A stretch of DNA of 64,000 nt from contig OX597838.1 of assembly GCA_951406725.2 (NCBI GenBank), forward strand, positions 33,356,001 to 33,420,000, in the 5' to 3' direction. The notes beneath the pieces were generated by a model. The model was given only the letters and a program-made list of their open reading frames with translations. It ran no database searches and was not told the origin of the DNA. The stretch is from Octopus vulgaris (Eukaryota). A program made the position numbers and the translations under genes. Positions 1-64,000 of the stretch are shown in pieces (position 1 is the stretch's first letter; each line of letters opens with the position of its first letter).

Positions 1-168
1 ATCTACTCGCAATACCAGAGGGCGCACACTCTCCTACCCTGATGTAATCTCCAGGGATACAGGCATCCAGCAACAGGACCTCCGTAATGCCATGATGGAC
101 CGTGAAGTCTGGCGTAGCATGGTAAATTCCATTGACTCGACCACGGTCGAACAATGATGATGATGATG
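1..168 (+). mobile_element. RTE-clade LINE 3' end with (GAT)n tail
   Basis: Same sequence as 46030-46420 and 55167-55599 (encodes ...MMDREVWR...), ends in ATGATGATG tail. Confidence 0.75.
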
Positions 169-556
169 GATACTGAAGTGGGTGTTATATCAATCCAACA
201 TTTTAAGGATTATAACAAGAAGAAAAGTCCGGAATCCTTGTTAAATTTAATGATTTCGTTATCTAAAATTTTATTCAGAGAAATTTCTCGTGATCAGGAC
301 ATATTCGGAAGATAGTCTGTCATTCTGTCGCACCTCGAAAATCATTTTCCTATTCACTGCAAACGTCATTCGCAGCGACAATCACATCCTGGTATCAAGT
401 GATGATAAATTTAATTGGGATAATTACAAGAAATAAAAAGGGGAAAGTGTAAAGAATCACGAACACAAATTACATAATTATGGTTAAAACAAGAATTTCC
501 CAGAATTAAAATATGCACGCTGTCTTCATGCGCAAACACACACGTACACGCATTTG

Positions 557-792
557 CATGTATGTATGTATGTATGTATGTATGTATGTATGTATGTATG
601 TATGTATGTATGTATGTATGTATGTATGTATGTATGTATGTATGCATGTATGTATGTAAGTATGTATGTATGTATGTATGTATGTATGTATGTACGTATG
701 TAAGTATGCATGTATGTATGTATGTAAGTATGTATATATGTATGTATGTATGTAAGTATGTATGTATGTATGTATGTATGTAGGTAGGTATG

Positions 793-823
<31 letters not shown>

Positions 824-968
824 GTATGTATGTACGTACGTATGTATGTATGTATGTATGTATGCATGTATGTATGTATGTAAGTATGTATTTATGTAAG
901 TATGTATGTAAGTATGTATGTATGTATGTATGTAAGTATGTATGTATGTACGTATGTATGTATGTACG

Positions 969-1002
<34 letters not shown>

Positions 1003-1244
1003 CGTATGTATGTATGTACGTATGTATATATGCATGTATGTATGTATGTAAGTATGTATGTATGTACGTATGTATGTATGTATGTATGTATGTATGTATG
1101 TATGTATGTATGTATGTATGTATATATGTATGTATGTACGTATGTATGTATGTAAGTATGTATGTAAGTATGTATGTATGTATGTATGTATGTAGGTAGG
1201 TATGTATGTATGTATGTATGTATGTATGTATGTATGTATGTATG

Positions 1245-1278
<34 letters not shown>

Positions 1279-1708
1279 TGTATGTATGTATGTATGTATG
1301 TATGTATGTATGTATGTATGTATGTATGTATGTATGTATGTATGTATGTATGTATGTACGTATGTATGTATGTATGTACGTATGTATGTATGTATGTATG
1401 TATATATGTATGTATGTACGTATGTATGTATGTACGTATGTATGTAAGTATGTATGTATGTATGTATGTATGTATGTATGTATGTACGTATGTATGTATG
1501 TACGTATGTATGTAAGTATGTATGTATGTATGTATGCATGTATGTATGTATGTATATATGTATGTATGTATGCATGTATGTATGTATGTATGTACGTATG
1601 TATGTATGTACGTATGTACGTATGTATGTATGTATGTATGTATATATGTATGTATGTACGTATGTAGGTAGGTAGGTATGTATGTATGTATGCATGTATG
1701 TATGTATG

Positions 1709-1742
<34 letters not shown>

Positions 1743-1866
1743 TGTATGTATGTATGTATGTATGTATGCATGTATGTATGTATGTATGCATGCATGTTTG
1801 TATGTAAGTATGTATGTATGTAAGATTGTATGTATGTATGTATGTATGCATGCAGGTATGTATGTG
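557..1866. repeat. ~1.3-kb (TATG)n microsatellite with TAAG/TACG/TGCA/TAGG interruptions
   Basis: Direct reading. Confidence 0.98.
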
Positions 1867-1970
1867 TTTATATATGAATGTATATACTATCGTGTGTGAA
1901 TAATATTCTTAAGGTCAACATTTACTCATTCACGACCACTTCTAGGCTTTGTCACTATTTCAGTTTTTAA

Positions 1971-2202
1971 GGCGGCGAACTGGCAGAAACGTTAGCACGC
2001 CGGGCGAAATGCTTAGCGGTATTTCGTCTGCTGTTACGTTCTGAGTTCAAATTCCGCCGAGGTCGACTTTGCCTTTCATCCTTTCGTGCTCGATTAAATG
2101 AGTACCAGTTATGCACTGGGGTCGATGTAATCGACTTAATCCGTTTGTCTGTCCTTGTTTGTCCCCTCTGTGTTTAGCCCCCTTGCGGGCAATAAAGAAA
2201 TA
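1971..2202 (+). mobile_element. tRNA-derived SINE, family 2 (GGCGGCGAGCTGGCAGAA head; GCCTTTCATCCTTTCG core)
   Basis: A/B-box-like head (GAGTTCAAATTC); many copies in the window; TCAGTTTTTAA repeated on both flanks. Confidence 0.85.
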
Positions 2203-2232
2203 ACTAACTCAGTTTTTAACCAAATTAGATTA

Positions 2233-2450
2233 TACTCTTTTACTCTTTTACTTGTTTCAGTCATTTGACTGCGGCCATGCTGGAGCAGCACCTTTAGTCG
2301 AGCAAATCGACCCCGGGACTTATTCTTTGTAAGCCCAGTACTTATTCTATCGGTCTCTTTTTGCCGAACCGCTAGGTGACGGGGACGTAAACACACCAGC
2401 ATCGGTTGTCAAGCAATGCTAGGGTAACAAACACAGACACACACACACAC

Positions 2451-2535
<85 letters not shown>

Positions 2536-2692
2536 TACGACATGCTTCTTTCAGTTTCCGTCTACCAAATCCACTCACAAGGCATTGGTCGGCCCGGGGT
2601 TATAGCAGAAGACACTTGCTCAAGATGCCACACAGTGGGACTGAACCCGGAACTATGTGGTTGGTTAGCAAGCTACTTACCACACAGCCACG
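2233..2692 (-). mobile_element. tRNA-derived SINE, family 1 (GTGGCTGTGTGGTAAG head, internal (TA)/(TG) microsatellite, GTAAAAGA tail)
   Basis: Reverse complement of the full copies at 28694 and 59792. Confidence 0.88.
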
Positions 2693-3020
2693 GTCACATC
2701 CTAAGCTACATTTTCAGCTACAAAATTTGAAAATTGCTTGGGTAGAAAAATGTCCCAGTCCAATATGTGAGGTAAAAAATGGGAAATCGAGTCCAAATAT
2801 TATCTTTTTAAAGAAATCTGTATTTTATTTTAGCTCATATGAGAGATCTCGACGAGAGGAATATATCCACGTTACTTGCTCTTTTATTCTTTTACTTGCT
2901 TCAGTCATTTGACTGCGGCCATGCTGGAGCACCGCCTTTAGTCGAGCAACTCGACCCCTGGATTTATTCTTTTGTAAGCCTGGTAGTTATTCTACTGGTC
3001 TCTTTTCTGCTGTCCATCGT

Positions 3021-3029
3021 AAACACACA

Positions 3030-3081
<52 letters not shown>

Positions 3082-3600
3082 TACATACATACATACATAC
3101 ATACAAAATACATACATACATACATACATACATACATACATACATACATACATACACACACATACACACACACGCATACATACATAAATACATACATACA
3201 TACATAAATACATACATACATACACACACACACACATACACACACATACATACATACATACATACATACACGCACACACACACATACACACACACATACA
3301 TACATAAATACATACATACACACACACATAAATACATACATACATACGTACGTACGTACGTACATACATACATACATACATACATACATACATACATACA
3401 TACGTACATACAAACATACATACACACACGCACACACACACATACACACACACATACATACATAAATACATACATACACACACACATAAATACATACATA
3501 CATACATACATACATACATACATACATACATACATACATACATACATACATACATACATACATACTTACTTACTTATTTACTTACCTACTTACTTACATA
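3021..3600. repeat. (CA)n/(CATA)n compound microsatellite
   Basis: Direct reading. Confidence 0.97.
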
Positions 3601-3813
3601 TTTACTTTTTTTATTGCTATTTCTAGCTGCTCGCCAGATGACGTGTGGAGGAGACCCGCAATGTAGTTTGTTATTTATTGAAAACGACGTGGTCCTCGAA
3701 GCGAAGTTTTCAAGATAAAGGTCAATTATAAACACCACTGATAGAAAAAAATTTATCTACTTTTATTAAATTAGAATCTAAATGTTCAATTAAAATATAC
3801 AATATAAATTATT

Positions 3814-4245
3814 GGATCTTTTCGGTTTGAACGGCAGTTTTTTAAAATAATTTCCACATAACTAGACACTTTTAAACTTCCTATACTGGTAGAATGTGTT
3901 TATAAAACATCTTTTTCTCTTGGCTTTATTGAGAAAATTCTATGGTTTGTAAGATATTTGTTGTTGTTTTTTCTTCAATTTCTGCAATTTCAACCAATCA
4001 ATGACGTCTATTGAGGTGAAAACATTCTGTGCCGTATGAATATGTCACTCGTTTAAGAAACAGATTGGGTTTATTTACATTTCTGAAGAAAAAAGATACC
4101 CTTCCCCCACCCCTAACCCTAACCCCAACTAACCCTAACCCTAAAACAGATTGAAATGAAATAGATCGATACTAGGGTCATAATTATGGGTGACAATTTC
4201 ATATGACACCGTTAGAAAAAACTGCCGTTCAAACCGAAAAGATCC
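3814..4245. mobile_element. Non-autonomous DNA transposon, GGATCTTTTCGGTTTGAACGGCAG TIRs, 8-bp TSD (Merlin- or hAT-like)
   Basis: Matching TIRs at both ends; TSD AAATTATT on both sides; related copies at 43435 and 53528. Confidence 0.88.
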
Positions 4246-4400
4246 AAATTATTTATTATAATAAATTAATTATTTATAAATAAAAATACTTAAGATTTAT
4301 TAAGCACAGAATTAATTACATGTATTAATTTACTTTTTCTAATCAGTGTGTGTTTATTAAGATATTTTGTATAATAACAGGCGTGACAGGTATGCCAGTT

Positions 4401-4524
4401 AACTCTGGTATCTCCTCACCCCGAGCGGATAAATCTTTCGCCTTTTACTAAAGATTTCCGTGGGGAGGAACATTTTAATGAGTCTATAGACTTATTTTTG
4501 AAAGCCTCATCTAACCATGAGGCG
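4401..4524 (+). ncRNA. U5: U5 snRNA gene, class X flank (T10A change in stem Ib)
   Basis: ACTCTGG start; loop 1 GCCTTTTAC closed by AAATCTTT/AAAGATTT; Sm site ATTTTTG; 3' hairpin GCCTCAT/ATGAGGC. Confidence 0.96.
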
Positions 4525-4760
4525 GTAATTAAATCAACATCAGACTAATTAATATTGGGTCCATTGCGACCTCCTAACCGTTTTGCCTCGGGTTCAGTCG
4601 CACAGCGTGTCTTGTCTTCTATTGTAAACTCAATAAGTCTATCAGTGCCTTGGCCGAACTGCTAAGTTACAAAGCTGTATGCGCTTCTCCCTAACCACTA
4701 CTTTACAACCATTGTTGGTTTGTTTACACCCCGTAACTTAGCAGTTCGGCCAAGGCACTG

Positions 4761-5300
4761 ATAGACTTATTTTTGAAAGCCTCATCTAACCATGAGGCGA
4801 TAATTAAATTAACATCAGACTAATTAATATTGGGTTAATTGCGACCGCCTAACCGTTTTGCCTCGGGTTCAGTCGCACAGCTTGTCATTTATTGTACCCC
4901 AGGCTGAACAAAGCTGTATGTCCTTGTCCCTAACCACTACTTTACAACCAATGTTGGTTTGTTTACACCCCGTAACTTAGCAGTTCGGCCAAGGCACTGA
5001 TAGACTTATTTTTGAAAGCCTCATCTAACCATGAGGCGATAATTAAATTAACATCAGACTAATTAATATTGGGTTAATTGCGACCGCCTAACCGTTTTGC
5101 CTCGGGTTCAGTCGCACAGCTTGTCATTTATTGTACCCCAGGCTGAACAAAGCTGTATGTCCTTGTCCCTAACCACTACTTTACAACCAATGTTGGTTTG
5201 TTTACACCCCATAACTTAGCAGTTCGGCCAAGGCACTGATAGACTTATTTTTGAAAGCCTCATCTAACAATGAGGCGATAATTAAATTAATATCAGACTA
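4761..5300 (+). repeat. 239-bp tandem repeat: U5 3' stub (Sm site, hairpin, 3' box) plus degenerate SINE; stubs at 4761, 5000, 5239
   Basis: ATAGACTTATTTTTGAAAGCCTCATCTAAC recurs at a 239-bp period. Confidence 0.93.
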
Positions 5301-5789
5301 ATTAATTTGGATCACGAACCGGGATTCCCAGTCCCACTAACATTGTTATTATATTTCTCACGTAAACGGTATGTTCGTCTATTCGTTGTTATATTCCCCG
5401 TCACAACATTACAGCAATATTATATATTGCTTGCTGGCAAAGTGCTTAGCGGCATTTCGGTTGTCTTCATCTAAAGAAGCCATTTAATTAAACTAAAGTT
5501 AGATTAATCTCTTTGGAAAAGACATAAGCCAGTCGAATTCAGTCAACAATTTTGGGTTTGGCCGAATTAGATCTCATTTAGTGGACCCTATTAAAGTGGG
5601 ATTCGAAATTGTAATTCTGTTCCTGTAAAACTTTTCATTATAGGATATACAGTAAGAGATGATGTATTTATGATATTGATTTCTAATTTTTTGCTAGCAA
5701 TTTAGTGGGAGGAGGTAAGTCGACAATATCGATCCCAGTACTAGTGTCCCCTTCTCTCTAATGCCTTTACGGCAATTTAAAAGAAATAG

Positions 5790-6222
5790 AGAAGCTTGCT
5801 GCCCCAACCACATGGTTTCGGGTTCAGTTCCATTGCGTGACACTTTGAGCAAGTGTCTTTTACTATAGCCTTGGGCCGATTAAAACTTTTTGTGTAGATT
5901 TGGTGGACGGAAACTAAAAGAAGCCCGTTGTGTGTGTGTTCGTGGCTGTCTTTGTCCTCCATCGCAATTTGATAACCGGTGTTGGTGCATTTACGTTCCT
6001 GTAACACTAGCGGTTCAGCAAAAGAGATTGAGCAAGTATCTTCTACTATAGCCCTGGGCCGATTAAAGCTTTTTGTGTAGATTTGGTGGACGGAAACTAA
6101 AAGAAGCCCGTTGTGTGTGTGTTCGTGACTGTCTCTGTCCTCCACCGCAGTTTGATAACCGGTGTTGGTGTATTTACGTTCCTGTAACACTAGCGGTTCA
6201 GCAAAAGAGATTGATAGAATAG
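5790..6222 (+). mobile_element. Family-1 SINE with ~183-bp internal tandem duplication
   Basis: TTGAGCAAGT...CAGCAAAAGAGATTGA block occurs twice (about 5845 and 6028). Confidence 0.8.
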
Positions 6223-6561
6223 GTGCAACGCTTTTATTTAGTGATGAAGGAGTTTTGTGTTTAACAAATAGCAAAGAAAATATCTCCACTGACATCTAAA
6301 CAAAATGACAAAAGGTCAAGGTCGATTGTAAATTTTAGCGACATATATTCATAAATACGATATTATTTAATTAAAAGCTAACTTTACAATTACAATATCT
6401 AGAATAAAACGTTTATTATAATGTACTAAAAGTTTATATATAAAAATATTTTCAACTTATGGAGCAAATAATTAATTAGGTATATTAATTTGTTTTTCCT
6501 AATCAGTGCTTGTGTATTTAGATATTTTGTATAAGATTGAATGTCTAAGTGTGTGTCAGCT

Positions 6562-6685
6562 AACTCTGGTTTCTCCTCACCCCGAGCGGATAAATCTTTC
6601 GCCTTTTACTAAAGATTTCCGTGGGGAGGAACATTTTAATGAGTCTATAGACTTATTTTTGAAAGCCTCATCTAACCATGAGGCG
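6562..6685 (+). ncRNA. U5: U5 snRNA gene, class Y flank
   Basis: Full U5 consensus; conserved upstream TAATCAGTG block and 3' box. Confidence 0.96.
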
Positions 6686-6886
6686 ATAATTAAATTAACA
6701 TCAGACTAATTAATATTGGGTTAATTGCGACCGCCTAACCATTATACTTTGGGTTCAGTCCCACAGCGTGTCTTCTATTGTGACCCCAGGCTGAACAAAG
6801 CTGTATGTGCTTGTCCCTAACCAATACTTTACAACCAATGTTGGTCTGTTTACATCCCGTAACTTAGCAGGTCGGCCAAGGCACTG

Positions 6887-6925
6887 ATAAACTTATTTTT
6901 GAAAGTCTCATCTAACCATGAGGCG
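6887..6925 (+). pseudogene. U5 3' stub
   Basis: Only Sm site and 3' hairpin, followed by 3' box. Confidence 0.85.
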
Positions 6926-7230
6926 ATAATTAAATTAATATCAGACTAATAAACAAAATAAATTCGAGGAATGGGCAGTAAATAGTACTGCCCATTTCTC
7001 GAAAAACTGTTGTATATACTGCAACGAACTCGCATTGTGCCTTTCTACAGTCGGGTTTTGTTGTAGCTCGATCGGTGATGCCTGGGCTCAGACTAAATCT
7101 TCCTCTCACGTGTATGGATGACCTTTACTGCTTTGGGTTAAATCAAACCGTAATGTTAGACAATGGATAAATCTTGATTTGTAATTTCTCATATAAAATT
7201 ATACTGAACAGAAATTATATGGTCAGCCAG

Positions 7231-7515
7231 TGGAGGCGCAATGGCCCAGTGGTTAGGGCAGCGGACTCGCGGTTTCGATTCCCAGACTGGGCGCTGTGTG
7301 TGTTTATTGAGCGAAAACACCTAAAGCTCCGGCAACGGGTGGTGGCGACCCCTGTTGTACTCTTTCGCCACAACTTTTTCTCACTCTTTCTTCCTGTTTC
7401 TTGAGTAACGCTGCGATGGACAGGTGTCCTGTCCAGTTGGGGGGAACACATACGCCACAGAAACCGGGCCCATGAGCCTGGCTAGGCTTGAAAAGGGCGC
7501 ATAAATAAAAATAAA
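7231..7515 (+). mobile_element. tRNA-derived V-domain-like SINE (family 3); also at ~10507, 18262, 23006, 25120, 36954
   Basis: TGGCCCAGTGGTTAG A box; CTGCGATGGAC..GTCCAG V-like domain; A-rich tail; a dispersed copy at 36954. Confidence 0.8.
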
Positions 7516-7628
7516 AAACTAGCTTCTACTTCCATTGTGTGGGTGATAATTTAGTTTATTGGGGTGAGTGCGTTAAGCGGTGATAAATAAAAATGCGACG
7601 TTAATATCAGTTCGAATCTGCTTAAGTA

Positions 7629-8178
7629 CGAGGGTGAGTCAAAAAGTGATGCCATTTTGTTTAGGACAGGTATAATTACCATCACAGGAACATGTATCAT
7701 ACATCAAAATGAAGCTGGTCCTCTGTGGATAACATCCCTACTTCTCAACATAGTCACCGTTTCTCTCAATAGCAATGTTCCACCTTCGAATGAGAGCATG
7801 TATCCCTGCCCTGTAAAATTCTGTTGATTGTTCTTTGAGCCACTTCTTCACTACAGTTGTCACTTCCTCGTCACTGGACTATCATCTCTTCGGCCCCATG
7901 AAAGAGGGTTTGAGAGGCAAACATTATTCCAGTGACGAGGAAGTGAAAACTGTAGTGAAGAAGTGGCTCAAAGAACAGTCAACAGAATTTTATGGGGGCA
8001 GAGAGATATGCTCTCATTCGAAGGCGGAACATTGCTAATGAGAGAAACAGTGACTATGTTGAGAAGTAGGGATGTGATCCACAGAGGACCAGCTTCATTT
8101 TAATGTATGATACATGTTCCTGTGGTGGTAATTATACCTGTCCTAAACAAATTGGCATTACGTTTTGACTCACCCTCG
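7629..8178. mobile_element. Palindromic mariner-derived MITE (~250-bp inverted arms, TA TSD)
   Basis: TA|CGAGGGTGAGTCAAAA...TTTTGACTCACCCTCG|TA; centre encodes mariner C-terminus DYHLFGPMKEGLRGKHYSSDEEVK. Confidence 0.9.
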
Positions 8179-8310
8179 TATTTACAAGTCAGAACGTACT
8201 AGTGTTAACATTGCATTTTTAATTTATCGATCTCAACCTGATACGAAGTCATAATCACATATACAATACTTGACATTCTCGAACGTGGCTGTGGAGTGAG
8301 AAGCTTGCTT

Positions 8311-8868
8311 CTCCGACGCATGCGTTGGTCAGTGTCTTTTTTTTTTCTTTTGCACTGCTAGGAGTCACAACACCAACGTCGTAGGTCATTTGTTTTTTTG
8401 GAGGGATTCAGTGGGATGTTTGTTGCTCGTGTTTAATTATTTGGTCGAATAAGAAATCTCCACTGAGTCCCGGGCATTTGTCTGCCTGTAGTTGTGTTTA
8501 AAGTCTCACTTACAGGTGAGAAGTGTGTTTTGAGCGCATATCCTTCCTCCTATAATTGTGCTTATTTTTACCAATTTTTGGTGAAATTGTTTTGTGCCCT
8601 GGATTACCGAATTGGTCAGGAGTACCAGGACAGCCAGAAGAACAGTTTGCTGTGTTTTTAAACTGTTTCTTGTCTTCTTCATTCCTTCCTGCATCTTTGT
8701 TTTTTTTGAACTCTGTGAACTTTTGTTTTTCTGTAAAAAAATGGCAAAAATGAACAACACTGCGTTGGAGTGGGAGATTGTCCCACCCAAACAGTGAATG
8801 AAAGACTTTGAAGTGAAGACGGTGGTGTTAAGGACTTACTCAAAGTCACTAGACACCATCGCCCTCTT
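8311..8868 (+). mobile_element. Tx1/L1-like retrotransposon family A: 5' UTR plus ORF1 N-terminus (ATG 8741), 3'-truncated
   Basis: MAKMNNTALEWEIVPPKQ*MKDFEVKTVVLRTYSKSLDTIALF is homologous to the zinc-knuckle ORF1 at 12230; T-rich UTR. Confidence 0.65.
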
Positions 8869-9304
8869 TTTAGACTTCGAGGGACTTTGTTCGATAGCAT
8901 TCCCCACATTTTGGCAGTTCTCCTCACTACGAGACGCTCGAGGTCACCTAGGGATATTTTTCTTCTCAGTATCACCTGTCTCACAGAAATTTGTAACAGC
9001 CCGCAGGATCACTTTCGGAGAAGGTGCCTATCACTTTCCAAAATGCTGTCGGAATTTTCTTTGGGCTGCAACGATGGATCTTTGGCTGGTGAAGTATGCT
9101 TTGACCACGTATGCAATTTCTTTTGGAGTCCACAACATTATGAGGGTCACCATAATCAAATACCTGTACAAAAAATAGTAAAATCTTAGATATGTTGAAC
9201 TCCTGTATATCAGTCATGTAATGAATATATTTCGTTCTCTATGTCATTTTTTCAATCCAAGATACTAACATTTAAAATGTGCCCCGTCATTATGGCCCAT
9301 CCTG
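8867..9304 (-). mobile_element. Tc1/mariner transposon 5' fragment (DUF4817-like HTH)
   Basis: Minus strand reads WTPKEIAYVVKAYFTSQRSIVAAQRKFRQHFGK..PSPKVILRAVTNFCETG; TIR-like end CAGGATGGGCC at 9304. Confidence 0.75.
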
Positions 9305-9360
9305 CATGGCTACAGTCCAATGACTGAAACAAGTAAAACATAAAACGTGACAGATTTGCT

Positions 9361-9486
9361 ATGCCTCTGGTTTCTCCTCACCCCGAGCGGATAAATCTTT
9401 CGCCTTTTACTAAAGATTTCCGTGGGGAGGAACATTTTAATGAGTCTATAGACTTATTTTTGTAAGCCTCATCTAACCTTGAGGCT
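9361..9486 (+). ncRNA. U5: U5 snRNA copy, class Z (ATGCCTCTGG...CCTTGAGGCT), upstream promoter block lost
   Basis: Full U5 body; 5' flank switches to a SINE tail about 20 nt upstream. Confidence 0.88.
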
Positions 9487-9813
9487 GATAATTAAATTAA
9501 CATCAGACTAATTAACTTGGTTTCACAAACTACGGGTCCCTGGGCCCTCCAACACCGTGTTATCTCTAAACTTACTTTTCTGAGTTTCATCTAACTATAA
9601 AGACATTGAGATAACTGCAGGTCTCGTGTGTGTGTTACGTTTATCGCTATAAATTTTTTAACGGTTGTGATTTGGGGAAGATTTGGTTGCTATTTCTAGC
9701 AATTCAGAGACTGTCTAGAGCAGGCATCGGCAACCATTTTCGAGAAACGCTTTGATGCTTACAAAAATGTTTAAAAACGTGGTCCTGTGAGCCGAGAAAT
9801 TTTAGCAGCAGTT

Positions 9814-9850
9814 TCAAGGTCAAGGTCGATTATAAACATCACTGATAGGT
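9814..9850 (+). promoter_or_regulatory. Candidate U5 distal element (TCAAGGTCAAGGTCGATTATAAAC) at about -250
   Basis: Positionally conserved upstream of copies whose flanks have otherwise diverged (3718, 6312, 14557, 30718). Confidence 0.5.
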
Positions 9851-9973
9851 ACAAATATATCCAGTTTTATTTAGTCAAACCTTAATATTTAATGAGTAAC
9901 ACATCGAATAAAATATTTATTATAATCTACTAGTTATTTATATATAAAGATATTTAAAATTTGTTGATCATGA

Positions 9974-10012
9974 AATTAATTACCTATATTGATTTATATC
10001 TTCTAATCAGTG
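9974..10012 (+). promoter_or_regulatory. Candidate U5 proximal sequence element (ATTRATTT...TTCTAATCAGTG, about -90 to -54)
   Basis: Conserved at near-fixed distance in X, Y and Z flanks; PSE position typical of Pol II snRNA genes. Confidence 0.6.
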
Positions 10013-10065
10013 TTTGTTTAGTCAGATATTTTGTATAATATTGAATGTCAAAATGTGTGTCAGTT

Positions 10066-10189
10066 AACTCTGGTTTCTCCTCACCCCGAGCGGATAAATC
10101 TTTCGCCTTTTACTAAAGATTTCCGTGGGGAGGAACATTTTAATGAGTCTATAGACTTATTTTTGAAAGTCTCATCTAACCATGAGGCG
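10066..10189 (+). ncRNA. U5: U5 snRNA gene, class Y (C>T wobble in 3' hairpin)
   Basis: Full U5 consensus with upstream blocks and 3' box. Confidence 0.96.
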
Positions 10190-10213
10190 ATAATTAAATT
10201 AATATCAGACTAA
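10190..10213 (+). terminator. Candidate snRNA 3' box (ATAATTAAATTAAYATCAGAC), after every U5 copy and stub
   Basis: Near-invariant directly downstream while further flanks diverge; AA..A..AGA core resembles the metazoan 3' box. Confidence 0.6.
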
Positions 10214-10894
10214 TAAACAAAATAAATTCGAGGAATGGGCAGTAAATAGTACTGCCCATTTCTCGAAAAACTGTTGTATATACTGCAACGAACTCGCATT
10301 GTGCCTTTCTACAGTCGGGTTTTGTTGTAGCTCGATCGGTTGTGCCTGGGCTCAGACAAAATCTTCCTCTCACGTGTATGGATGACCTTTGCTGCTTTGG
10401 GTTAAATCAAACCGTAATATTAGACAATGGATAAATCTTGATTTGTAATTTCTCATATAAAATTATACTGAACAGAAATTATATGGTCAGCCAAACTAGC
10501 TTCAGTGGAAGCGCAATGGCCCAGTGGTTAGGGCAAGCGGACTCGTGGTTTCGATTCCCAGACTGGGCGTTGTGTGTGTTTATTGAGCGAAAACTCCGTC
10601 AAGGGGTGGTGGCGACCCCTGTTGTACTCTTTCGCCACACCTTTCTCTCACTCTTTCTTCCTGTTTCTTGAGTAACGCTGCGATGGACAGGCGTCCCGTC
10701 CAGTTGGGGGGAACACATACGCCACAGAAACCGGGCCCATGTGCCTGGCTAGGCTTGAAAAGGGCGCATAAATTAAAAAAAAAACTAGCTTCTACTTCCA
10801 TTGTGTGGGTGATAATTTAGTTTATTGGGGTGAGTTCGTTAAGCGGTGATAAATAAAAATGCGACGTTAATATCAGTTCGAATGTGCTTAAGTA

Positions 10895-11420
10895 CGAAGG
10901 TGAGTTAAAAAGCAATACCATTTTCTTTAAGACAGGTATAATTACCATCACAGGAACATTATCATACATCAAAATGAAACCGGTCCTCTGTGGATCACAT
11001 CCCTACTTCTCAACATAGTCACCATTTCTCTCAATAGCAATGTTCCACCTTCGAATGAGAGCATGTATCCCTGTCCTGTAAAATTCTGTTGACTGTTCTT
11101 CTTCACAGTTTTCACATCTTCGTCACAGGACTATCATCTCTTCGGCCCCATGAAAGAGGCAAACATTATTCTAGTGACGAGGAAGTGAAAGCGGTAGTGA
11201 AGAAGTGGCTCAAAGAACAGTCAACAGAATTTTATGGGGGCAGAGATACATGCTCTCATTCGAAGGTGGAACATTGCTATTGAGAGAAATGGTGACTATG
11301 TTGAGAAGTATGGATGTGATCCACAGAGGACCAGCTTCATTTTGATGTATGATACATGTTCCTGTGGTGGTGATTATACCTGTCCTAAACAAAATGGCAT
11401 TACTTTTTGACTCACCCTCG
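10895..11420. mobile_element. Palindromic mariner MITE, copy 2
   Basis: Same TIRs and TA TSD, same site in the unit. Confidence 0.9.
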
Positions 11421-11569
11421 TATTTACAATTCAGAACGTGATTTTAGCATATTCGAACTAGTGTTAACATTGCATTTTTAATTTTTCGATCTCAACCTGA
11501 TACGAAGTCATAATCACATATACAATACTTGACATTCTCGAACGTGGCTGTGGAGTGAGAAGCTTGCTT

Positions 11570-13227
11570 CCGCACATGCGCTGTAAGTCGGTTTCTTCCA
11601 GTTGAACTAGAGTGGACGTAGGCTTGTTAGCTCCGTCCAATTACAAGAAAAAAGAACAAAAACAGAGAAGGTTGTCGAGTCAAGTGATTTTGTTTTATCT
11701 GAGCTGGGTGTAATTTGTTATATTGTAATTTTCTGTTAACAAATTTCGCCCATCGCTGGGACAATTTCGCCTGCTCTCGGCGGCTGCTATTTTTGTATAT
11801 TGTGAATTTTTTGGATTCATTTTTTAAAAAGAAGTGGTGGGGCGTATCCTCGTCCGAATAGAACCTGTTACAGTTGCTGCTGCAGTTACCGTTGGCTGTA
11901 GCCAGTATTGTGTTTGGATTTATTGGATTTATTTTACCAATTACCGAAAAAAAAAAAGATTTATGCCAAGGACCCTATCCACATTAGGCCTGGAGTACCT
12001 GTTGGCCAGAAAATTGGATTTTTGCTGTGTGAATTGTTTTTCTATTTTTCGTCTATCTTTCCTGATTTTTTTCTTTCTTTTTGAACTGTTAATTTATTTT
12101 TTGGACTTACTTTGTTTTATTTTTTTACTGTTTCTATTAACTTTTTATGTACCTTATTTTATTATTTTTTTTTACATCCTCTTTGACCTTTGAACTTTCT
12201 TTAAACTTTTAAGACTTTCTTTTTTGCACATGGCAAAAATAAACGGTGCCGCTGCTTTGGAGTGGGAGGTGGTCCCACCCAAACAGTGGATTAAAGATCT
12301 TGAGAAGAGGACGGTGGTACTACGGACCTATTCTAGGTCGTGTGGTGCCATCGCCCTCTTCGACAAGAGCGTAATAGAGAGAGAGTTGGCAGACTACCTG
12401 CCAACTATAAAATTTATTTCACAAGGGACCAAATTTGCAACGGTGTGGTTGCTGTTTGGTACCCCCGAGGAAGCTGGCAGATTCCCTTGAGGGAAAAGAA
12501 ATTTTGTTCCTCCCCACTTATTGTGGGAGAAATATATGAAGAGCCTGGGTGTGCGGGCTGCCCCCGGGCACGGAGGCGGAATGGATCGAGAGGACCATCC
12601 GGCGAGGCCTGGGGGATAGCGGGCCCAGGCTATTGAGTGTGGGGATTGCTCCCGCGGTCGACTGGGAGGGGTCAAGGGCAACTTTGACCCTGTGGACCCC
12701 GGTGGCCGTGGGAGACATGATGCTTCCGGATTTCCTAAAAATGGCTGGGTACAGGTGCCCGGTGATATTTGAGGGATGCCCCCCCCCCAAGTGTCACCTG
12801 TGCCTGGAGCCTGGCCATATCGAGGGGAACTGTCCAGGGGGCCGTGGTAGGGCCCTAGAGCATGAGAAAGAGAAGGTACCCGCCGCCCCCTCATTGGAGG
12901 GGGAGACGGTGGAAGTGTGGAGGAAGTTGCCTCCACGAAAAGAAAAAGAAAGGTGAGTAACAATGGTTGCTCACCAAAGAATGTTCAGGCGGCGGAGGAG
13001 GGTAGCGACCCCCTGCGTCTGTCGACGCAGCCCCCTGCTCCCGCAGCCTCAAAAAGAAAGCGGAAAAAGAGGAGCAGAGGACGGTCGGCGGATGTTCCTG
13101 GGCCGCCGACGGAGCCGCAGGTGGGATGTGTGCCACCTGCCGATGGGGCTCCGCCAGTGGGAAGTGTGCCACTGATGGAGCAGTGTGAGGTCCCTTCCTT
13201 TGAAGAGGAAGTGTTTGTCCTCCTTTA

Positions 13228-13228
<1 letters not shown>
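11570..13228 (+). mobile_element. Tx1/L1-like retrotransposon family B: 5' UTR plus frameshifted ORF1 (ATG 12230) with CCHC zinc knuckle; no ORF2
   Basis: VIFEGCPPPKCHLCLEPGHIEGNC (CX2CX4HX4C at 12792-12833) followed by a basic/Pro-rich region; GC-rich ORF after a T-rich UTR. Confidence 0.75.
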
Positions 13229-13289
<61 letters not shown>

Positions 13290-13639
13290 ACACACACACA
13301 CACACATGCTTCTTTCAGCATCCATCGACTAAATCCACTCAGAAATCTCTGGACTGTCCGTGGTTACACTTGAAGACACTCGTCAAAGGTGCCATGCCGT
13401 GAATGAAAACCCAAAACTCTATGCTTGCGAGACAAAATTCCTACAACACGGCTGAGCTTGCAGTTTGTCCGAAACTAACAATTTCCCCTCACAGAAGTGT
13501 TGTCAGGAGAAGGATTTCTGAGAGTAATCCGTAATTCTTAAAGGCTGAAAGTTCCCTGTAATATCAAAGATAGCAGATCTTCTCCATGTTGGCAACTGGG
13601 ATACAACAAAATTCTATCAAAGGTACTAAAGATTTCCTT

Positions 13640-14017
13640 ATTTCTTTATTGCCCATAAGGGGCTAAACATAGAGGAGGACAAACAAGGACAGACAAAGGG
13701 ATTAAGTCGATTACATCGACACAGTGCGTAACTGGTACTTAATTTATCGACCCCGAAAGGATGAAAGGCAAAGTCGACCTCGGCGGAATTTGAACTCAGA
13801 ACGTAGCGACAGACGAAATACGGCTACGCATTTCGCCCGGCGTGCTAACGTTTCTGCCAGCTCGCCGCCGTATTAATAACTGGTACTTATTTAATCGACC
13901 CCGAAAGGATGAAAGGCAAAGTCGACCTCGGCGGAATTTGAACTCAGAACGTAACGGCAGACGAAATACTGCTAAGCATTTCGCCCGGCGTGCTAACGAT
14001 TCTGCCAGCTTGCCGCC
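13640..14017 (-). mobile_element. Dimeric family-2 SINE inserted at the U5 pseudogene 5' junction
   Basis: Two tandem heads; flanked by a ~21-bp duplication AAAGRTACTAAAGATTTCCTT. Confidence 0.85.
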
Positions 14018-14028
14018 TTAACTAAAGA

Positions 14029-14107
14029 TACTAAAGATTTCCTTGGGGAGGAACATTTTTAATGAGTCTATAGACTTATTTTTGTAAGCCCCTTCTAACT
14101 TGAGGCT
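14029..14107 (+). pseudogene. 5'-truncated U5 pseudogene (starts inside loop 1), Z-type 3' end
   Basis: TACTAAAGATTTCCTTGGGGAGGAAC...TTTTTGTAAGCCCCTTCTAACTTGAGGCT; hairpin disrupted. Confidence 0.88.
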
Positions 14108-14808
14108 GATAATTAAATTAACATCGGATTTTCGAAGACCTACAGGTGTCGTTAGCTGTTCCTCATCTTTTCAACTTGAAAGTAGTGATGGTTACTGTAA
14201 CTTTCACACCCGAGATTAGACAAATTTCGAAGGAGGTCGTGCTTATATCTATTCTATCTCCACTCCCAGCCATGACCTCTAGGTGATTGGATTATTTTAC
14301 GATGGAAGCCCGATTTGAACTCGTAACACTGTGTTTACAAATTGTCTTTCTTCAAATTTGTGGAATCATATTATTTGGTGAGTCTATACTCCCCTTTTTA
14401 AAAATGTTTGATTGTGATTTGAGAAAGATTTGGTTCCTATTTCTAGCAATTGAGCGACGGCCTAGAGCAGGCATCCGCAACTCTTTTCGAGGAAACGCAT
14501 TAATGTTTGCAAAAAAAAAGTGGTCCTATGAGCCGAGAAATTTTAGCAGCAGTTTCAAGGTGAAGGTCGATTATAAACGTCACTGATAGGTATAAATATA
14601 TCCAGTGTTATTTAATTAAAATCTAAATAATTGATTGATTATAATACATGAAAGAAAATGTTTATTATAATTCTACTAATTATTTATATATAACATATTC
14701 AAAATTTTCTTATCATAGAATTAATTATCTACATTAATTTACATTTTCTAATCAGTGTTTGTTTATTTAGATATTTTGCATAATAACAGGCGTGAAAGGT
14801 ATGCCGTT

Positions 14809-14932
14809 AACTCTGGTTTCTCCTCACCCCGAGCGGATAAATCTTTCGCCTTTTACTAAAGATTTCCGTGGGGAGGAACATTTTAATGAGTCTATAGACT
14901 TATTTTTGAAAGCCTCATCTAACCATGAGGCG
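14809..14932 (+). ncRNA. U5: U5 snRNA gene, class X
   Basis: Full U5 consensus with upstream blocks and 3' box. Confidence 0.96.
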
Positions 14933-15133
14933 ATAATTAAATTAACATCAGACTAATTAATATTGAGTCAATTGTGACCTCTTAACCATTTTACCTCGGG
15001 TTCAGTCCCACAACGTGTCTTCTATTGTGACTTCAGGCTGAACAAAGCTGTATGTGCTTGTCCCTAACCACTACTTTACAACAAATGTTGATTTGTTTAC
15101 ACCCCGTAACTTAGCAGTTCGGCCAAGGCACTG

Positions 15134-15172
15134 ATAGATTTATTTTTGAAAGCCTCATCTAACCATGAGGCG
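15134..15172 (+). pseudogene. U5 3' stub
   Basis: Only Sm site, hairpin and 3' box. Confidence 0.85.
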
Positions 15173-15381
15173 GTAATTAAATTAACATCAGACTAATAAA
15201 CAAAATAGACTCGAGGAATGGGCAGTAAATAGTACTTCCCATTTCTCGAAAAACTTGTATATACTGCAACCAACTCGCATTGAGCCTTCCTACAGTCGGG
15301 TTTTGTTGTAGCTCGATCGGTGGTGCCTGGGCTCAGACTAAAACTTTCTCTCACGTGTATGGATGACTTTTACTGTAAGTA

Positions 15382-15918
15382 CGAGGGTGAGTCAAAAAGT
15401 AATGCTCTATTGTTTAGGACAGGTATAATTACCAACACAGGAACATGTATAATACATCAAAATGAAGCCGGTCCTCTGTGGATCACATCCCTACTTCTCA
15501 ACATAGTCACCGTTTCTCTCAATAGCAATGTCCCACCTTCGAATGAGAGCATGTATTCCTACCCCGTAAAATTCCGTTGACTGTTCTTTGAGCCACTTTT
15601 TCACTTCCTCTTCACTGGACTATCGTCTCTTCGGCCCCATGAAAGAGGGTTTGAGAGGCAAACATTATTCTAGCGACGAGGAAGTGAAAGCGGTAGTGAA
15701 GAGGTGGCTCAAAGAACAGTCAACAGAATTTTATGGGGCAGGGATACATGCTCTCATTCGAAGGTGGAACATTGCTATTGAGAGAAACAGTGACTATGTT
15801 GAGTAGTAGGGATGTGATCCACAGAGGACCGGCTTCATTTTGATGTATGATACACATTCCTGTGTTGGTGATTATACCAGTCCTAAACAAACTGGCATTA
15901 CTTTTTGACTCACCCTCG
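15382..15918. mobile_element. Palindromic mariner MITE, copy 3
   Basis: TIRs and TA TSD; ORF 15588-15806 matches the mariner C-terminus. Confidence 0.9.
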
Positions 15919-16067
15919 TATTTACAAGTCAGAACGTGCTTTTAGCATATTCGAACTAGTGTTAACATTGCATTTTTAATTTATCGATCTCAACCTGATA
16001 CGAAGTCATAATCACATATACAATACTTGACATTCTCGGACGTGGCTGTGGAGTGAGAAGCTTGCTT

Positions 16068-16624
16068 CTCCGCGCATGCGTTGGTCAGTGTCTTTTTTTT
16101 TTTCTTTTGCACTGCTAGGAGTCACAACACCAACGTCGTAGGTCATTTGTTTTTTTGGAGGGATTCAGTGGGATGTTTGTTGCTCGTGTTTAATTATTTG
16201 GTCGAATAAGAAATCTCCACTGAGTCCCGGGCATTTGTCTGCCTGTAGTTGTGTTTAAAGTCTCACTTACAGGTGAGAAGTGTGTTTTGAGCGCATATCC
16301 TTCCTCCTATAATTGTGCTTATTTTTACCAATTTTTGGTGAAATTGTTTTGTGCCCTGGATTACCGAATTGGTCAGGGGTACCAGGACAGCCAGAAGAAT
16401 AGTTTGCTGTGTTTTTAAACTGTTTCTTGTCTTCTTCATTCCTTCCTGCATCTTTGTTTTTTTGAACTCTGTGAACTTTTGTTTTTCTGTAAAAAAATGG
16501 CAAAAATGAACAACACTGCGTTGGAGTGGGAGATTGTCCCACCCAAACAGTGGATGAAAGACTTTGAAGTGAAGACGGTGGTGTTAAGGACTTACTCAAA
16601 GTAACTAGACACCATCGCCCTCTT
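16068..16624 (+). mobile_element. Tx1/L1-like family A 5' fragment, copy 2 (ATG 16497)
   Basis: Near-identical to 8311-8868. Confidence 0.65.
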
Positions 16625-17060
16625 TTTAGACTTCGAGGGACTTTGTTCGATAGCATTCCCCACATTTTGGCAGTTCTCCTCACTACGAGACGCTCGAGGT
16701 CACCTAGGGATATTTTTCTTCTCAGTATCACCTGTCACACAGAAATTTGTAACAGCCCGCAGGATCACTTTCGGAGAAGGTGCCTATCACTTTCCAAAAT
16801 GCTGTCGGAATTTTCTTTGGGCTGCAACGATGGATCTTTGGCTGGTGAAGTATGCTTTGACCACGTATGCAATTTCTTTTGGAGTCCACAACATTATGAG
16901 GGTCACCATAATCAAATACCTGTACAAAAAATAGTAAAATCTTAGATATGTTGAACTCCTGTATATCAGTCATGTAATGAATATATTTCGTTCTCTATGT
17001 CATTTTTTCAATCCAAGATACTAACATTTAAAATGTGCCCCGTCATTATGGCCCATCCTG
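16623..17060 (-). mobile_element. Tc1/mariner 5' fragment, copy 2
   Basis: Near-identical to 8867-9304. Confidence 0.75.
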
Positions 17061-17116
17061 CATGGCTACAGTCCAATGACTGAAACAAGTAAAACATAAA
17101 ACGTGACAGATTTGCT

Positions 17117-17242
17117 ATGCCTCTGGTTTCTCCTCACCCCGAGCGGATAAATCTTTCGCCTTTTACTAAAGATTTCCGTTGGGAGGAACATTTTAATGAG
17201 TCTATAGACTTATTTTTGTAAGCCTCATCTAACCTTGAGGCT
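17117..17242 (+). ncRNA. U5: U5 snRNA copy, class Z, promoterless, G>T breaks a stem Ib pair
   Basis: Full body; CCGTTGGGAGG variant. Confidence 0.85.
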
Positions 17243-17821
17243 GATAATTAAATTAACATCAGACTAATTAACTTGGTTTCACAAACTACGGGTCCCTGGG
17301 CCCTCCAACACCGTGTTATCTCTAAACTTACTTTTCTGAGTTTCATCTAACTATAAAGACATTGAGATAACTGCAGGTCTCGTGTGTGTGTTACGTTTAT
17401 CGCTATAAATTTTTTAACGGTTGTGATTTGGGGAAGATTTCGTTGCTATTTCTAGCAATTCAGAGACTGTCTAGAGCAGGCATCGGCAACCATTTTCGAG
17501 AAACGCTTTGATGCTTACAAAAATGTTTAAAAACGTGGTCTTGTGAGCCGAGAAATTTTAGCAGCAGTTTCAAGGTCAAGGTCGATTATAAACATCACTG
17601 ATAGGTACAAATATATCCAGTTTTATTTAGTCAAACCTTAATATTTAATGAGTAACACATCGAATAAAATATTTATTATAATCTACTAGTTATTTATATA
17701 TAAAGATATTTAAAATTTGTTGATCATGAAATTAATTACCTATATTGATTTATATCTTCTAATCAGTGTTTGTTTAGTCAGATATTTTGTATAATATTGA
17801 ATGTCAAAATGTGTGTCAGTT

Positions 17822-17945
17822 AACTCTGGTTTCTCCTCACCCCGAGCGGATAAATCTTTCGCCTTTTACTAAAGATTTCCGTGGGGAGGAACATTTTAAT
17901 GAGTCTATAGACTTATTTTTGAAAGTCTCATCTAACCATGAGGCG
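17822..17945 (+). ncRNA. U5: U5 snRNA gene, class Y
   Basis: Same sequence as the 10066 copy. Confidence 0.96.
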
Positions 17946-18650
17946 ATAATTAAATTAATATCAGACTAATAAACAAAATAAATTCGAGGAATGGGCAGTA
18001 AATAGTACTTCCCATTTCTCGAAAAACTGTTGTATATACTGCAACGAACTCGCATTGTGCCTTTCTACAGTCGGGTTTTGTTGTTGCTCGATCGGTTGTG
18101 CCTGGGCTCAGACAAAATCTTCCTCTCACGTGTACGGATGACCTTTGCTGCTTTGGGTTAAATCAAACCGTAATATTAGACAATGGATAAATCTTGATTT
18201 GTAATTTCTCATATAAAATTATACTGAACAGAAATTATATGGTCAGCCAAACTAGCTTCAGTGGAAGCGCAATGGCCCAGTGGTTAGGGCAAGCGGACTC
18301 GTGGTTTCGATTCCCAGACTGGGCGTTGTGTGTGTTTATTGAGCGAAAACTCCGTCAAGGGTGGTGGCGACCCCTGTTGTACTCTTTCGCCACACCTTTC
18401 TCTCACTCTTTCTTCCTGTTTCTTGAGTAACGCCGCGATGGACAGGCGTCCCGTCCAGTTGGGGGGGAACACATACGCCACAGAAACCGGGCCCATGAGC
18501 CTGGCTAGGCTTGAAAAGGGCGCATAAATTTTTAAAAAAACTAGCTTCTACTTCCATTGTGTGGGTGATAATTTAGTTTATTGGGGTGAGTTCGTTAAGC
18601 GGTGATAAATAAAAATGCGACGTTAATATCAGTTCGAATGTGCTTAAGTA

Positions 18651-19173
18651 CGAAGGTGAGTTAAAAAGCAATACCATTTTCTTTAAGACAGGTATAATTA
18701 CCATCACAGGAACATTATCATACATCAAAATGAAACCTCTGTGGATCACATCCCTACTTCTCAACATAGTCACCATTTCTCTCAATAGCAATGTTCCACC
18801 TTCGAATGAGAGCATGTATCCCTGTCCCGTAAAATTCTGTTGACTGTTCTTCTTCACAGTTTTCACTTCTTCGTCACTGGACTATCATCTCTTCGGCCCC
18901 ATGAAAAAGAGGCAAACATTATTCTAGTGACGAGGAAGTGAAAGCGGTAGTGAAGAAGTGGCTCAAAGAACAGTCAACAGAATTTTATGGGGGCAGAGAT
19001 ACATGCTCTCATTCGAAGGTGGAACATTGCTATTGAGAGAAATGGTGACTATGTTGAGAAGTATGGATGTGATCCACAGAGGACCAGCTTCATTTTGATG
19101 TATGATACATGTTCCTGTGGTGGTGATTATACCTGTCCTAAACAAAATGGCATTACTTTTTGACTCACCCTCG
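18651..19173. mobile_element. Palindromic mariner MITE, copy 4
   Basis: TIRs and TA TSD. Confidence 0.9.
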
Positions 19174-19322
19174 TATTTACAATTCAGAACGTGATTTTAG
19201 CATATTCGAACTAGTGTTAACATTGCATTTTTAATTTTTCGATCTCAACCTGATACGAAGTCATAATCACATATACAATACTTGACATTCTCGAACGTGG
19301 CTGTGGAGTGAGAAGCTTGCTT

Positions 19323-20984
19323 TCCGCACATGCGCTGTAAGTCGGTTTCTTCCAGTTGAACTAGAGTGGACGTAGGCTTGTTAGCTCCGTCCAATTACAA
19401 GAAAAAAAGAACAAAAACAGAGAAGGTTGTCGAGTCAAGTGATTTTGTTTTATCTGAGCTGGGTGTAATTTGTTATATTGTAATTTTCTGTTAACAAATT
19501 TCGCCCATCGCTGGGACAATTTCGCCTGCTCTCGGCGACTGCTATTTTTATATATTGTGAATTTTTTGGATTCATTTTTTAAAAAGAAGTGGTGGGGCGT
19601 ATCCTCGCCCGAATAGAACCTGTTACAGTTGCTGTTGCAGTTACCGTTGGCTGTAGCCAGTATTGTGTTTGGATTTATTGGATTTATTTTACCAATTACC
19701 GAAAAAAAAAAAGATTTATGCCAAGGACCCTATCCACATTAGGCCTGGAGTACCTGTTGGCCAGAAAATTGGATTTTTGCTGTGTGAATTGTTTTTCTAT
19801 TTTTCGTCTATCTTTCCTGATTTTTTTCTTTCTTTTTGAACTGTTAATTTATTTTTTGGACTTACTTTGTTTTATTTTTTTACTGTTTCTATTAACTTTT
19901 TATGTACCTTATTTTATTATTTTTTTTTTTTACATCCTCTTTGACCTTTGAACTTTCTTTAAACTTTTAAGACTTTCTTTTTTGCACATGGCAAAAATAA
20001 ACGGTGCCGCTGCTTTGGAGTGGGAGGTGGTCCCACCCAAACAGTGGATTAAAGATCTTGAGAAGAGGACGGTGGTACTACGGACCTATTCTAGGTCGTG
20101 TGGTGCCATCGCCCTCTTCGACAAGAGCGTAATAGAGAGAGAGTTGGCAGACTACCTGCCAACTATAAAATTTATTTCACAAGGGACCAAATTTGCAACG
20201 GTGTGGTTGCTGTTTGGTACCCCCGAGAAGCTGGCAGATTCCCTTGAGGGAAAAGAAATTTTGTTCCTCCCCACTTATTGTGGGAGAAAGATATGAAGAG
20301 CCTGGGTGTGCGGGCTGCCCCCGGGCACGGAGGCGGAATGGATCGAGAGGACCATCCGGCGAGGCCTGGGGGATAGCGGGCCCAGGCTATTGAGTGTGGG
20401 GATTGCTCCCGCGGTCGACTGGGAGGGGTCAAGGGCAACTTTGACCCTGTGGACCCCGGTGGCCGTGGGAGACATGATGTTTCCGGATTTCCTAAAAATG
20501 GCTGGGTACAGGTGCCCGGTGATATTTGAGGGATGCCCCCCCCCCAAGTGTCACCTGTGCCTGGAGCCTGGCCATATCGAGGGGAACTGTCCAGGGGGCC
20601 GTGGTAGGGCCCTAGAGCATGAGAAAGAGAAGGTACCCGCCGCCCCCTCATTGGAGGGGGAGACGGTGGAAGTGTGGAGGAAGTTGCCTCCACGAAAAGA
20701 AAAAGAAAGGTGAGTAACAATGGTTGCTCACCAAAGAATGTTCAGGCGGCGGAGGAGGGTAGCGACCCCCTGCGTCTGTCGACGCAGCCCCCTGCTCCCG
20801 CAGCCTCAAAAAGAAAGCGGAAAAAGAGGAGCAGAGGACGGTCGGCGGATGTTCCTGGGTCGCCGACGGAACCGCAGGTGGGATGTGTGCCACCTGTGGA
20901 TGGGGCTCCGCCAGTGGGAAGTGTGCCACTGACGGAGCAGTGTGAGGGCCCTTCCTGTGAAGAGGAGGTGTTTGTCCTCCTTTA

Positions 20985-20986
<2 letters not shown>
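19323..20986 (+). mobile_element. Tx1/L1-like family B 5' UTR plus ORF1, copy 2 (ATG 19988)
   Basis: Near-identical to 11570-13228; same CCHC knuckle. Confidence 0.75.
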
Positions 20987-21055
<69 letters not shown>

Positions 21056-21386
21056 CTTCTTTCAGCATCCATCGACTAAATCCACTCAGAAATCTCTGGA
21101 CTGTCCGTGGTTACACTTGAAGACACTCGTCGAAGGTGCCATGCCGTGAATGAAAACCCAAAACTCTATGCTTGCGAGACAAAATTCCTACAACACGGCT
21201 GAGCTTGCAGTTTGTCCGAAACTAACAATTTCCCCTCACAGAAGTGTTGTCAGGAGAAGGATTTCTGAGAGTAATCCGTAATTCTTAAAGGCTGAAAGTT
21301 CCCTGTAATATCAAAGATAGCAGATCTTCTCCATGTTGGCAACTGGGATACAACAAAATTCTATCAAAGGTACTAAAGATTTCCTT

Positions 21387-21765
21387 ATTTCTTTATTGCC
21401 CATAAGGGGCTAAACATAGAGGAGGACAAACAAGGACAGACAAAGGGATTAAGTCGATTACATCGACCACAGTGCGTAACTGGTACTTAATTTATCGACC
21501 CCGAAAGGATGAAAGGCAACGTCGACCTCGGCGGAATTTGAACTCAGAACGTAACGGCAGACGAAATACTGCTAAGCATTTCGCCCGGCGTGCTAACGAT
21601 TCTGCCAGCTCGCCGCCGTATTAATAACTGGTACTTATTTAATCGACCCCGAAAGGATGAAAGGCAAAGTCGACCTCGGCGGAATTTGAACTCAGAACGT
21701 AACGGCAGACGAAATACTGCTAAGCATTTCACCCGGCGTGCTAACGATTCTGCCAGCTTGCCGCC
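21387..21765 (-). mobile_element. Dimeric family-2 SINE, copy 2
   Basis: As 13640-14017. Confidence 0.85.
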
Positions 21766-21776
21766 TTAACTAAAGA

Positions 21777-21855
21777 TACTAAAGATTTCCTTGGGGAGGA
21801 ACATTTTTAATGAGTCTATAGACTTATTTTTGTAAGCCCCTTCTAACTTGAGGCT
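21777..21855 (+). pseudogene. 5'-truncated U5 pseudogene, copy 2
   Basis: As 14029. Confidence 0.88.
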
Positions 21856-22567
21856 GATAATTAAATTAACATCGGATTTTCGAAGACCTACAGTTGTCGT
21901 TAGCTGTTCCTCATCTTTTCAACTTGAAAGTAGTGATGGTTACTGTAACTTTCACACCCGAGATTAGACAAATTTCGGAGGAGGTCGTGCTTATATCTAT
22001 TCTATCTCCACTCCCAGCCATGACCTCTAGGTGATTGGATTATTTTACGATGGAAGCCCGATTTGAACTCGTAACACTGTGTTTACAAATTGTCTTTCTT
22101 CAAATTTGTGGAATCATATTATTTGGTGAGTCTATACTCCCCTTTTTAAAAATGTTTGATTGTGATTTGAGAAAGATTTGGTTCCTATTTCTAGCAATTG
22201 AGCGACGGCCTAGAGCAGGCATCCGCAACTCTTTTCGAGGAAACGCATTGATGTTTGCAAAAAAAAAAAAAAAAAAAATGGTCCTGTGAGCCGAGAAATT
22301 TTAGCAGCAGTTTCAAGGTGAAGGTCGATTATAAACGTCACTGATAGGTATAAATATATCCAGTTTTATTTAATTAAAATCTAATTAATTGATTGATTAT
22401 AATACATGGAAGAAAATATTTATTATAATTCTACTAATTATTTATATATAACATATTCAAAATTTTCTTATCATAGAATTAATTATCTACATTAATTTAC
22501 ATTTTCTAATCAGTGTTTGTTTATTTAGATATTTTGTATAATAACAGGCGTGACAGGTATGCCAGTT

Positions 22568-22691
22568 AACTCTGGTTTCTCCTCACTCCGAGCGGATAAA
22601 TCTTTCGCCTTTTACTAAAGATTTCCGTGGGGAGGAACATTTTAATGAGTCTATAGACTTATTTTTGAAAGCCTCATCTAACCATGAGGCG
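22568..22691 (+). ncRNA. U5: U5 snRNA gene, class X (C>T in internal loop 2)
   Basis: Full consensus, CACTCCGAG variant. Confidence 0.95.
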
Positions 22692-23389
22692 ATAATTAAA
22701 TTAATATCAGACTAATAAACAAAATAAATTCGAGGAATGGGCAGTAAATAGTACTACCCATTTCTCGAAAAACTTGTATATACTGCAACGAACTCGGACT
22801 GTGCCTTTCTACAGTCGAGTTTTGTTGTAGCTCGATCGGTTGTGCCTGGGCTCAGACTAAATCTTCCTCTCACGTGTATGGATGACCTTTGCTGCTTTGG
22901 GTTAAATCAAACCGTAATATTAGACAATGGATAAATCTTGATTTGTAATTTCTCATATAAAATTATACTGAACAGAAATTATATGGTCAGCCAAACTAGC
23001 TTCAGTGGAGGCACAAGGGCAAGCGGACTCGCGGTTTCGATTCCCAGACTGGGCGCTGTGTGTGTTTATTGAGCGAAAACACCTAAAGCTCCGGCAAGGA
23101 GTGGTGGCGACCCCTGCTGTACTCTTTCGCCCCAACTTTTTCTGACTCTCTCTTCCTGTTTCTTGAGTAACGCTGCGATGGACAGGTGTCCCGTCCAGTT
23201 AAGGGGGAACACATACGCCACAGAAACCGGGCCCATGAGCCTGGCTAGGCTTGAAAAGGGCGCATAAATAAATAAAAACCTAGCTTCTACTTCCATTGTG
23301 TGGGTGATAATTTAGCTTATTGGGGTGAGTGCGTTAAGCGGTGATAAATAAAAATGCGACGTTAATATCAGTTCGAATCTGCTTAAGTA

Positions 23390-23990
23390 CGAAGGTGAGT
23401 CAAAAAGTAATGCCATTTTGTTTAGGACAGGTATAATTACCATCACAGGAACATGTGTCATACATCAAAATGAAGCCGGTCCTCTGTGGATCACATCCCT
23501 AATTCTCAACATAGTCACCGTTTCTCTCAATAGCAATGTTCCACCTTCGAATGAGAACATGTATCCCTACCCCGTAAAATTCCGTTGACTGTTCTTTGAG
23601 CCACTTCTTCACAGTTTTCACTTCCTCGTCACTGGACTATCATCTCTTCGGCCCCATGAAAGAGGGTTTGAGAGGCAAACATTATTCCAGTGACGAGGAA
23701 GTGAAAACGGTAGAGAAGAAGTGTCTCAAAGAACAGTCAACAGATTTTTATGGGGCAGAGATACATGTTCTCATTCGAAGGTGGAACATTGCTATTCGAC
23801 AAGAGCGTAATAGAGAGAGAGTTGGCAGACTACCTGCCAACTATAAAATTTATTTCACGAGGGACCAAATTTGCAATGGTGTGGTTGCTGTTTGGTACCC
23901 CCGAGGAAGATGGCAGATTCCCTTGAGGGAAAAGAAATTTTGTTCCTCCCCACTTATTGTGGGAGAAAGATATGAAGAGCCTGGGTGTGC
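23390..23990 (+). mobile_element. Deletion chimera: truncated mariner MITE (23390-23796) fused to a family-B ORF1 fragment
   Basis: GCTATT|CGACAAGAGCG and GGGTGTGC|TAACGATTC junctions. Confidence 0.85.
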
Positions 23991-24025
23991 TAACGATTCT
24001 GCCAGCTTGCCGCCTTAACTAAAGG

Positions 24026-24104
24026 TACTAAAGATTCCCTTGGGGAGGAACATTTTTAATGAGTCTATAGACTTATTTTTGTAAGCCCCTTCTAACTTGA
24101 GGCT
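24026..24104 (+). pseudogene. 5'-truncated U5 pseudogene, copy 3
   Basis: As 14029. Confidence 0.88.
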
Positions 24105-24806
24105 GATAATTAAATTAACATCGGATTTTCGAAAACCTACAGGTGTCGTTAGCTGTTCCTCATCTTTTCAACTTGAAAGTAGTGATGGTTACTGTAACTT
24201 TCACACCCGAGATTAGACAAATTTCGAAGGAGGTCGTGCTTATATCTATTCTATCTCCACTCCCAGCCATGACCTCTAGGTGATTGGATTATTTTACGAT
24301 GGAAGCCCGATTTGAACTCGTAACACTGTGTTTACAAATTGTCTTTCTTCAAATTTGTGGAATCATATTATTTGGTGAGTCTATACTCCCCTTTTTAAAA
24401 ATGTTTGATTGTGATTTGAGAAAGATTTGGTTCCTATTTCTAGCAATTGAGCGACGGCCTAGAGCAGGCATCCACAACTCTTTTCGAGGAAACGCATTGA
24501 TGTTTGCAAAAAAAAAATGGTCCTTTGAGCCGAGAAATTTTAGCAGCAGTTTCAAGGTGAAGGTCGATTATAAACGTCACTGATAGGTATAAATATATCC
24601 AGTTTTATTTAATTAAAATCTAATTAATTGATTGATTATAATACATGGAAGAAAATATTTATTATAATTCTACTAATTATTTATATATAACATATTCAAA
24701 ATTTTCTTATCATAGAATTAATTATCTACATTAATTTACATTTTCTAATCAGTGTTTGTTTATTTAGATATTTTGTATAATAAAAGGCGTGACAGGTGTG
24801 CCAGTT

Positions 24807-24930
24807 AACTCTGGTTTCTCCTCACCCCGAGCGGATAAATCTTTCGCCTTTTACTAAAGATTTCCGTGGGGAGGAACATTTTAATGAGTCTATAGACTTA
24901 TTTTTGAAAGCCTCATCTAACCATGAGGCG
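24807..24930 (+). ncRNA. U5: U5 snRNA gene, class X
   Basis: Full consensus with upstream blocks. Confidence 0.96.
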
Positions 24931-25519
24931 ATAATTAAATTAATATCAAACTAATAAACAAAATAAATTCGAGGAATGGGCAGTAAATAGTACTGCCCAT
25001 TTCTCGAAAAACTGTTGTATATACTGCAACGAACTCGCAATGGATAAATCTTGATTTGTAATTTCTCATATAGAATTATACTGAACAGAAATTATATGGT
25101 CAGCCAAACTAGCTTCAGTGAAGGCGCAATGGCCCAGTGGTTAGGGCAAGCGGACTCGCGGTTTCGATTCCTAGACTGGGCGCTGTGTGTGTTTATTGAG
25201 CGAAAACACCTAAAGCTCCAGCAAGGGGTGGTGGCGACCCCTGCTGTACTCTTTCGCCCCAACTTTTTCTGACTCTCTCTTCCTGTTTCTTGAGTAACGC
25301 TGCGATGGATAGGTGTCCCGTCCAGTTAAGGGGGAACACATACGCCACAGAAACCGGGCCCATGAGCCTGGCTAGGCTTGAAAAGGGCGCATAAATAAAT
25401 AAAAAAAACCTAGCTTCTACTTCCATTGTGTGGGTGATAATTTAGTTTATTGGGGTGAGTGCGTTAAGCGGTGATAAATAAAAATGCGACGTTAATATCA
25501 GTTCGAATGTGCTTAAGTA

Positions 25520-26055
25520 CGAGGGTGAGTTAAAATTTAATGCCATTTTGTTTAGGACAGGAATAATTACCATCACAGGAACATGTATCATACATCAAAA
25601 TGAAGCTGGTCCTCTGTGGATCACATCCCTACTTCTCAACATAGTCACCGTTTCTCTCAATAGCAATGCTCCACCTTCGAATGAGAGCATGTATTCCTAC
25701 CCCGTAAAATTCCGTTGACTGTTCTTTGAGCCACTTTTTCACTTCCTCTTCACTGGACTATCATCTCTTCGGCCCCATGAAAGAGGGTTTGAGAGGCAAA
25801 CATCATTCCAGTGATGAGGAAGTGAAAACGGTAGAGAAGAAGTGGCTCAAAGAACAGTCAACAGAATTTTATGGAGGCAGAGATACATGCACTCATTCGA
25901 AGGTGGAACATTGCTATTGAGAGAAACGGTGACTATGTTGAAGTAGGGATGTGATCCACAGAGGACCAGCTTCCTTTTGATGTATGACACATGTTCTTGT
26001 GTTGGTAATTATACCTGTCCTAAACAAATTGGCATTACTTTTTGACTCACCCTCG
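25520..26055. mobile_element. Palindromic mariner MITE, copy 6
   Basis: TIRs and TA TSD. Confidence 0.9.
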
Positions 26056-26172
26056 TATTTACAAGTCAGAACGTGCTTTTAGCGTGTTCGAACTAGTGTT
26101 AACATTGCATTTTTAATTTATCGATCTCAACCTGATACGAAGATATATAATAACAGACGTGACAGATTTGCT

Positions 26173-26298
26173 ATGCCTCTGGTTTCTCCTCACCCCCAGC
26201 GGATAAATCTTTCGCCTTTTACTAAAGATTTCCGTGGGGAGGAACATTTTAATGAGTCTATAGACTTATTTTTGCAAGCCTCATCTAACCTTGAGGCT
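26173..26298 (+). ncRNA. U5: U5 snRNA copy, class Z, promoter block lost beyond about -32
   Basis: Full body; CACCCCCAGC and TTTTTGCAAG variants. Confidence 0.85.
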
Positions 26299-26866
26299 GA
26301 TAATTAAATTAACATCAGACTAATTAACTTGGTTTCACAAACTACAGGTCCCTGGGCCCTCGAACGTTGTCTATAAACTTATTTTTCTAAGTTTCATCTA
26401 ACCATAAAGACATTAAGATAGCAGGTCGTGTGTGTGTTACGTTTATCGCTATAAATTTTTTAACGGTTGTGATTTGGGGAAGATTTGGTTGCTATTTCAA
26501 GCAATTCAGTGACTGTCTAGAGCAGGCATCGGCAACCATTTTCGAGAAACGATTTGATGCTTACAAACATTTTTTTAAACGTGGTCCTGTGAGCCGAGAA
26601 ATTTTAGCAGCCGTTTCAAGGTCAAGGTCGATTATAAACATCACTGATAGGTACAAATATATCCAGTTTTATTTAGTCAAACCTTAATATTTAATTATTA
26701 ACACATCGACTAAAATATTTATTATAATCTACTAGTTATTTATATATAAAGATATTTAAAATTTGTTGATCATGAAATTAATTACCTATATTGATTTATA
26801 TCTTCTAATCAGTGTTTGTTTAGTCAGATATTTTGTATAATCTTGAATGTCAATTGTGAGTCTGTT

Positions 26867-26990
26867 AACTCTGGTTTCTCCTCACCCCGAGCGGATAAAT
26901 CTTTCGCCTTTTACTAAAGATTTCCGTGGGGAGGAACATTTTAATGAGTCTATAGACTTATTTTTGAAAGCCTCATCTAACAATGAGGCG
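26867..26990 (+). ncRNA. U5: U5 snRNA gene, class Y
   Basis: Full consensus with upstream blocks. Confidence 0.96.
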
Positions 26991-27191
26991 ATAATTAAAT
27001 TAACATCAGACTAATTAATATTGGTTCAATTGCGACCTCCTAACCGTTTTGCCTCGGGTTCAGTCGCACAGCGTGTCTTGTATAGTAACCCCAGGCTGAT
27101 CAAAGCTGTATGCGCTTCTCCCTAACCACTACTTTACAACCAATGTTGGTTTGTTTACACCCCGTAACTTAGCAGTTCGACCGAGGTACTG

Positions 27192-27229
27192 ATAGACTTA
27201 TTTTTGAAGCCTCATCTAACCATGAGGCG
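27192..27229 (+). pseudogene. U5 3' stub
   Basis: Only Sm site, hairpin and 3' box. Confidence 0.85.
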
Positions 27230-27345
27230 ATAATTAAATTAACATCAGACTAATAAACTCGAGGAATGGGCAGTAAATAGTACTGTCCATTTCTCGAAAA
27301 ATTGTTGTATATACTGCAACGAACTCGCATTGTGCCTTTCTACAG

Positions 27346-28410
27346 TCAGGTTTTGTTGTAGAATGGCAAGTTAAACGAACATATTGATATGGAGGTCAGT
27401 TCAGAAAATAAGAGTGCTCGTAGCCTGGTTGTGGCAGTTGGCGTCAGGCAGACGGCTAAAGCTTTTGTTCTGCCAATTTCTGGAAAGATTAACGAGTTTC
27501 GAAGAGACCTCTGCCCTTTTCCGGTCAAAGAAGGGTCGAGGAACCACCCCTTTAAAATGCGGGAGCTGTGAGTTTGTTGGACAGTCGGGAACAGAGCGAG
27601 TTGGTAACAGGTAGTTCTGCCGGAGACAGTGAATGTGAAAGACATACGCAGAGGACGGTCAGCCAGGAAGGTGGCGAAGGCGAAGGCAGCTACATCGTTG
27701 AGAGAGACAGACCGGGAATGTGAGGGATGACAAGCGAGAGGAAGACAGGCAGATAGGATTAAGAAGAGCTGGGAGAGATTACGGCGAGAGGGCATGGCTG
27801 TTCGTAGCGGGAGTTTGTAAACGAAGAAATGTAACGGTATGTGTTGTTTATGTTTTGATGTGAATTGTGTTAAAAAGAGTTGTTAAAGGAAAGAACTGAG
27901 TTGTGTTAAAGAAAAGAATTGTTGAACTAAAAAAAGAGAATTGATGTGGAAAAAAGAGAAAGAAGGAAAGAGGAAAAAGAAATGAAATTGTAAAGACATT
28001 GTGAATTAAGGAAAAGAGTTGTTGAAATGTAAAAGAAAAAAGAAAGAGAAAGACTTTAATGTGATTTGAACATTAAACTGTATCGTGAATTGAACTGATT
28101 TGTTTCTGAACTGTATATTGTACCTGCTTGCTTTGATCTTGTTAATTTTGTTGCATGTTATTTTCTTTGATGTATTTGATGTTGTAATGATTGTCATAAA
28201 CTGTTGTTAAACGTAAGCCAATTGCCTTCCGCCGTTTCTCTCTGTATCTCTTCCTGCTGTTGTTGTTGTTCTCTCCGTTCGCCGGTTGCCGGGTTCGCTG
28301 CCACCCCACCCCCACCGGGTCCTCTCTTTCCGTCAAGCCGGTCAATCGTCGTCGCTCGACTTGGTAGGGTCCCGGGTTTCCGAAGAGTTTGAGCGACGGC
28401 AGGTTCGTAA
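27346..28410 (-). other. Unclassified insertion, probably a retroelement 5' end (GC-rich leader, biased UTR, 149-aa ORF 27795-27346)
   Basis: Breaks the U5 spacer at GGTTTTGTTGTAG; composition differs from the flanks; no recognisable domain. Confidence 0.35.
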
Positions 28411-28693
28411 CAATATATTAAATGCACAGGCGAACGGAAAACAGGCACAGAAGGTCCTTAATTCCTTATCAGTTATCGACCAGGGGGTATGCCACAATTT
28501 TGTACCTTTAACGATAAGATTGATTCCAAGCTTTAACGATAAGATTGATTTCCAAGAGTTGCAGAAAATATTGGACCGAAAACAAACAAACAATATATGG
28601 ATAACAAGCGATGAAGAAGTGGGCATACGAAAATGAATAAATGTAATTCAAGACGGCGGACGAAGGACAAAGATGAAATAAATAAGCAAATAA

Positions 28694-29103
28694 GGCGCAG
28701 GAGTGGCTGTGTGGTAAGTAGCTTGCTAACCAGCCACATGGTTCCGGGTTCAGTCCCACTGCGTGGCATCTTGGGCAAGTGTCTTCTGCTATAGCCCCGG
28801 GCCGACCAGTGCCTTGTGAGTGGATTTGGTAGACGGAAACTGAAAGAAGCCTGTCGTATATATGTATATATATATATGTGTGTGTATGTGTGTGTGTTTA
28901 TGTGTGTCTGTGTTTGTCCCCCTAGCATTGCTTGACAACCGATGCTGGTGTGTTTACGTCCCCGTTACTTAGCGGTTCGGCAAAAGAGACCGATGGAATA
29001 AGTACTGGGCTTACAAAGAATAAGTCCCGGGGTCGATTTGCTCGACTAAAGGCGGTGCTCCAGCATGGCCGCAGTCAAATGACTGAAACAAGTAAAAGAG
29101 TAA
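28694..29103 (+). mobile_element. Family-1 SINE, full length
   Basis: GGCGCAGGAGTGGCTGTGTGGTAAG...GAAACAAGTAAAAGAG. Confidence 0.9.
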
Positions 29104-29262
29104 ATAGCTAAAGCAGAATGCAGCTTTAAGGCCAGATGAAGACGAAGCATCGTATCATGTTCAGAAGCGATGAACATCACCAGAATTTCTGACTCCAGTC
29201 AAAATATGACAAACTTCGCCAAATCTTCGTTAAAGTCTCTGCGTAAGTAAAACGTGAACCGG

Positions 29263-30603
29263 TTAATTACCTCCGCCAAGGAAGACGGTTGTGTTTTCAT
29301 CGGCGTTGGTTTATCCGTCTGTCCGTCTGTCTGCAAAATAACTCAAAAAGTTGTGAACAGTATTTGATGAAACTTGCAGGAAAAGTTGGTAGGGACACAT
29401 GGAACAGATGATGAAATTTTGGTAGTGATCCGAGAATTTTTCATGGATTCTTGAAGGATTTTTCAGTTGTTATATTTACTTTACATGAAGTATTACAATG
29501 TTACATTCTTTGATTATCTCTCTTGAAAACGCGTTCATCGTTTCCCCGTAACCTATGGTGGCGTTGCTGTTTCCAAAGTTTTTTTCGTTTCTCTATTAGT
29601 AATTTTACTCGCGTATCCATCTTAAAATGAGCTGTTTGGCGGAGGTCTGGGATCTTTTCTTTTTGAAGGCCAGATTTTCCTAGTTAACTAAAAAATTTGA
29701 AACTTCGTATACTGGTAGAATGTGTCAAAAGAAAACATTATTGTAAACAAAATTGAAAACAAAATTGTAATTTGTAACTTAAACGTAGTTTAATTTTTAC
29801 GAATTTTAACCAATGAAATCCCAACATTGCTGCGTTATCGATATTGATAAAGAAATATAACAGACGCACGACACACACACACACACACACACACACATTT
29901 GCACAAGCACATAGTAATTAATATATAAGCGTACACACACATACGCACACAAGCAAAAATACACGTTCGTGTTTTGCCACTTGCCGCAACAAATTTGCAC
30001 AGAAGGGTGGGGTCAATGTTTCATCGTTTCGGGGTCGATAAATTAAGTACCAATTACGCACTGATGTCGAGGATTTTTTTCCCAATTTATACCACAGCTT
30101 CCGACAAGCTGGGGCATCCCTTTTATGAAAAAATATTTCGCAAATTTTTACAATACTACTAACACTCCACGCGCAAACTCGAGACCGATTTAGGCATATT
30201 ATTGTTTTGTTTTTGTTGTTTCTAGCCCTTCAAAACCATGGGAGAAGCCTTTTCGGTAAAAAAAAAAGAAAGAAAATATTCAAAAAATATCGTTAATATT
30301 TTTATTGGGCGACGAAATTAATCGATTTAAGAGATATAGCTGTTATTTCTAGCACATGTAGAAGACTGAAGAAGAGGTAAATAATTTGAGCTCGAATGCT
30401 GCGATTTCATTGGTTAAAATTCTTAAAATTAAACTACGTTTAAGTTACGAATTACAATTTTGTTTTCAATTTTGTTTACAATAATGTTTTCTTTTGACAC
30501 ATTCTACCAGTATACGAAGTTTCAAATTTTTTAGTTAACTAGGAAAATCTGGCCTTCAAAAAGAAAAGATCCGAGGTCTGCACTCTTGGTGTGCTTTTCT
30601 GGT
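29263..30603 (+). mobile_element. Non-autonomous Helentron/HINE (DINE-like) element with nested MITE
   Basis: Subterminal IR ACCTCCGCCAA/TTGGCGGAGGT; internal GTCT microsatellite; 3' GCAC..GTGC hairpin. Confidence 0.65.
29650..30572. mobile_element. GGATC-terminated MITE with ~180-bp TIRs and 8-bp TSD GAGGTCTG
   Basis: Long inverted termini; exact TSD at 29642-29649 and 30573-30580. Confidence 0.88.
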
Positions 30604-30955
30604 TTGTACTGGCATCAAGTCGTATAAGGTGTAATAATGACACCAAACCAAATAGTGATACTTTGAAATTATTTAATACGTATGTCTTCCCAAATCACAA
30701 AATTGAATAAACCCATTCAAGGCGAGCGTCAATTATGAACGTCACCCATCGCTATTAAGAAATCTATTTAATGAAACAGAAATTTCTAAAAATTATAGTA
30801 AGTGCAACTTATTTGGAAAACTATATTTAGTATTATAACCGCAAGCGTTTATAGTCTATTAATCACAAAATTAATTAGGTATATTAATTTACTCAGCATA
30901 ATCAGTATGTGTTTATTTAGATATTTTATATAATAACAGACGTGACAGATTTGCT

Positions 30956-31081
30956 ATGCCTCTGGTTTCTCCTCATCCCGAGCGGATAAATCTTTCGCCT
31001 TTTACTAAAGATTTCCGTGGGGAGGAACATTTTAATGAGTCTATAGACTTATTTTTGAAAGCCTCATCTAACCTTGAGGCT
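30956..31081 (+). ncRNA. U5: U5 snRNA gene, class Z with intact upstream blocks
   Basis: Full body; ATTAATTT..TAATCAGT block upstream; C>T makes a U-G wobble. Confidence 0.93.
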
Positions 31082-31207
31082 GATAATTAAATTAACATCA
31101 GACTAATTAACTTGGTTTCACAAAATACGGGTCCCTGGGCCCTCCAACATTGTGTTGTCTATAAACTTATTTTTCTAAGTTTCATCTAACCATAAAGACA
31201 TTAAGAT

Positions 31208-32524
31208 GTCACAATTCGAATTTATTCCTAACTCCAGCTGTTGTCATCAACTCATCGAGTTTCTTGAGGACGTTACCCAAATCACTGATCGCGGATCCTG
31301 GGTGGATGTTGTTTACCTGGACTTTGCTAAGGCTTTTTACTCTGTGCCACACAAAAGACTTATGGTGAAGCTTTCTGCGTTGGGTGTAAGAGACGAACTC
31401 TATAACTGGTTAAAGTCCTTTATTTTCAGCCGAAAAGAGGTTGTCACAGTTCTAGGACAGCACTCTTCGCCCTATGGGATGACATCTGGTGTACCACAGG
31501 GATCTGTTCTTGGCCCCCTTTTATTTGTTGCATATGTTAATGACATAGATGCCAACTTAAAGAATGCCACAGTGCTGAAATATGCACCTCGAAATAAAGA
31601 GGTCAAATCCTACACACTATAGATCTCTATTGCAAGCAGACCTGGACACAATGCAGCAGTGGATCATGGACTGGCAACTCAAGCTGGTTGTGGACAAATG
31701 TACCACCATGCATTTTGGGAGGAGAAACCCAGCGTCCACCTACTCCCTCCACAACACTAGTCTCAAAAAGTCTTCATGTGAACGTGACCTGGGTGTTATT
31801 GTCGACAGTGATTTGCGTTGGACAAAACACATCGCTAAAATTGTCAAGAAGGCTGAGGGTGTCTTGGCATCACTCACCAAATCCTTTGTAAGCCGCTCTC
31901 CGGCTATCTATCTGCGGCTTTATATAGGTATGGTAAGACCTCACCTGGAATTTGCATCACCGGTCTGGAACCCCTATCTTGCCCAGGACATCAATCGTCT
32001 GGAAGCTGTTCAGCGACGTGCAACCAAAAGAATACCCTCCATCAGTAATCTGCCATATCCTGAACGCTTTACTTCCCTGGGCATGGACACATTGAAACTC
32101 CGACGTCTGGCAGCTGACTTGGCAGACACCCATAAAATTATCAACCATCGCACAAACAATAACTCTGAGCACCTTTTCAAACTCCACCCGTCTAACACCC
32201 GTGGACATATTTACAAAGTCAGAAAACAGCACAGCTCCCATGACTTTAGGAAACATTTTTTCACGCTGAGAGTTGCTGAAGCATGGAACAAACTGCCGGC
32301 ATCGGTTGTTAGTTATCGGAGCACTGCATCCTTCAAAACTTCCATGCTTCCTGAGATTCGCCAACACTACACTTGATTTTCTCCCCTCCATACACATATA
32401 AGCATGTATCTGACTCATACATTGTTCGCTTTCCAGACATTTCTACATTACTGCATGTACTTTATTTGCACTTTCTGACAAGTTGTGGTGCACCTGAGCA
32501 CTGTATACAATAATTTCATTATAT
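31208..32524 (+). mobile_element. 5'-truncated CR1-group LINE (RT domain to 3' UTR) inserted in the U5 spacer
   Basis: VDVVYLDFAKAF, GVPQGSVLGPLLF, RPHLEFASPVWNP; the empty site is TTAAGAT^AGCAGG at ~26420. Confidence 0.92.
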
Positions 32525-32977
32525 AACAGCAGGTCATGTGTATGTGTTACGTTTATCGCTATAAGTTTTTTAACGGTTGTGATTTGGGGAAGATTTGGTT
32601 GCTATTTCTAGCAATTTAGTGACTATCTAGAGCAGGCATCCGCAACCATTTTCGAGAAACGCCTTGATGCTTACAAACATTTTTAAAAACGTGGTCCTGT
32701 GAGCCGAGAAATTTTAGCAGCCGTTTCAAGGTGAAGGTCGATTATAAACATCACTGATAGGTACAAATATATCCAGTTTTATTTAGTCAAACCTTAATAT
32801 TTAATTATTAACACATCGAATAAAATATTTATTATAATCTACTAGTTATTTATATATAAAGATATTTAAAATTTGTCGATCATGAAATTAATTACCTATA
32901 TTGATTTATATCTTCTAATCAGTGTTTGTTTAGTCAGATATTTTGTATAATATTGAATGTCAAAATGTAGGTCAGTT

Positions 32978-33101
32978 AACTCTGGTTTCTCCTCACCCCG
33001 AGCGGATAAATCTTTCGCCTTTTACTAAAGATTTCCGTGGGGAGGAACATTTTAATGAGTCTATAGACTTATTTTTGAAAGCCTCATCTAACCATGAGGC
33101 G
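32978..33101 (+). ncRNA. U5: U5 snRNA gene, class Y (last in the array)
   Basis: Full consensus with upstream blocks. Confidence 0.96.
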
Positions 33102-34179
33102 ATAATTAAATTAACATCAGACTAATTAATTTGGATCACGAACCGGGATCCCCAGTCCCACTAACATTGTTATATTTCTCACGTAAACGGTATATTTATC
33201 TATTCGTTGTTATAGTCCCCGTCACAACATTACAGCAATATTATATATTGCTTGCTGGCAAAGTGCTTAGCGGCATTTCGGTTGTCTTTGCGTTCCGCTG
33301 ATGTCGACTTTGCCTTTCATCCTTTCGGGGTCGATAAATTAAGTACCAGTTACGCACTGGGGTCGATGTAATCGACTTAATCCCTTTGTCGGGAATCAAT
33401 GAAATAAATACCAGTTGAATATTGCGATCGATATAATCGACTTGCCCCGAAATTACTGGCCTTGTGTCAAAATTTGAAGTGTGGTAAGTAGCTTGCTTAC
33501 CAACCACATGGTTCCGGGTTCAGTCCCACTGCGTGGCGCCATGGGCAAGTGTCTTCTACTATAGCCTCGGGCCAACCAAAGTTTTGTCAGTGCCGCTGAG
33601 CGACACACACACACACACACTCTAGCTACGCCACAGTGATCAACGCGACATTAAATGATTTTAAAATATACTTGCTCAAGATGACGAGAAGTGGAATCGA
33701 ACACCGTGGCTAGGAAGCAAGCTTCTTTACCACTTACCACATGTCCGCTCCCTTAGAAGTTATTTTCTTTCTTTCAGAAGAACCAAACGAAATAAACCAC
33801 ATTACATAACAGAAATTGATTCTCAAAAACAAAACAAAATTTTTTTTTCAAAAACTAACATTTGGTAAGTCTGTAACTCGGAATTCTCAAATTCTTTCTT
33901 TTCTAGATTTCGGTCGACGTCCCACACGGAATTTATAGGTCAAAATATGGATCAGGTATCGTTGATAAAAATCTGAAATGTTCGAGAAGTTTTTTCAAAT
34001 ATCAGTCGAGTTTCTGCAACTCGTCAAAAGGCAAAGTTTCACGTTGAAAACTAAACGAACTTCTCCGACGATTTATTAGATTCTCAAAAGAAACCATCTG
34101 TCGAAAAAACTGCATCGATCAAAGCCATTTAACCATCTTCCTGCCAAATTTCAATTGAAATGCGTTGCCTTTATTTTTC

Positions 34180-35447
34180 TCTCTTTTACTTGTTTCCGTC
34201 GTTTGACTGCGGCCATGCTGGAGCACCGCCTTTAGTCTAGGAAATCAACTCCAGGACCTATTCTTTATAAGCCCAGTACTTATTCTATCGGTTCTCTTTT
34301 GCCGAACCGGTAAGTTACGGGGGATGTAAACACACCAGCATCGGTTTTCAAGCGATGTGGGGGGGGGGCACAGACATACACAAACACACACACATATATA
34401 TACATATATATATACGACGGGCTTCTTTCAGTTTCTGTCTACCAAATCCACTCACAAGGCTTTGGTCGGCTCGAGGCTATAGTAGAAGACACTTGCCCGA
34501 GGTGCCACGCAGTGAGACTGAACCCGGAAACATGTGGTTGGTAAGCAAGCTACTTACCACTCAAGTTAATTTTTTTTATCTTTTACTTGTTTCAGGCATT
34601 AGACTGCAGCCATACTGGAGCACCGCCTTGAAATCGAATGAATCGATCCAAGCACTTAAAGCCTGGTTCTTATTCTATAGGTGTCTTTTGCCGAACCGCT
34701 AAGTTATGGGAACATCAGCAAATATTTCTTGAGACTTGGTTGTCAAGTAATGGTGTGGCACAAACACTGACATAGAGACACACACACACACACACACATA
34801 TATACGACTGGTTTCTTTCAGTTTCCGTCTACCAAATCCACTCACAAGGCTTTGGCCAGCCCGAGACTATAGTAGAAGACACTTGTCCAAGGTGTCACAC
34901 AGTGGGACTGAAACCACAATAATATGGCTACAAAGTAAGCTTCTTACCACACAGCCACGCCCGCTAATTTTGAAAATAAGGAGGAAGTTAGTTAAATAAT
35001 TTTGTCAGTATTAAGTTGATGTTTGAAACATAAATTTGCAGGAGTGGCTGTGTGGTAAGTAGCTTGCTCACGAACCACATGGTTCCGGGTTCAGTCCCAC
35101 TGCGCGGCACCTTGGGCAAGTGTCTTCTACTATAGCCCCGGGCCGACCAAAGCCTTGTGAGTGGATTTGGTAGACGGAAACTGAAAAGAAGCCCGTCGTA
35201 TATATGTATATATATATATGTATGTGTGTGTTTGTGTGTCTGTGTGTGTGTGTTTGTGTCGGTCCCCCCAACATCGCTTGACAACCGATGCTGGTGTGTT
35301 TACGTCCCCGTCACCTAGCGGTCCGGCAAAAGAGACCGATGGAATAAGTAGTAGGCTTACAAAGAATAAGTCCTGGGGTCGATTTACTCGACTAAAGGCG
35401 GTGCTCCAGCATGGCCACAGTCAAATGACTGAAACAAGTAAAAGAGT
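34180..35447. mobile_element. Cluster of three family-1 SINEs (34180-34560 minus, 34580-34962 minus, 35037-35447 plus)
   Basis: Matches the 28694 copy. Confidence 0.85.
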
Positions 35448-36049
35448 ATGATTTATTATTATTATTATCATTGGAATATTTTAATTCAAATCACTTTGAA
35501 ATAGGATGTTCAAATCATAGAACCAGAGGCGGTTTCAGGCAGATTGGTACCAAAACGGTTAAGCAACCCATAAGCTTGCTTCCCTACCACATTATTCCGG
35601 GTTCACTCTTACAGCGTGGTACCTTGGACAAGTGTCTTCTGCTTGTCTATAGCCCTGGGGCGACCAGCGCTTTGTGAGTGGATGAATTTGACGGCGGAAA
35701 CTGAAAAAAGCCTGTCGTGTATGTATATATATATATAAATATACACACACACGTGTGTGTGTGTGAGTGTCTTTGTATTTGTCCCTCACCACTGCTTGAC
35801 AGCCAGTGTTGGTCTGTTTACGTCCGTGTGCTGCAAGAGGAAAGAGTACAGCAGAAGTTCGCCATTACCTTCTGGCGGAGCCGCGTGGAGCTTAGGTGTT
35901 TCGCTCATAGACACACACATCGCCCGGTCTGAGATTCGAACCGGCGAGTCCACTGCTCTAACCACTAGGCCATGTGCCTCCACATGCCCTTAAGTAACGA
36001 CAGTGAAATAATCTTTGAATCTATGTAACGAAAACCTAAATCACGGACG

Positions 36050-36520
36050 AGGCTGCTGTTTTCTTAACGACATTTTAAACGAGTCATTGGAGAGAAGTTG
36101 ATAAAGTCTCAAGAAATATTTGATGTTCCTGTTATGTGATAGCCAATATGGGAAAAACTGCTTCCAAACACAGCTTCTACAATATCACACCTCACCTACA
36201 TACTAATACAGCTTTTTTAACTGACGCCAGTCGCTGAAATTGGGTGAGGCATTCAATATGGTCGATCATGAAGTCGTATATCACAGGCCACGTGATCTCG
36301 ATACGATAAGAGAACGAGGTAAAATGGTGGTGTGATGTTTCAAACGGTTTGACGCAAATACTTGCGGCCAATAAGGTTTCTTTTCTGCGAAGTCAAAAAC
36401 ACGCCGTAAAATGCACCAGGGAATTGTTTTTGAACCATAACTATTTGTAATAGTTCTTGCAGTTCTCTTCAGGAAATCAAAACTGCCATTCTAACGAGCA
36501 AAACCGATAACAAGCGAATA
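36050..36520 (+). mobile_element. Highly decayed CR1/L2-type RT relic
   Basis: Remnants AFNMVDH and PQG-like motif, many frameshifts. Confidence 0.4.
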
Positions 36521-38644
36521 TCCTGTCAAACAAATTCTCCAAATGGCAATAAAACCGAGCAATTTGTTATTGATGGTGTTAACACGAAACTTTTCAAAAA
36601 CAAAATGAAATCTAAGCCGTTCAAATGTCGATTAAGATTTGAAGTTGCAAAAATATAATCTCAAAATTGAAATTCATTTGAAATAAATAAATTCATAGTC
36701 GGAACTTTTTTTCCTCATGAATCGACGTAGCATAAAGTGTAAACATGTCGTGTGAACATTCAAATATCATCATTATATTTCCAAATCCTGTTACATTTCA
36801 CATGGAGATTTCTGTCCTCTTAAGTCATCTTGGTGCATAAGTAGACCCACATTTTTTGGCTGTAAACTTTGGTCTGAAAAATTCGACGAGTATGCTAGAA
36901 AATATGGTACACATTCTTCCTCATATATGTTCCTACGAGCACATGTCACATGTGGAGGAGCAATGGCCCAGTGGTTAGGGCAGCGGACTCGCGGTCGGAG
37001 GATCGCGGTTTATTGAGCGAAAACACCTAAAAGCTCCACGAGGCTCCGGTGGCAGGGGGTGGTGGCGACCCCTGTTGTACTCTTTCTACCCAACTTTCTC
37101 TCACTCTTTCTTCCTGTTTCTTGAGTAACGCTGCGATGGACTGGCGTCCCGTCCAGCTGGGGGGAACACGGAAACCTGGCCCATGAGCCTGACTAGGCTT
37201 GAAAAAGGCGCATAAATAAATAAAAACATGTACATGTACGTTCTCTCAAACCTACATCATCATCATTTAACGTCTGCCTTCCATGCTGGCATGGGTGGGA
37301 CGGTTTGACAGGAGCTGTCCAGGCAGAAGCCTGCACCAGACTTTTGTAATTATTTTGGCAGGATTTTTACAGCTGGATTCCCTTTCTAACACCAACCACC
37401 CAACAGAGTGCTTTTTACGTGGTACAAGCACAGGCGAGGTCAGTTTTGGCAAGGTTTTTTTTACAGCTGGTTGCCCTTCCAAATGCCAACCACTTTACAG
37501 AGTGGGCTGGGTGCTTTTTATGTGGTACCTGCACTGGCAGGATCAGCAAAGTGACTTTGCTAGACAAAGAGTCTTTGAGAGGGGAGGGGACATTGGAGGA
37601 GGTGATCTTGTGTCAAATGATAAAAGGGTATAGTGAGACAGAAACAGGTGTCTTGCTGTAGCGGAGGTACAAGGTTACCCGGCGAGAGAGAGAGAGAGAG
37701 AGAGAGATCAGGAATGAAGACAGAAACAGATGTGCGGCCGCAAAGGTGATACATGGTTACCCAACCTGATGAAAGTGCAGGAGAAGAAGAAGAAGAAGAA
37801 GAAGAAGAAGAAGAAGAAGAAGAAGAAGAAGAAGAAGAAGAAGAAGAAGAAGAAGAAGAAGAGAAAAAGAGAGAGAGAGGGGGGAATACGGTATGTATAG
37901 GTTTGGGAGAATGTGTATATGAAAGAATTTGTACCGCATATAAGTCGACGTAGTATATAATGTAAACATGTAGTCTAAACATTCAAACATTGTTACTTTA
38001 TTTCCAAATCCTGTTGTATTCCACATTCTTGTTCCATTTTTGAAATGGGACAAGAACGCAAAACATCCAGACAGTTACGTGAAACAAAAAAAAAAGGGAC
38101 AACAAAATATCCAGATCGATAATACAAGGAAAACAAGGACGGATCATTCGGAGTTTTCTATCCTAAGTCGAGTTCCAGATTATCTTTGCAATTTCGGCTG
38201 GTTATACTCGAGATTGCTCCAATCTGGCCAGCCCCAAGGAAAAAATAAGCTAAGAGCATTACATTCATTGGAAGAAAGCAGCGAATGTATACGAAAACAA
38301 GGACGGAAAAAACGGACAATGTTACACAAATACAAATAACAGGACATAACAACAAGTGTCTTTCGACTAAGGACGAATTAAATTAAGCTGGCGTCTGTGG
38401 AAGTAAAGCCTTACGGCAGGGACATAAGATTTAACAAGCACAGGAAGGAATAGAGATGTTGCATGGACAGTAGTCCAACCAAGAAAGAAAGGTCAGGCCT
38501 GGCCGAACACTGGTCACGTGGAGAGAGAAGAGAGAGAGAGGTAGAGGCAGAGGGATAGAAGAATTAAGGAGGGGCGACGGAAAAAAATGAAAGAGACACA
38601 GTGAAGTGAAAGAGGGAAAGTGAGCATGAAGAGAAGGCCAGGAA

Positions 38645-38675
<31 letters not shown>

Positions 38676-38719
38676 TGTATGTATGTATGTATGTATGTAT
38701 GTATGTGTGTATGTATGTG

Positions 38720-38779
<60 letters not shown>

Positions 38780-38859
38780 GGGTGTTCGTGTCAATTTGTG
38801 TGTATGTGTGTGTATGTAAACACACACACACATACAGATTGACAGACAGACAGACAGAC

Positions 38860-38897
<38 letters not shown>

Positions 38898-38900
38898 TGG

Positions 38901-39008
<108 letters not shown>

Positions 39009-39321
39009 CAAACAGACAGACAGAGGAAATATTTGGTATTAAACGTAGACATTATATTACATCTGGGAGAGACATGAAGGAAAAATCTAGTGCGGAGAAG
39101 AGGAGAAAACTTTGACACGATGAGCCAGGGTGAGAAGATAATACTATAATGGCGACAGATTAAATTGTGACATTACGACTTTAGATGTTTCGATGTGTTT
39201 TAAATGCAGTGTAGCAGGAAATTAGATATATTGTATGGAAGAGACGTGGAAACATGTAATTCTTGTAAATTACGTCTGGTTATACTGTTGAGTAAGATTC
39301 AAATTAAATCTATTTGATGTA

Positions 39322-40027
<706 letters not shown>

Positions 40028-40241
40028 TGGCAGAAACGTTAGCACCGAGCGAAATGCTTAGCAGTATTTCGTCTGCCGTTACGTTCTGAGTTCAAATTCC
40101 ACCGAGGTCGACTTTGCTTTTCATCCTTTCGGGGTCGATAAATTAAGTACCAGTTACGCACTGGGGTCGATGTAATCGGCTAAATCCCTTTGTCCTTGTT
40201 TATCCCCACTGTGTTTAGCCCCTTGTGGGCAATAAAGAAAT

Positions 40242-40327
<86 letters not shown>

Positions 40328-40351
40328 TTAGAACAAAGATTCATACATACA

Positions 40352-40383
<32 letters not shown>

Positions 40384-40388
40384 CATAC

Positions 40389-41040
40389 ATGATGATGATG
40401 ATGATGGCTGCCCCCTCGTTATCGAGTATGGCCATTGCACGAAGCTTAACTGTTACTGGTGCTGTGATCGAATGTGACTTTTTAGCCCAGCTAAAGATCT
40501 ACAATGTCTTGTACAGAATTGGCAGCTAAAACCTTTAACGGTAATATCCGGCTGTAGTTGTAACTGGGCTTCATGTACTTTTGCATGTCGTTTAAGTCCT
40601 CCTGCCGAATTACACTCTCTTCCACATGCCCGACAGATATGATTAGTATGGTGTGTAACACCACCACCAGTGGCCAGGTTGTAACTCATCTGTCTCGCTT
40701 TATGACAACGAAGATGACTCATGAGTCCAGCTTTACTGAGGCAGGGTCTTGCACAGACATTGCATGTCAGAATCAAAGGAAGACACTTCCCTTCTGGAAG
40801 TGTAACAGCGATGCCCTTCCTGACATCCCTCCTTACTTTCTCATGCACAACTCGAGATTTCTCAAAAGTAGCTGTTCCCTTGTGCACAATCCTGCTCCAC
40901 CTGCTACGATCAATAGCTATGCCTTCCCATGTGTCAGGAGAGATGCAAGCATCTATTAAGGAAACCTTCAGCAAGTCCTTTTACCTCCTTTTTGGTTTAT
41001 GTGGAGGTCGTTCTCCCCTAAGCTAACTCTCCATAAAAGA
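40389..41040 (-). mobile_element. RTE-clade LINE 3' end with three C2H2 zinc fingers and (CAT)n tail
   Basis: WEGIAIDRSRWSRIVHKG; CNVC..HLRCH, CRAC..HAKVH, CQFC..HIRSQH. Confidence 0.8.
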
Positions 41041-43021
41041 GTTACATACATACATACATAATACATACATACATGCATGCGTGCATGCATACATACATAC
41101 ATAATACATACATACATAAATACATACATACATACATACATACATACATACATAATACATACATACATACATACATAAATACATACATACATACATACAT
41201 AATACATACATACATAAATACATACATACATACATACATACATACATACATACATACATACATAATACATACATACATACATACGTACGTACGTACATAC
41301 ATACATACATACATACATACATACATACATACATACATACATACATACATACATACATACATACATACATGCATACATACATACAGGCGCAGGCGTGGCT
41401 GCGTTGCAAGACGCTTGCTCCCCAACCACATAGTTCCGGGTCCAGTCCCACTGCGTTGCACCTTGGGCAAGTGTCATCTATTATAGCCTCAAACCAACCA
41501 AAGATTTGAGAGTGGATTTGGTAGGCGGAAACTGAAAGAAGCCTGTGGTATATATACGAGGTGTAGTCAAAATGTATCCGCCCTTTGACTAAAAATGAAT
41601 AATAGAAATAATTTTTAAAAAGTCACCATAGGTGTAGGCTGTGTGGTAATAGCTTGCTTACCAGCCACATGGTTTCGGGTTCAGTCCCACTGCATGGCAC
41701 CTTGGGCAAGTGTCTTCTACTATAGCCTCGAGCCAATCAAAGCCTTGTGAGTGGATTTGGTAGACGGAAACAGAAGGAAACCCATCGTATATATGTATAT
41801 ATATATATATGTATGTGTGTGTGTATATGTTTGTGTGTCTGTGTTTGTCCCACCAACATCGCTTGACAACCGATGCCAGTGTGTTTACGTCCCCGTAACT
41901 TAGCGGTTCAGCAAAAGAGACCGATAGAATAAGTACTAGGCTTACAAAGAATAAGTCTTGGGGTTGATTTGCTCGACTAAAGGCGGTACTCCAGCATGGC
42001 CACAGTCAAATGACTGGAACAAGTAAAAGAGAGTAAAAAAAAAGCGATTTTGATTTAGTCTCCTTCAAAGGATTCGCCTTGGGAGTCTGCCAGAGTTCCT
42101 GGCACCGCTGGAAGCATTTCTGGAAATCACTTTTTGGGATGCTGTAGAGCTGTGCCCATCACTTAGCGGATCGGCATAAGAGACCGATAGAATAAGTACT
42201 GGGCTTGTGCACACACACTCACTCGCTCACACATACACATACACACTCACGCACATGTACAGACATACACATATTCTCACACACACACACACACACACTC
42301 ATGCACACACACAATCATACACACATACACGCACAAACATACATACACACACTCACTCACATACATATGCACACACTCAAACATGCACACTCATACACAC
42401 ACTCACTCGTGCACATGATCATACACACACATACTCACTCATATACACACACACACAATCATACACATATACACACACATATGGTGGCTGTCCCCTCGTT
42501 ATCGCCTTAAAAAAACATTCTGTGCCATATGAAACAGATCGGTTTTATTTACATTTGTGACGAAAAAAAGATGCCCTTCCCCCCCATCTCTAACCCTAAT
42601 CCTAACCCTAACCCTAAAACAGATTGAAATGCAATAGATCGATACTAGGGTCATAATTATGGGTGACAATTTCATATGACACCGTTAGTAAAAACTGCCG
42701 TTCAAACCGAAAAGATCCAGAAAATTCCTTTTTATTTTAAAAAATCTTTTATATTTCCAATTTCTTGCTTCTTTCCCTCGTTCCCTGGTCCCACACTACA
42801 AGATTATTTTTTTAGAGCAAGTGATATATACTTAATAAGTAATGTATATTTTAAATATATGGTCAATGACTTCTAAGTTGAAAGATTAAAAGATTTTGAA
42901 GTCAACGATATTATTTTAGTATTTGTTTTGTAAATCACAATAGCCCCGGGCCGACCAATGCCTTGTGAGTGGATTTGGTAGACGGAAACTGAAAGAAGCC
43001 TGTCGTATATATGTATATATT

Positions 43022-43069
<48 letters not shown>

Positions 43070-43434
43070 TGTTTGTCCCTCTAGCATTGCTTGACAACCG
43101 ATGCTGGTGTGTTTACGTCCCCGTCACTTAGCGGTTCGGCAAAAGAGACCGATAGAATAAGTACTGGGCTTACAAAGAATAAGTCCCGGGGTCGATTTGC
43201 TCGACTAAAGGCGGTGCTCCAGCATGGCCGCAGTCAAATGACTGAAACAAGTAAAAGAGTAAAAGAGAGTAAGATAAAACCCGAAAAACGACCTGTGATT
43301 CGAACTTGGTAAGTGAAGGGGAGTAACTGTGCGAGCTGAGATTTTGCCGATCTTAATCACTCCAACACCACTGCTGCCAACATTTTTATCCGCTTAAGAA
43401 ACAGATTAATTAATGAATAATTAAATTTTAATTA

Positions 43435-43618
43435 GGATCTTTTCGGTTTGAACGGCAGTTTTTTCTAGCGGTGTCATATTTTACAAACTATAGAATTTTC
43501 TCAATAAAACCAAGAGAAAAAGATGTTTTATAAACACATTCTACCAGTATACGAAGTTTAAAATTTTTTAGTTACCTAGAAATTATGTTAAAAACTGCCG
43601 TTCAAACCGAAAAGATCC
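43435..43618. mobile_element. Internally deleted GGATC MITE
   Basis: Same TIRs as 3814; TSD TTTAATTA/TTTAGTTA. Confidence 0.85.
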
Positions 43619-43726
43619 TTTAGTTACGATCGAGAAAGTAAAATAAAAGCAGTTTCTAAAATTATTCATAAGCGCCATTTATTTAAACTTAAAAGACAAA
43701 ACTGCACAATAAAGGTAGGCAACTCT

Positions 43727-43999
43727 TGTAAACACACGTGTGTTGTCATGGTAACTGTATACGATATTCGGTATATAAAAACCATGTTTCTTTATCGTCT
43801 GTTCTCAACGAATTAATGTGTGAGTCTGAAAGTACTTTTTTTCTTTTCGAAATTCACTTATATTTCTTTAGACATGTTGTTGCTTGTTTCCATTGTAATT
43901 CATATTGTTAAATTAAACTTTGTTGTTTTACAAAAACAATGCAACTTTTTCTTGCCAATGGTAACTTTTGCACCACGCAACAAACACTGAGTCAACAAG
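43727..43999 (+). promoter_or_regulatory. Putative ciliary-gene promoter and non-coding exon 1 of the dynein gene
   Basis: Forkhead TGTAAACA 43727; X-box GTTGTCATGGTAAC 43742-43755; TATAAAA ~43775; second X-box-like TTGCCAATGGTAAC 43952; donor AAG|GTAATG at 43999. Confidence 0.6.
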
Positions 44000-45134
44000 G
44001 TAATGTTAGCTTCCGTCAGCCAGTTTACTTTTAATAGAGTTTGTAATGTTTCTACAAGTAAAATTTTGACTGAAAAATTCTCTGTTTTGCATCTTTCTTA
44101 GAAACCCTACAAAATTTATCACAGTTTAATGAAAAAAAAAGAGTTTCTTTTTGTCTTTACGAATTCGCTTTTTTCAGAATGTTTAACAAGTTACAAATGG
44201 AAGATATGCAAGCGTTTGTTCATAAAAGACCTTAAATTTTTTTTAAAAAAAAAGCTTAATTTTTCAATATTAAGTTTTCCCATAACAAAAAACAACATTT
44301 TTAGTGAGTTATTTTTTGCTTCAGTCATTGAAGTATGGTCATGCTGGGGCACCACCTTGAAGGGGCTTTGTCGAACAAACAGACCCCATTACATATTTTT
44401 AAAGTCTAATACATATTATATTAGATTCTATTGCCGAAGCTTAAGTTACGGGGACGTAAATAAAACAGTACCAGTTGTTAAGTGGTGGTAGTGAACACAT
44501 AGAAACACACACACACACACACACAAAAGACTGGTTTACACACAGTTTCTGCCTACTAAATTCACTCACAGAGCTTTGGTCGGTCGGGGCTTAGTAGAAG
44601 GCACTTGCCCAAAGTGCCGTGCAATGGGTCTGAATCGGGAACCTCATGTTTATTAAACGAGCTTCTTAACCAACTCCAATGTTTCCCCACTCCCTCCATT
44701 TTCAGCGACGTCTCCATTTATTAAACTTCGTAAGTGTTTTAGGGAATTTGCATGGCGGGGAAAACGTCAAGCTGGGAGACGAACTTAAATATCGATTTTA
44801 TTGATATATATATATATATATATACGTTTAAATATTTGTTGTGCAAGATTTTTTATGTGAAGTCGTGTGTTGAAACAGACATTGTTGTATTTCGGAATGG
44901 TCATTTTGCCAGTTTAGTCAATAAAAACGCACGCACTATATATTTGGTGTTATTTTGCTTCAGTGTTATTTATTTTTTACATTAATCTTAATCTTATTTC
45001 GGCCAGAGTTCTTTCGTCACACTCCTGTGACCGCATCAGTGGTCCTTTGTTTTCTTCTTTCTTATTTGTGTCACTCCTTACTAACCGTCAGCCATTTTGT
45101 ATTTTACAAAATGGCTGACGGTTAGTAAGGAGTC

Positions 45135-45540
45135 CCCAAGGACATACTCTACGGAGAGCTTGCTAGGGGCACTAGGTCTGTGGGAAGACCGTTCTTACAA
45201 TACAAGGATGTTTGCAAAAGGGACATGAAGGCCTGCAACATCAATATTAGCAATTGGGAAGCAGTTGCGAGCAAAAAGAGGAAACACAAAGGAGTGACAG
45301 AGGGAGAGAGGAGAAATGGAAAGACAAGAAAAGACATCAACAAGAAACTATGACATTACAACCAGCCAGGCAAAGTCTGTGCTACATTTGCGGCACCTGC
45401 CAGAGGGAGTGTTTGTCCAGGATAGGACTACACAGCCACAGCAGGAGATGTATTAGGACACAAAATGTAAAAGCCAGACTAGATTATTTTATGCGCAGCT
45501 CCATTGTCTCCCGAGACAGAAAGGATGCCAACAACAATAT
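45135..45540 (+). mobile_element. RTE-clade LINE 3' end with one C2H2 finger
   Basis: LYGELARG..GRP..YKDVCKRDMK; CGTCQRECLSRIGLHSHSRRC; CAA tail. Confidence 0.75.
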
Positions 45541-46029
45541 GTGTGTGTGTTCTCCTCTGCCATTGCTTGACCACCAGTGTTGGTGTGTTTACATCCCTGT
45601 AACTTTAGCAGTTCAGCAAAGAAGACCAATAGAATAAGTACTAGGCTTACAAAGAATAAAGTCCTGGGGTCAATTTCTTCGACTAAAACCCGTTAATGCA
45701 GTGCTCCAGCATGGCTGTAATCAGATGACTGAAACAAGTAAAAGAATAAAAGAAAAATTTACCCATAAGGCTATAGTAACTATTGTCATCGTTTAATGGT
45801 CCTTTATTTCCATACTGGCATGGGTTGGACAGTTCAACAGGAATTGATGAGCCAGGGGCCTGCTCTGAGCTTTGGCATTTGCTTTAGCTTGGCTTCTGTA
45901 GCTTGAGGACCTTCTTAAAACCAACCATTTCATTGAGTGTACTGGGTGCTTTTTTTTTTTCATGACACCAGTACTGGTGAGGTCACCAACTACTCACAAG
46001 ACAAGATCTCTCACTTGAGAGGTGTATAG

Positions 46030-46420
46030 TATATGGCTCAGAAACCTGAACATTATCAAAGAAGCTTGAGAGGCGGTTGGATGGAACCTACACTCGCCTC
46101 CTTGTGAGAGCTCAAAATCTCTTGTGGAAGCGTCATCCAACCAAAATGCAAATATATGGGAAACTACCACCTGTGTCATCTCTTGTGAAAGGTAGGAGAG
46201 TCCAGTTTGCTGGACATTGTTGTAGAGCTGAAAACGAGGCAATTTCTACTCTTCTCCTCTGGAAGCCATCTACTCATGATACCAGAGGGCGCACACTCTC
46301 CTACCGTGATGTAATCTCCAGGGATACAGGCATCCAGCAACAGGACCTTCGTAATGCCATGATGGACCGTGAAGTCTGGCGTAACATAGTAAATTCCACG
46401 GTCGAACAATGATGATGATG
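46030..46420 (+). mobile_element. RTE LINE 3' end, (GAT)n tail
   Basis: YGSET..LSKKLERRLDGTYTRLL; same family as 1-168. Confidence 0.8.
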
Positions 46421-46779
46421 TATGTATGTATTAAATATGATAGAAGGAGGAGCTGGTGTCTTACTGAAGGGATGAAAGCATGGCATCCTCACCTGTGGAG
46501 AAAAAAAGAAAGATAGATAGGTATGTAGACAGATAGATTGGTAGGTATGTATGTAGATAGACAGAGATAGATATAGATAAATAGATAGTGTTGTGGTGAG
46601 AGTCATTAACACCCCTGTGGTATTGGAAGAATGGATTGGCTGAACTCTTAGAAAAAGTAGCGTATTGGTAGAGATGAGGGGAAAGTCGTAGGAAGTCATT
46701 GAGAGTTTGTATTTATTGGCGTATCGTGTTTAATGGAGTAATTTGAATTACATCACGTGAGAAATCAAATTCGATGACT

Positions 46780-47210
46780 GACATCCGTGCTAGTGGAGCG
46801 CTAAGAGCACCATCCGAGCATGATCGTTGCCAGAGCAGCTAACTGGCTTCCGTAAAAAGCACCATTCGAGCGCGATCGTTACCAGCGTCGCCTAAATGGT
46901 ACTTGTGCCAGTGGCATGTGAAAAAAAAACATTCGAACGAGGCTGTTGCCAGTGCCGCTGGACTGGCTCCTGTGCAGGTGGCACGTAAAAGACACCATTT
47001 TAGCGTGGCTGTTGCCAGTACCGCCTGACTGGCCCCATGCTGGTGGCACGTAAAAGTACCCACTACACTCTCGGAGTGGTTGGCGTTAGGAGGGGCATCC
47101 AGTTGTAGAAACTCTGCCAGATCAGATTGGGGCCTGGTGCGAGCCATCTGGTTCGCCAGTCCTCAGTCAAATTGTCCAACCCATGCAAGCATGGAAAGTG
47201 GACTTTAAAC
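46780..47210 (+). mobile_element. Family-4 SINE (Meta-domain-like core) with internal GTGGCACGTAAAAAGCACC repeats; also ~50125-50590 minus, 50625-50960 plus, 56570-56930 minus, 37255-37560 minus
   Basis: Shared GTTAGGAAGGGCATCCAG core; (GAT)n tail in most copies. Confidence 0.7.
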
Positions 47211-47330
47211 AAAGACAGTTGTGTCTATCCCTGCTTTATGAAATCTGTATATCTAACGTATAGAAGGATATAAAAGTGGTGATGAGGATATCAATTTATA
47301 AAAGATGGATAGATAGATTAGTAGATAGAT

Positions 47331-47929
47331 AATAATAATAATAATAAAACATTGCGTACAGTGCTCAGGTGCACTACAACTCATCTAAAGTGTATGTATA
47401 GTACATAGGGTAATGTACAAGCGTCAGGAAAAGAACAGTGCATGAGTCATGACATACACATATGTGTATGAGTATGGAAGGGGGACAATCAGGTGTAGTT
47501 TCGGCGGATTTCGGAAAGCATGAGGGCCTTAAAGGATGCAGTGTCATGGCAGTCAACAACTGACGCAGACAGTTTGTTCCATGCTTCAGCAACTCTGAGC
47601 ATGAAAAAATGTTTCCGAAAGTCATGGGAGCTGTGCTGCTTTCTGACTTTGTAGGCATGTCCACGTGTGTTGGATATATGGAGATCAAAAAGGTGATCAG
47701 TGTTGTTGTTGATGAGGTGGTTGATAACTTTGTGGGTGTTTACCAAGTCCATTGCCAGACACCGGAGCTTCAGTGAATCCATGTCCAGGGAAACAAGGCG
47801 CTCAGAGTACGGTAGGTGTCTGATGGAGGGTATGCGTTTGGTTGCACGTCTCTGAACAGATTCCAGGAGGTCAATGTTCTGAGCAAGATAGGGGTTCCAA
47901 ACTGATGATGCGAATTCCAAGTGTGGTCG
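47331..47929 (-). mobile_element. CR1-group LINE 3' end, (AAT)n tail
   Basis: Homologous to 31940-32520. Confidence 0.88.
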
Positions 47930-49192
47930 ATAGATAGATAATTAAACAGACAGATAGAGATGTGAGGTTAAGCTACAATGTGAATATTAGAGGTAGAATT
48001 GAGATTGAAGCAGAGAAAAGTTGGCTGGTAGGTAAGAATGCTAGAGTGAAAAACAGTATGAAAGATGAGTGATGGGGATTGAGGTGGATCATGACCAGAT
48101 TTACTGCACCACATAAATTTGATTCAATATAGGGGTCTAACTGGTCCAGTAAAGTATTAATGTGCCCCACAAATTCCCAGTAAAAAAACAAAACAAAAAA
48201 GAAACAATAAATTGGTGGGTGTACATACACACACACACACATATGATGATGATGATGATGATATATATCTTTTTCCTTGTTTCAGTCATTAGACTTCGGC
48301 CATGCTGGAACACCACTTTGAAGAATCTTAGTTGAATGAATTGACCCCAGTACTTTTTTTTTTTTTAAACCAGGTATTTATTCTATCAGTGTCTTTTGCT
48401 GAACCACTAAGTTGCAGGGACATAAATACACCAACAGTGGTGGGGGGGGGGACAAACACAGTACAAAGATACACACATAAATATATACGTATATGTGTAT
48501 GTGTGTGTGTATATATATATATATATGGATATAGATATATATAAATATAGATATATAGATATATATAGAATTACGGAGATGTACTTGCATAGCAAGTGAC
48601 CTGATCTGAGATCGTGTGCTGGAACGAAAACAATTGCAGCGTGGAAGGTGTTTATAAGCCATTTAAGAAACACACAAAAACCGGGTCGCGATCTCAAAGC
48701 GACGAAAATATTTTGACAAATTAAATTTAAATGTTGAAGTGAATCTAACGGTTTTTGTGTGTTTCTTAAATGGCTTATAAACACCTTCCACGCTGCAATT
48801 GATATATATATATATATATATATAAATACAAACAGGGACAAGAATGCAATACATTTAGGAGACAATACAAAAAACACAGACGGGACATTCGAAGCCTTCA
48901 ATCTTCAGTCAAGAACCAGATCATCCTCGCAATTTCGGCTGATGTATTTTTTTTATATAGTGGAATTTGAACTCGCAACGTAACAGTAGATGAAATACCG
49001 TTAAGCATTTTGCCCGGTGTGCTAACATTTCTTATTTCTTTATTGCCCACGAAGGGACAAACGGATTAAGTCGATTATATCGACCCCAGTGCGTAACTGG
49101 TACCCAATTTATCGACCCCGAAAGGATGAAAGGCAAAGTCGACCTCGGCGGAATTTGAACTCAGAACGTAAAGACAGACAAAATACCGTTAA

Positions 49193-49805
49193 CCCTTTAG
49201 CATTTAAACCGGCCATATCCGGCCAAAAGTATTCTGCCTGTTTTATGTTCAAACTGGCCAGATCTGGTCTCTCACACCAACCCTACAATATCGTTTTAAA
49301 AATTAACAGCTACCTCATCAAAATCTCACAGATACAAGATAATGCTTGATTAGTTCAAAACAATACTCTTTACTCTTTTACTTGTTTCAGTCATTTGACT
49401 GTGGCCATGCTGGAGCACCGCCTTTAGTCGAGCAAATCGACCCCGGGACTTATTCTTTGTAAGCCCAGTACTTATTCTATCGATCTCTTTTGCCGAACCG
49501 CTAAGTGACGGGGACGTAAACACACCAGCATCAGTTGTCAAGCAATGCTAGGGGGACAAACACAGACACACAAACACACACATATATATACATATATACG
49601 ACGGGCTTCTTTCAGTTTCCGTCTACCAAATCCACTCACAAGGCATTGGTCGGCCTGGGGCTATAGCAGAAGACACTTGCCCAAGATGCCACGCAGTAGG
49701 ACTGAACCCGGAACCATGTGGTTGGTTAGCAAGCCACTTACCACACAGCCACTCCTGTGGATAAAAAAGGATTAACTTTGGCAGAATAATGTGAACACTA
49801 AAGGG
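49193..49805. mobile_element. piggyBac-like MITE in a family-2 SINE, with nested family-1 SINE (49364-49757 minus)
   Basis: TTAA|CCCTTTAG...CTAAAGGG|TTAA. Confidence 0.8.
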
Positions 49806-49904
49806 TTAAGCATTTTGCCCGGTGGGCTAACGTTTCCCCAGCTTCTTACCGAACAGCCCTGCCTGCACCTTGTTTTCTTTTTCTTTTCTTCAGAAATTTG
49901 AACG

Positions 49905-50073
49905 ATGTCGGCGAAATCAAAGAAAGGCTCAGCCAAATCTAGATCCGTGTCTGCACAGAAGGTGGAAGTAGCTGATGTGACTTCTCCTGAAAGTAGAATG
50001 TCCAGTGTTCTAAAACCAGGTTCCTTAGTTATGGAACACTCTCAGGAAGTCGCTGGAGAGATTAGTCTGACAC
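49905..50073 (+). CDS. DNAH2: Axonemal dynein heavy chain (DNAH2-like), first coding exon (exon begins 49894)
   Basis: Polypyrimidine-CAG acceptor at 49893; ATG MSAKSKKGSAKSRSVS...; donor C|GTAAGT; phase 1 joins in frame to 54010. Confidence 0.65.
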
Positions 50074-51250
50074 GTAAGTCATCTTCTTCTTCTTCTTGTC
50101 GTCATTTTCCTGTGTTTGTTTATCATGATCATCATCATCATTTAACGTCCGCTTTCCATGCTGGCATGGGTTGGACGATTTGCCTGAGGGCTGGGCAACC
50201 AGATCGCTGCACCAGGCCCAGTCTGATCTAGCAATGTTTCTACAGCTGGATGCCCCTCCTAACGCCAACCACTCCGAAAGTGTAGTGGGTGCTTTTACAT
50301 GCCACCAGCACAAGGGCCAGTCAGGTGGTACTGGCAACGGCCACGCTCAGATACTGTTTTTTACGTGCCACCTGTACAGGAGCCAGTCAGCGGCACTGGC
50401 AACGACCTCGCTCGAATGTTTTTTCATGTGCCAGTAAGGCTATGCTGGTAACGATCATGCTCGACTGGTGCTTTTTATGTGCCACTGGCACGGAAGCCAG
50501 TTCGCCGCTCTGGCAACAATCACGCTCGGATGGTGCTCTTAGCGCTCCACTAGCACAGATGCCAGACATCAAATTTGATTTCGATTTCTTCACACAATGT
50601 AATTCAAATTACTCCCGGGGCAGCGCTGGCCGTTGCCAGTGCCGCCCCGACTGGCCTCGTGCCGGTGGCACGTAAAAAGCACCATCCGTTCGTGGCCGTT
50701 GCCTGGCCCCTGTGCCAGTGGCACGTAAAAAGCACCATCTGATCGTGGCCGTTTGCCAGCCTCGTCTGTCCCCCGTGCCGATGGCACGTAAAAAGCATCC
50801 ACTACACTCACAGAGTGGTTGACGTTAGGAAGGGCATCCAGCCGTAGAAACATTGCCAGATCAGACTGGGCCTGGTGCAGCCTTCTGGCTTCCCAGACCC
50901 CAGTTGAACCGTCCAACCCATGCTAGCATGGAAAGCGGATGCTAAATGATGATGATGATGAAACACGATATGCCAATAAATACAAACTCTCAATGACTTC
51001 CTACGACTTTCCCCTCATCTCAACCAATATGCTACTTTTTATAGCGCTCCGCTAGCATGGATGCCAGCCATTGAATTTGATTTCGATTTTAATTTCTCTT
51101 GCCTCAACAAATCTTTGCAAGCAGAGTTAGTTTTGATCACACAACTTTGATTGTCTTGATCGCTGTTATATACCTGCAGTGCGACTGCCTGGAAGTTCTG
51201 TTCTGTTTGCGGCACAATGTGTTCGGTGTTAGTTTTTAGTTAGTCTAGAA

Positions 51251-51470
51251 CAGTGGTTTTCAACCAGGGTTCCACGGAACCTTAGGGTTCTGCCAGTACA
51301 GTCCAGGGGTTCCACAAGAAGTTACAAAACTGCTTAATATCGGCAGTAATTTTTAATTCTCCTGTGCAGATATGTATGCATAAGACTATTAAATTATTGC
51401 TCTGGGGTTCCCCGAGCCAGTGGAATGTTTCCTTGGGGCTCCGCTCCAGCAAAAAGTTTGAAAAGCACTG
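51251..51470. mobile_element. hAT (Charlie-like) MITE
   Basis: CAGTGGTTTTCAA/TTGAAAAGCACTG TIRs; 8-bp TSD GTCTAGAA. Confidence 0.88.
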
Positions 51471-51813
51471 GTCTAGAATGTAGCAACTCGCTGCATGAAA
51501 ATGTTATTGCGTTGAAGTTTGGTTTTGCTTACAATTTAGCAATCTTTGTTTCTATTGTATATTGCTGTATTTTTAGTTGATTAAAACCTTTTAAACTTAA
51601 GATATTCCAGTTTGGGTTTATAACAGTTGTCATTGTCATCATCATCATTGCTGATGTTTAGCCCTAGGTCAGCCGTGGTCAGGCAAATGTTTAATCTAGA
51701 AACGAACCAAACGTTAAGAGGTGCTCCCTCACTCCTCAAAAACCTGGAACTCCCAAAGCAGGGTCCCACTACCTGATGCAGTTCAGAGTCAGTCATACCC
51801 AGAACAACATACA

Positions 51814-51859
<46 letters not shown>

Positions 51860-52051
51860 CATACACGTGTACACACAGACATACACTCCTGCATACACAT
51901 ACACATACACACATATGCTTTGTTTCTTTTCCATTTTTGACAATCACTACTTGTCGAATGGCTAAGTCCTACTTTGCAGTAGAATAGCATAACTCTCATG
52001 GTGTAAGTAGGACAAGGTGTTTTTGTTCAATGCACCGATTTATCTCTTGTG

Positions 52052-52152
<101 letters not shown>

Positions 52153-52433
52153 TCACATGCACAACTGGTCTTTGTATACATTCTCACCTCTGAAGTTTCA
52201 CTTACAAAGACATCGGTCACCTTGCTGGGATGTGGTAGAAAACACATGGCTTGGATGCCATGCAGTGAGATTGAACCCTCAACCATGTAGTTGGTAAGCA
52301 AACACCCTAACCACACAACCATCTCTCTCTCTCTCTCTCTCTCTCTTACCTTGCATCTGTCTTTATTCAGATTACTTTCCTTTGTGTTACACAAAGGTAG
52401 GTAGATAGGAACATACTATTGTCTTAATATGTA

Positions 52434-53990
52434 CAGGGTAATTCAAAAGTCTCCATACATAGGAAAAATTTAGTTTTTTATAAGTAAGGCATAGACGCAG
52501 GAGTGGCTGTGTGGTAAGTAGCTTGCTAACCAACCACATGGTTTCGGGTTCAGTCCCACTGCGTGGCATCTTGGGCAAGTGTCTTCTGCTATAGCCCCGG
52601 GCCGACCAATGCCTTGTGAGTGGATTTGGTAGACGGAAACTGAAAGAAGCCTGTCGTATATATGTATATATATATATATACGTGTGTGTGTCTGTGTTTG
52701 TCCCCCTAGCATTGCTTGACAACCGATGTTGGTGTGTTTACGTCCCCGTCACTTAGCGGTTCGGCAAAAAGAGACCGATAGAATAAGTACTGGGCTTACA
52801 AAGAATAAGTCCCGGAGTCGATTTGCTCGACTAAAGGCGGTGCTCCAGCATGGCCGCAGTCAAATGACTGAAACAAGTTAAAGAGTAAGTTTTATAAGAT
52901 TCCCTAGATCCCCTGATCAGACTCCTCTTGATTGCTAACTTTGGGGCCATTTGAAAGGCATGGTGTATCACAGAAAGATGGACATAAATCATTTGAAGGA
53001 CCACATCACCAACTCATTTGCACACACATCACCAGGTGTGTTATCGTGAGTTCACAGTGAATGGGGTAAACGTATTGCAATGTGTATTCACAACAGTGGT
53101 AACCATATAGTAAAGGGTAAAGACCCCCTTCGGTCATGAATGACCATGGGATTGCACCTAGAAAGTTACCCTCCTAGACACAAGTCCGGGCAAGGTTGTT
53201 TATGGAAGACCAGCAGTCGCCCATGCATACTGGCCTCCCCTCTCCACGCCATCAGTGTTATCCAAGGGAAAGACAAAGGTCGATACAGCTTGGCACCAGT
53301 GACGTCGCAACTCATTTCTACAGCTGAGTGAACTGGGGCAACGTGAAATAAAGTGTCTTGCTCAAGAACACAACACGCAGCCCGGTCCGGGATTCGAGCT
53401 CACAACCTCACGATCGTAAGTTCAACGCTCTAACCACTGAGCCATGCGCCTTCACCATATAGTAGAGACTCTTAAATAGAGAAAAAACCTGTTCTTTATA
53501 AACTGTTTCTTATAAAAAAATAAATTGGGATCTTTTCGGTTTGAACGGCAGTTTTTTCTAGCGGTGTCATATGAAATTGTCACCCATAATTATGACCCTA
53601 GTAACCCATCTATTGCATTTCAATCTGTTTTAGGGATGGGGGGAAGGGTATCTTTTTTTTCTTCACAAATGTAAATAAACCCAATCTGTTTCTTAAACGA
53701 GGGACATATTCATACGGCACAGAATGTTTTTTACCTCAATAGACGTCAGTGATTGGTTGAAATTGCAGAAATTGAAGAAAAAGACAACAAATATCTTACA
53801 AACTATAGAATTTTCTTAATAAAGCCAAAAGAAAAAGATGTTTTATAAACACATTCTACCAGTATACGAAGTTTAAAATTTTTTTAGTTACCTAGAAATT
53901 ATGTTAAAAACTGCCGTTCAAACCGAAAAGATCCATAAATTGTTCCTATGTATGGCAACTAACCCTAACCCTAACTTTTGAATCACCCTG
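52434..53990 (+). mobile_element. Non-autonomous Tc1-like element with nested family-1 SINE (52495-52888), tRNA-derived SINE (53113-53453 minus) and GGATC MITE
   Basis: TA|CAGGGT..TCAAAAGT termini; PRSPDQTPLD..LWGHLKGMVY remnant. Confidence 0.75.
53528..53934. mobile_element. GGATC MITE with 8-bp TSD ATAAATTG
   Basis: TIRs as 3814; exact TSD. Confidence 0.88.
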
Positions 53991-54009
53991 TAAATTTATT
54001 TCTTTACAG

Positions 54010-54107
54010 CTGTCAGACAAAGTCTAAAACCCTTCATAGATACTCCAGATGTAAAACACGAAATAAATTTTGAAACTGTTCAACTGGAAGAGCCTGCTCT
54101 CTCCGTG
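54010..54107 (+). CDS. DNAH2: DNAH2-like coding exon 2
   Basis: TTTCTTTACAG acceptor; open frame (P)VRQSLKPFIDTPDVKHEINFETVQLEEPALSV; donor GTG|GTAAGT; phase 1 to 0. Confidence 0.65.
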
Positions 54108-54552
54108 GTAAGTTATGTATTGAAATCTTTTCATAACTAATTTGCACATATTGATGAAGCGTTGGGGGGGTTCAATTCTTGGAACAAACCCTGAACCATG
54201 GTATTTGCTTCCAGAATGTATACAAATGTATAAGGCGGCTAGCTGGCAGAAAAACGTTAGCACGCCGGGTGAAATGCTTAGTGGTATTTCGTCTGCCGTT
54301 ACGTTCTGAGTTCAAATTCCGCCGAGGTCAACTTTGCCTTTCATCGTTTTGGGGTCAATTAAATAAGTACCAGTTACATACTGGGGTCGATATAATCGAC
54401 TTAATCCATTTGTCCTTTTAGAAAGGTTTTTTTTTTTCCTCCAGTTTCTTGATTTTGGGTGGAAACTTCCTGGATTTATGTCTAAAATGTTCAGCCTCTG
54501 CAGATGGTTTAATCTGATCAAAGTAAAAGGCTTTCTATCAAATTTGCAAGAC

Positions 54553-54590
<38 letters not shown>

Positions 54591-54639
54591 GTATTGTCTG
54601 TGTTTGCGGTAAAAGCTTGAAATATAGTAAACCACTCCA

Positions 54640-55599
54640 GTGTCTGTTAAGCGTTCAGCTGGGTGTCTGGAACTTCTTCTAGGTTTTATTTCAAAGCCCT
54701 TACCAGTAATGGTATCAACTGACATACGTAGCACATAGTCAACGACAATGAGGAAGAGAAATGGGGCGAGTGTATCTCCCTGCAGTATTCCGGCTTTGAT
54801 TGAGAAAGATGATGTTTCCCCATCAGAGGTTAAGATGGTTGAAGACGTATCTGTGTAGAGGACCTTGATGGCAGAAATGATTTTGTCTGGAATCCCATAG
54901 AGCTTAAGGATTTCAAACATCTTGTACCTATCTACAGAGTCGAATGCTTTAGAAAAGTCTACAAACACCATTGCAAGATCGCGATTAAATGCTTTTGATT
55001 CTTCAATGAGTCTGCGTAGGCATAGTATTTGGCTCAACGTTAAGTGTCCATGTCTGAATCCATTTTGGTTCTTTTGGAGTAAAGGTTCAACAAAAGGGAC
55101 GAGATGGTTTAGAATCAGTTTGTTGTACAATTTTGCAGCAATTGACATTAGAGATATACCCCTGTATTCTTCAAAGCCACAGTCGAACCAATTCTACTAT
55201 ATGGCTCAGAAACCTGGACGTTATCAAAGAAGCTTGAGAGACGGTTGGATGGAACTTACACTCGCCTCCTTATGAGAGCTCAAAATCTCTCGTGGAAGCG
55301 CCATCCAACCAAAGTACAAATATATGGGAAATTACCACCTGTATCATCTCTTGTGAAAGGTAGAAGAGTCCAGTTTACTGGACATTGTCGTAGAGCTTAA
55401 AACGAGGTAATTTCTCCTCTTCTCATCTGGAAGCCATCTGCTCGTGATACCAGAGGGTGCACACTCTCCTACCCTGATGTAATCTCCAGGGATACAGGCA
55501 TCTAGCAACAGAACCTCCGTAATGCCATGATGGACCGTGAAGTCTGGCGTAACATAGTAAATTCCATTGTCTCAACCACGGCCGAACAATGATGATGAT
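54640..55599 (+). mobile_element. RTE LINE insertion with inverted 5' part (54640-55166 minus-strand RT; 55167-55599 plus-strand 3' end)
   Basis: FVDFSKAFDSV and GILQGDTLAPFLF on minus; LLYGSETW on plus; flanks AAACCACTCCA/AAACCATTCCA. Confidence 0.85.
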
Positions 55600-56330
55600 A
55601 AAACCATTCCAATTCCATTAGATATACATCATCACATTTTAGGGTAATAAGACCTGTTCTAGGAATGGTTAGACTTGCTGTCCCTTGTTTAATCAAAAAT
55701 CTTTCCCTTACACTTTTGAAATTCATGATCCATTTATTATCATCTTTTACAATTTCCTTTGAAATAGGTGAGATCTCAAGGCATTAGATATTCATTCCAT
55801 TAAATTCCTTTCTCATCAGATCAAATGGAACCGAAAAATTGTAGTGGCCTATTGTACCCCTATTTCTTCAACTGCTGAAAAACAATTATTGACAAACCCC
55901 ATATTATAACCATCTCTCTAACAGTATAATGTGGGTTTTCATTGCTAGCAGGCATCATTCTGTTGTCATCAACAGTTGATGGCCACCTAGAATTGTCTTC
56001 CGCTTGGCATCTGAAATGTCCCAAACTGTAAAACACTTCTGCAAAAAGCTTTCATTTAACAGAGGTACTCCATATACAGCACATATTTCTCAGGTTCGGC
56101 GGGCAGTACCTTTTTTTTTTTCCTTAATAATAGAGCATAATATGATGAAAGTTCTTCTGATTTTTGGCTTTTCCAGATAAACGCAAATTGCTAAAAATTA
56201 ATCATTTCAGACTAGAGATGACAAATCTTGCAATTATAACCTATTATTTAATTAACTAAAACATTGGTATAAATGTTTGTTCTACATACGAAAAATTCAA
56301 ACAAATTCAGCAGCAATCCAATGCTAATAT

Positions 56331-56372
<42 letters not shown>

Positions 56373-57699
56373 GTGAGGGCGCATGGCCTTGTGGTTAAGA
56401 CCCCAGGACTTATTCTTTGTAAGCCTAGTACTTATTCTGTTGGTCTCTTTTGCCGAACTGCTAAGTTACAGGGATGTAAACACACCAACATCAGTTGTCA
56501 AGCAATGGCAGGGGACAAACGTAGGCACAAATTTATACACACACATATGTATATATATATATATATTTATATCATCATCATCATCATCATCATTTAACGT
56601 CCATTTTCCATGCTAGCATGGGTTGGACAGTTCAACTGGGGTCTGGGAAGCCAAGAGGCTGCACCAGGCTCCAGTCTGATCTAGCAGTGTTTCTACAGCT
56701 GGATGCCCTTCCTAACGTCAACCACTCTGTGAGTATAGTGGGTGCTTTTTACATGCCACCGGCACAGGGGCCAGAGGAGGTTGGCAATGGCCACGATCAG
56801 TTGGTGGTTTTTACGTGCCACAGGCACAGAAGCCAACCAAGGCAGCGCTGGCATTGGCCACATTCAGATGGTGCTTTTTATGTGCCACTGGCACGGGTAT
56901 CACAACTACAATTCCATTTGATTTTTATTTTGATGTTGAGGTACTTGACTCAATAGGTCTCCTCAAGCACATCAGGTCATATTTATATGGCAGGCTTCTT
57001 TCAGTTTCCATCTACCAAATCCACTCACAAGGCTTTAGTCGAAGACACTTGCCCAAGGTGCCACGCATTGGGACTGAACCCGGACCCATGTGGATGGGAA
57101 GTAAGCTTCTTACCACACAGCCACATAACAATCAAAACACGAAATAAAGCATCTTATTCAAGGACTCACCAGGCTGCCGGGTATCGTCAACATGTCCTTA
57201 CAATTGTGAGCCGAATATCTCTAACCATTATGCCATGCACCTTCATGAGAATTTTCTACTTCTTTGAAATTAACAAATGTCTCTCCCGAAAGTGTCTCAA
57301 AACTTGTGGTGCACCTCGTATGTAGGATATATGTATACGCGCACATATACATACACACATGCTTGAACTTGTGTGCACATGTATCTCTGGATGTGTTGTA
57401 TTTCCTTAGTCATACTTATAATTAGGTAATCTCACCAACATTACCCCCCCCACCCCTAATCATTGAACCAATTAGTAATGTAACGAAGGTGCTTTTACTG
57501 TGTTAACTTTGTTAATTTTGGCAGTTCTCCAGGGATTCCATCATCAAGTCTACTGAAAGGTGAAGCATTCGAGGGGATGGTTGCCAAAGTATAAGATTAG
57601 CTCTCAGTATCAATTAGTCACTGAAATATGTTCTTGTGTGTGTGTGTGTGTGTGTGTCGTGTGTGTGTTTTCACATGTTTGTGTATTTCTGTACATATA

Positions 57700-58300
57700 T
57701 GTGGGTGTATGGGCATCTACGTGTGTGTATACATGTGTAAGTATGCATGTGTGTGTGTTTGTGTATTTGTGCACCTTGGTGCATGTGTACATACATGTGG
57801 GTGTATGTGCATCTGTATCTGTATGTATGCATGTGTGTGTGTATTTGTGCACCCTGGTGCAAGTGTACATACGTGTGGGTGTATTTGTGCGTCTATGTGT
57901 GAGTATGCATGTGTGTGTTTGTGTATTTGTGCACCCTGGTGCATGTGTACATACATGTGGGTGTATGTGCGTCTATGTGTATGTATGCATGTGTGTGTTT
58001 GTGTATTTGTGCACCCTGGTGCATGTGTACATACATGTGGGTGTATGTGCATCTGTATGTGTATGTATGCATGTGTGTTTCTGTATTTGTGCACCCTGGT
58101 GCAAGTGTACATACATGTGGGTGTATGTGCATCTGTATGTGTATGTGTGTATTTGTGCACCCTGGTGCATGTGTACATACATGTGGGTGTATGTGCATCT
58201 GTATGTGTGTATGCATTTGTGTGTGTGTGTTTGCACATGTGTGCATGTATGTGTTTGACTATTTGTGCACACTGGTGCGTGTGTACATACATGTGGGTGT
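57700..58300. repeat. ~80-bp minisatellite built on TG-rich sequence
   Basis: GTATTTGTGCACCYTGGTGCA recurs at ~57763, 57841, 57923, 58003, 58083, 58149. Confidence 0.85.
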
Positions 58301-58519
58301 GTCTATATGTGTGTGTTTACATGTGTGTGTGTATCTGTATGCTTATGTGTGTGTTTGTACATATGTGCATGCTAGTGCATTTATGTCTACATGTGTTTGT
58401 GTGGGTGTTGGACCGGAGAAGTAATCTGGTAGTTTTTGCTGTTTTCCTTCCTCGAAAGTTTCTCCTGTTAAAAATAGAAAGTTTTTATTATTTTTGGTTT
58501 GTAAACAATTGTGACCTCA

Positions 58520-58760
58520 ACACCACCATTACCACCACCACTATCACCATAACTACCACCACTACCACTACCATCACCACCATCACCACCACTACCATCA
58601 CCATACCACCACCACCACCAATACCACCACCACCAACACCATCAATACCACCACCACCAACACCAACACCACCACCAACAACAACACTACCACCACCACC
58701 AACACCAACACCACTACCACCACCATCACCACCACCTTCACCACGACCACCACCACCAGC
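58520..58760. repeat. (ACC)n-type degenerate microsatellite
   Basis: Direct reading. Confidence 0.9.
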
Positions 58761-59050
58761 TGGTGCTGTTGACGTAATAATTCTTACATAACACATTGCA
58801 ACAACATAAATACATGTCTCTGGAATTGGCTGTAAATAAATCTGGATTTGTGGGGGGGATACCCCAACACTTCTACGCCACCATCTCCTCTCCGCTCTCT
58901 GTTTCTCTCTTTTTCTTTCCCACTCTATCTCTCCCTCTCTTTGTCTCCCCCTCTCTCTCTCTCTTCTCTCATCTCTTTCTCTGTCTCTCCTCTTTCCTCT
59001 CACCCTCCCTCTGTTTGTCTCCCCCCCTCAATTCTCTCCCTCTCCTCCTC

Positions 59051-59102
<52 letters not shown>

Positions 59103-59208
59103 CAAAACGGACGCTAAACGATGATGATGATATATATGTATATATATATGTATATAGTAGAATAATAAAGAGAAAGTTCTTGGCATGTGATTATATATAT
59201 ATATATGT

Positions 59209-59252
<44 letters not shown>

Positions 59253-59536
59253 ATATATGGTGAAAGTAAGAAGTAAAAGGCAAAAATGCACATTGAATAT
59301 AAAAAAAAAATTAAGGCTTTTTAATGAAAAGTAGTGATAAATGAATACAATTAGATGAAATAATGAATTTAATTCTACCTCAGTTCATCTAATTGTATTT
59401 ATTTATTGTTACTTTCCATAAAAAAGTCTTTAGTTTTTTGATATTCAATGTGCATTTTCGCATTTTTTTCTTCTTACTTTCCTCATATCTTTTCCATGTT
59501 TGTATTTTCTTTTTGAAACATATTTCTATTATATAT

Positions 59537-59567
<31 letters not shown>

Positions 59568-59576
<9 letters not shown>

Positions 59577-59755
59577 GGCAGTTTGTCTGTGCGTGTTTCT
59601 GTGTGTCTGTTTTCTCGTACCCTCACCCTGACCACGGCTTTCAACCGATTCTGATGAAACTTGACACACACATAGCCCAATGTCATCATTCAAAACTGAC
59701 GCAGCGAAAGTTATTTCCCTTACAAACCTGAGCAACGCCGGGCGATACTGCTAGT
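59568..59755 (+). mobile_element. Non-autonomous Helitron-like element; a related copy at ~61109-61505 minus
   Basis: 3' hairpin CCTGAGCAACGCCGGG then CTAGT; inserted in (TA)n. Confidence 0.65.
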
Positions 59756-59791
59756 ATATAATAACAATTTAATAAATAAAACATGCATATA

Positions 59792-60199
59792 GGCGCAGGA
59801 GTGGCTGTGTAGTAAGTAGCTTGCTAACCAACCACATGGTTCCGGGTTCAGTCCCACTGCGTGTCGCCTTGGGCAAGTGTCTTCTGCTATAGCCTCAGGC
59901 CGACCAAAGCCTTGTGAGTGGATTTGGTAGACGGAAACTGAAAGAAGCCCGTCGTATATATGTATATATATATGAATATGTGTGTGTGCGTGTATGTTTG
60001 TGTTTGTCCCCCTAGCATTGCTTGACAACCGATTCTGGTGTGTTTATGTCCCCGTCACTTAGCGGTTCGGCAAAAGAGACTGATAGAATAAGTACTGGGC
60101 TTATAAAGAATAAGTCCCGGGGTCGAGTTGCTCGATTAAAGGCGGTGCTCCAGCATGGCCGCAGTCAAAATGACTGAAACAAGTAAAAGAGTAAAAGAG
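59792..60199 (+). mobile_element. Family-1 SINE with long flanking duplication
   Basis: ATAATAACAATTTAATAAATAAAACAT on both sides. Confidence 0.88.
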
Positions 60200-60449
60200 C
60201 ATAATAACAATTTAATAAATAAAACATATGCATACATACATACATATATGTACATACCTACATCTATATGTATATATACATGCATATATGGGTACAGGAC
60301 ACCATAAAAAAAAAAAAACGTAGAACACAACGAGAAACAAAAACATAAAAACAAAACATGGAAACGGACTTTTTTTAACAATGAAAAAACAGAGTACAAG
60401 ACATACAACACAAGGAACGTTCCCCTTCTTCAGCTGCCCCTGTTTTGAC

Positions 60450-60846
60450 TTATTGCATAGAATCTTGCAGGCATGAAGTGGATTCGATCCACCAGAGCCA
60501 AATTTCAAGTAACAGTTCGCGGAAAATGTAACCTCTCGAAAGAGCTGTTCTTCACTCCTGCTCCAGAACGTTGGCTGCGGGGTCACTCCGAAAAGCTCTA
60601 TCTGCGACGATTTCATCTCAATCAAAGGAGAGGGGCTTTCTCCGTCTGGGTTGCGGATCCGTGGAATAAGCTGCCGGACGAGATGGTGAAGATGCCATCG
60701 ACCGCTCAGTTCAAAGTCTCCCTTGACCACAAGTGGCCTGAACTCTTTACATGAACACCACCCTGTACATAACTCCATGTCCCCCTACATGGCCTTGCTT
60801 TTTGCTTTTTGAGCCAAAAAATTAACTAACTAACTAACTAACTAAC
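60450..60846 (+). mobile_element. CR1-group LINE 3' end, (TAAC)n tail
   Basis: LRGHSEKLY..RRGAFSVWVADPWNKLP. Confidence 0.8.
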
Positions 60847-61797
60847 ATATCATTGAGGACAATGGATTTCATTGGTGGTGTTTGTTATCTTAATTCCTTA
60901 ATTCTAGCTTTTGGTGGAATAGAAGAGGTTAGACGGGTCAAGTGGCGAAGACATTATTTTGCTTAGCTAAGGCATCTGGCCAATGTAAACTGCTGTCACA
61001 GAAAAACTATTGTTTTACCATGAGAAAAGTTCTGTTGAACTGTTACTTGAAATTTGTTTATGGTGGATAGAATCCACTTCATGCTGGCAAGATTCACTAT
61101 ATATATATACTAGCAGTATCGCCCAGCGTTGCTCGGGTTTGTAAGGGAAATAACTATATAAGCATTTTTTAGAGAGTTATAGCCAAAAATAGCAAAAAAA
61201 TGCATTAAAAATGGAAAAAAATTATGGTAAATTTTTTTTTAAATCGTTGACTCATCGTAGACATTTTTAGAGAGTTATTTCCCTTATATAATAGCGAAAA
61301 AAATGCATTAAAATGGAAAAAAATGATAGTAAATTTTTTTTTAAATCGTAGACTCATCGTAGATGCACGCTAATACCCAGAAGGGCTCGATATGAATCAC
61401 GACTATAAGATACCCGGTTTGGGTTAAACTGCACCGCAAAATGTGGGAGTAGTTAGGAATCTAAATCGAAGGGGACAGACACTCACACAACTACAGTTTT
61501 ATATATATAGATATGTAATCTCTCTCTCTTTATGTGTATATATATATATAAAATTAGAAAAAAATCCACCTTTTATCAATTCAAAATGAACAATTAAATT
61601 ACACCATCTAGAAAATTACATATAATAGAAATATAAAAAATAAAATTACAATAATATACCGATGATTAAGTAAATTGCAAAATAATAATAAAAACGTATA
61701 TATTTGGTAGAATAACAAATATATACGTTTTTATTATTTTTATTTTTATTATTGTTTTGCTATTTACTTAATCATCAGTATAGTATTATTATTTTAA

Positions 61798-62028
61798 GGC
61801 GGCGAGCTAGCAGAATCGTTAGCACGTCGGGTGAAATGCGTAGCCGTATTTCGGCTGCCGTTACGTTGTGAGTTCAAATTCTGCCATGGTCGACATTGCC
61901 TTTCTTCCTTTCGGGGTCGATAAATTAAGTACCAGTTAAGCACTGGGGTCGATATAATCGACTTAATACCTATGTCTGTCCATGTTTGTCCCCTCTATGT
62001 TTAGCCCCTTGTGGGTAATAAAGAAATA
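61798..62028 (+). mobile_element. Family-2 SINE with ~19-bp TSD
   Basis: GTATAGTATTATTATTTTA on both sides. Confidence 0.85.
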
Positions 62029-62654
62029 GGTATAGTATTATTATTTTAATTTTAATATTTCTATTATATGTAGTTTTCTAGATGGTGTAATTTAATTGTT
62101 TATTTTGAATTGATAAAAGGTGGTCTTTTCTAATTTTATATATATATATTTTGTGAAATTTGACTTAGTATTTCTAAATTGAATTTTTCCCTGTAAGTTA
62201 GGAATAATATTCCCTCAAATTATTATTATTTTATTATATATATATATATATATATATATATCATCGCTTTCCCAACAGAGGTAACTATGTATCTCCTCTA
62301 CTGCAAGTCCCCTGTTTCTGTCCCTTCTATTATACACTCACCTCTTATTCATCCCCTGGCACAAAGCCACCTCCCTCAATAATATTCTCTACCATCATTT
62401 GAGGGTGGTTTCTCTTGTGAGAGTTACTCGGTGACTTCACTGGTGATACTGCCACATAAAGGCGGAGTTGGGTAGCTTAGTGGTTAGGGTGTTGGACTCA
62501 TGATCATAAGATTGTGGTTTCGATTCCTGGACCGAGCAAAACATTGTGTTCTTCAGCAGAACTCTTCATTTCACGTTACTCCAGTCCACTCAGCTGGCAA
62601 AAGTGAGTTATCCTGTGATGGGCTGGCATCCCTTCCAGGTGAGGAGTATATACT

Positions 62655-63050
62655 ACTTTTTACTCTTTTACTTGTTTCAGTCATTTGACTGCGGCCATGC
62701 TGGAGCACTGCCTTTAATCGAGCAACTTGACCCCAGGACTTATTCTTTGTAAGCCCAGTACTTATTCTATCGGTCGCTTTTGCCGAACCGCTAAGTGACG
62801 GGGACATAAACACACCAGCATTGGTTGTCAAGCAATGCTAGGGGGACAAACACACACACAAATACACACACATACATATACATATATACGACGGGCTTCT
62901 TTCAGTTTCCGTCTACCAAATCCACTCACAAGGCTTTGGTTGGCCTGAGGCTATAGTAGAAGACACTTACTCAAGGTGTCACGCAGTGGGACTGAACCCG
63001 GAACCATGTGGTTGGTAAACAAGCTACTTACCACAGAGCCACTCCTGCAC
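62655..63050 (-). mobile_element. Family-1 SINE
   Basis: Matches the consensus. Confidence 0.88.
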
Positions 63051-63436
63051 CATGAAAACCAGGAAAGCAGCCCTTATGACAACATGACTTAAGAAGGTAA
63101 CTAGAAGAGGAGTTCCACATGTGGGTGGACTGAGCCACGAGTCAATCGGGCACTGCCTGACAGCAGGGGGCTCTGAGGGGCCCCACACTCTACATGTTAA
63201 CTCTACTACAATACACATTCAAAATAGCCCGGTAAACAGTTATGCCCGAGGGCCCTTAATACTCTCAGTCTGCCCCTGATGCCACATAAAATACACCCAG
63301 TACACTTTCTAAAGTGGTTGGCATTAGGAATGGCATCCAGTCACAGAAACCATGCCTAAGCTGGCACAGGAGTTCAGCACAGCGCTGTGGCTCGCCAGAA
63401 GCAAGGGGTGGCTATCAAATCTTCTAACCCATACCT

Positions 63437-63655
63437 ATTTCTTTACTACCCACAAGGGGCTAAACACAGAGAGGACAGACAAATGGATTAAGTCGATTAT
63501 ATCGAGCCCAGTGCGTAACTGGTACTTTTGTAATGGACCCCGAAAGGATGGAAGGCAAAGTCGACCTTGGCGGAATTTGAACTGAGAACGTAACGGCAGA
63601 CGAAATACCGTGAAGCATTTCGCCTGGCGCGCTAACGTTTCTGCCAGCTCGCCAC
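63437..63655 (-). mobile_element. Family-2 SINE
   Basis: Matches the consensus. Confidence 0.83.
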
Positions 63656-63794
63656 CTTTTTACCCATACCGGCATGGGATATGAACATTAAATTGTTAAT
63701 GTTGTTGTTGTTGGTGGTGTGATGATGATGATGATGATGATGATGAGTTAATGAAGTAACTGGTCATTTTTTTTTTTTTGTTTTTATTTTCCAG

Positions 63795-64000
63795 TATGAA
63801 ATGATCAAGAAAAGAGTAACGTTGCATGATGTTACACCGGACATGTGGAAGGAGGTTGAGCAGGAATTGATTTGGCAGTTCATAGAAGACCCTTCAGTCC
63901 ACGTGCTCATTATCTACAAGGACCCACTCAACGGCATCATCATTGAACACTGCATTCGAACCGCATTCAATGCCAAACAGTTGTGTTACTTCATCAAGAC
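63795..64000 (+). CDS. DNAH2: DNAH2-like coding exon 3 (runs off the window)
   Basis: Poly-T CCAG acceptor, phase 0; YEMIKKRVTLHDVTPDMWKEVEQELIWQFIEDPSVHVLIIYKDPLNG...QLCYFIK resembles the human DNAH2 N-terminal tail as recalled (..VWTQEHDAILEHFAQDP..ILTIFIDP..QLVYFIR). Confidence 0.75.

Follow-up and report, generated by a model that had tools for sequence, protein, structure and literature searches.

U5 genes and fragments of the cluster

The window analysed here is a stretch of 64 kb, of which 29 kb (4400-33101) is occupied by a cluster of U5 snRNA genes. The original prediction had placed 13 same-strand U5 bodies there and proposed a search with the Rfam U5 model as a check. In a Rfam covariance search of the window, all 13 were significant, full-model matches to RF00020 (model positions 1-117) on the + strand, with starts at most one base from those predicted, scores of 84-92 bits (gathering score, 40) and E values from 8e-15 to 6e-13. 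The same search gave no U5 match in the remaining 31 kb and no family besides U5 at gathering threshold in the window (no U1, U2, U4, U6 or 5S), and no tRNA, 5S or other snRNA gene linked to the cluster was found in the window. Beyond the 13 bodies and the truncated pseudogenes, the cluster holds six U5 3'-end fragments and four degenerate ones, which the original prediction had not included. The features are as follows, the letters V to Z standing for upstream lineages.

4340..4375, +: PSE-like upstream block, example (flank alignment; putative function, from position)
6500, 10004, 14749, 17760, 22507, 24746, 26806, 30899, 32916, +: starts of the other PSE-like blocks (flank alignment)
4400..4524, +: U5 gene, lineage V, X-like only in -70..-1; PSE-like block from 4340 (Rfam 87.7 bits, flank alignment)
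4525..4549, +: 3'-box-like block, example; occurs after all 13 genes and after the fragments (putative function)
4761..5310, +: three tandem U5 3'-end fragments (nt 87-125 + 3' block) at 4761, 5000 and 5239; 239-bp repeat
6561..6685, +: U5 gene, lineage W, diverged, Y-like only near its start; PSE-like block present (Rfam, flank alignment)
6887..6952, +: U5 3'-end fragment + 3' block; diagnostic base common to genes 10065 and 17821
7623..14960, +: 7.75-kb tandem duplication, copy 1 (MITE, spacer A, Z, Y, MITE, spacer B, SINE pair, pseudogene, X)
7623..8184, no strand: palindromic MITE-like element, arms 93% complementary; more copies at 10889, 15376, 18645, 23384 and 25514
9362..9486, +: Z-type U5 body without PSE-like block; 17 bp of upstream match to intact Z, beyond which lies a SINE-like end
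10065..10189, +: lineage-Y U5 gene with PSE-like block (Rfam, flank alignment)
14029..14106, +: Z-type U5 pseudogene, 5'-truncated (nt 47-124) and abutting a SINE-like repeat end; weakened 3' hairpin
14808..14932, +: lineage-X U5 gene with PSE-like block (Rfam, flank alignment)
15134..15199, +: U5 3'-end fragment + 3' block
15376..22719, +: 7.75-kb tandem duplication, copy 2; past the first MITE, 55 mismatches in 6588 bp (0.83%)
17118..17242, +: duplicate counterpart of 9362, a Z-type U5 body lacking the PSE-like block (Rfam 84 bits, flank alignment)
17821..17945, +: lineage-Y U5 gene with PSE-like block (Rfam, flank alignment)
21777..21854, +: 5'-truncated Z-type U5 pseudogene
22567..22691, +: lineage-X U5 gene with PSE-like block (Rfam, flank alignment)
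24026..24103, +: 5'-truncated Z-type U5 pseudogene
24806..24930, +: lineage-X U5 gene with PSE-like block (Rfam, flank alignment)
26174..26298, +: Z-type U5 body, PSE-like block cut away; 30 bp of upstream match to intact Z, beyond which lies MITE-copy flank
26866..26990, +: lineage-Y U5 gene with PSE-like block (Rfam, flank alignment)
27192..27257, +: U5 3'-end fragment + 3' block
30957..31081, +: sole Z-type U5 gene retaining the PSE-like block, from 30899 (Rfam, flank alignment)
31208..32522, +: inserted LINE reverse-transcriptase fragment (RVT_1, E 1.2e-17) in a Z-Y spacer, which continues from 32523
32977..33101, +: lineage-Y U5 gene with PSE-like block; its downstream flank matches that of the 5239 fragment (Rfam, flank alignment)

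Loop 1 and the Sm site had been described as invariant. In the alignment, the loop 1 columns and the U-run of the Sm site are indeed unchanged in all 13 bodies, but three of the four Z copies vary at the base directly following the Sm-site G. The U5 structure line was displayed for the top three RF00020 matches, and a 7-bp 3' hairpin formed in all eight 3' parts that were folded, the other five of the 13 having the same sequences. Four bodies of different upstream lineages, 6561 (W), 14808 and 24806 (X) and 32977 (Y), are 100% identical over 125 nt. Body 4400 has one stem-I change, and 17118 carries an extra stem-I change and the lowest Rfam score of the 13.

Flanking blocks, upstream lineages and spacers

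A block at -61 to -25 is conserved in ten of the 13 genes by flank alignment, and a search of the window with this block returned ten matches, each starting at -58 to -61 from a U5 gene. Within the interval, which was picked after the alignment was viewed, 28 of 37 columns are invariant across the five upstream lineages, as against 47 of 133 elsewhere (Fisher p 2.4e-5); the block was defined from the U5 genes of this cluster rather than from other snRNA genes of the same animal. As it coincides with the position of the PSE, given in an excerpt of PMC1761439 as 50-55 bp upstream of snRNA genes, the block is likely the polymerase II snRNA promoter (PSE), judging from its conservation and position. 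It is absent from 9362, 17118 and 26174, where homology to intact Z stops 17, 17 and 30 bp upstream, respectively. The term full-length, as applied to all copies in the original prediction, holds for the RNA bodies and not for the genes, as these three copies are without the shared upstream block, and the number of working U5 genes, taken as those with the block, is likely ten and not 13. On the other side, a 3'-box-like block of 21-25 bp follows all 13 genes with 84-100% identity among them; it resembles the 3' box, but exchange between copies could also have preserved it.

Three flank classes had been proposed, which describes the nearest 20-70 bp only. From -160 to -71, identity inside true X and inside true Y is 96-100%, whereas 4400 is only 72-75% identical to X and to Y and 6561 is 74-77% identical to Y, which gives five upstream lineages (V, W, X, Y and Z) rather than three. 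Over the same region the four genes with identical bodies (6561, 14808, 24806 and 32977) are 70-96% identical, falling to 70-80% between lineages. As an upstream tree supported the Y group (91/95) but did not resolve X and gave long branches to 6561 and 30957, pairwise identities were preferred. Upstream and downstream flanks are also found in mixed combinations: X upstream sequence is paired with two downstream flanks (14808 versus 22567 and 24806) and Y with three (26866; 10065 and 17821; 32977), while genes 10065 and 17821 have a 3'-hairpin base that apart from them occurs in the 6887 fragment alone, plus the flank following that fragment. These combinations point to crossovers in or near the gene body.

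With the three truncated pseudogenes included, whose 3' ends are of Z type, the cluster is made up of seven Z + X/Y pairs plus two single genes. The predicted Z-to-Y spacing of about 700 bp was found in three of four pairs (703, 703 and 692 bp) and not in the fourth, where the spacer holds a 1.3-kb LINE piece and measures 2020 bp; the predicted pseudogene-to-X spacing of about 780 bp was measured at 779, 790 and 780 bp. Over ~220 bp, the pseudogene-X and Z-Y spacers share 85-87% identity. With neighbour spacings from 692 to 4746 bp, the cluster is not a regular tandem array, and its spacers are, as had been noted, rearranged, being mosaics of shared modules and transposon pieces.

The only protein-coding content of the spacers detected with Pfam consists of reverse-transcriptase remnants (four of seven frames matched, two of them inside the cluster). 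A frame at 12540, which we take to be ORF1-like, had no Pfam match, and the peptide of the palindromic MITE-like element, presumably of mariner origin to judge from this remnant, matched neither Pfam nor PDB. When public runs were compared with 24400-33400, 20 of the 24 listed contained part of it (nine studies, four organisms, best shares 0.45-0.55), with no RNA run among the matches listed. As ~37% of 24400-33400 is transposon-derived, these shares carry no weight on junctions, copy number, relatives or expression.

Probable growth and decay of the cluster

The cluster of 13 U5 bodies, ten with a likely promoter, is probably derived from a two-gene unit through unequal crossing-over. The ancestral unit would have held a Z-type gene followed 0.7-0.8 kb downstream by an X/Y-type gene, and unequal crossing-over would have raised the number of units. 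The crossovers would have fallen in the longest stretch of homology common to all units, the gene body with its 3' block, so that the bodies stay near-identical while the flanks diverge; purifying selection may contribute to body identity as well. Z copies retain their own bases at both body ends, suggesting that exchange between copies was not uniform. Rearrangements ending at transposon edges may have clipped the Z promoter or 5' half on three separate occasions, so that six Z copies would be dead and one intact. The spliceosome would receive ordinary U5 snRNA, in two slightly different sequences, from the ten promoter-bearing genes. The birth-and-death evolution with homogenised bodies that was originally proposed fits the locus, in which conserved and even identical bodies lie in differing lineages with divergent spacers, and truncated or promoter-less copies lie among the likely working ones. 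A retroposed origin is rejected, as ten copies keep upstream and downstream blocks, all are on one strand and none has an A-tail in the flanking sequence inspected.

The count depends in part on the 7.75-kb tandem duplication, which supplies three full U5 copies and one pseudogene. Its 0.83% mismatch is within the range of allelic differences and the duplication could be a false one, with two haplotypes laid end to end, in which case the true count would be 10 bodies (8 with the upstream block). The mismatches are evenly spread along the duplicate at a level similar to the heterozygosity of ~1% given for several octopods in an excerpt of PMC9795677, a group to which the animal presumably belongs, to judge from its repeats, and the duplicate starts inside a repeated MITE. 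We regard such an artefact as unlikely, however, as the window is without any N and so has no scaffold gap at the duplication junction, and the two copies end in differing downstream flanks. Moreover, a third, partial copy of the pseudogene-X block at 23984-24958 (~98% identity) indicates that young duplications do happen in the cluster, and true unequal crossover between homologues would yield an equal divergence.

Growth by unequal crossing-over must also be weighed against other readings. Purifying selection alone might keep the bodies constant, the copies being independent duplicates in a pure birth-and-death process; U5 is under strong constraint, Z-type 3' hairpins differ in sequence yet pair fully on folding, and the truncated pseudogenes have dropped to 90-91% identity. 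This seems quite unlikely given that nt 75-150 (linker, hairpin loop and 25 bp past the gene) show 0-4 differences in 76 among lineages V, W, X and Y, whereas fly and mouse U5 paralogues, as described in part of PMC4291461, vary at the 3' end. The mixed flank combinations and the allele shared with a fragment require exchange at the gene, and 4400 is X-like in the nearest 70 bp only. The loss of promoter or 5' end in six of seven Z partners, at three separate breakpoints, compared with none of nine others (p 0.0009, on copies that are not independent), might instead suggest that Z is a distinct, separately expressed isoform of which selection holds one working copy while X/Y multiply, as might its fixed differences at both ends, its alternative, fully paired 3' hairpin and the developmental switching of U5 isoforms in fly and mouse (excerpts of PMC4291461). 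We consider this improbable: counted by independent lineages there are just three Z losses (3/4 versus 0/4, p 0.14), so that the bias is not significant, Z sits upstream in the unit where breakpoints would clip it first, and X/Y-type 3' ends also occur headless, as six fragments. Similarly doubtful is a version with two old isoforms under opposite dosage pressure, X/Y having risen to nine promoter-bearing copies and Z having been amplified alongside but silenced three times, with 30957 as its single working, separately regulated gene.

Relation to known snRNA loci and significance

In its RNA the cluster is like U5 of RF00020 in the full model match, loop 1, Sm site, 3' hairpin and blocks at the PSE and 3'-box positions, with nothing distinctive. 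Primate RNU2 forms a regular tandem array of one unit, as reportedly do the Xenopus U5 tandem repeats of Kazmaier 1987. The present cluster is like both in the head-to-tail arrangement of a single snRNA gene with homogeneous coding sequence, but differs in its irregular spacing, five upstream lineages and internal pseudogenes. Neither the constant unit length nor the homogenised spacers of an RNU2-type array were found, spacings varying from 692 to 4746 bp and flanks between lineages being 57-82% identical.

The original prediction overstated how unusual clustered U5 genes are, as U5 genes in several copies or in tandem linkage have been published before for fishes, Arabidopsis and Drosophila (excerpts of PMC3464664, PMC10532334, PMC545797 and PMC4291461), and the cluster belongs to this known kind. 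Tandem U2-U5 units are described as common in fishes in passages of PMC3464664 and PMC10532334. As in the U2-U5, U1-U2-U5 and 5S-linked snDNA units of fishes and other animals (PMC3464664, PMC10532334 and PMC8167085, in part), U5 is here repeated at one locus and the coding part varies less than the spacers, with PSE-like and 3'-box-like blocks brought out by flank alignment; unlike in those linked units, U5 is alone in 64 kb and its spacers form irregular mosaics that include transposon pieces. The copy number is similar to that of the U5 families of Drosophila (seven genes; PMC4291461, excerpt) and Arabidopsis (14 copies, one tandem duplication; PMC545797, excerpt), whose variants also differ mainly at the 3' end, but those copies are mostly spread over several loci in these accounts, whereas 13 lie here within 29 kb. 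Most vertebrate snRNAs have dozens of near-identical copies, according to a passage of PMC4291461. Among the papers listed from the open-licence literature, none described a U5-only cluster in a cephalopod or other mollusc.

The locus probably represents an ordinary family of small-RNA genes that expands and decays through unequal recombination, and it would reveal a new mechanism only if the Z isoform turned out to be under separate regulation. Should the opposite-dosage reading be true, the locus would offer, in a mollusc-like animal, a natural experiment on the importance of U5 variant dosage for splicing. For annotation, Rfam counts exceed the likely working U5 genes here (13 matches, ten with the promoter-like block), and the block at -61 to -25 is a candidate snRNA promoter consensus that would be useful for annotation and expression tools if confirmed on U1, U2 and U4. 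The cluster is a well-resolved example of snRNA family turnover, with pair duplication, flank shuffling and likely promoter loss all within 29 kb.

U5 bodies and fragments

At gathering thresholds, cmscan over the whole window gave 13 U5 (RF00020) matches, all full-model and on the + strand, and no other RNA family; the window also lacks tRNA genes. All 13 starts named in the original prediction were recovered with an offset of at most one base, and of loop 1 and the Sm site, which it had called invariant, loop 1 and the U-run are unchanged in 13/13 bodies. Pairwise identity among the bodies is 94-100%, and the RNA itself is ordinary U5. Truncated copies and fragments were found using BLAST, with one U5 body as the query against the window.

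U5 copies in the window (full-length bodies are named by their start coordinates)
Full-length bodies, + strand (cmscan): 4400, 6561, 9362, 10065, 14808, 17118, 17821, 22567, 24806, 26174, 26866, 30957, 32977
5'-truncated copies, nt 47-124, n=3, 90-91% identity (BLAST): 14029, 21777, 24026
3'-end fragments, nt 87-125, n=6 (BLAST): 4761, 5000, 5239, 6887, 15134, 27192
Degenerate 3' pieces behind Z copies, n=4 (BLAST): E 2.7e-7 for two, E 0.25 for the other two

Upstream lineages and the two-gene unit

The grouping of the bodies into three flank classes (X, Y and Z) holds for the nearest 20-70 bp and fails farther upstream (-160 to -71). There, X proper (14808, 22567, 24806) and Y proper (10065, 17821, 26866, 32977) each have a within-group identity of 96-100%, with 76-82% between them. 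Gene 4400 is 72-75% identical to both, gene 6561 is at 70-77%, and the intact Z gene, 30957, is 57-63% identical to X, Y, 4400 and 6561 alike; there are therefore five upstream lineages. Gene 4400 has its upstream region broken near -135 by a dispersed repeat (3807-4265, 86% identical to 53506-53941), beyond which (3708-3790) likeness to the Z-Y spacer resumes.

With one representative from each of the five lineages, 28/37 columns are invariant at -61 to -25 versus 47/133 elsewhere (Fisher p 2.4e-5, for an interval picked post hoc from the alignment), and a second, weaker block lies at -100 to -81 (12/20 columns). As the PSE of animal snRNA promoters is centred 50-55 bp upstream according to the available text of PMC1761439, we read the -61 to -25 block, from its conservation and position, as a putative PSE. 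A pattern derived from the block matches 10 sites across the 64 kb, each lying 58-61 bp ahead of a U5 body, as expected by construction; what is informative is that 9362, 17118 and 26174 have no match. Upstream of these promoter-less Z copies, the match to the intact Z gene extends for 17, 17 and 30 bp, respectively; the end of a SINE-like repeat and MITE-copy flank take over from there. The intact Z gene is closely preceded by an element (29647-30575), probably a non-autonomous DNA transposon, whose terminal inverted repeats are 160-180 bp long and 96% identical.

The predicted spacing of Z then Y about 700 bp apart is borne out by three pairs (703, 703 and 692 bp) and not by the fourth, at 2020 bp, where a reverse-transcriptase fragment of 1.3 kb interrupts the spacer. 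Since the three pseudogenes (14029, 21777, 24026) have a Z-type 3' end, with the hairpin weakened, and the pseudogene-X spacer resembles the Z-Y spacer (85-87% identity across ~220 bp), the cluster comprises seven pairs of a Z-type with an X- or Y-type copy, plus two single genes at its left end.

Through three separate breakpoints, 6/7 Z partners have lost their promoter block or 5' half, versus 0/9 other genes. This bias has a p of 0.0009 on copies, which are non-independent, and of 0.14 on lineages (3/4 vs 0/4). That Z forms the upstream end of each unit suffices to explain it. Z has its own bases at both body ends and an alternative 7-bp hairpin, fully paired, and their retention suggests that Z was a working variant; that it is a separately regulated isoform held at one working copy we consider quite improbable.

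Copy number and probable exchange between copies

The tandem duplicate occupies 7623-14960 and 15376-22719. Counted after the first MITE, its copies differ by 55 mismatches in 6588 bp, a level matching the allelic difference of several octopods (0.95-1.10%, but 0.08% in one, in the available part of PMC9795677). The window contains no N and the pseudogene-X block has a third, partial copy, which favours a real duplication; without the second duplicate copy, 10 U5 bodies would remain. For 24400-33400, public DNA runs among the matches listed held at most 0.55 of the sampled words, shares given no evidential weight because ~37% of the stretch is transposon-derived, and no RNA-recorded run was among those matches.

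The window has other repeats. A broken, GC-rich frame that includes a CCHC-like motif (12230-13220 and 19988-20977) has no Pfam match and is taken by us to resemble LINE ORF1; spacer A, a module of the duplication, contains a diverged relative. On the - strand, a 175-aa frame with C2H2-type zinc-finger matches (40456-40980) probably represents the C terminus of a LINE ORF2. Microsatellites are abundant in the window, including very long tetranucleotide tracts at 558-1883 (331 units), 3039-3600 (140) and 39322-40027 (177). The repeats resemble those of octopod molluscs.

The X upstream region is combined with two downstream flanks and that of Y with three. A cassette of ~240-330 bp, flanked by direct repeats made of the U5 3' end and the conserved block after the gene, lies behind four genes, in three copies behind 4400, and is missing behind others. 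Within the first cassette behind 4400, a perfect 39-nt inverted repeat (4632-4670 / 4733-4771) spans the junction of SINE-like spacer and U5 3' fragment and looks like a local template-switch inversion. The downstream flanks closing the leftmost gene group (5311-5467) and the rightmost gene (33135-33290) are 95% identical, so one flank is common to both cluster ends.

Genes 10065 and 17821 share one hairpin base exclusively with the 3'-end fragment at 6887, and they also have the flank following that fragment. The bodies of 6561, 14808, 24806 and 32977, from four upstream contexts, are identical across 125 nt, and at nt 75-150 the lineages of 4400, 6561, X and Y have 0-4 differences per 76 positions. 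U5 paralogues of fly and mouse differ at the 3' end, according to the available text of PMC4291461. The copies have probably exchanged sequence by unequal crossing-over and conversion, with the gene body as the centre, in addition to being under purifying selection.

Relation to known snRNA gene arrangements

Repeated U5 genes are already in print, and tandem U5 repeats were reportedly described in Xenopus by Kazmaier in 1987. The available texts report tandem U2-U5 units in fishes, called the common situation there (PMC3464664, PMC10532334), linkage to 5S and to other snRNAs among molluscs, fish and coral (PMC8167085), 14 U5 copies including a tandem duplication in Arabidopsis (PMC545797), seven U5 genes in Drosophila and, for most vertebrate snRNAs, dozens of nearly identical copies (PMC4291461), and human snRNA genes that occur singly or in tandem arrays (PMC8457000). 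The available portions of PMC2770079 and PMC13652810 hold nothing on U5 clusters, and no U5-only cluster in a cephalopod is described among the open-literature matches listed; genome-paper supplements may contain one.

Unlike a regular array of the RNU2 type, the cluster has spacings of 692-4746 bp, and unlike a linked U1/U2/5S unit, it has U5 as the sole RNA family at gathering thresholds in the window. It bears the within-genome marks of birth-and-death evolution, as had been proposed for it. Judged from its sequence, this is an irregular cluster of some ten U5 genes that are likely to work, together with promoter-less and truncated copies, and it seems to have grown from a two-gene unit.

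Follow-up and report, generated by a model that had tools for sequence, protein, structure and literature searches.

LINEs that insert into specific sequences have been described with rRNA, snRNA, and tRNA genes, microsatellites, and other transposons as their targets. Families of the Tx1 clade target transposons, U2 genes, and microsatellites (PMC4494074), families related to NeSL target tRNA genes (PMC4640811), and the Dada transposons strike the anticodon region (PMC8869645). We compared such systems with two LINE-like elements, A and B, located in a U5 snRNA gene array of Octopus vulgaris. The window, i.e., the whole stretch of DNA analyzed, is 64 kb long and contains 13 U5 genes.

Tx1-Mar (crocodilians) and Tx1L (Xenopus) resemble A and B in that an abundant, harmless repeat is the landing site and related families occur at one site (PMC4494074); their targets, however, are DNA transposons or LTR elements documented by many copies and RT trees, whereas A and B offer a SINE head and two junctions, without an RT. 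Like Keno (U2), Mutsu (5S rRNA), and Dewa (tRNA-Leu spacer) (PMC3706591, PMC4640811), A and B are found in a small-RNA gene array; unlike those of the three families, their junction lies in a decayed spacer SINE, with no U5 sequence on its 5' side. A tRNA-type target would be shared with NeSL-1_TV, LIN15_SM, and LIN25_SM (PMC4640811) and with Dada-tA, -tL, -tV, and -tD, which insert around the anticodon (PMC8869645), but the endonuclease of the NeSL-related families is restriction-like, and the Dada elements, which are DNA transposons, insert in antisense, while A and B are in sense to the head and have a type I ORF1. A LINE is classed as target specific when >20% of its copies are flanked by one repeat type (PMC4494074); here, both of the two distinct junctions are at the SINE head, and both are in one array. 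In the open-access literature searched, we found no LINE family described as targeting a SINE head. If real, such a target would be a new variation on the known Tx1 targeting of transposons and small-RNA genes.

Elements A and B in a duplicated part of the U5 array

A and B occur in four units, all on the forward strand. A1 (8311..8868) comprises a 5' motif, a 5' untranslated region (UTR) of ~430 bp, and ORF1 from an ATG at 8741 over its first ~43 codons, with one stop; its duplicate, A2 (16068..16624; ATG at 16497), has one stop at a different codon. B1 (11570..13228) comprises a 5' motif, a 5' UTR of 660 bp, and ORF1 from 12230 with a stop and frameshifts, and B2 (19323..20985; ORF1 from 19988) is its duplicate. 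A and B both break off inside ORF1 or directly behind it, and no ORF2 survives. The 64-kb window yielded no RT or endonuclease belonging to either element, and no 3' end or target-site duplication of either is left in its units. A is truncated by the 5' part of a Tc1-like DNA transposon (DUF4817 HTH; E 4e-14) on the reverse strand at 8869..9303 (duplicate, 16625-17059), and B ends at an old antisense piece of a family-1-like SINE (13242..13401, reverse strand), which is 76% identical to positions 61-221 of the reference SINE.

A family-1 SINE tail (9300..9345, forward strand; duplicate, 17056-17101) lies behind the A unit on the same strand as the head in front of A, begins at SINE position 363, ends ~17 bp before a variant U5 gene, and is 83 to 92% identical to other copies. 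The sequence-only reading had let the SINE resume here, at ~9305, after the insertion of A. This did not hold: the head stops at SINE position 32, while the tail (9300-9338) corresponds to positions 363-401, and where 330 bp of SINE are missing, only 558 bp of A and the antisense Tc1-like piece intervene. The idea that the tail is the target site's 3' half was rejected, with the 330 bp absent and the Tc1-like piece in between.

The four units turned out to derive from a single 7.75-kb duplication of a block containing one A unit and one B unit, the two copies of which (7623..14960 and 15376..22719, both forward) are 97.8% identical across 7376 columns. A1 and A2 are 99.3% identical, B1 and B2 are 99.2% identical, and the breakpoints are the same in both copies. 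Because of this duplication, the number of distinct junctions is two. Between the A and B units, divergence was 2.6% in the upstream flank versus 14.6% in the downstream segments, which marks them as mosaics. The units also contain several microhomology deletions, with joints of 2, 4, and ~8 bp inside the A and B elements; a third, doubly deleted unit retains an internal fragment of B (23797..23990, forward; 97.5% identical to 12356-12554) without the 5' junction and has joints with 2- and 4-bp microhomology. A palindromic remnant, presumably mariner-like, was present in the upstream flank (7602..8186; inverted self-matches of 80 to 85%); a Pfam search of frames related to it matched nothing.

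A U5-type gene lies 3' of both kinds of unit. A variant-type gene (9362..9486, forward; Rfam RF00020, 90.4 bits) stands downstream of the A unit, another U5 gene (10065..10189, forward; RF00020) is upstream of the B unit, and a third (14808..14932, forward; RF00020) closes the B unit. This arrangement would suit a lineage whose target is the U5 array as such, be it gene or spacer; the SINE head would be incidental, and the junction would be shared through targeting of the spacer or through exchange at a later time. No other reading explains two sister families in the same 30-kb array; U5 snRNA appears among the Tx1 targets in the Fig. 3 legend of PMC4494074, and Dewa, in the tRNA-Leu spacer, is a precedent (PMC3706591). 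We nevertheless consider it improbable: the 5' flank is spacer and SINE head rather than U5, the nearest U5 gene upstream of the junctions is ~1.4 to 1.6 kb off, and a spacer made of decayed repeats is unlikely to have been a stable target.

The junctions and the SINE head

As the sequence-only reading had stated, the same 26-mer is found at 8285, 11544, 16042, and 19297 and is followed by either A (8311 and 16068) or B (11570 and 19323). Its likeness to a SINE head was borne out as well, since the 14 sites in the window with ≤7 mismatches are the 4 junctions and 10 family-1 SINE heads. The 26 bp correspond to SINE positions 7-32 and occupy 8285..8310 before A1, 11544..11569 before B1, 16042..16067 before A2, and 19297..19322 before B2, all on the forward strand. 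Immediately 5' of the head is an array-specific spacer (8198..8284, forward; also at 11457, 15955, and 19210, with a shortened copy at 26092); its identification as a known RNA gene was rejected, all four Rfam matches being at chance level. A comparison of A1 with B1 over the 113 positions of spacer and head showed a single difference, and none in the last 84 bp; the head is identical in the A and B units at 26/26 positions, and the spacer before it is likewise shared.

The closest single SINE copies match the junction 26-mer at 22/26 positions. The last 10 bases of the head match the SINE copy at 35572 exactly, and the differences from the common form are further upstream. Counted back from the B-box-like motif, the end of the head would fall at tRNA position 33, in the anticodon loop; neither ARAGORN nor Rfam called a tRNA in the head, which gave no stable cloverleaf. 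The 64 kb contain 16 other head-bearing family-1 SINE copies with box-like motifs, judged by the A/B box consensus, and neither A nor B was found in any of them (0/16). The density of heads here is ~1 per 4 kb.

The first 6 SINE bases are absent from the junction head, which also shows differences of its own, as might be expected if the 26 bp were an integral 5' head of both families; some crocodilian Tx1-Mar families have U1/U2 heads (PMC4494074). We judge this quite improbable, because the SINE copies at 2691 and 57124 also begin at position 7, and because identity at 26/26 positions in families with a pS of 0.5, with the spacer shared too, just shifts the same-site problem 26 bp upstream. 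Tx1-2_Crp is a LINE with an integral small-RNA head; in the case of A and B, the two kinds of unit also share the sequence in front of the head.

The junction positions of A and B agree to within 2 nt, and both elements start with a shared motif of 14 bp (14 to 16 bp). The motif was rejected as a decayed continuation of the SINE (shuffle P of 0.10 to 0.61). Since it is not such a continuation and since it differs more between A and B than the flank does (3/16 versus 1/113; p 0.006), it is part of the elements. A and B are already unlike in the first 1 to 2 bases after the head and at one inner base of the motif; A1/A2 and B1/B2 each carry an indel difference in this region.

Relationship of A and B and type of ORF1

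The two elements represent the 5' parts of LINE-like families that are sisters, with purifying selection on ORF1 (pS, 0.50; pN, 0.13; dN/dS, 0.17; Fisher p 8e-5). Over the aligned codons, the ORF1 N termini are identical at 31/41 amino acids, close to the earlier hand count of 31/43. The UTRs, said before to be unalignable past the first motif, do align in a 189-column block preceding ORF1, with a score of 75.5; two rounds of 200 shuffles each reached no more than 57 and 52, respectively. The 5' UTR homology spans ~180 bp, and the first 240 to 350 bp of the UTR are without alignment.

If a single ancestral insertion had been copied along with its unit and had decayed on the spot into A and B, with conversion maintaining the similarity of the flank, no coincidence of sites would be needed, and downstream segments 14.6% apart would agree with it. 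Such decay is very improbable and largely refuted by the strongly synonymous character of the differences; besides, the ORF1 of B has only one stop in 241 codons, and the start of the UTR cannot be aligned.

The ORF1 of B1, which follows the 5' UTR, has two RRM-like domains, a CCHC knuckle of the pattern CX2CX4HX4C, and a low-complexity tail, and RRM domain(s) plus a CCHC knuckle after the 5' UTR define a type I ORF1. Two RRM-like domains and a knuckle are common to the A/B ORF1 family, type I ORF1p, and ZCCHC3-like proteins; a ZCCHC3-like Atlas row at 0.90 gives no more than a hint, and nothing joining ZCCHC3, ORF1, and Tx1 was found in the open-access literature. ORF1 is 62% identical to Octopus sinensis LOC115225585. 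The O. sinensis relative was modeled with a pLDDT of 80.9, and the top PDB matches listed for the model were proteins with tandem RRMs, at E about 1e-5 and a low global TM (0.21 to 0.28). The zf-CCHC domain was detected at E ≤0.01 in 12 of the 31 proteins scanned, the O. sinensis protein P0002 not among them, and Pfam gave nothing below E 0.009 on the window's own ORF1 pieces. A type I ORF1 (RRM/zf-CCHC) is also reported for plant L1 and Jockey-superfamily elements (PMC5203782) and does not fix the clade; the Tx1/L1 label of A and B, taken from ORF1, is putative. A curated name for the A/B family was not found, longer ORF1-ORF2 fusion proteins were absent among 7998 candidates, and the ORF1-like proteins searched against the window matched nothing outside the A/B units. 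The reverse-strand ORF 27349-27798, a candidate third family member, found no support (hhalign E 0.16, one tblastn match at E 0.015, and no Atlas match).

Origin of the shared junction

We favor, with a probability of about 0.5, two independent insertions by a LINE lineage targeting the SINE head, on the basis of two distinct cases, which a local recombination swap could explain nearly as well. From the two-insertion proposal of the sequence-only reading, the separate, once-active sister lineages and their common start at the SINE head were upheld; its own alternative, replacement via the shared 5' motif, is somewhat less likely. Each family would have landed independently in an old SINE head, at an identical base, through an endonuclease that may prefer the tRNA-like anticodon region. 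The 5' motif would be the true 5' end of each element, and a presumed ORF2, an APE-RT protein of the Tx1 type, would have nicked the SINE near the anticodon loop, with target-primed reverse transcription in the SINE's orientation. A SINE copy residing in an ancestral, already multiplied U5 unit could have supplied the paralogous targets. Later, both 3' parts were lost, and the block with A and B was duplicated.

The preference for two insertions comes from the same junction being present in lineages at a pS of 0.50 and a pN of 0.13, though their spacer and head hardly differ. Also in favor are the exact match of the last 10 head bases to the SINE copy at 35572, the same-strand SINE tail after the A unit, and the precedents cited above. 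The small offsets between A and B would also fit separate 5' joints, since a crossover inside the motif should leave A's bases before it; this argument is weakened because the motif region is itself mutable, as the indels show. Because heads are so frequent here, SINE targeting leaves the presence of both families in this array unexplained, and both junctions lie in one rearranged, mosaic, deletion-rich array. Further points against it are the 16 other heads in the window that are free of A and B and the lack of matches to the ORF1-like proteins outside the A/B units.

Pairing of the LINE 5' end (cDNA end) with an older copy is a known mechanism. Without any targeting, A could have entered the SINE head by chance and B could have inserted at a different place in the array, oriented like A, after which deletion, unequal crossover, or cDNA-end pairing via the motif would have moved A's upstream flank onto B. 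We regard this swap as somewhat unlikely. The motif is homologous sequence exactly at the boundary, the contrast between upstream and downstream divergence implies that the units recombined, microhomology joints occur in these very elements, and, given one head per 4 kb, A and B would come to lie together no less readily than under SINE targeting. Still, with A and B differing from their first bases, a swap needs resolution at the motif edge or two further mutations in 7 bp, and deletion of B's 3' part could also yield the downstream mosaic. If it took place, the locus would be an unremarkable product of rearrangement in an snRNA array undergoing decay.

Returning to two insertions, we tentatively suggest that an octopus LINE lineage of two or more, perhaps as many as four, families (A and B, the O. 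sinensis protein P0002, and a fragment in P0010) may have switched to the abundant tRNA-derived SINE as a landing pad, cutting the anticodon loop, perhaps from a tRNA-gene-targeting ancestor. SINE heads would then add a new class of targets, and the lineage would show in nature how an endonuclease can shift from tRNA genes to the SINEs that resemble them.

Searches for related loci gave 595 pattern matches in metagenome contigs and 160 in GTDB genomes, none of them confirmed. The junction pattern had 0 matches in the metagenome contigs, and the junction-crossing reading frame yielded no candidate as a protein query. With the searched collections being mostly microbial, neither these blanks nor the one for ORF1-ORF2 fusions count as evidence. 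Of 24 sequencing runs that contain part of B, the 20 listed included no RNA run and none with half of B's words; 9 runs of 4 organisms contained 24 to 49% of these words.

Heads and starts at the A and B junctions

Both families of LINE-like 5' fragments, A (starting at 8311 and 16068) and B (11570 and 19323), are preceded by one and the same 26-mer, as the sequence-only reading had it. The assignment of this 26-mer to a SINE head was upheld: with up to 7 mismatches allowed it has 14 sites in the window, namely the 4 junctions plus 10 heads that all come from a single dispersed SINE family. Among individual SINE copies the closest agree with it at 22/26 positions, and the 10 bases adjoining the junction match one SINE copy exactly. 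It is what is left of an old SINE head clipped at its 5' end, covering positions 7-32 of the reference copy (28697). By standard tRNA numbering counted back from the B-box-like motif, its last base would be tRNA position 33, which adjoins the anticodon equivalent on the 5' side. Neither ARAGORN nor Rfam called a tRNA on the head, which folded no better than shuffles (z -0.35); tRNA-derived SINEs are recorded in octopus (Ohshima and Okada 1994, as cited in PMC4758252). That the head is instead an integral part of both elements is quite improbable.

The A and B sequences differ already in the bases that directly follow the head, as would be expected of separate 5' joints. Because the shared first motif differs between A and B at 3/16 positions versus 1/113 in the flank (p 0.006) and showed no likeness to the SINE when compared with it, its 14 bp belong to the elements rather than to the flank.

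Structure and kinship of A and B

In B a 660-bp leader precedes a frame of ~270 codons that is interrupted by one stop and by frameshifts; A has a 430-bp leader followed by ~43 codons. The UTRs, described earlier as unalignable past the first motif, contain a homologous block of 189 columns before ORF1 (score 75.5 versus shuffle maxima of 57 and 52). The likeness of about 70% between the ORF1 N-termini held, with its count corrected from 31/43 to 31/41 aligned amino acids. Over these 41 codons only, pS was 0.50, pN 0.13 and dN/dS 0.17 (p 8e-5), a signal of the sister lineages that A and B are; it led us to reject decay of one insertion in place into both, which is extremely improbable.

The closest protein, and the only close relative found, was an Octopus sinensis gene model (P0002, LOC115225585; 62% identity). 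Its predicted structure (27-row alignment, pLDDT 80.9) resembles tandem-RRM proteins with a low global TM, and Atlas rows gave, as a lead only, CCHC and ZCCHC3-like clusters at 0.90-0.92. A profile search with the element protein returned 68 proteins at E<=0.001; Pfam zf-CCHC was matched at E<=0.01 in 12 of 31 scanned, and not in P0002. The ORF1 of A and B follows the type I plan, consistent with Tx1 without fixing the clade, since this plan is reported for plant L1 and Jockey-superfamily elements too (PMC5203782). No ORF2 of A or B was found in the window, and two RT frames from elsewhere in it match nothing near them.

The other profile-search proteins, P0003-P0069, are ORF1-like members of an unnamed family with two RRM-like domains and a knuckle; P0042, P0043 and P0062 have in common an extra conserved C-terminal domain without a Pfam match. 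The ORF1 homology of A stops (8868) at the nucleotide where a B piece in the third unit restarts (23797; B position 12360/12361), and the similar N-terminus of P0010 likewise loses its match near that codon; the coincidence may be due to chance or to a fragile site. At 27360-28696 (-) a single-copy element stands head-to-head with the full SINE at 28697; its leader is T-rich, its frame spans 150-178 aa, and it resembles the ORF1 class weakly and without statistical significance. An RT-bearing LINE fragment (31179-32376, +; RVT_1 E 1e-17), which we take to be CR1/L2-like by resemblance, closely follows the variant U5 gene that starts at 30957.

Duplicated units and the origin of the junctions

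The window holds 13 U5 snRNA genes (4400-33101), mixed with SINEs and microsatellites. All four claimed junction positions stood, but not as independent cases: the stretches 7623-14960 and 15376-22719 share 97.8% identity across 7376 columns, the A and B pairs are each >99% identical, and since the block was duplicated with shared breakpoints there are two distinct junctions. The sole B remnant of a third unit is an internal piece (23797-23990), and a deletion at 26142 removed the head from a fourth.

No 3' junction or target-site duplication could be read for A or B in the window. The A fragment stops at 8868, where it is truncated by a DUF4817 Tc1-like transposon, present as its 5' part in antisense. 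Contrary to what had been proposed, the SINE does not resume after A: the tail beyond the Tc1-like piece comprises positions 363-401, so that 330 bp are missing. Where B terminates there are a CA repeat and, in antisense, an old SINE.

We put at roughly one in two the probability that A and B inserted independently by SINE-head targeting, in which two lineages would each have entered the tRNA-like site separately, in the SINE's orientation. In favor of this, half of the synonymous sites have changed between A and B, yet both start in that orientation within 2 nt of each other. Against it, both distinct junctions lie in one array, and of the other SINE copies with a head, 16 in the window, none carries A or B; at one head per 4 kb, the array offers no more targets than any 30 kb, so SINE targeting does not explain the co-location. 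Targeting of the array or of U5 itself is improbable. Because the units are mosaic (2.6% difference upstream versus 14.6% downstream) and contain deletion joints with short microhomology, a swap by recombination through the 14-bp motif, without targeting, is a serious rival, though somewhat unlikely overall; the motif region is also unstable even between recent duplicates. No dispersed A or B copies were found in the mostly microbial sequence collections searched.

We consider the observation of the shared junction site real but thin; at best, A and B would behave like target-specific LINEs. Described Tx1-type targets include Tx1D for Tx1, Mariner-N4_AMi for Tx1-Mar and U2 for Keno (PMC4494074), with Dewa and Mutsu as further target-specific precedents (PMC3706591); NeSL-related families include tRNA-specific ones (PMC4640811), Dada is reported to insert at the anticodon (PMC8869645), and L1-Tx1 is listed as an expanded family in coleoids (PMC8967140). 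If SINE-head targeting were confirmed, the head would be a new target variant among such LINEs.

Other features of the array

A second variant of the U5 gene, distinct in both its 5' and its 3' sequence, occurs at 9362, 17118, 26174 and 30957, and in the A units the SINE tail stands in place of its upstream promoter region. Tandem ~240-bp units at 4486-5310 combine a U5 3' end with a decayed SINE piece. A family-2 SINE pair (13624-14044), with a 16-bp direct repeat on both sides, lies within a 5'-truncated U5-like copy, a remnant joined near loop I to an unassigned 168-bp piece (13455-13622). A palindromic remnant at 7602-8186, presumably mariner-like, has paralogues at 10848, 15374, 18604 and 25473; it differs between units by 5.7-6.9% versus 1-3% for the adjoining flank, possibly through conversion between its arms.
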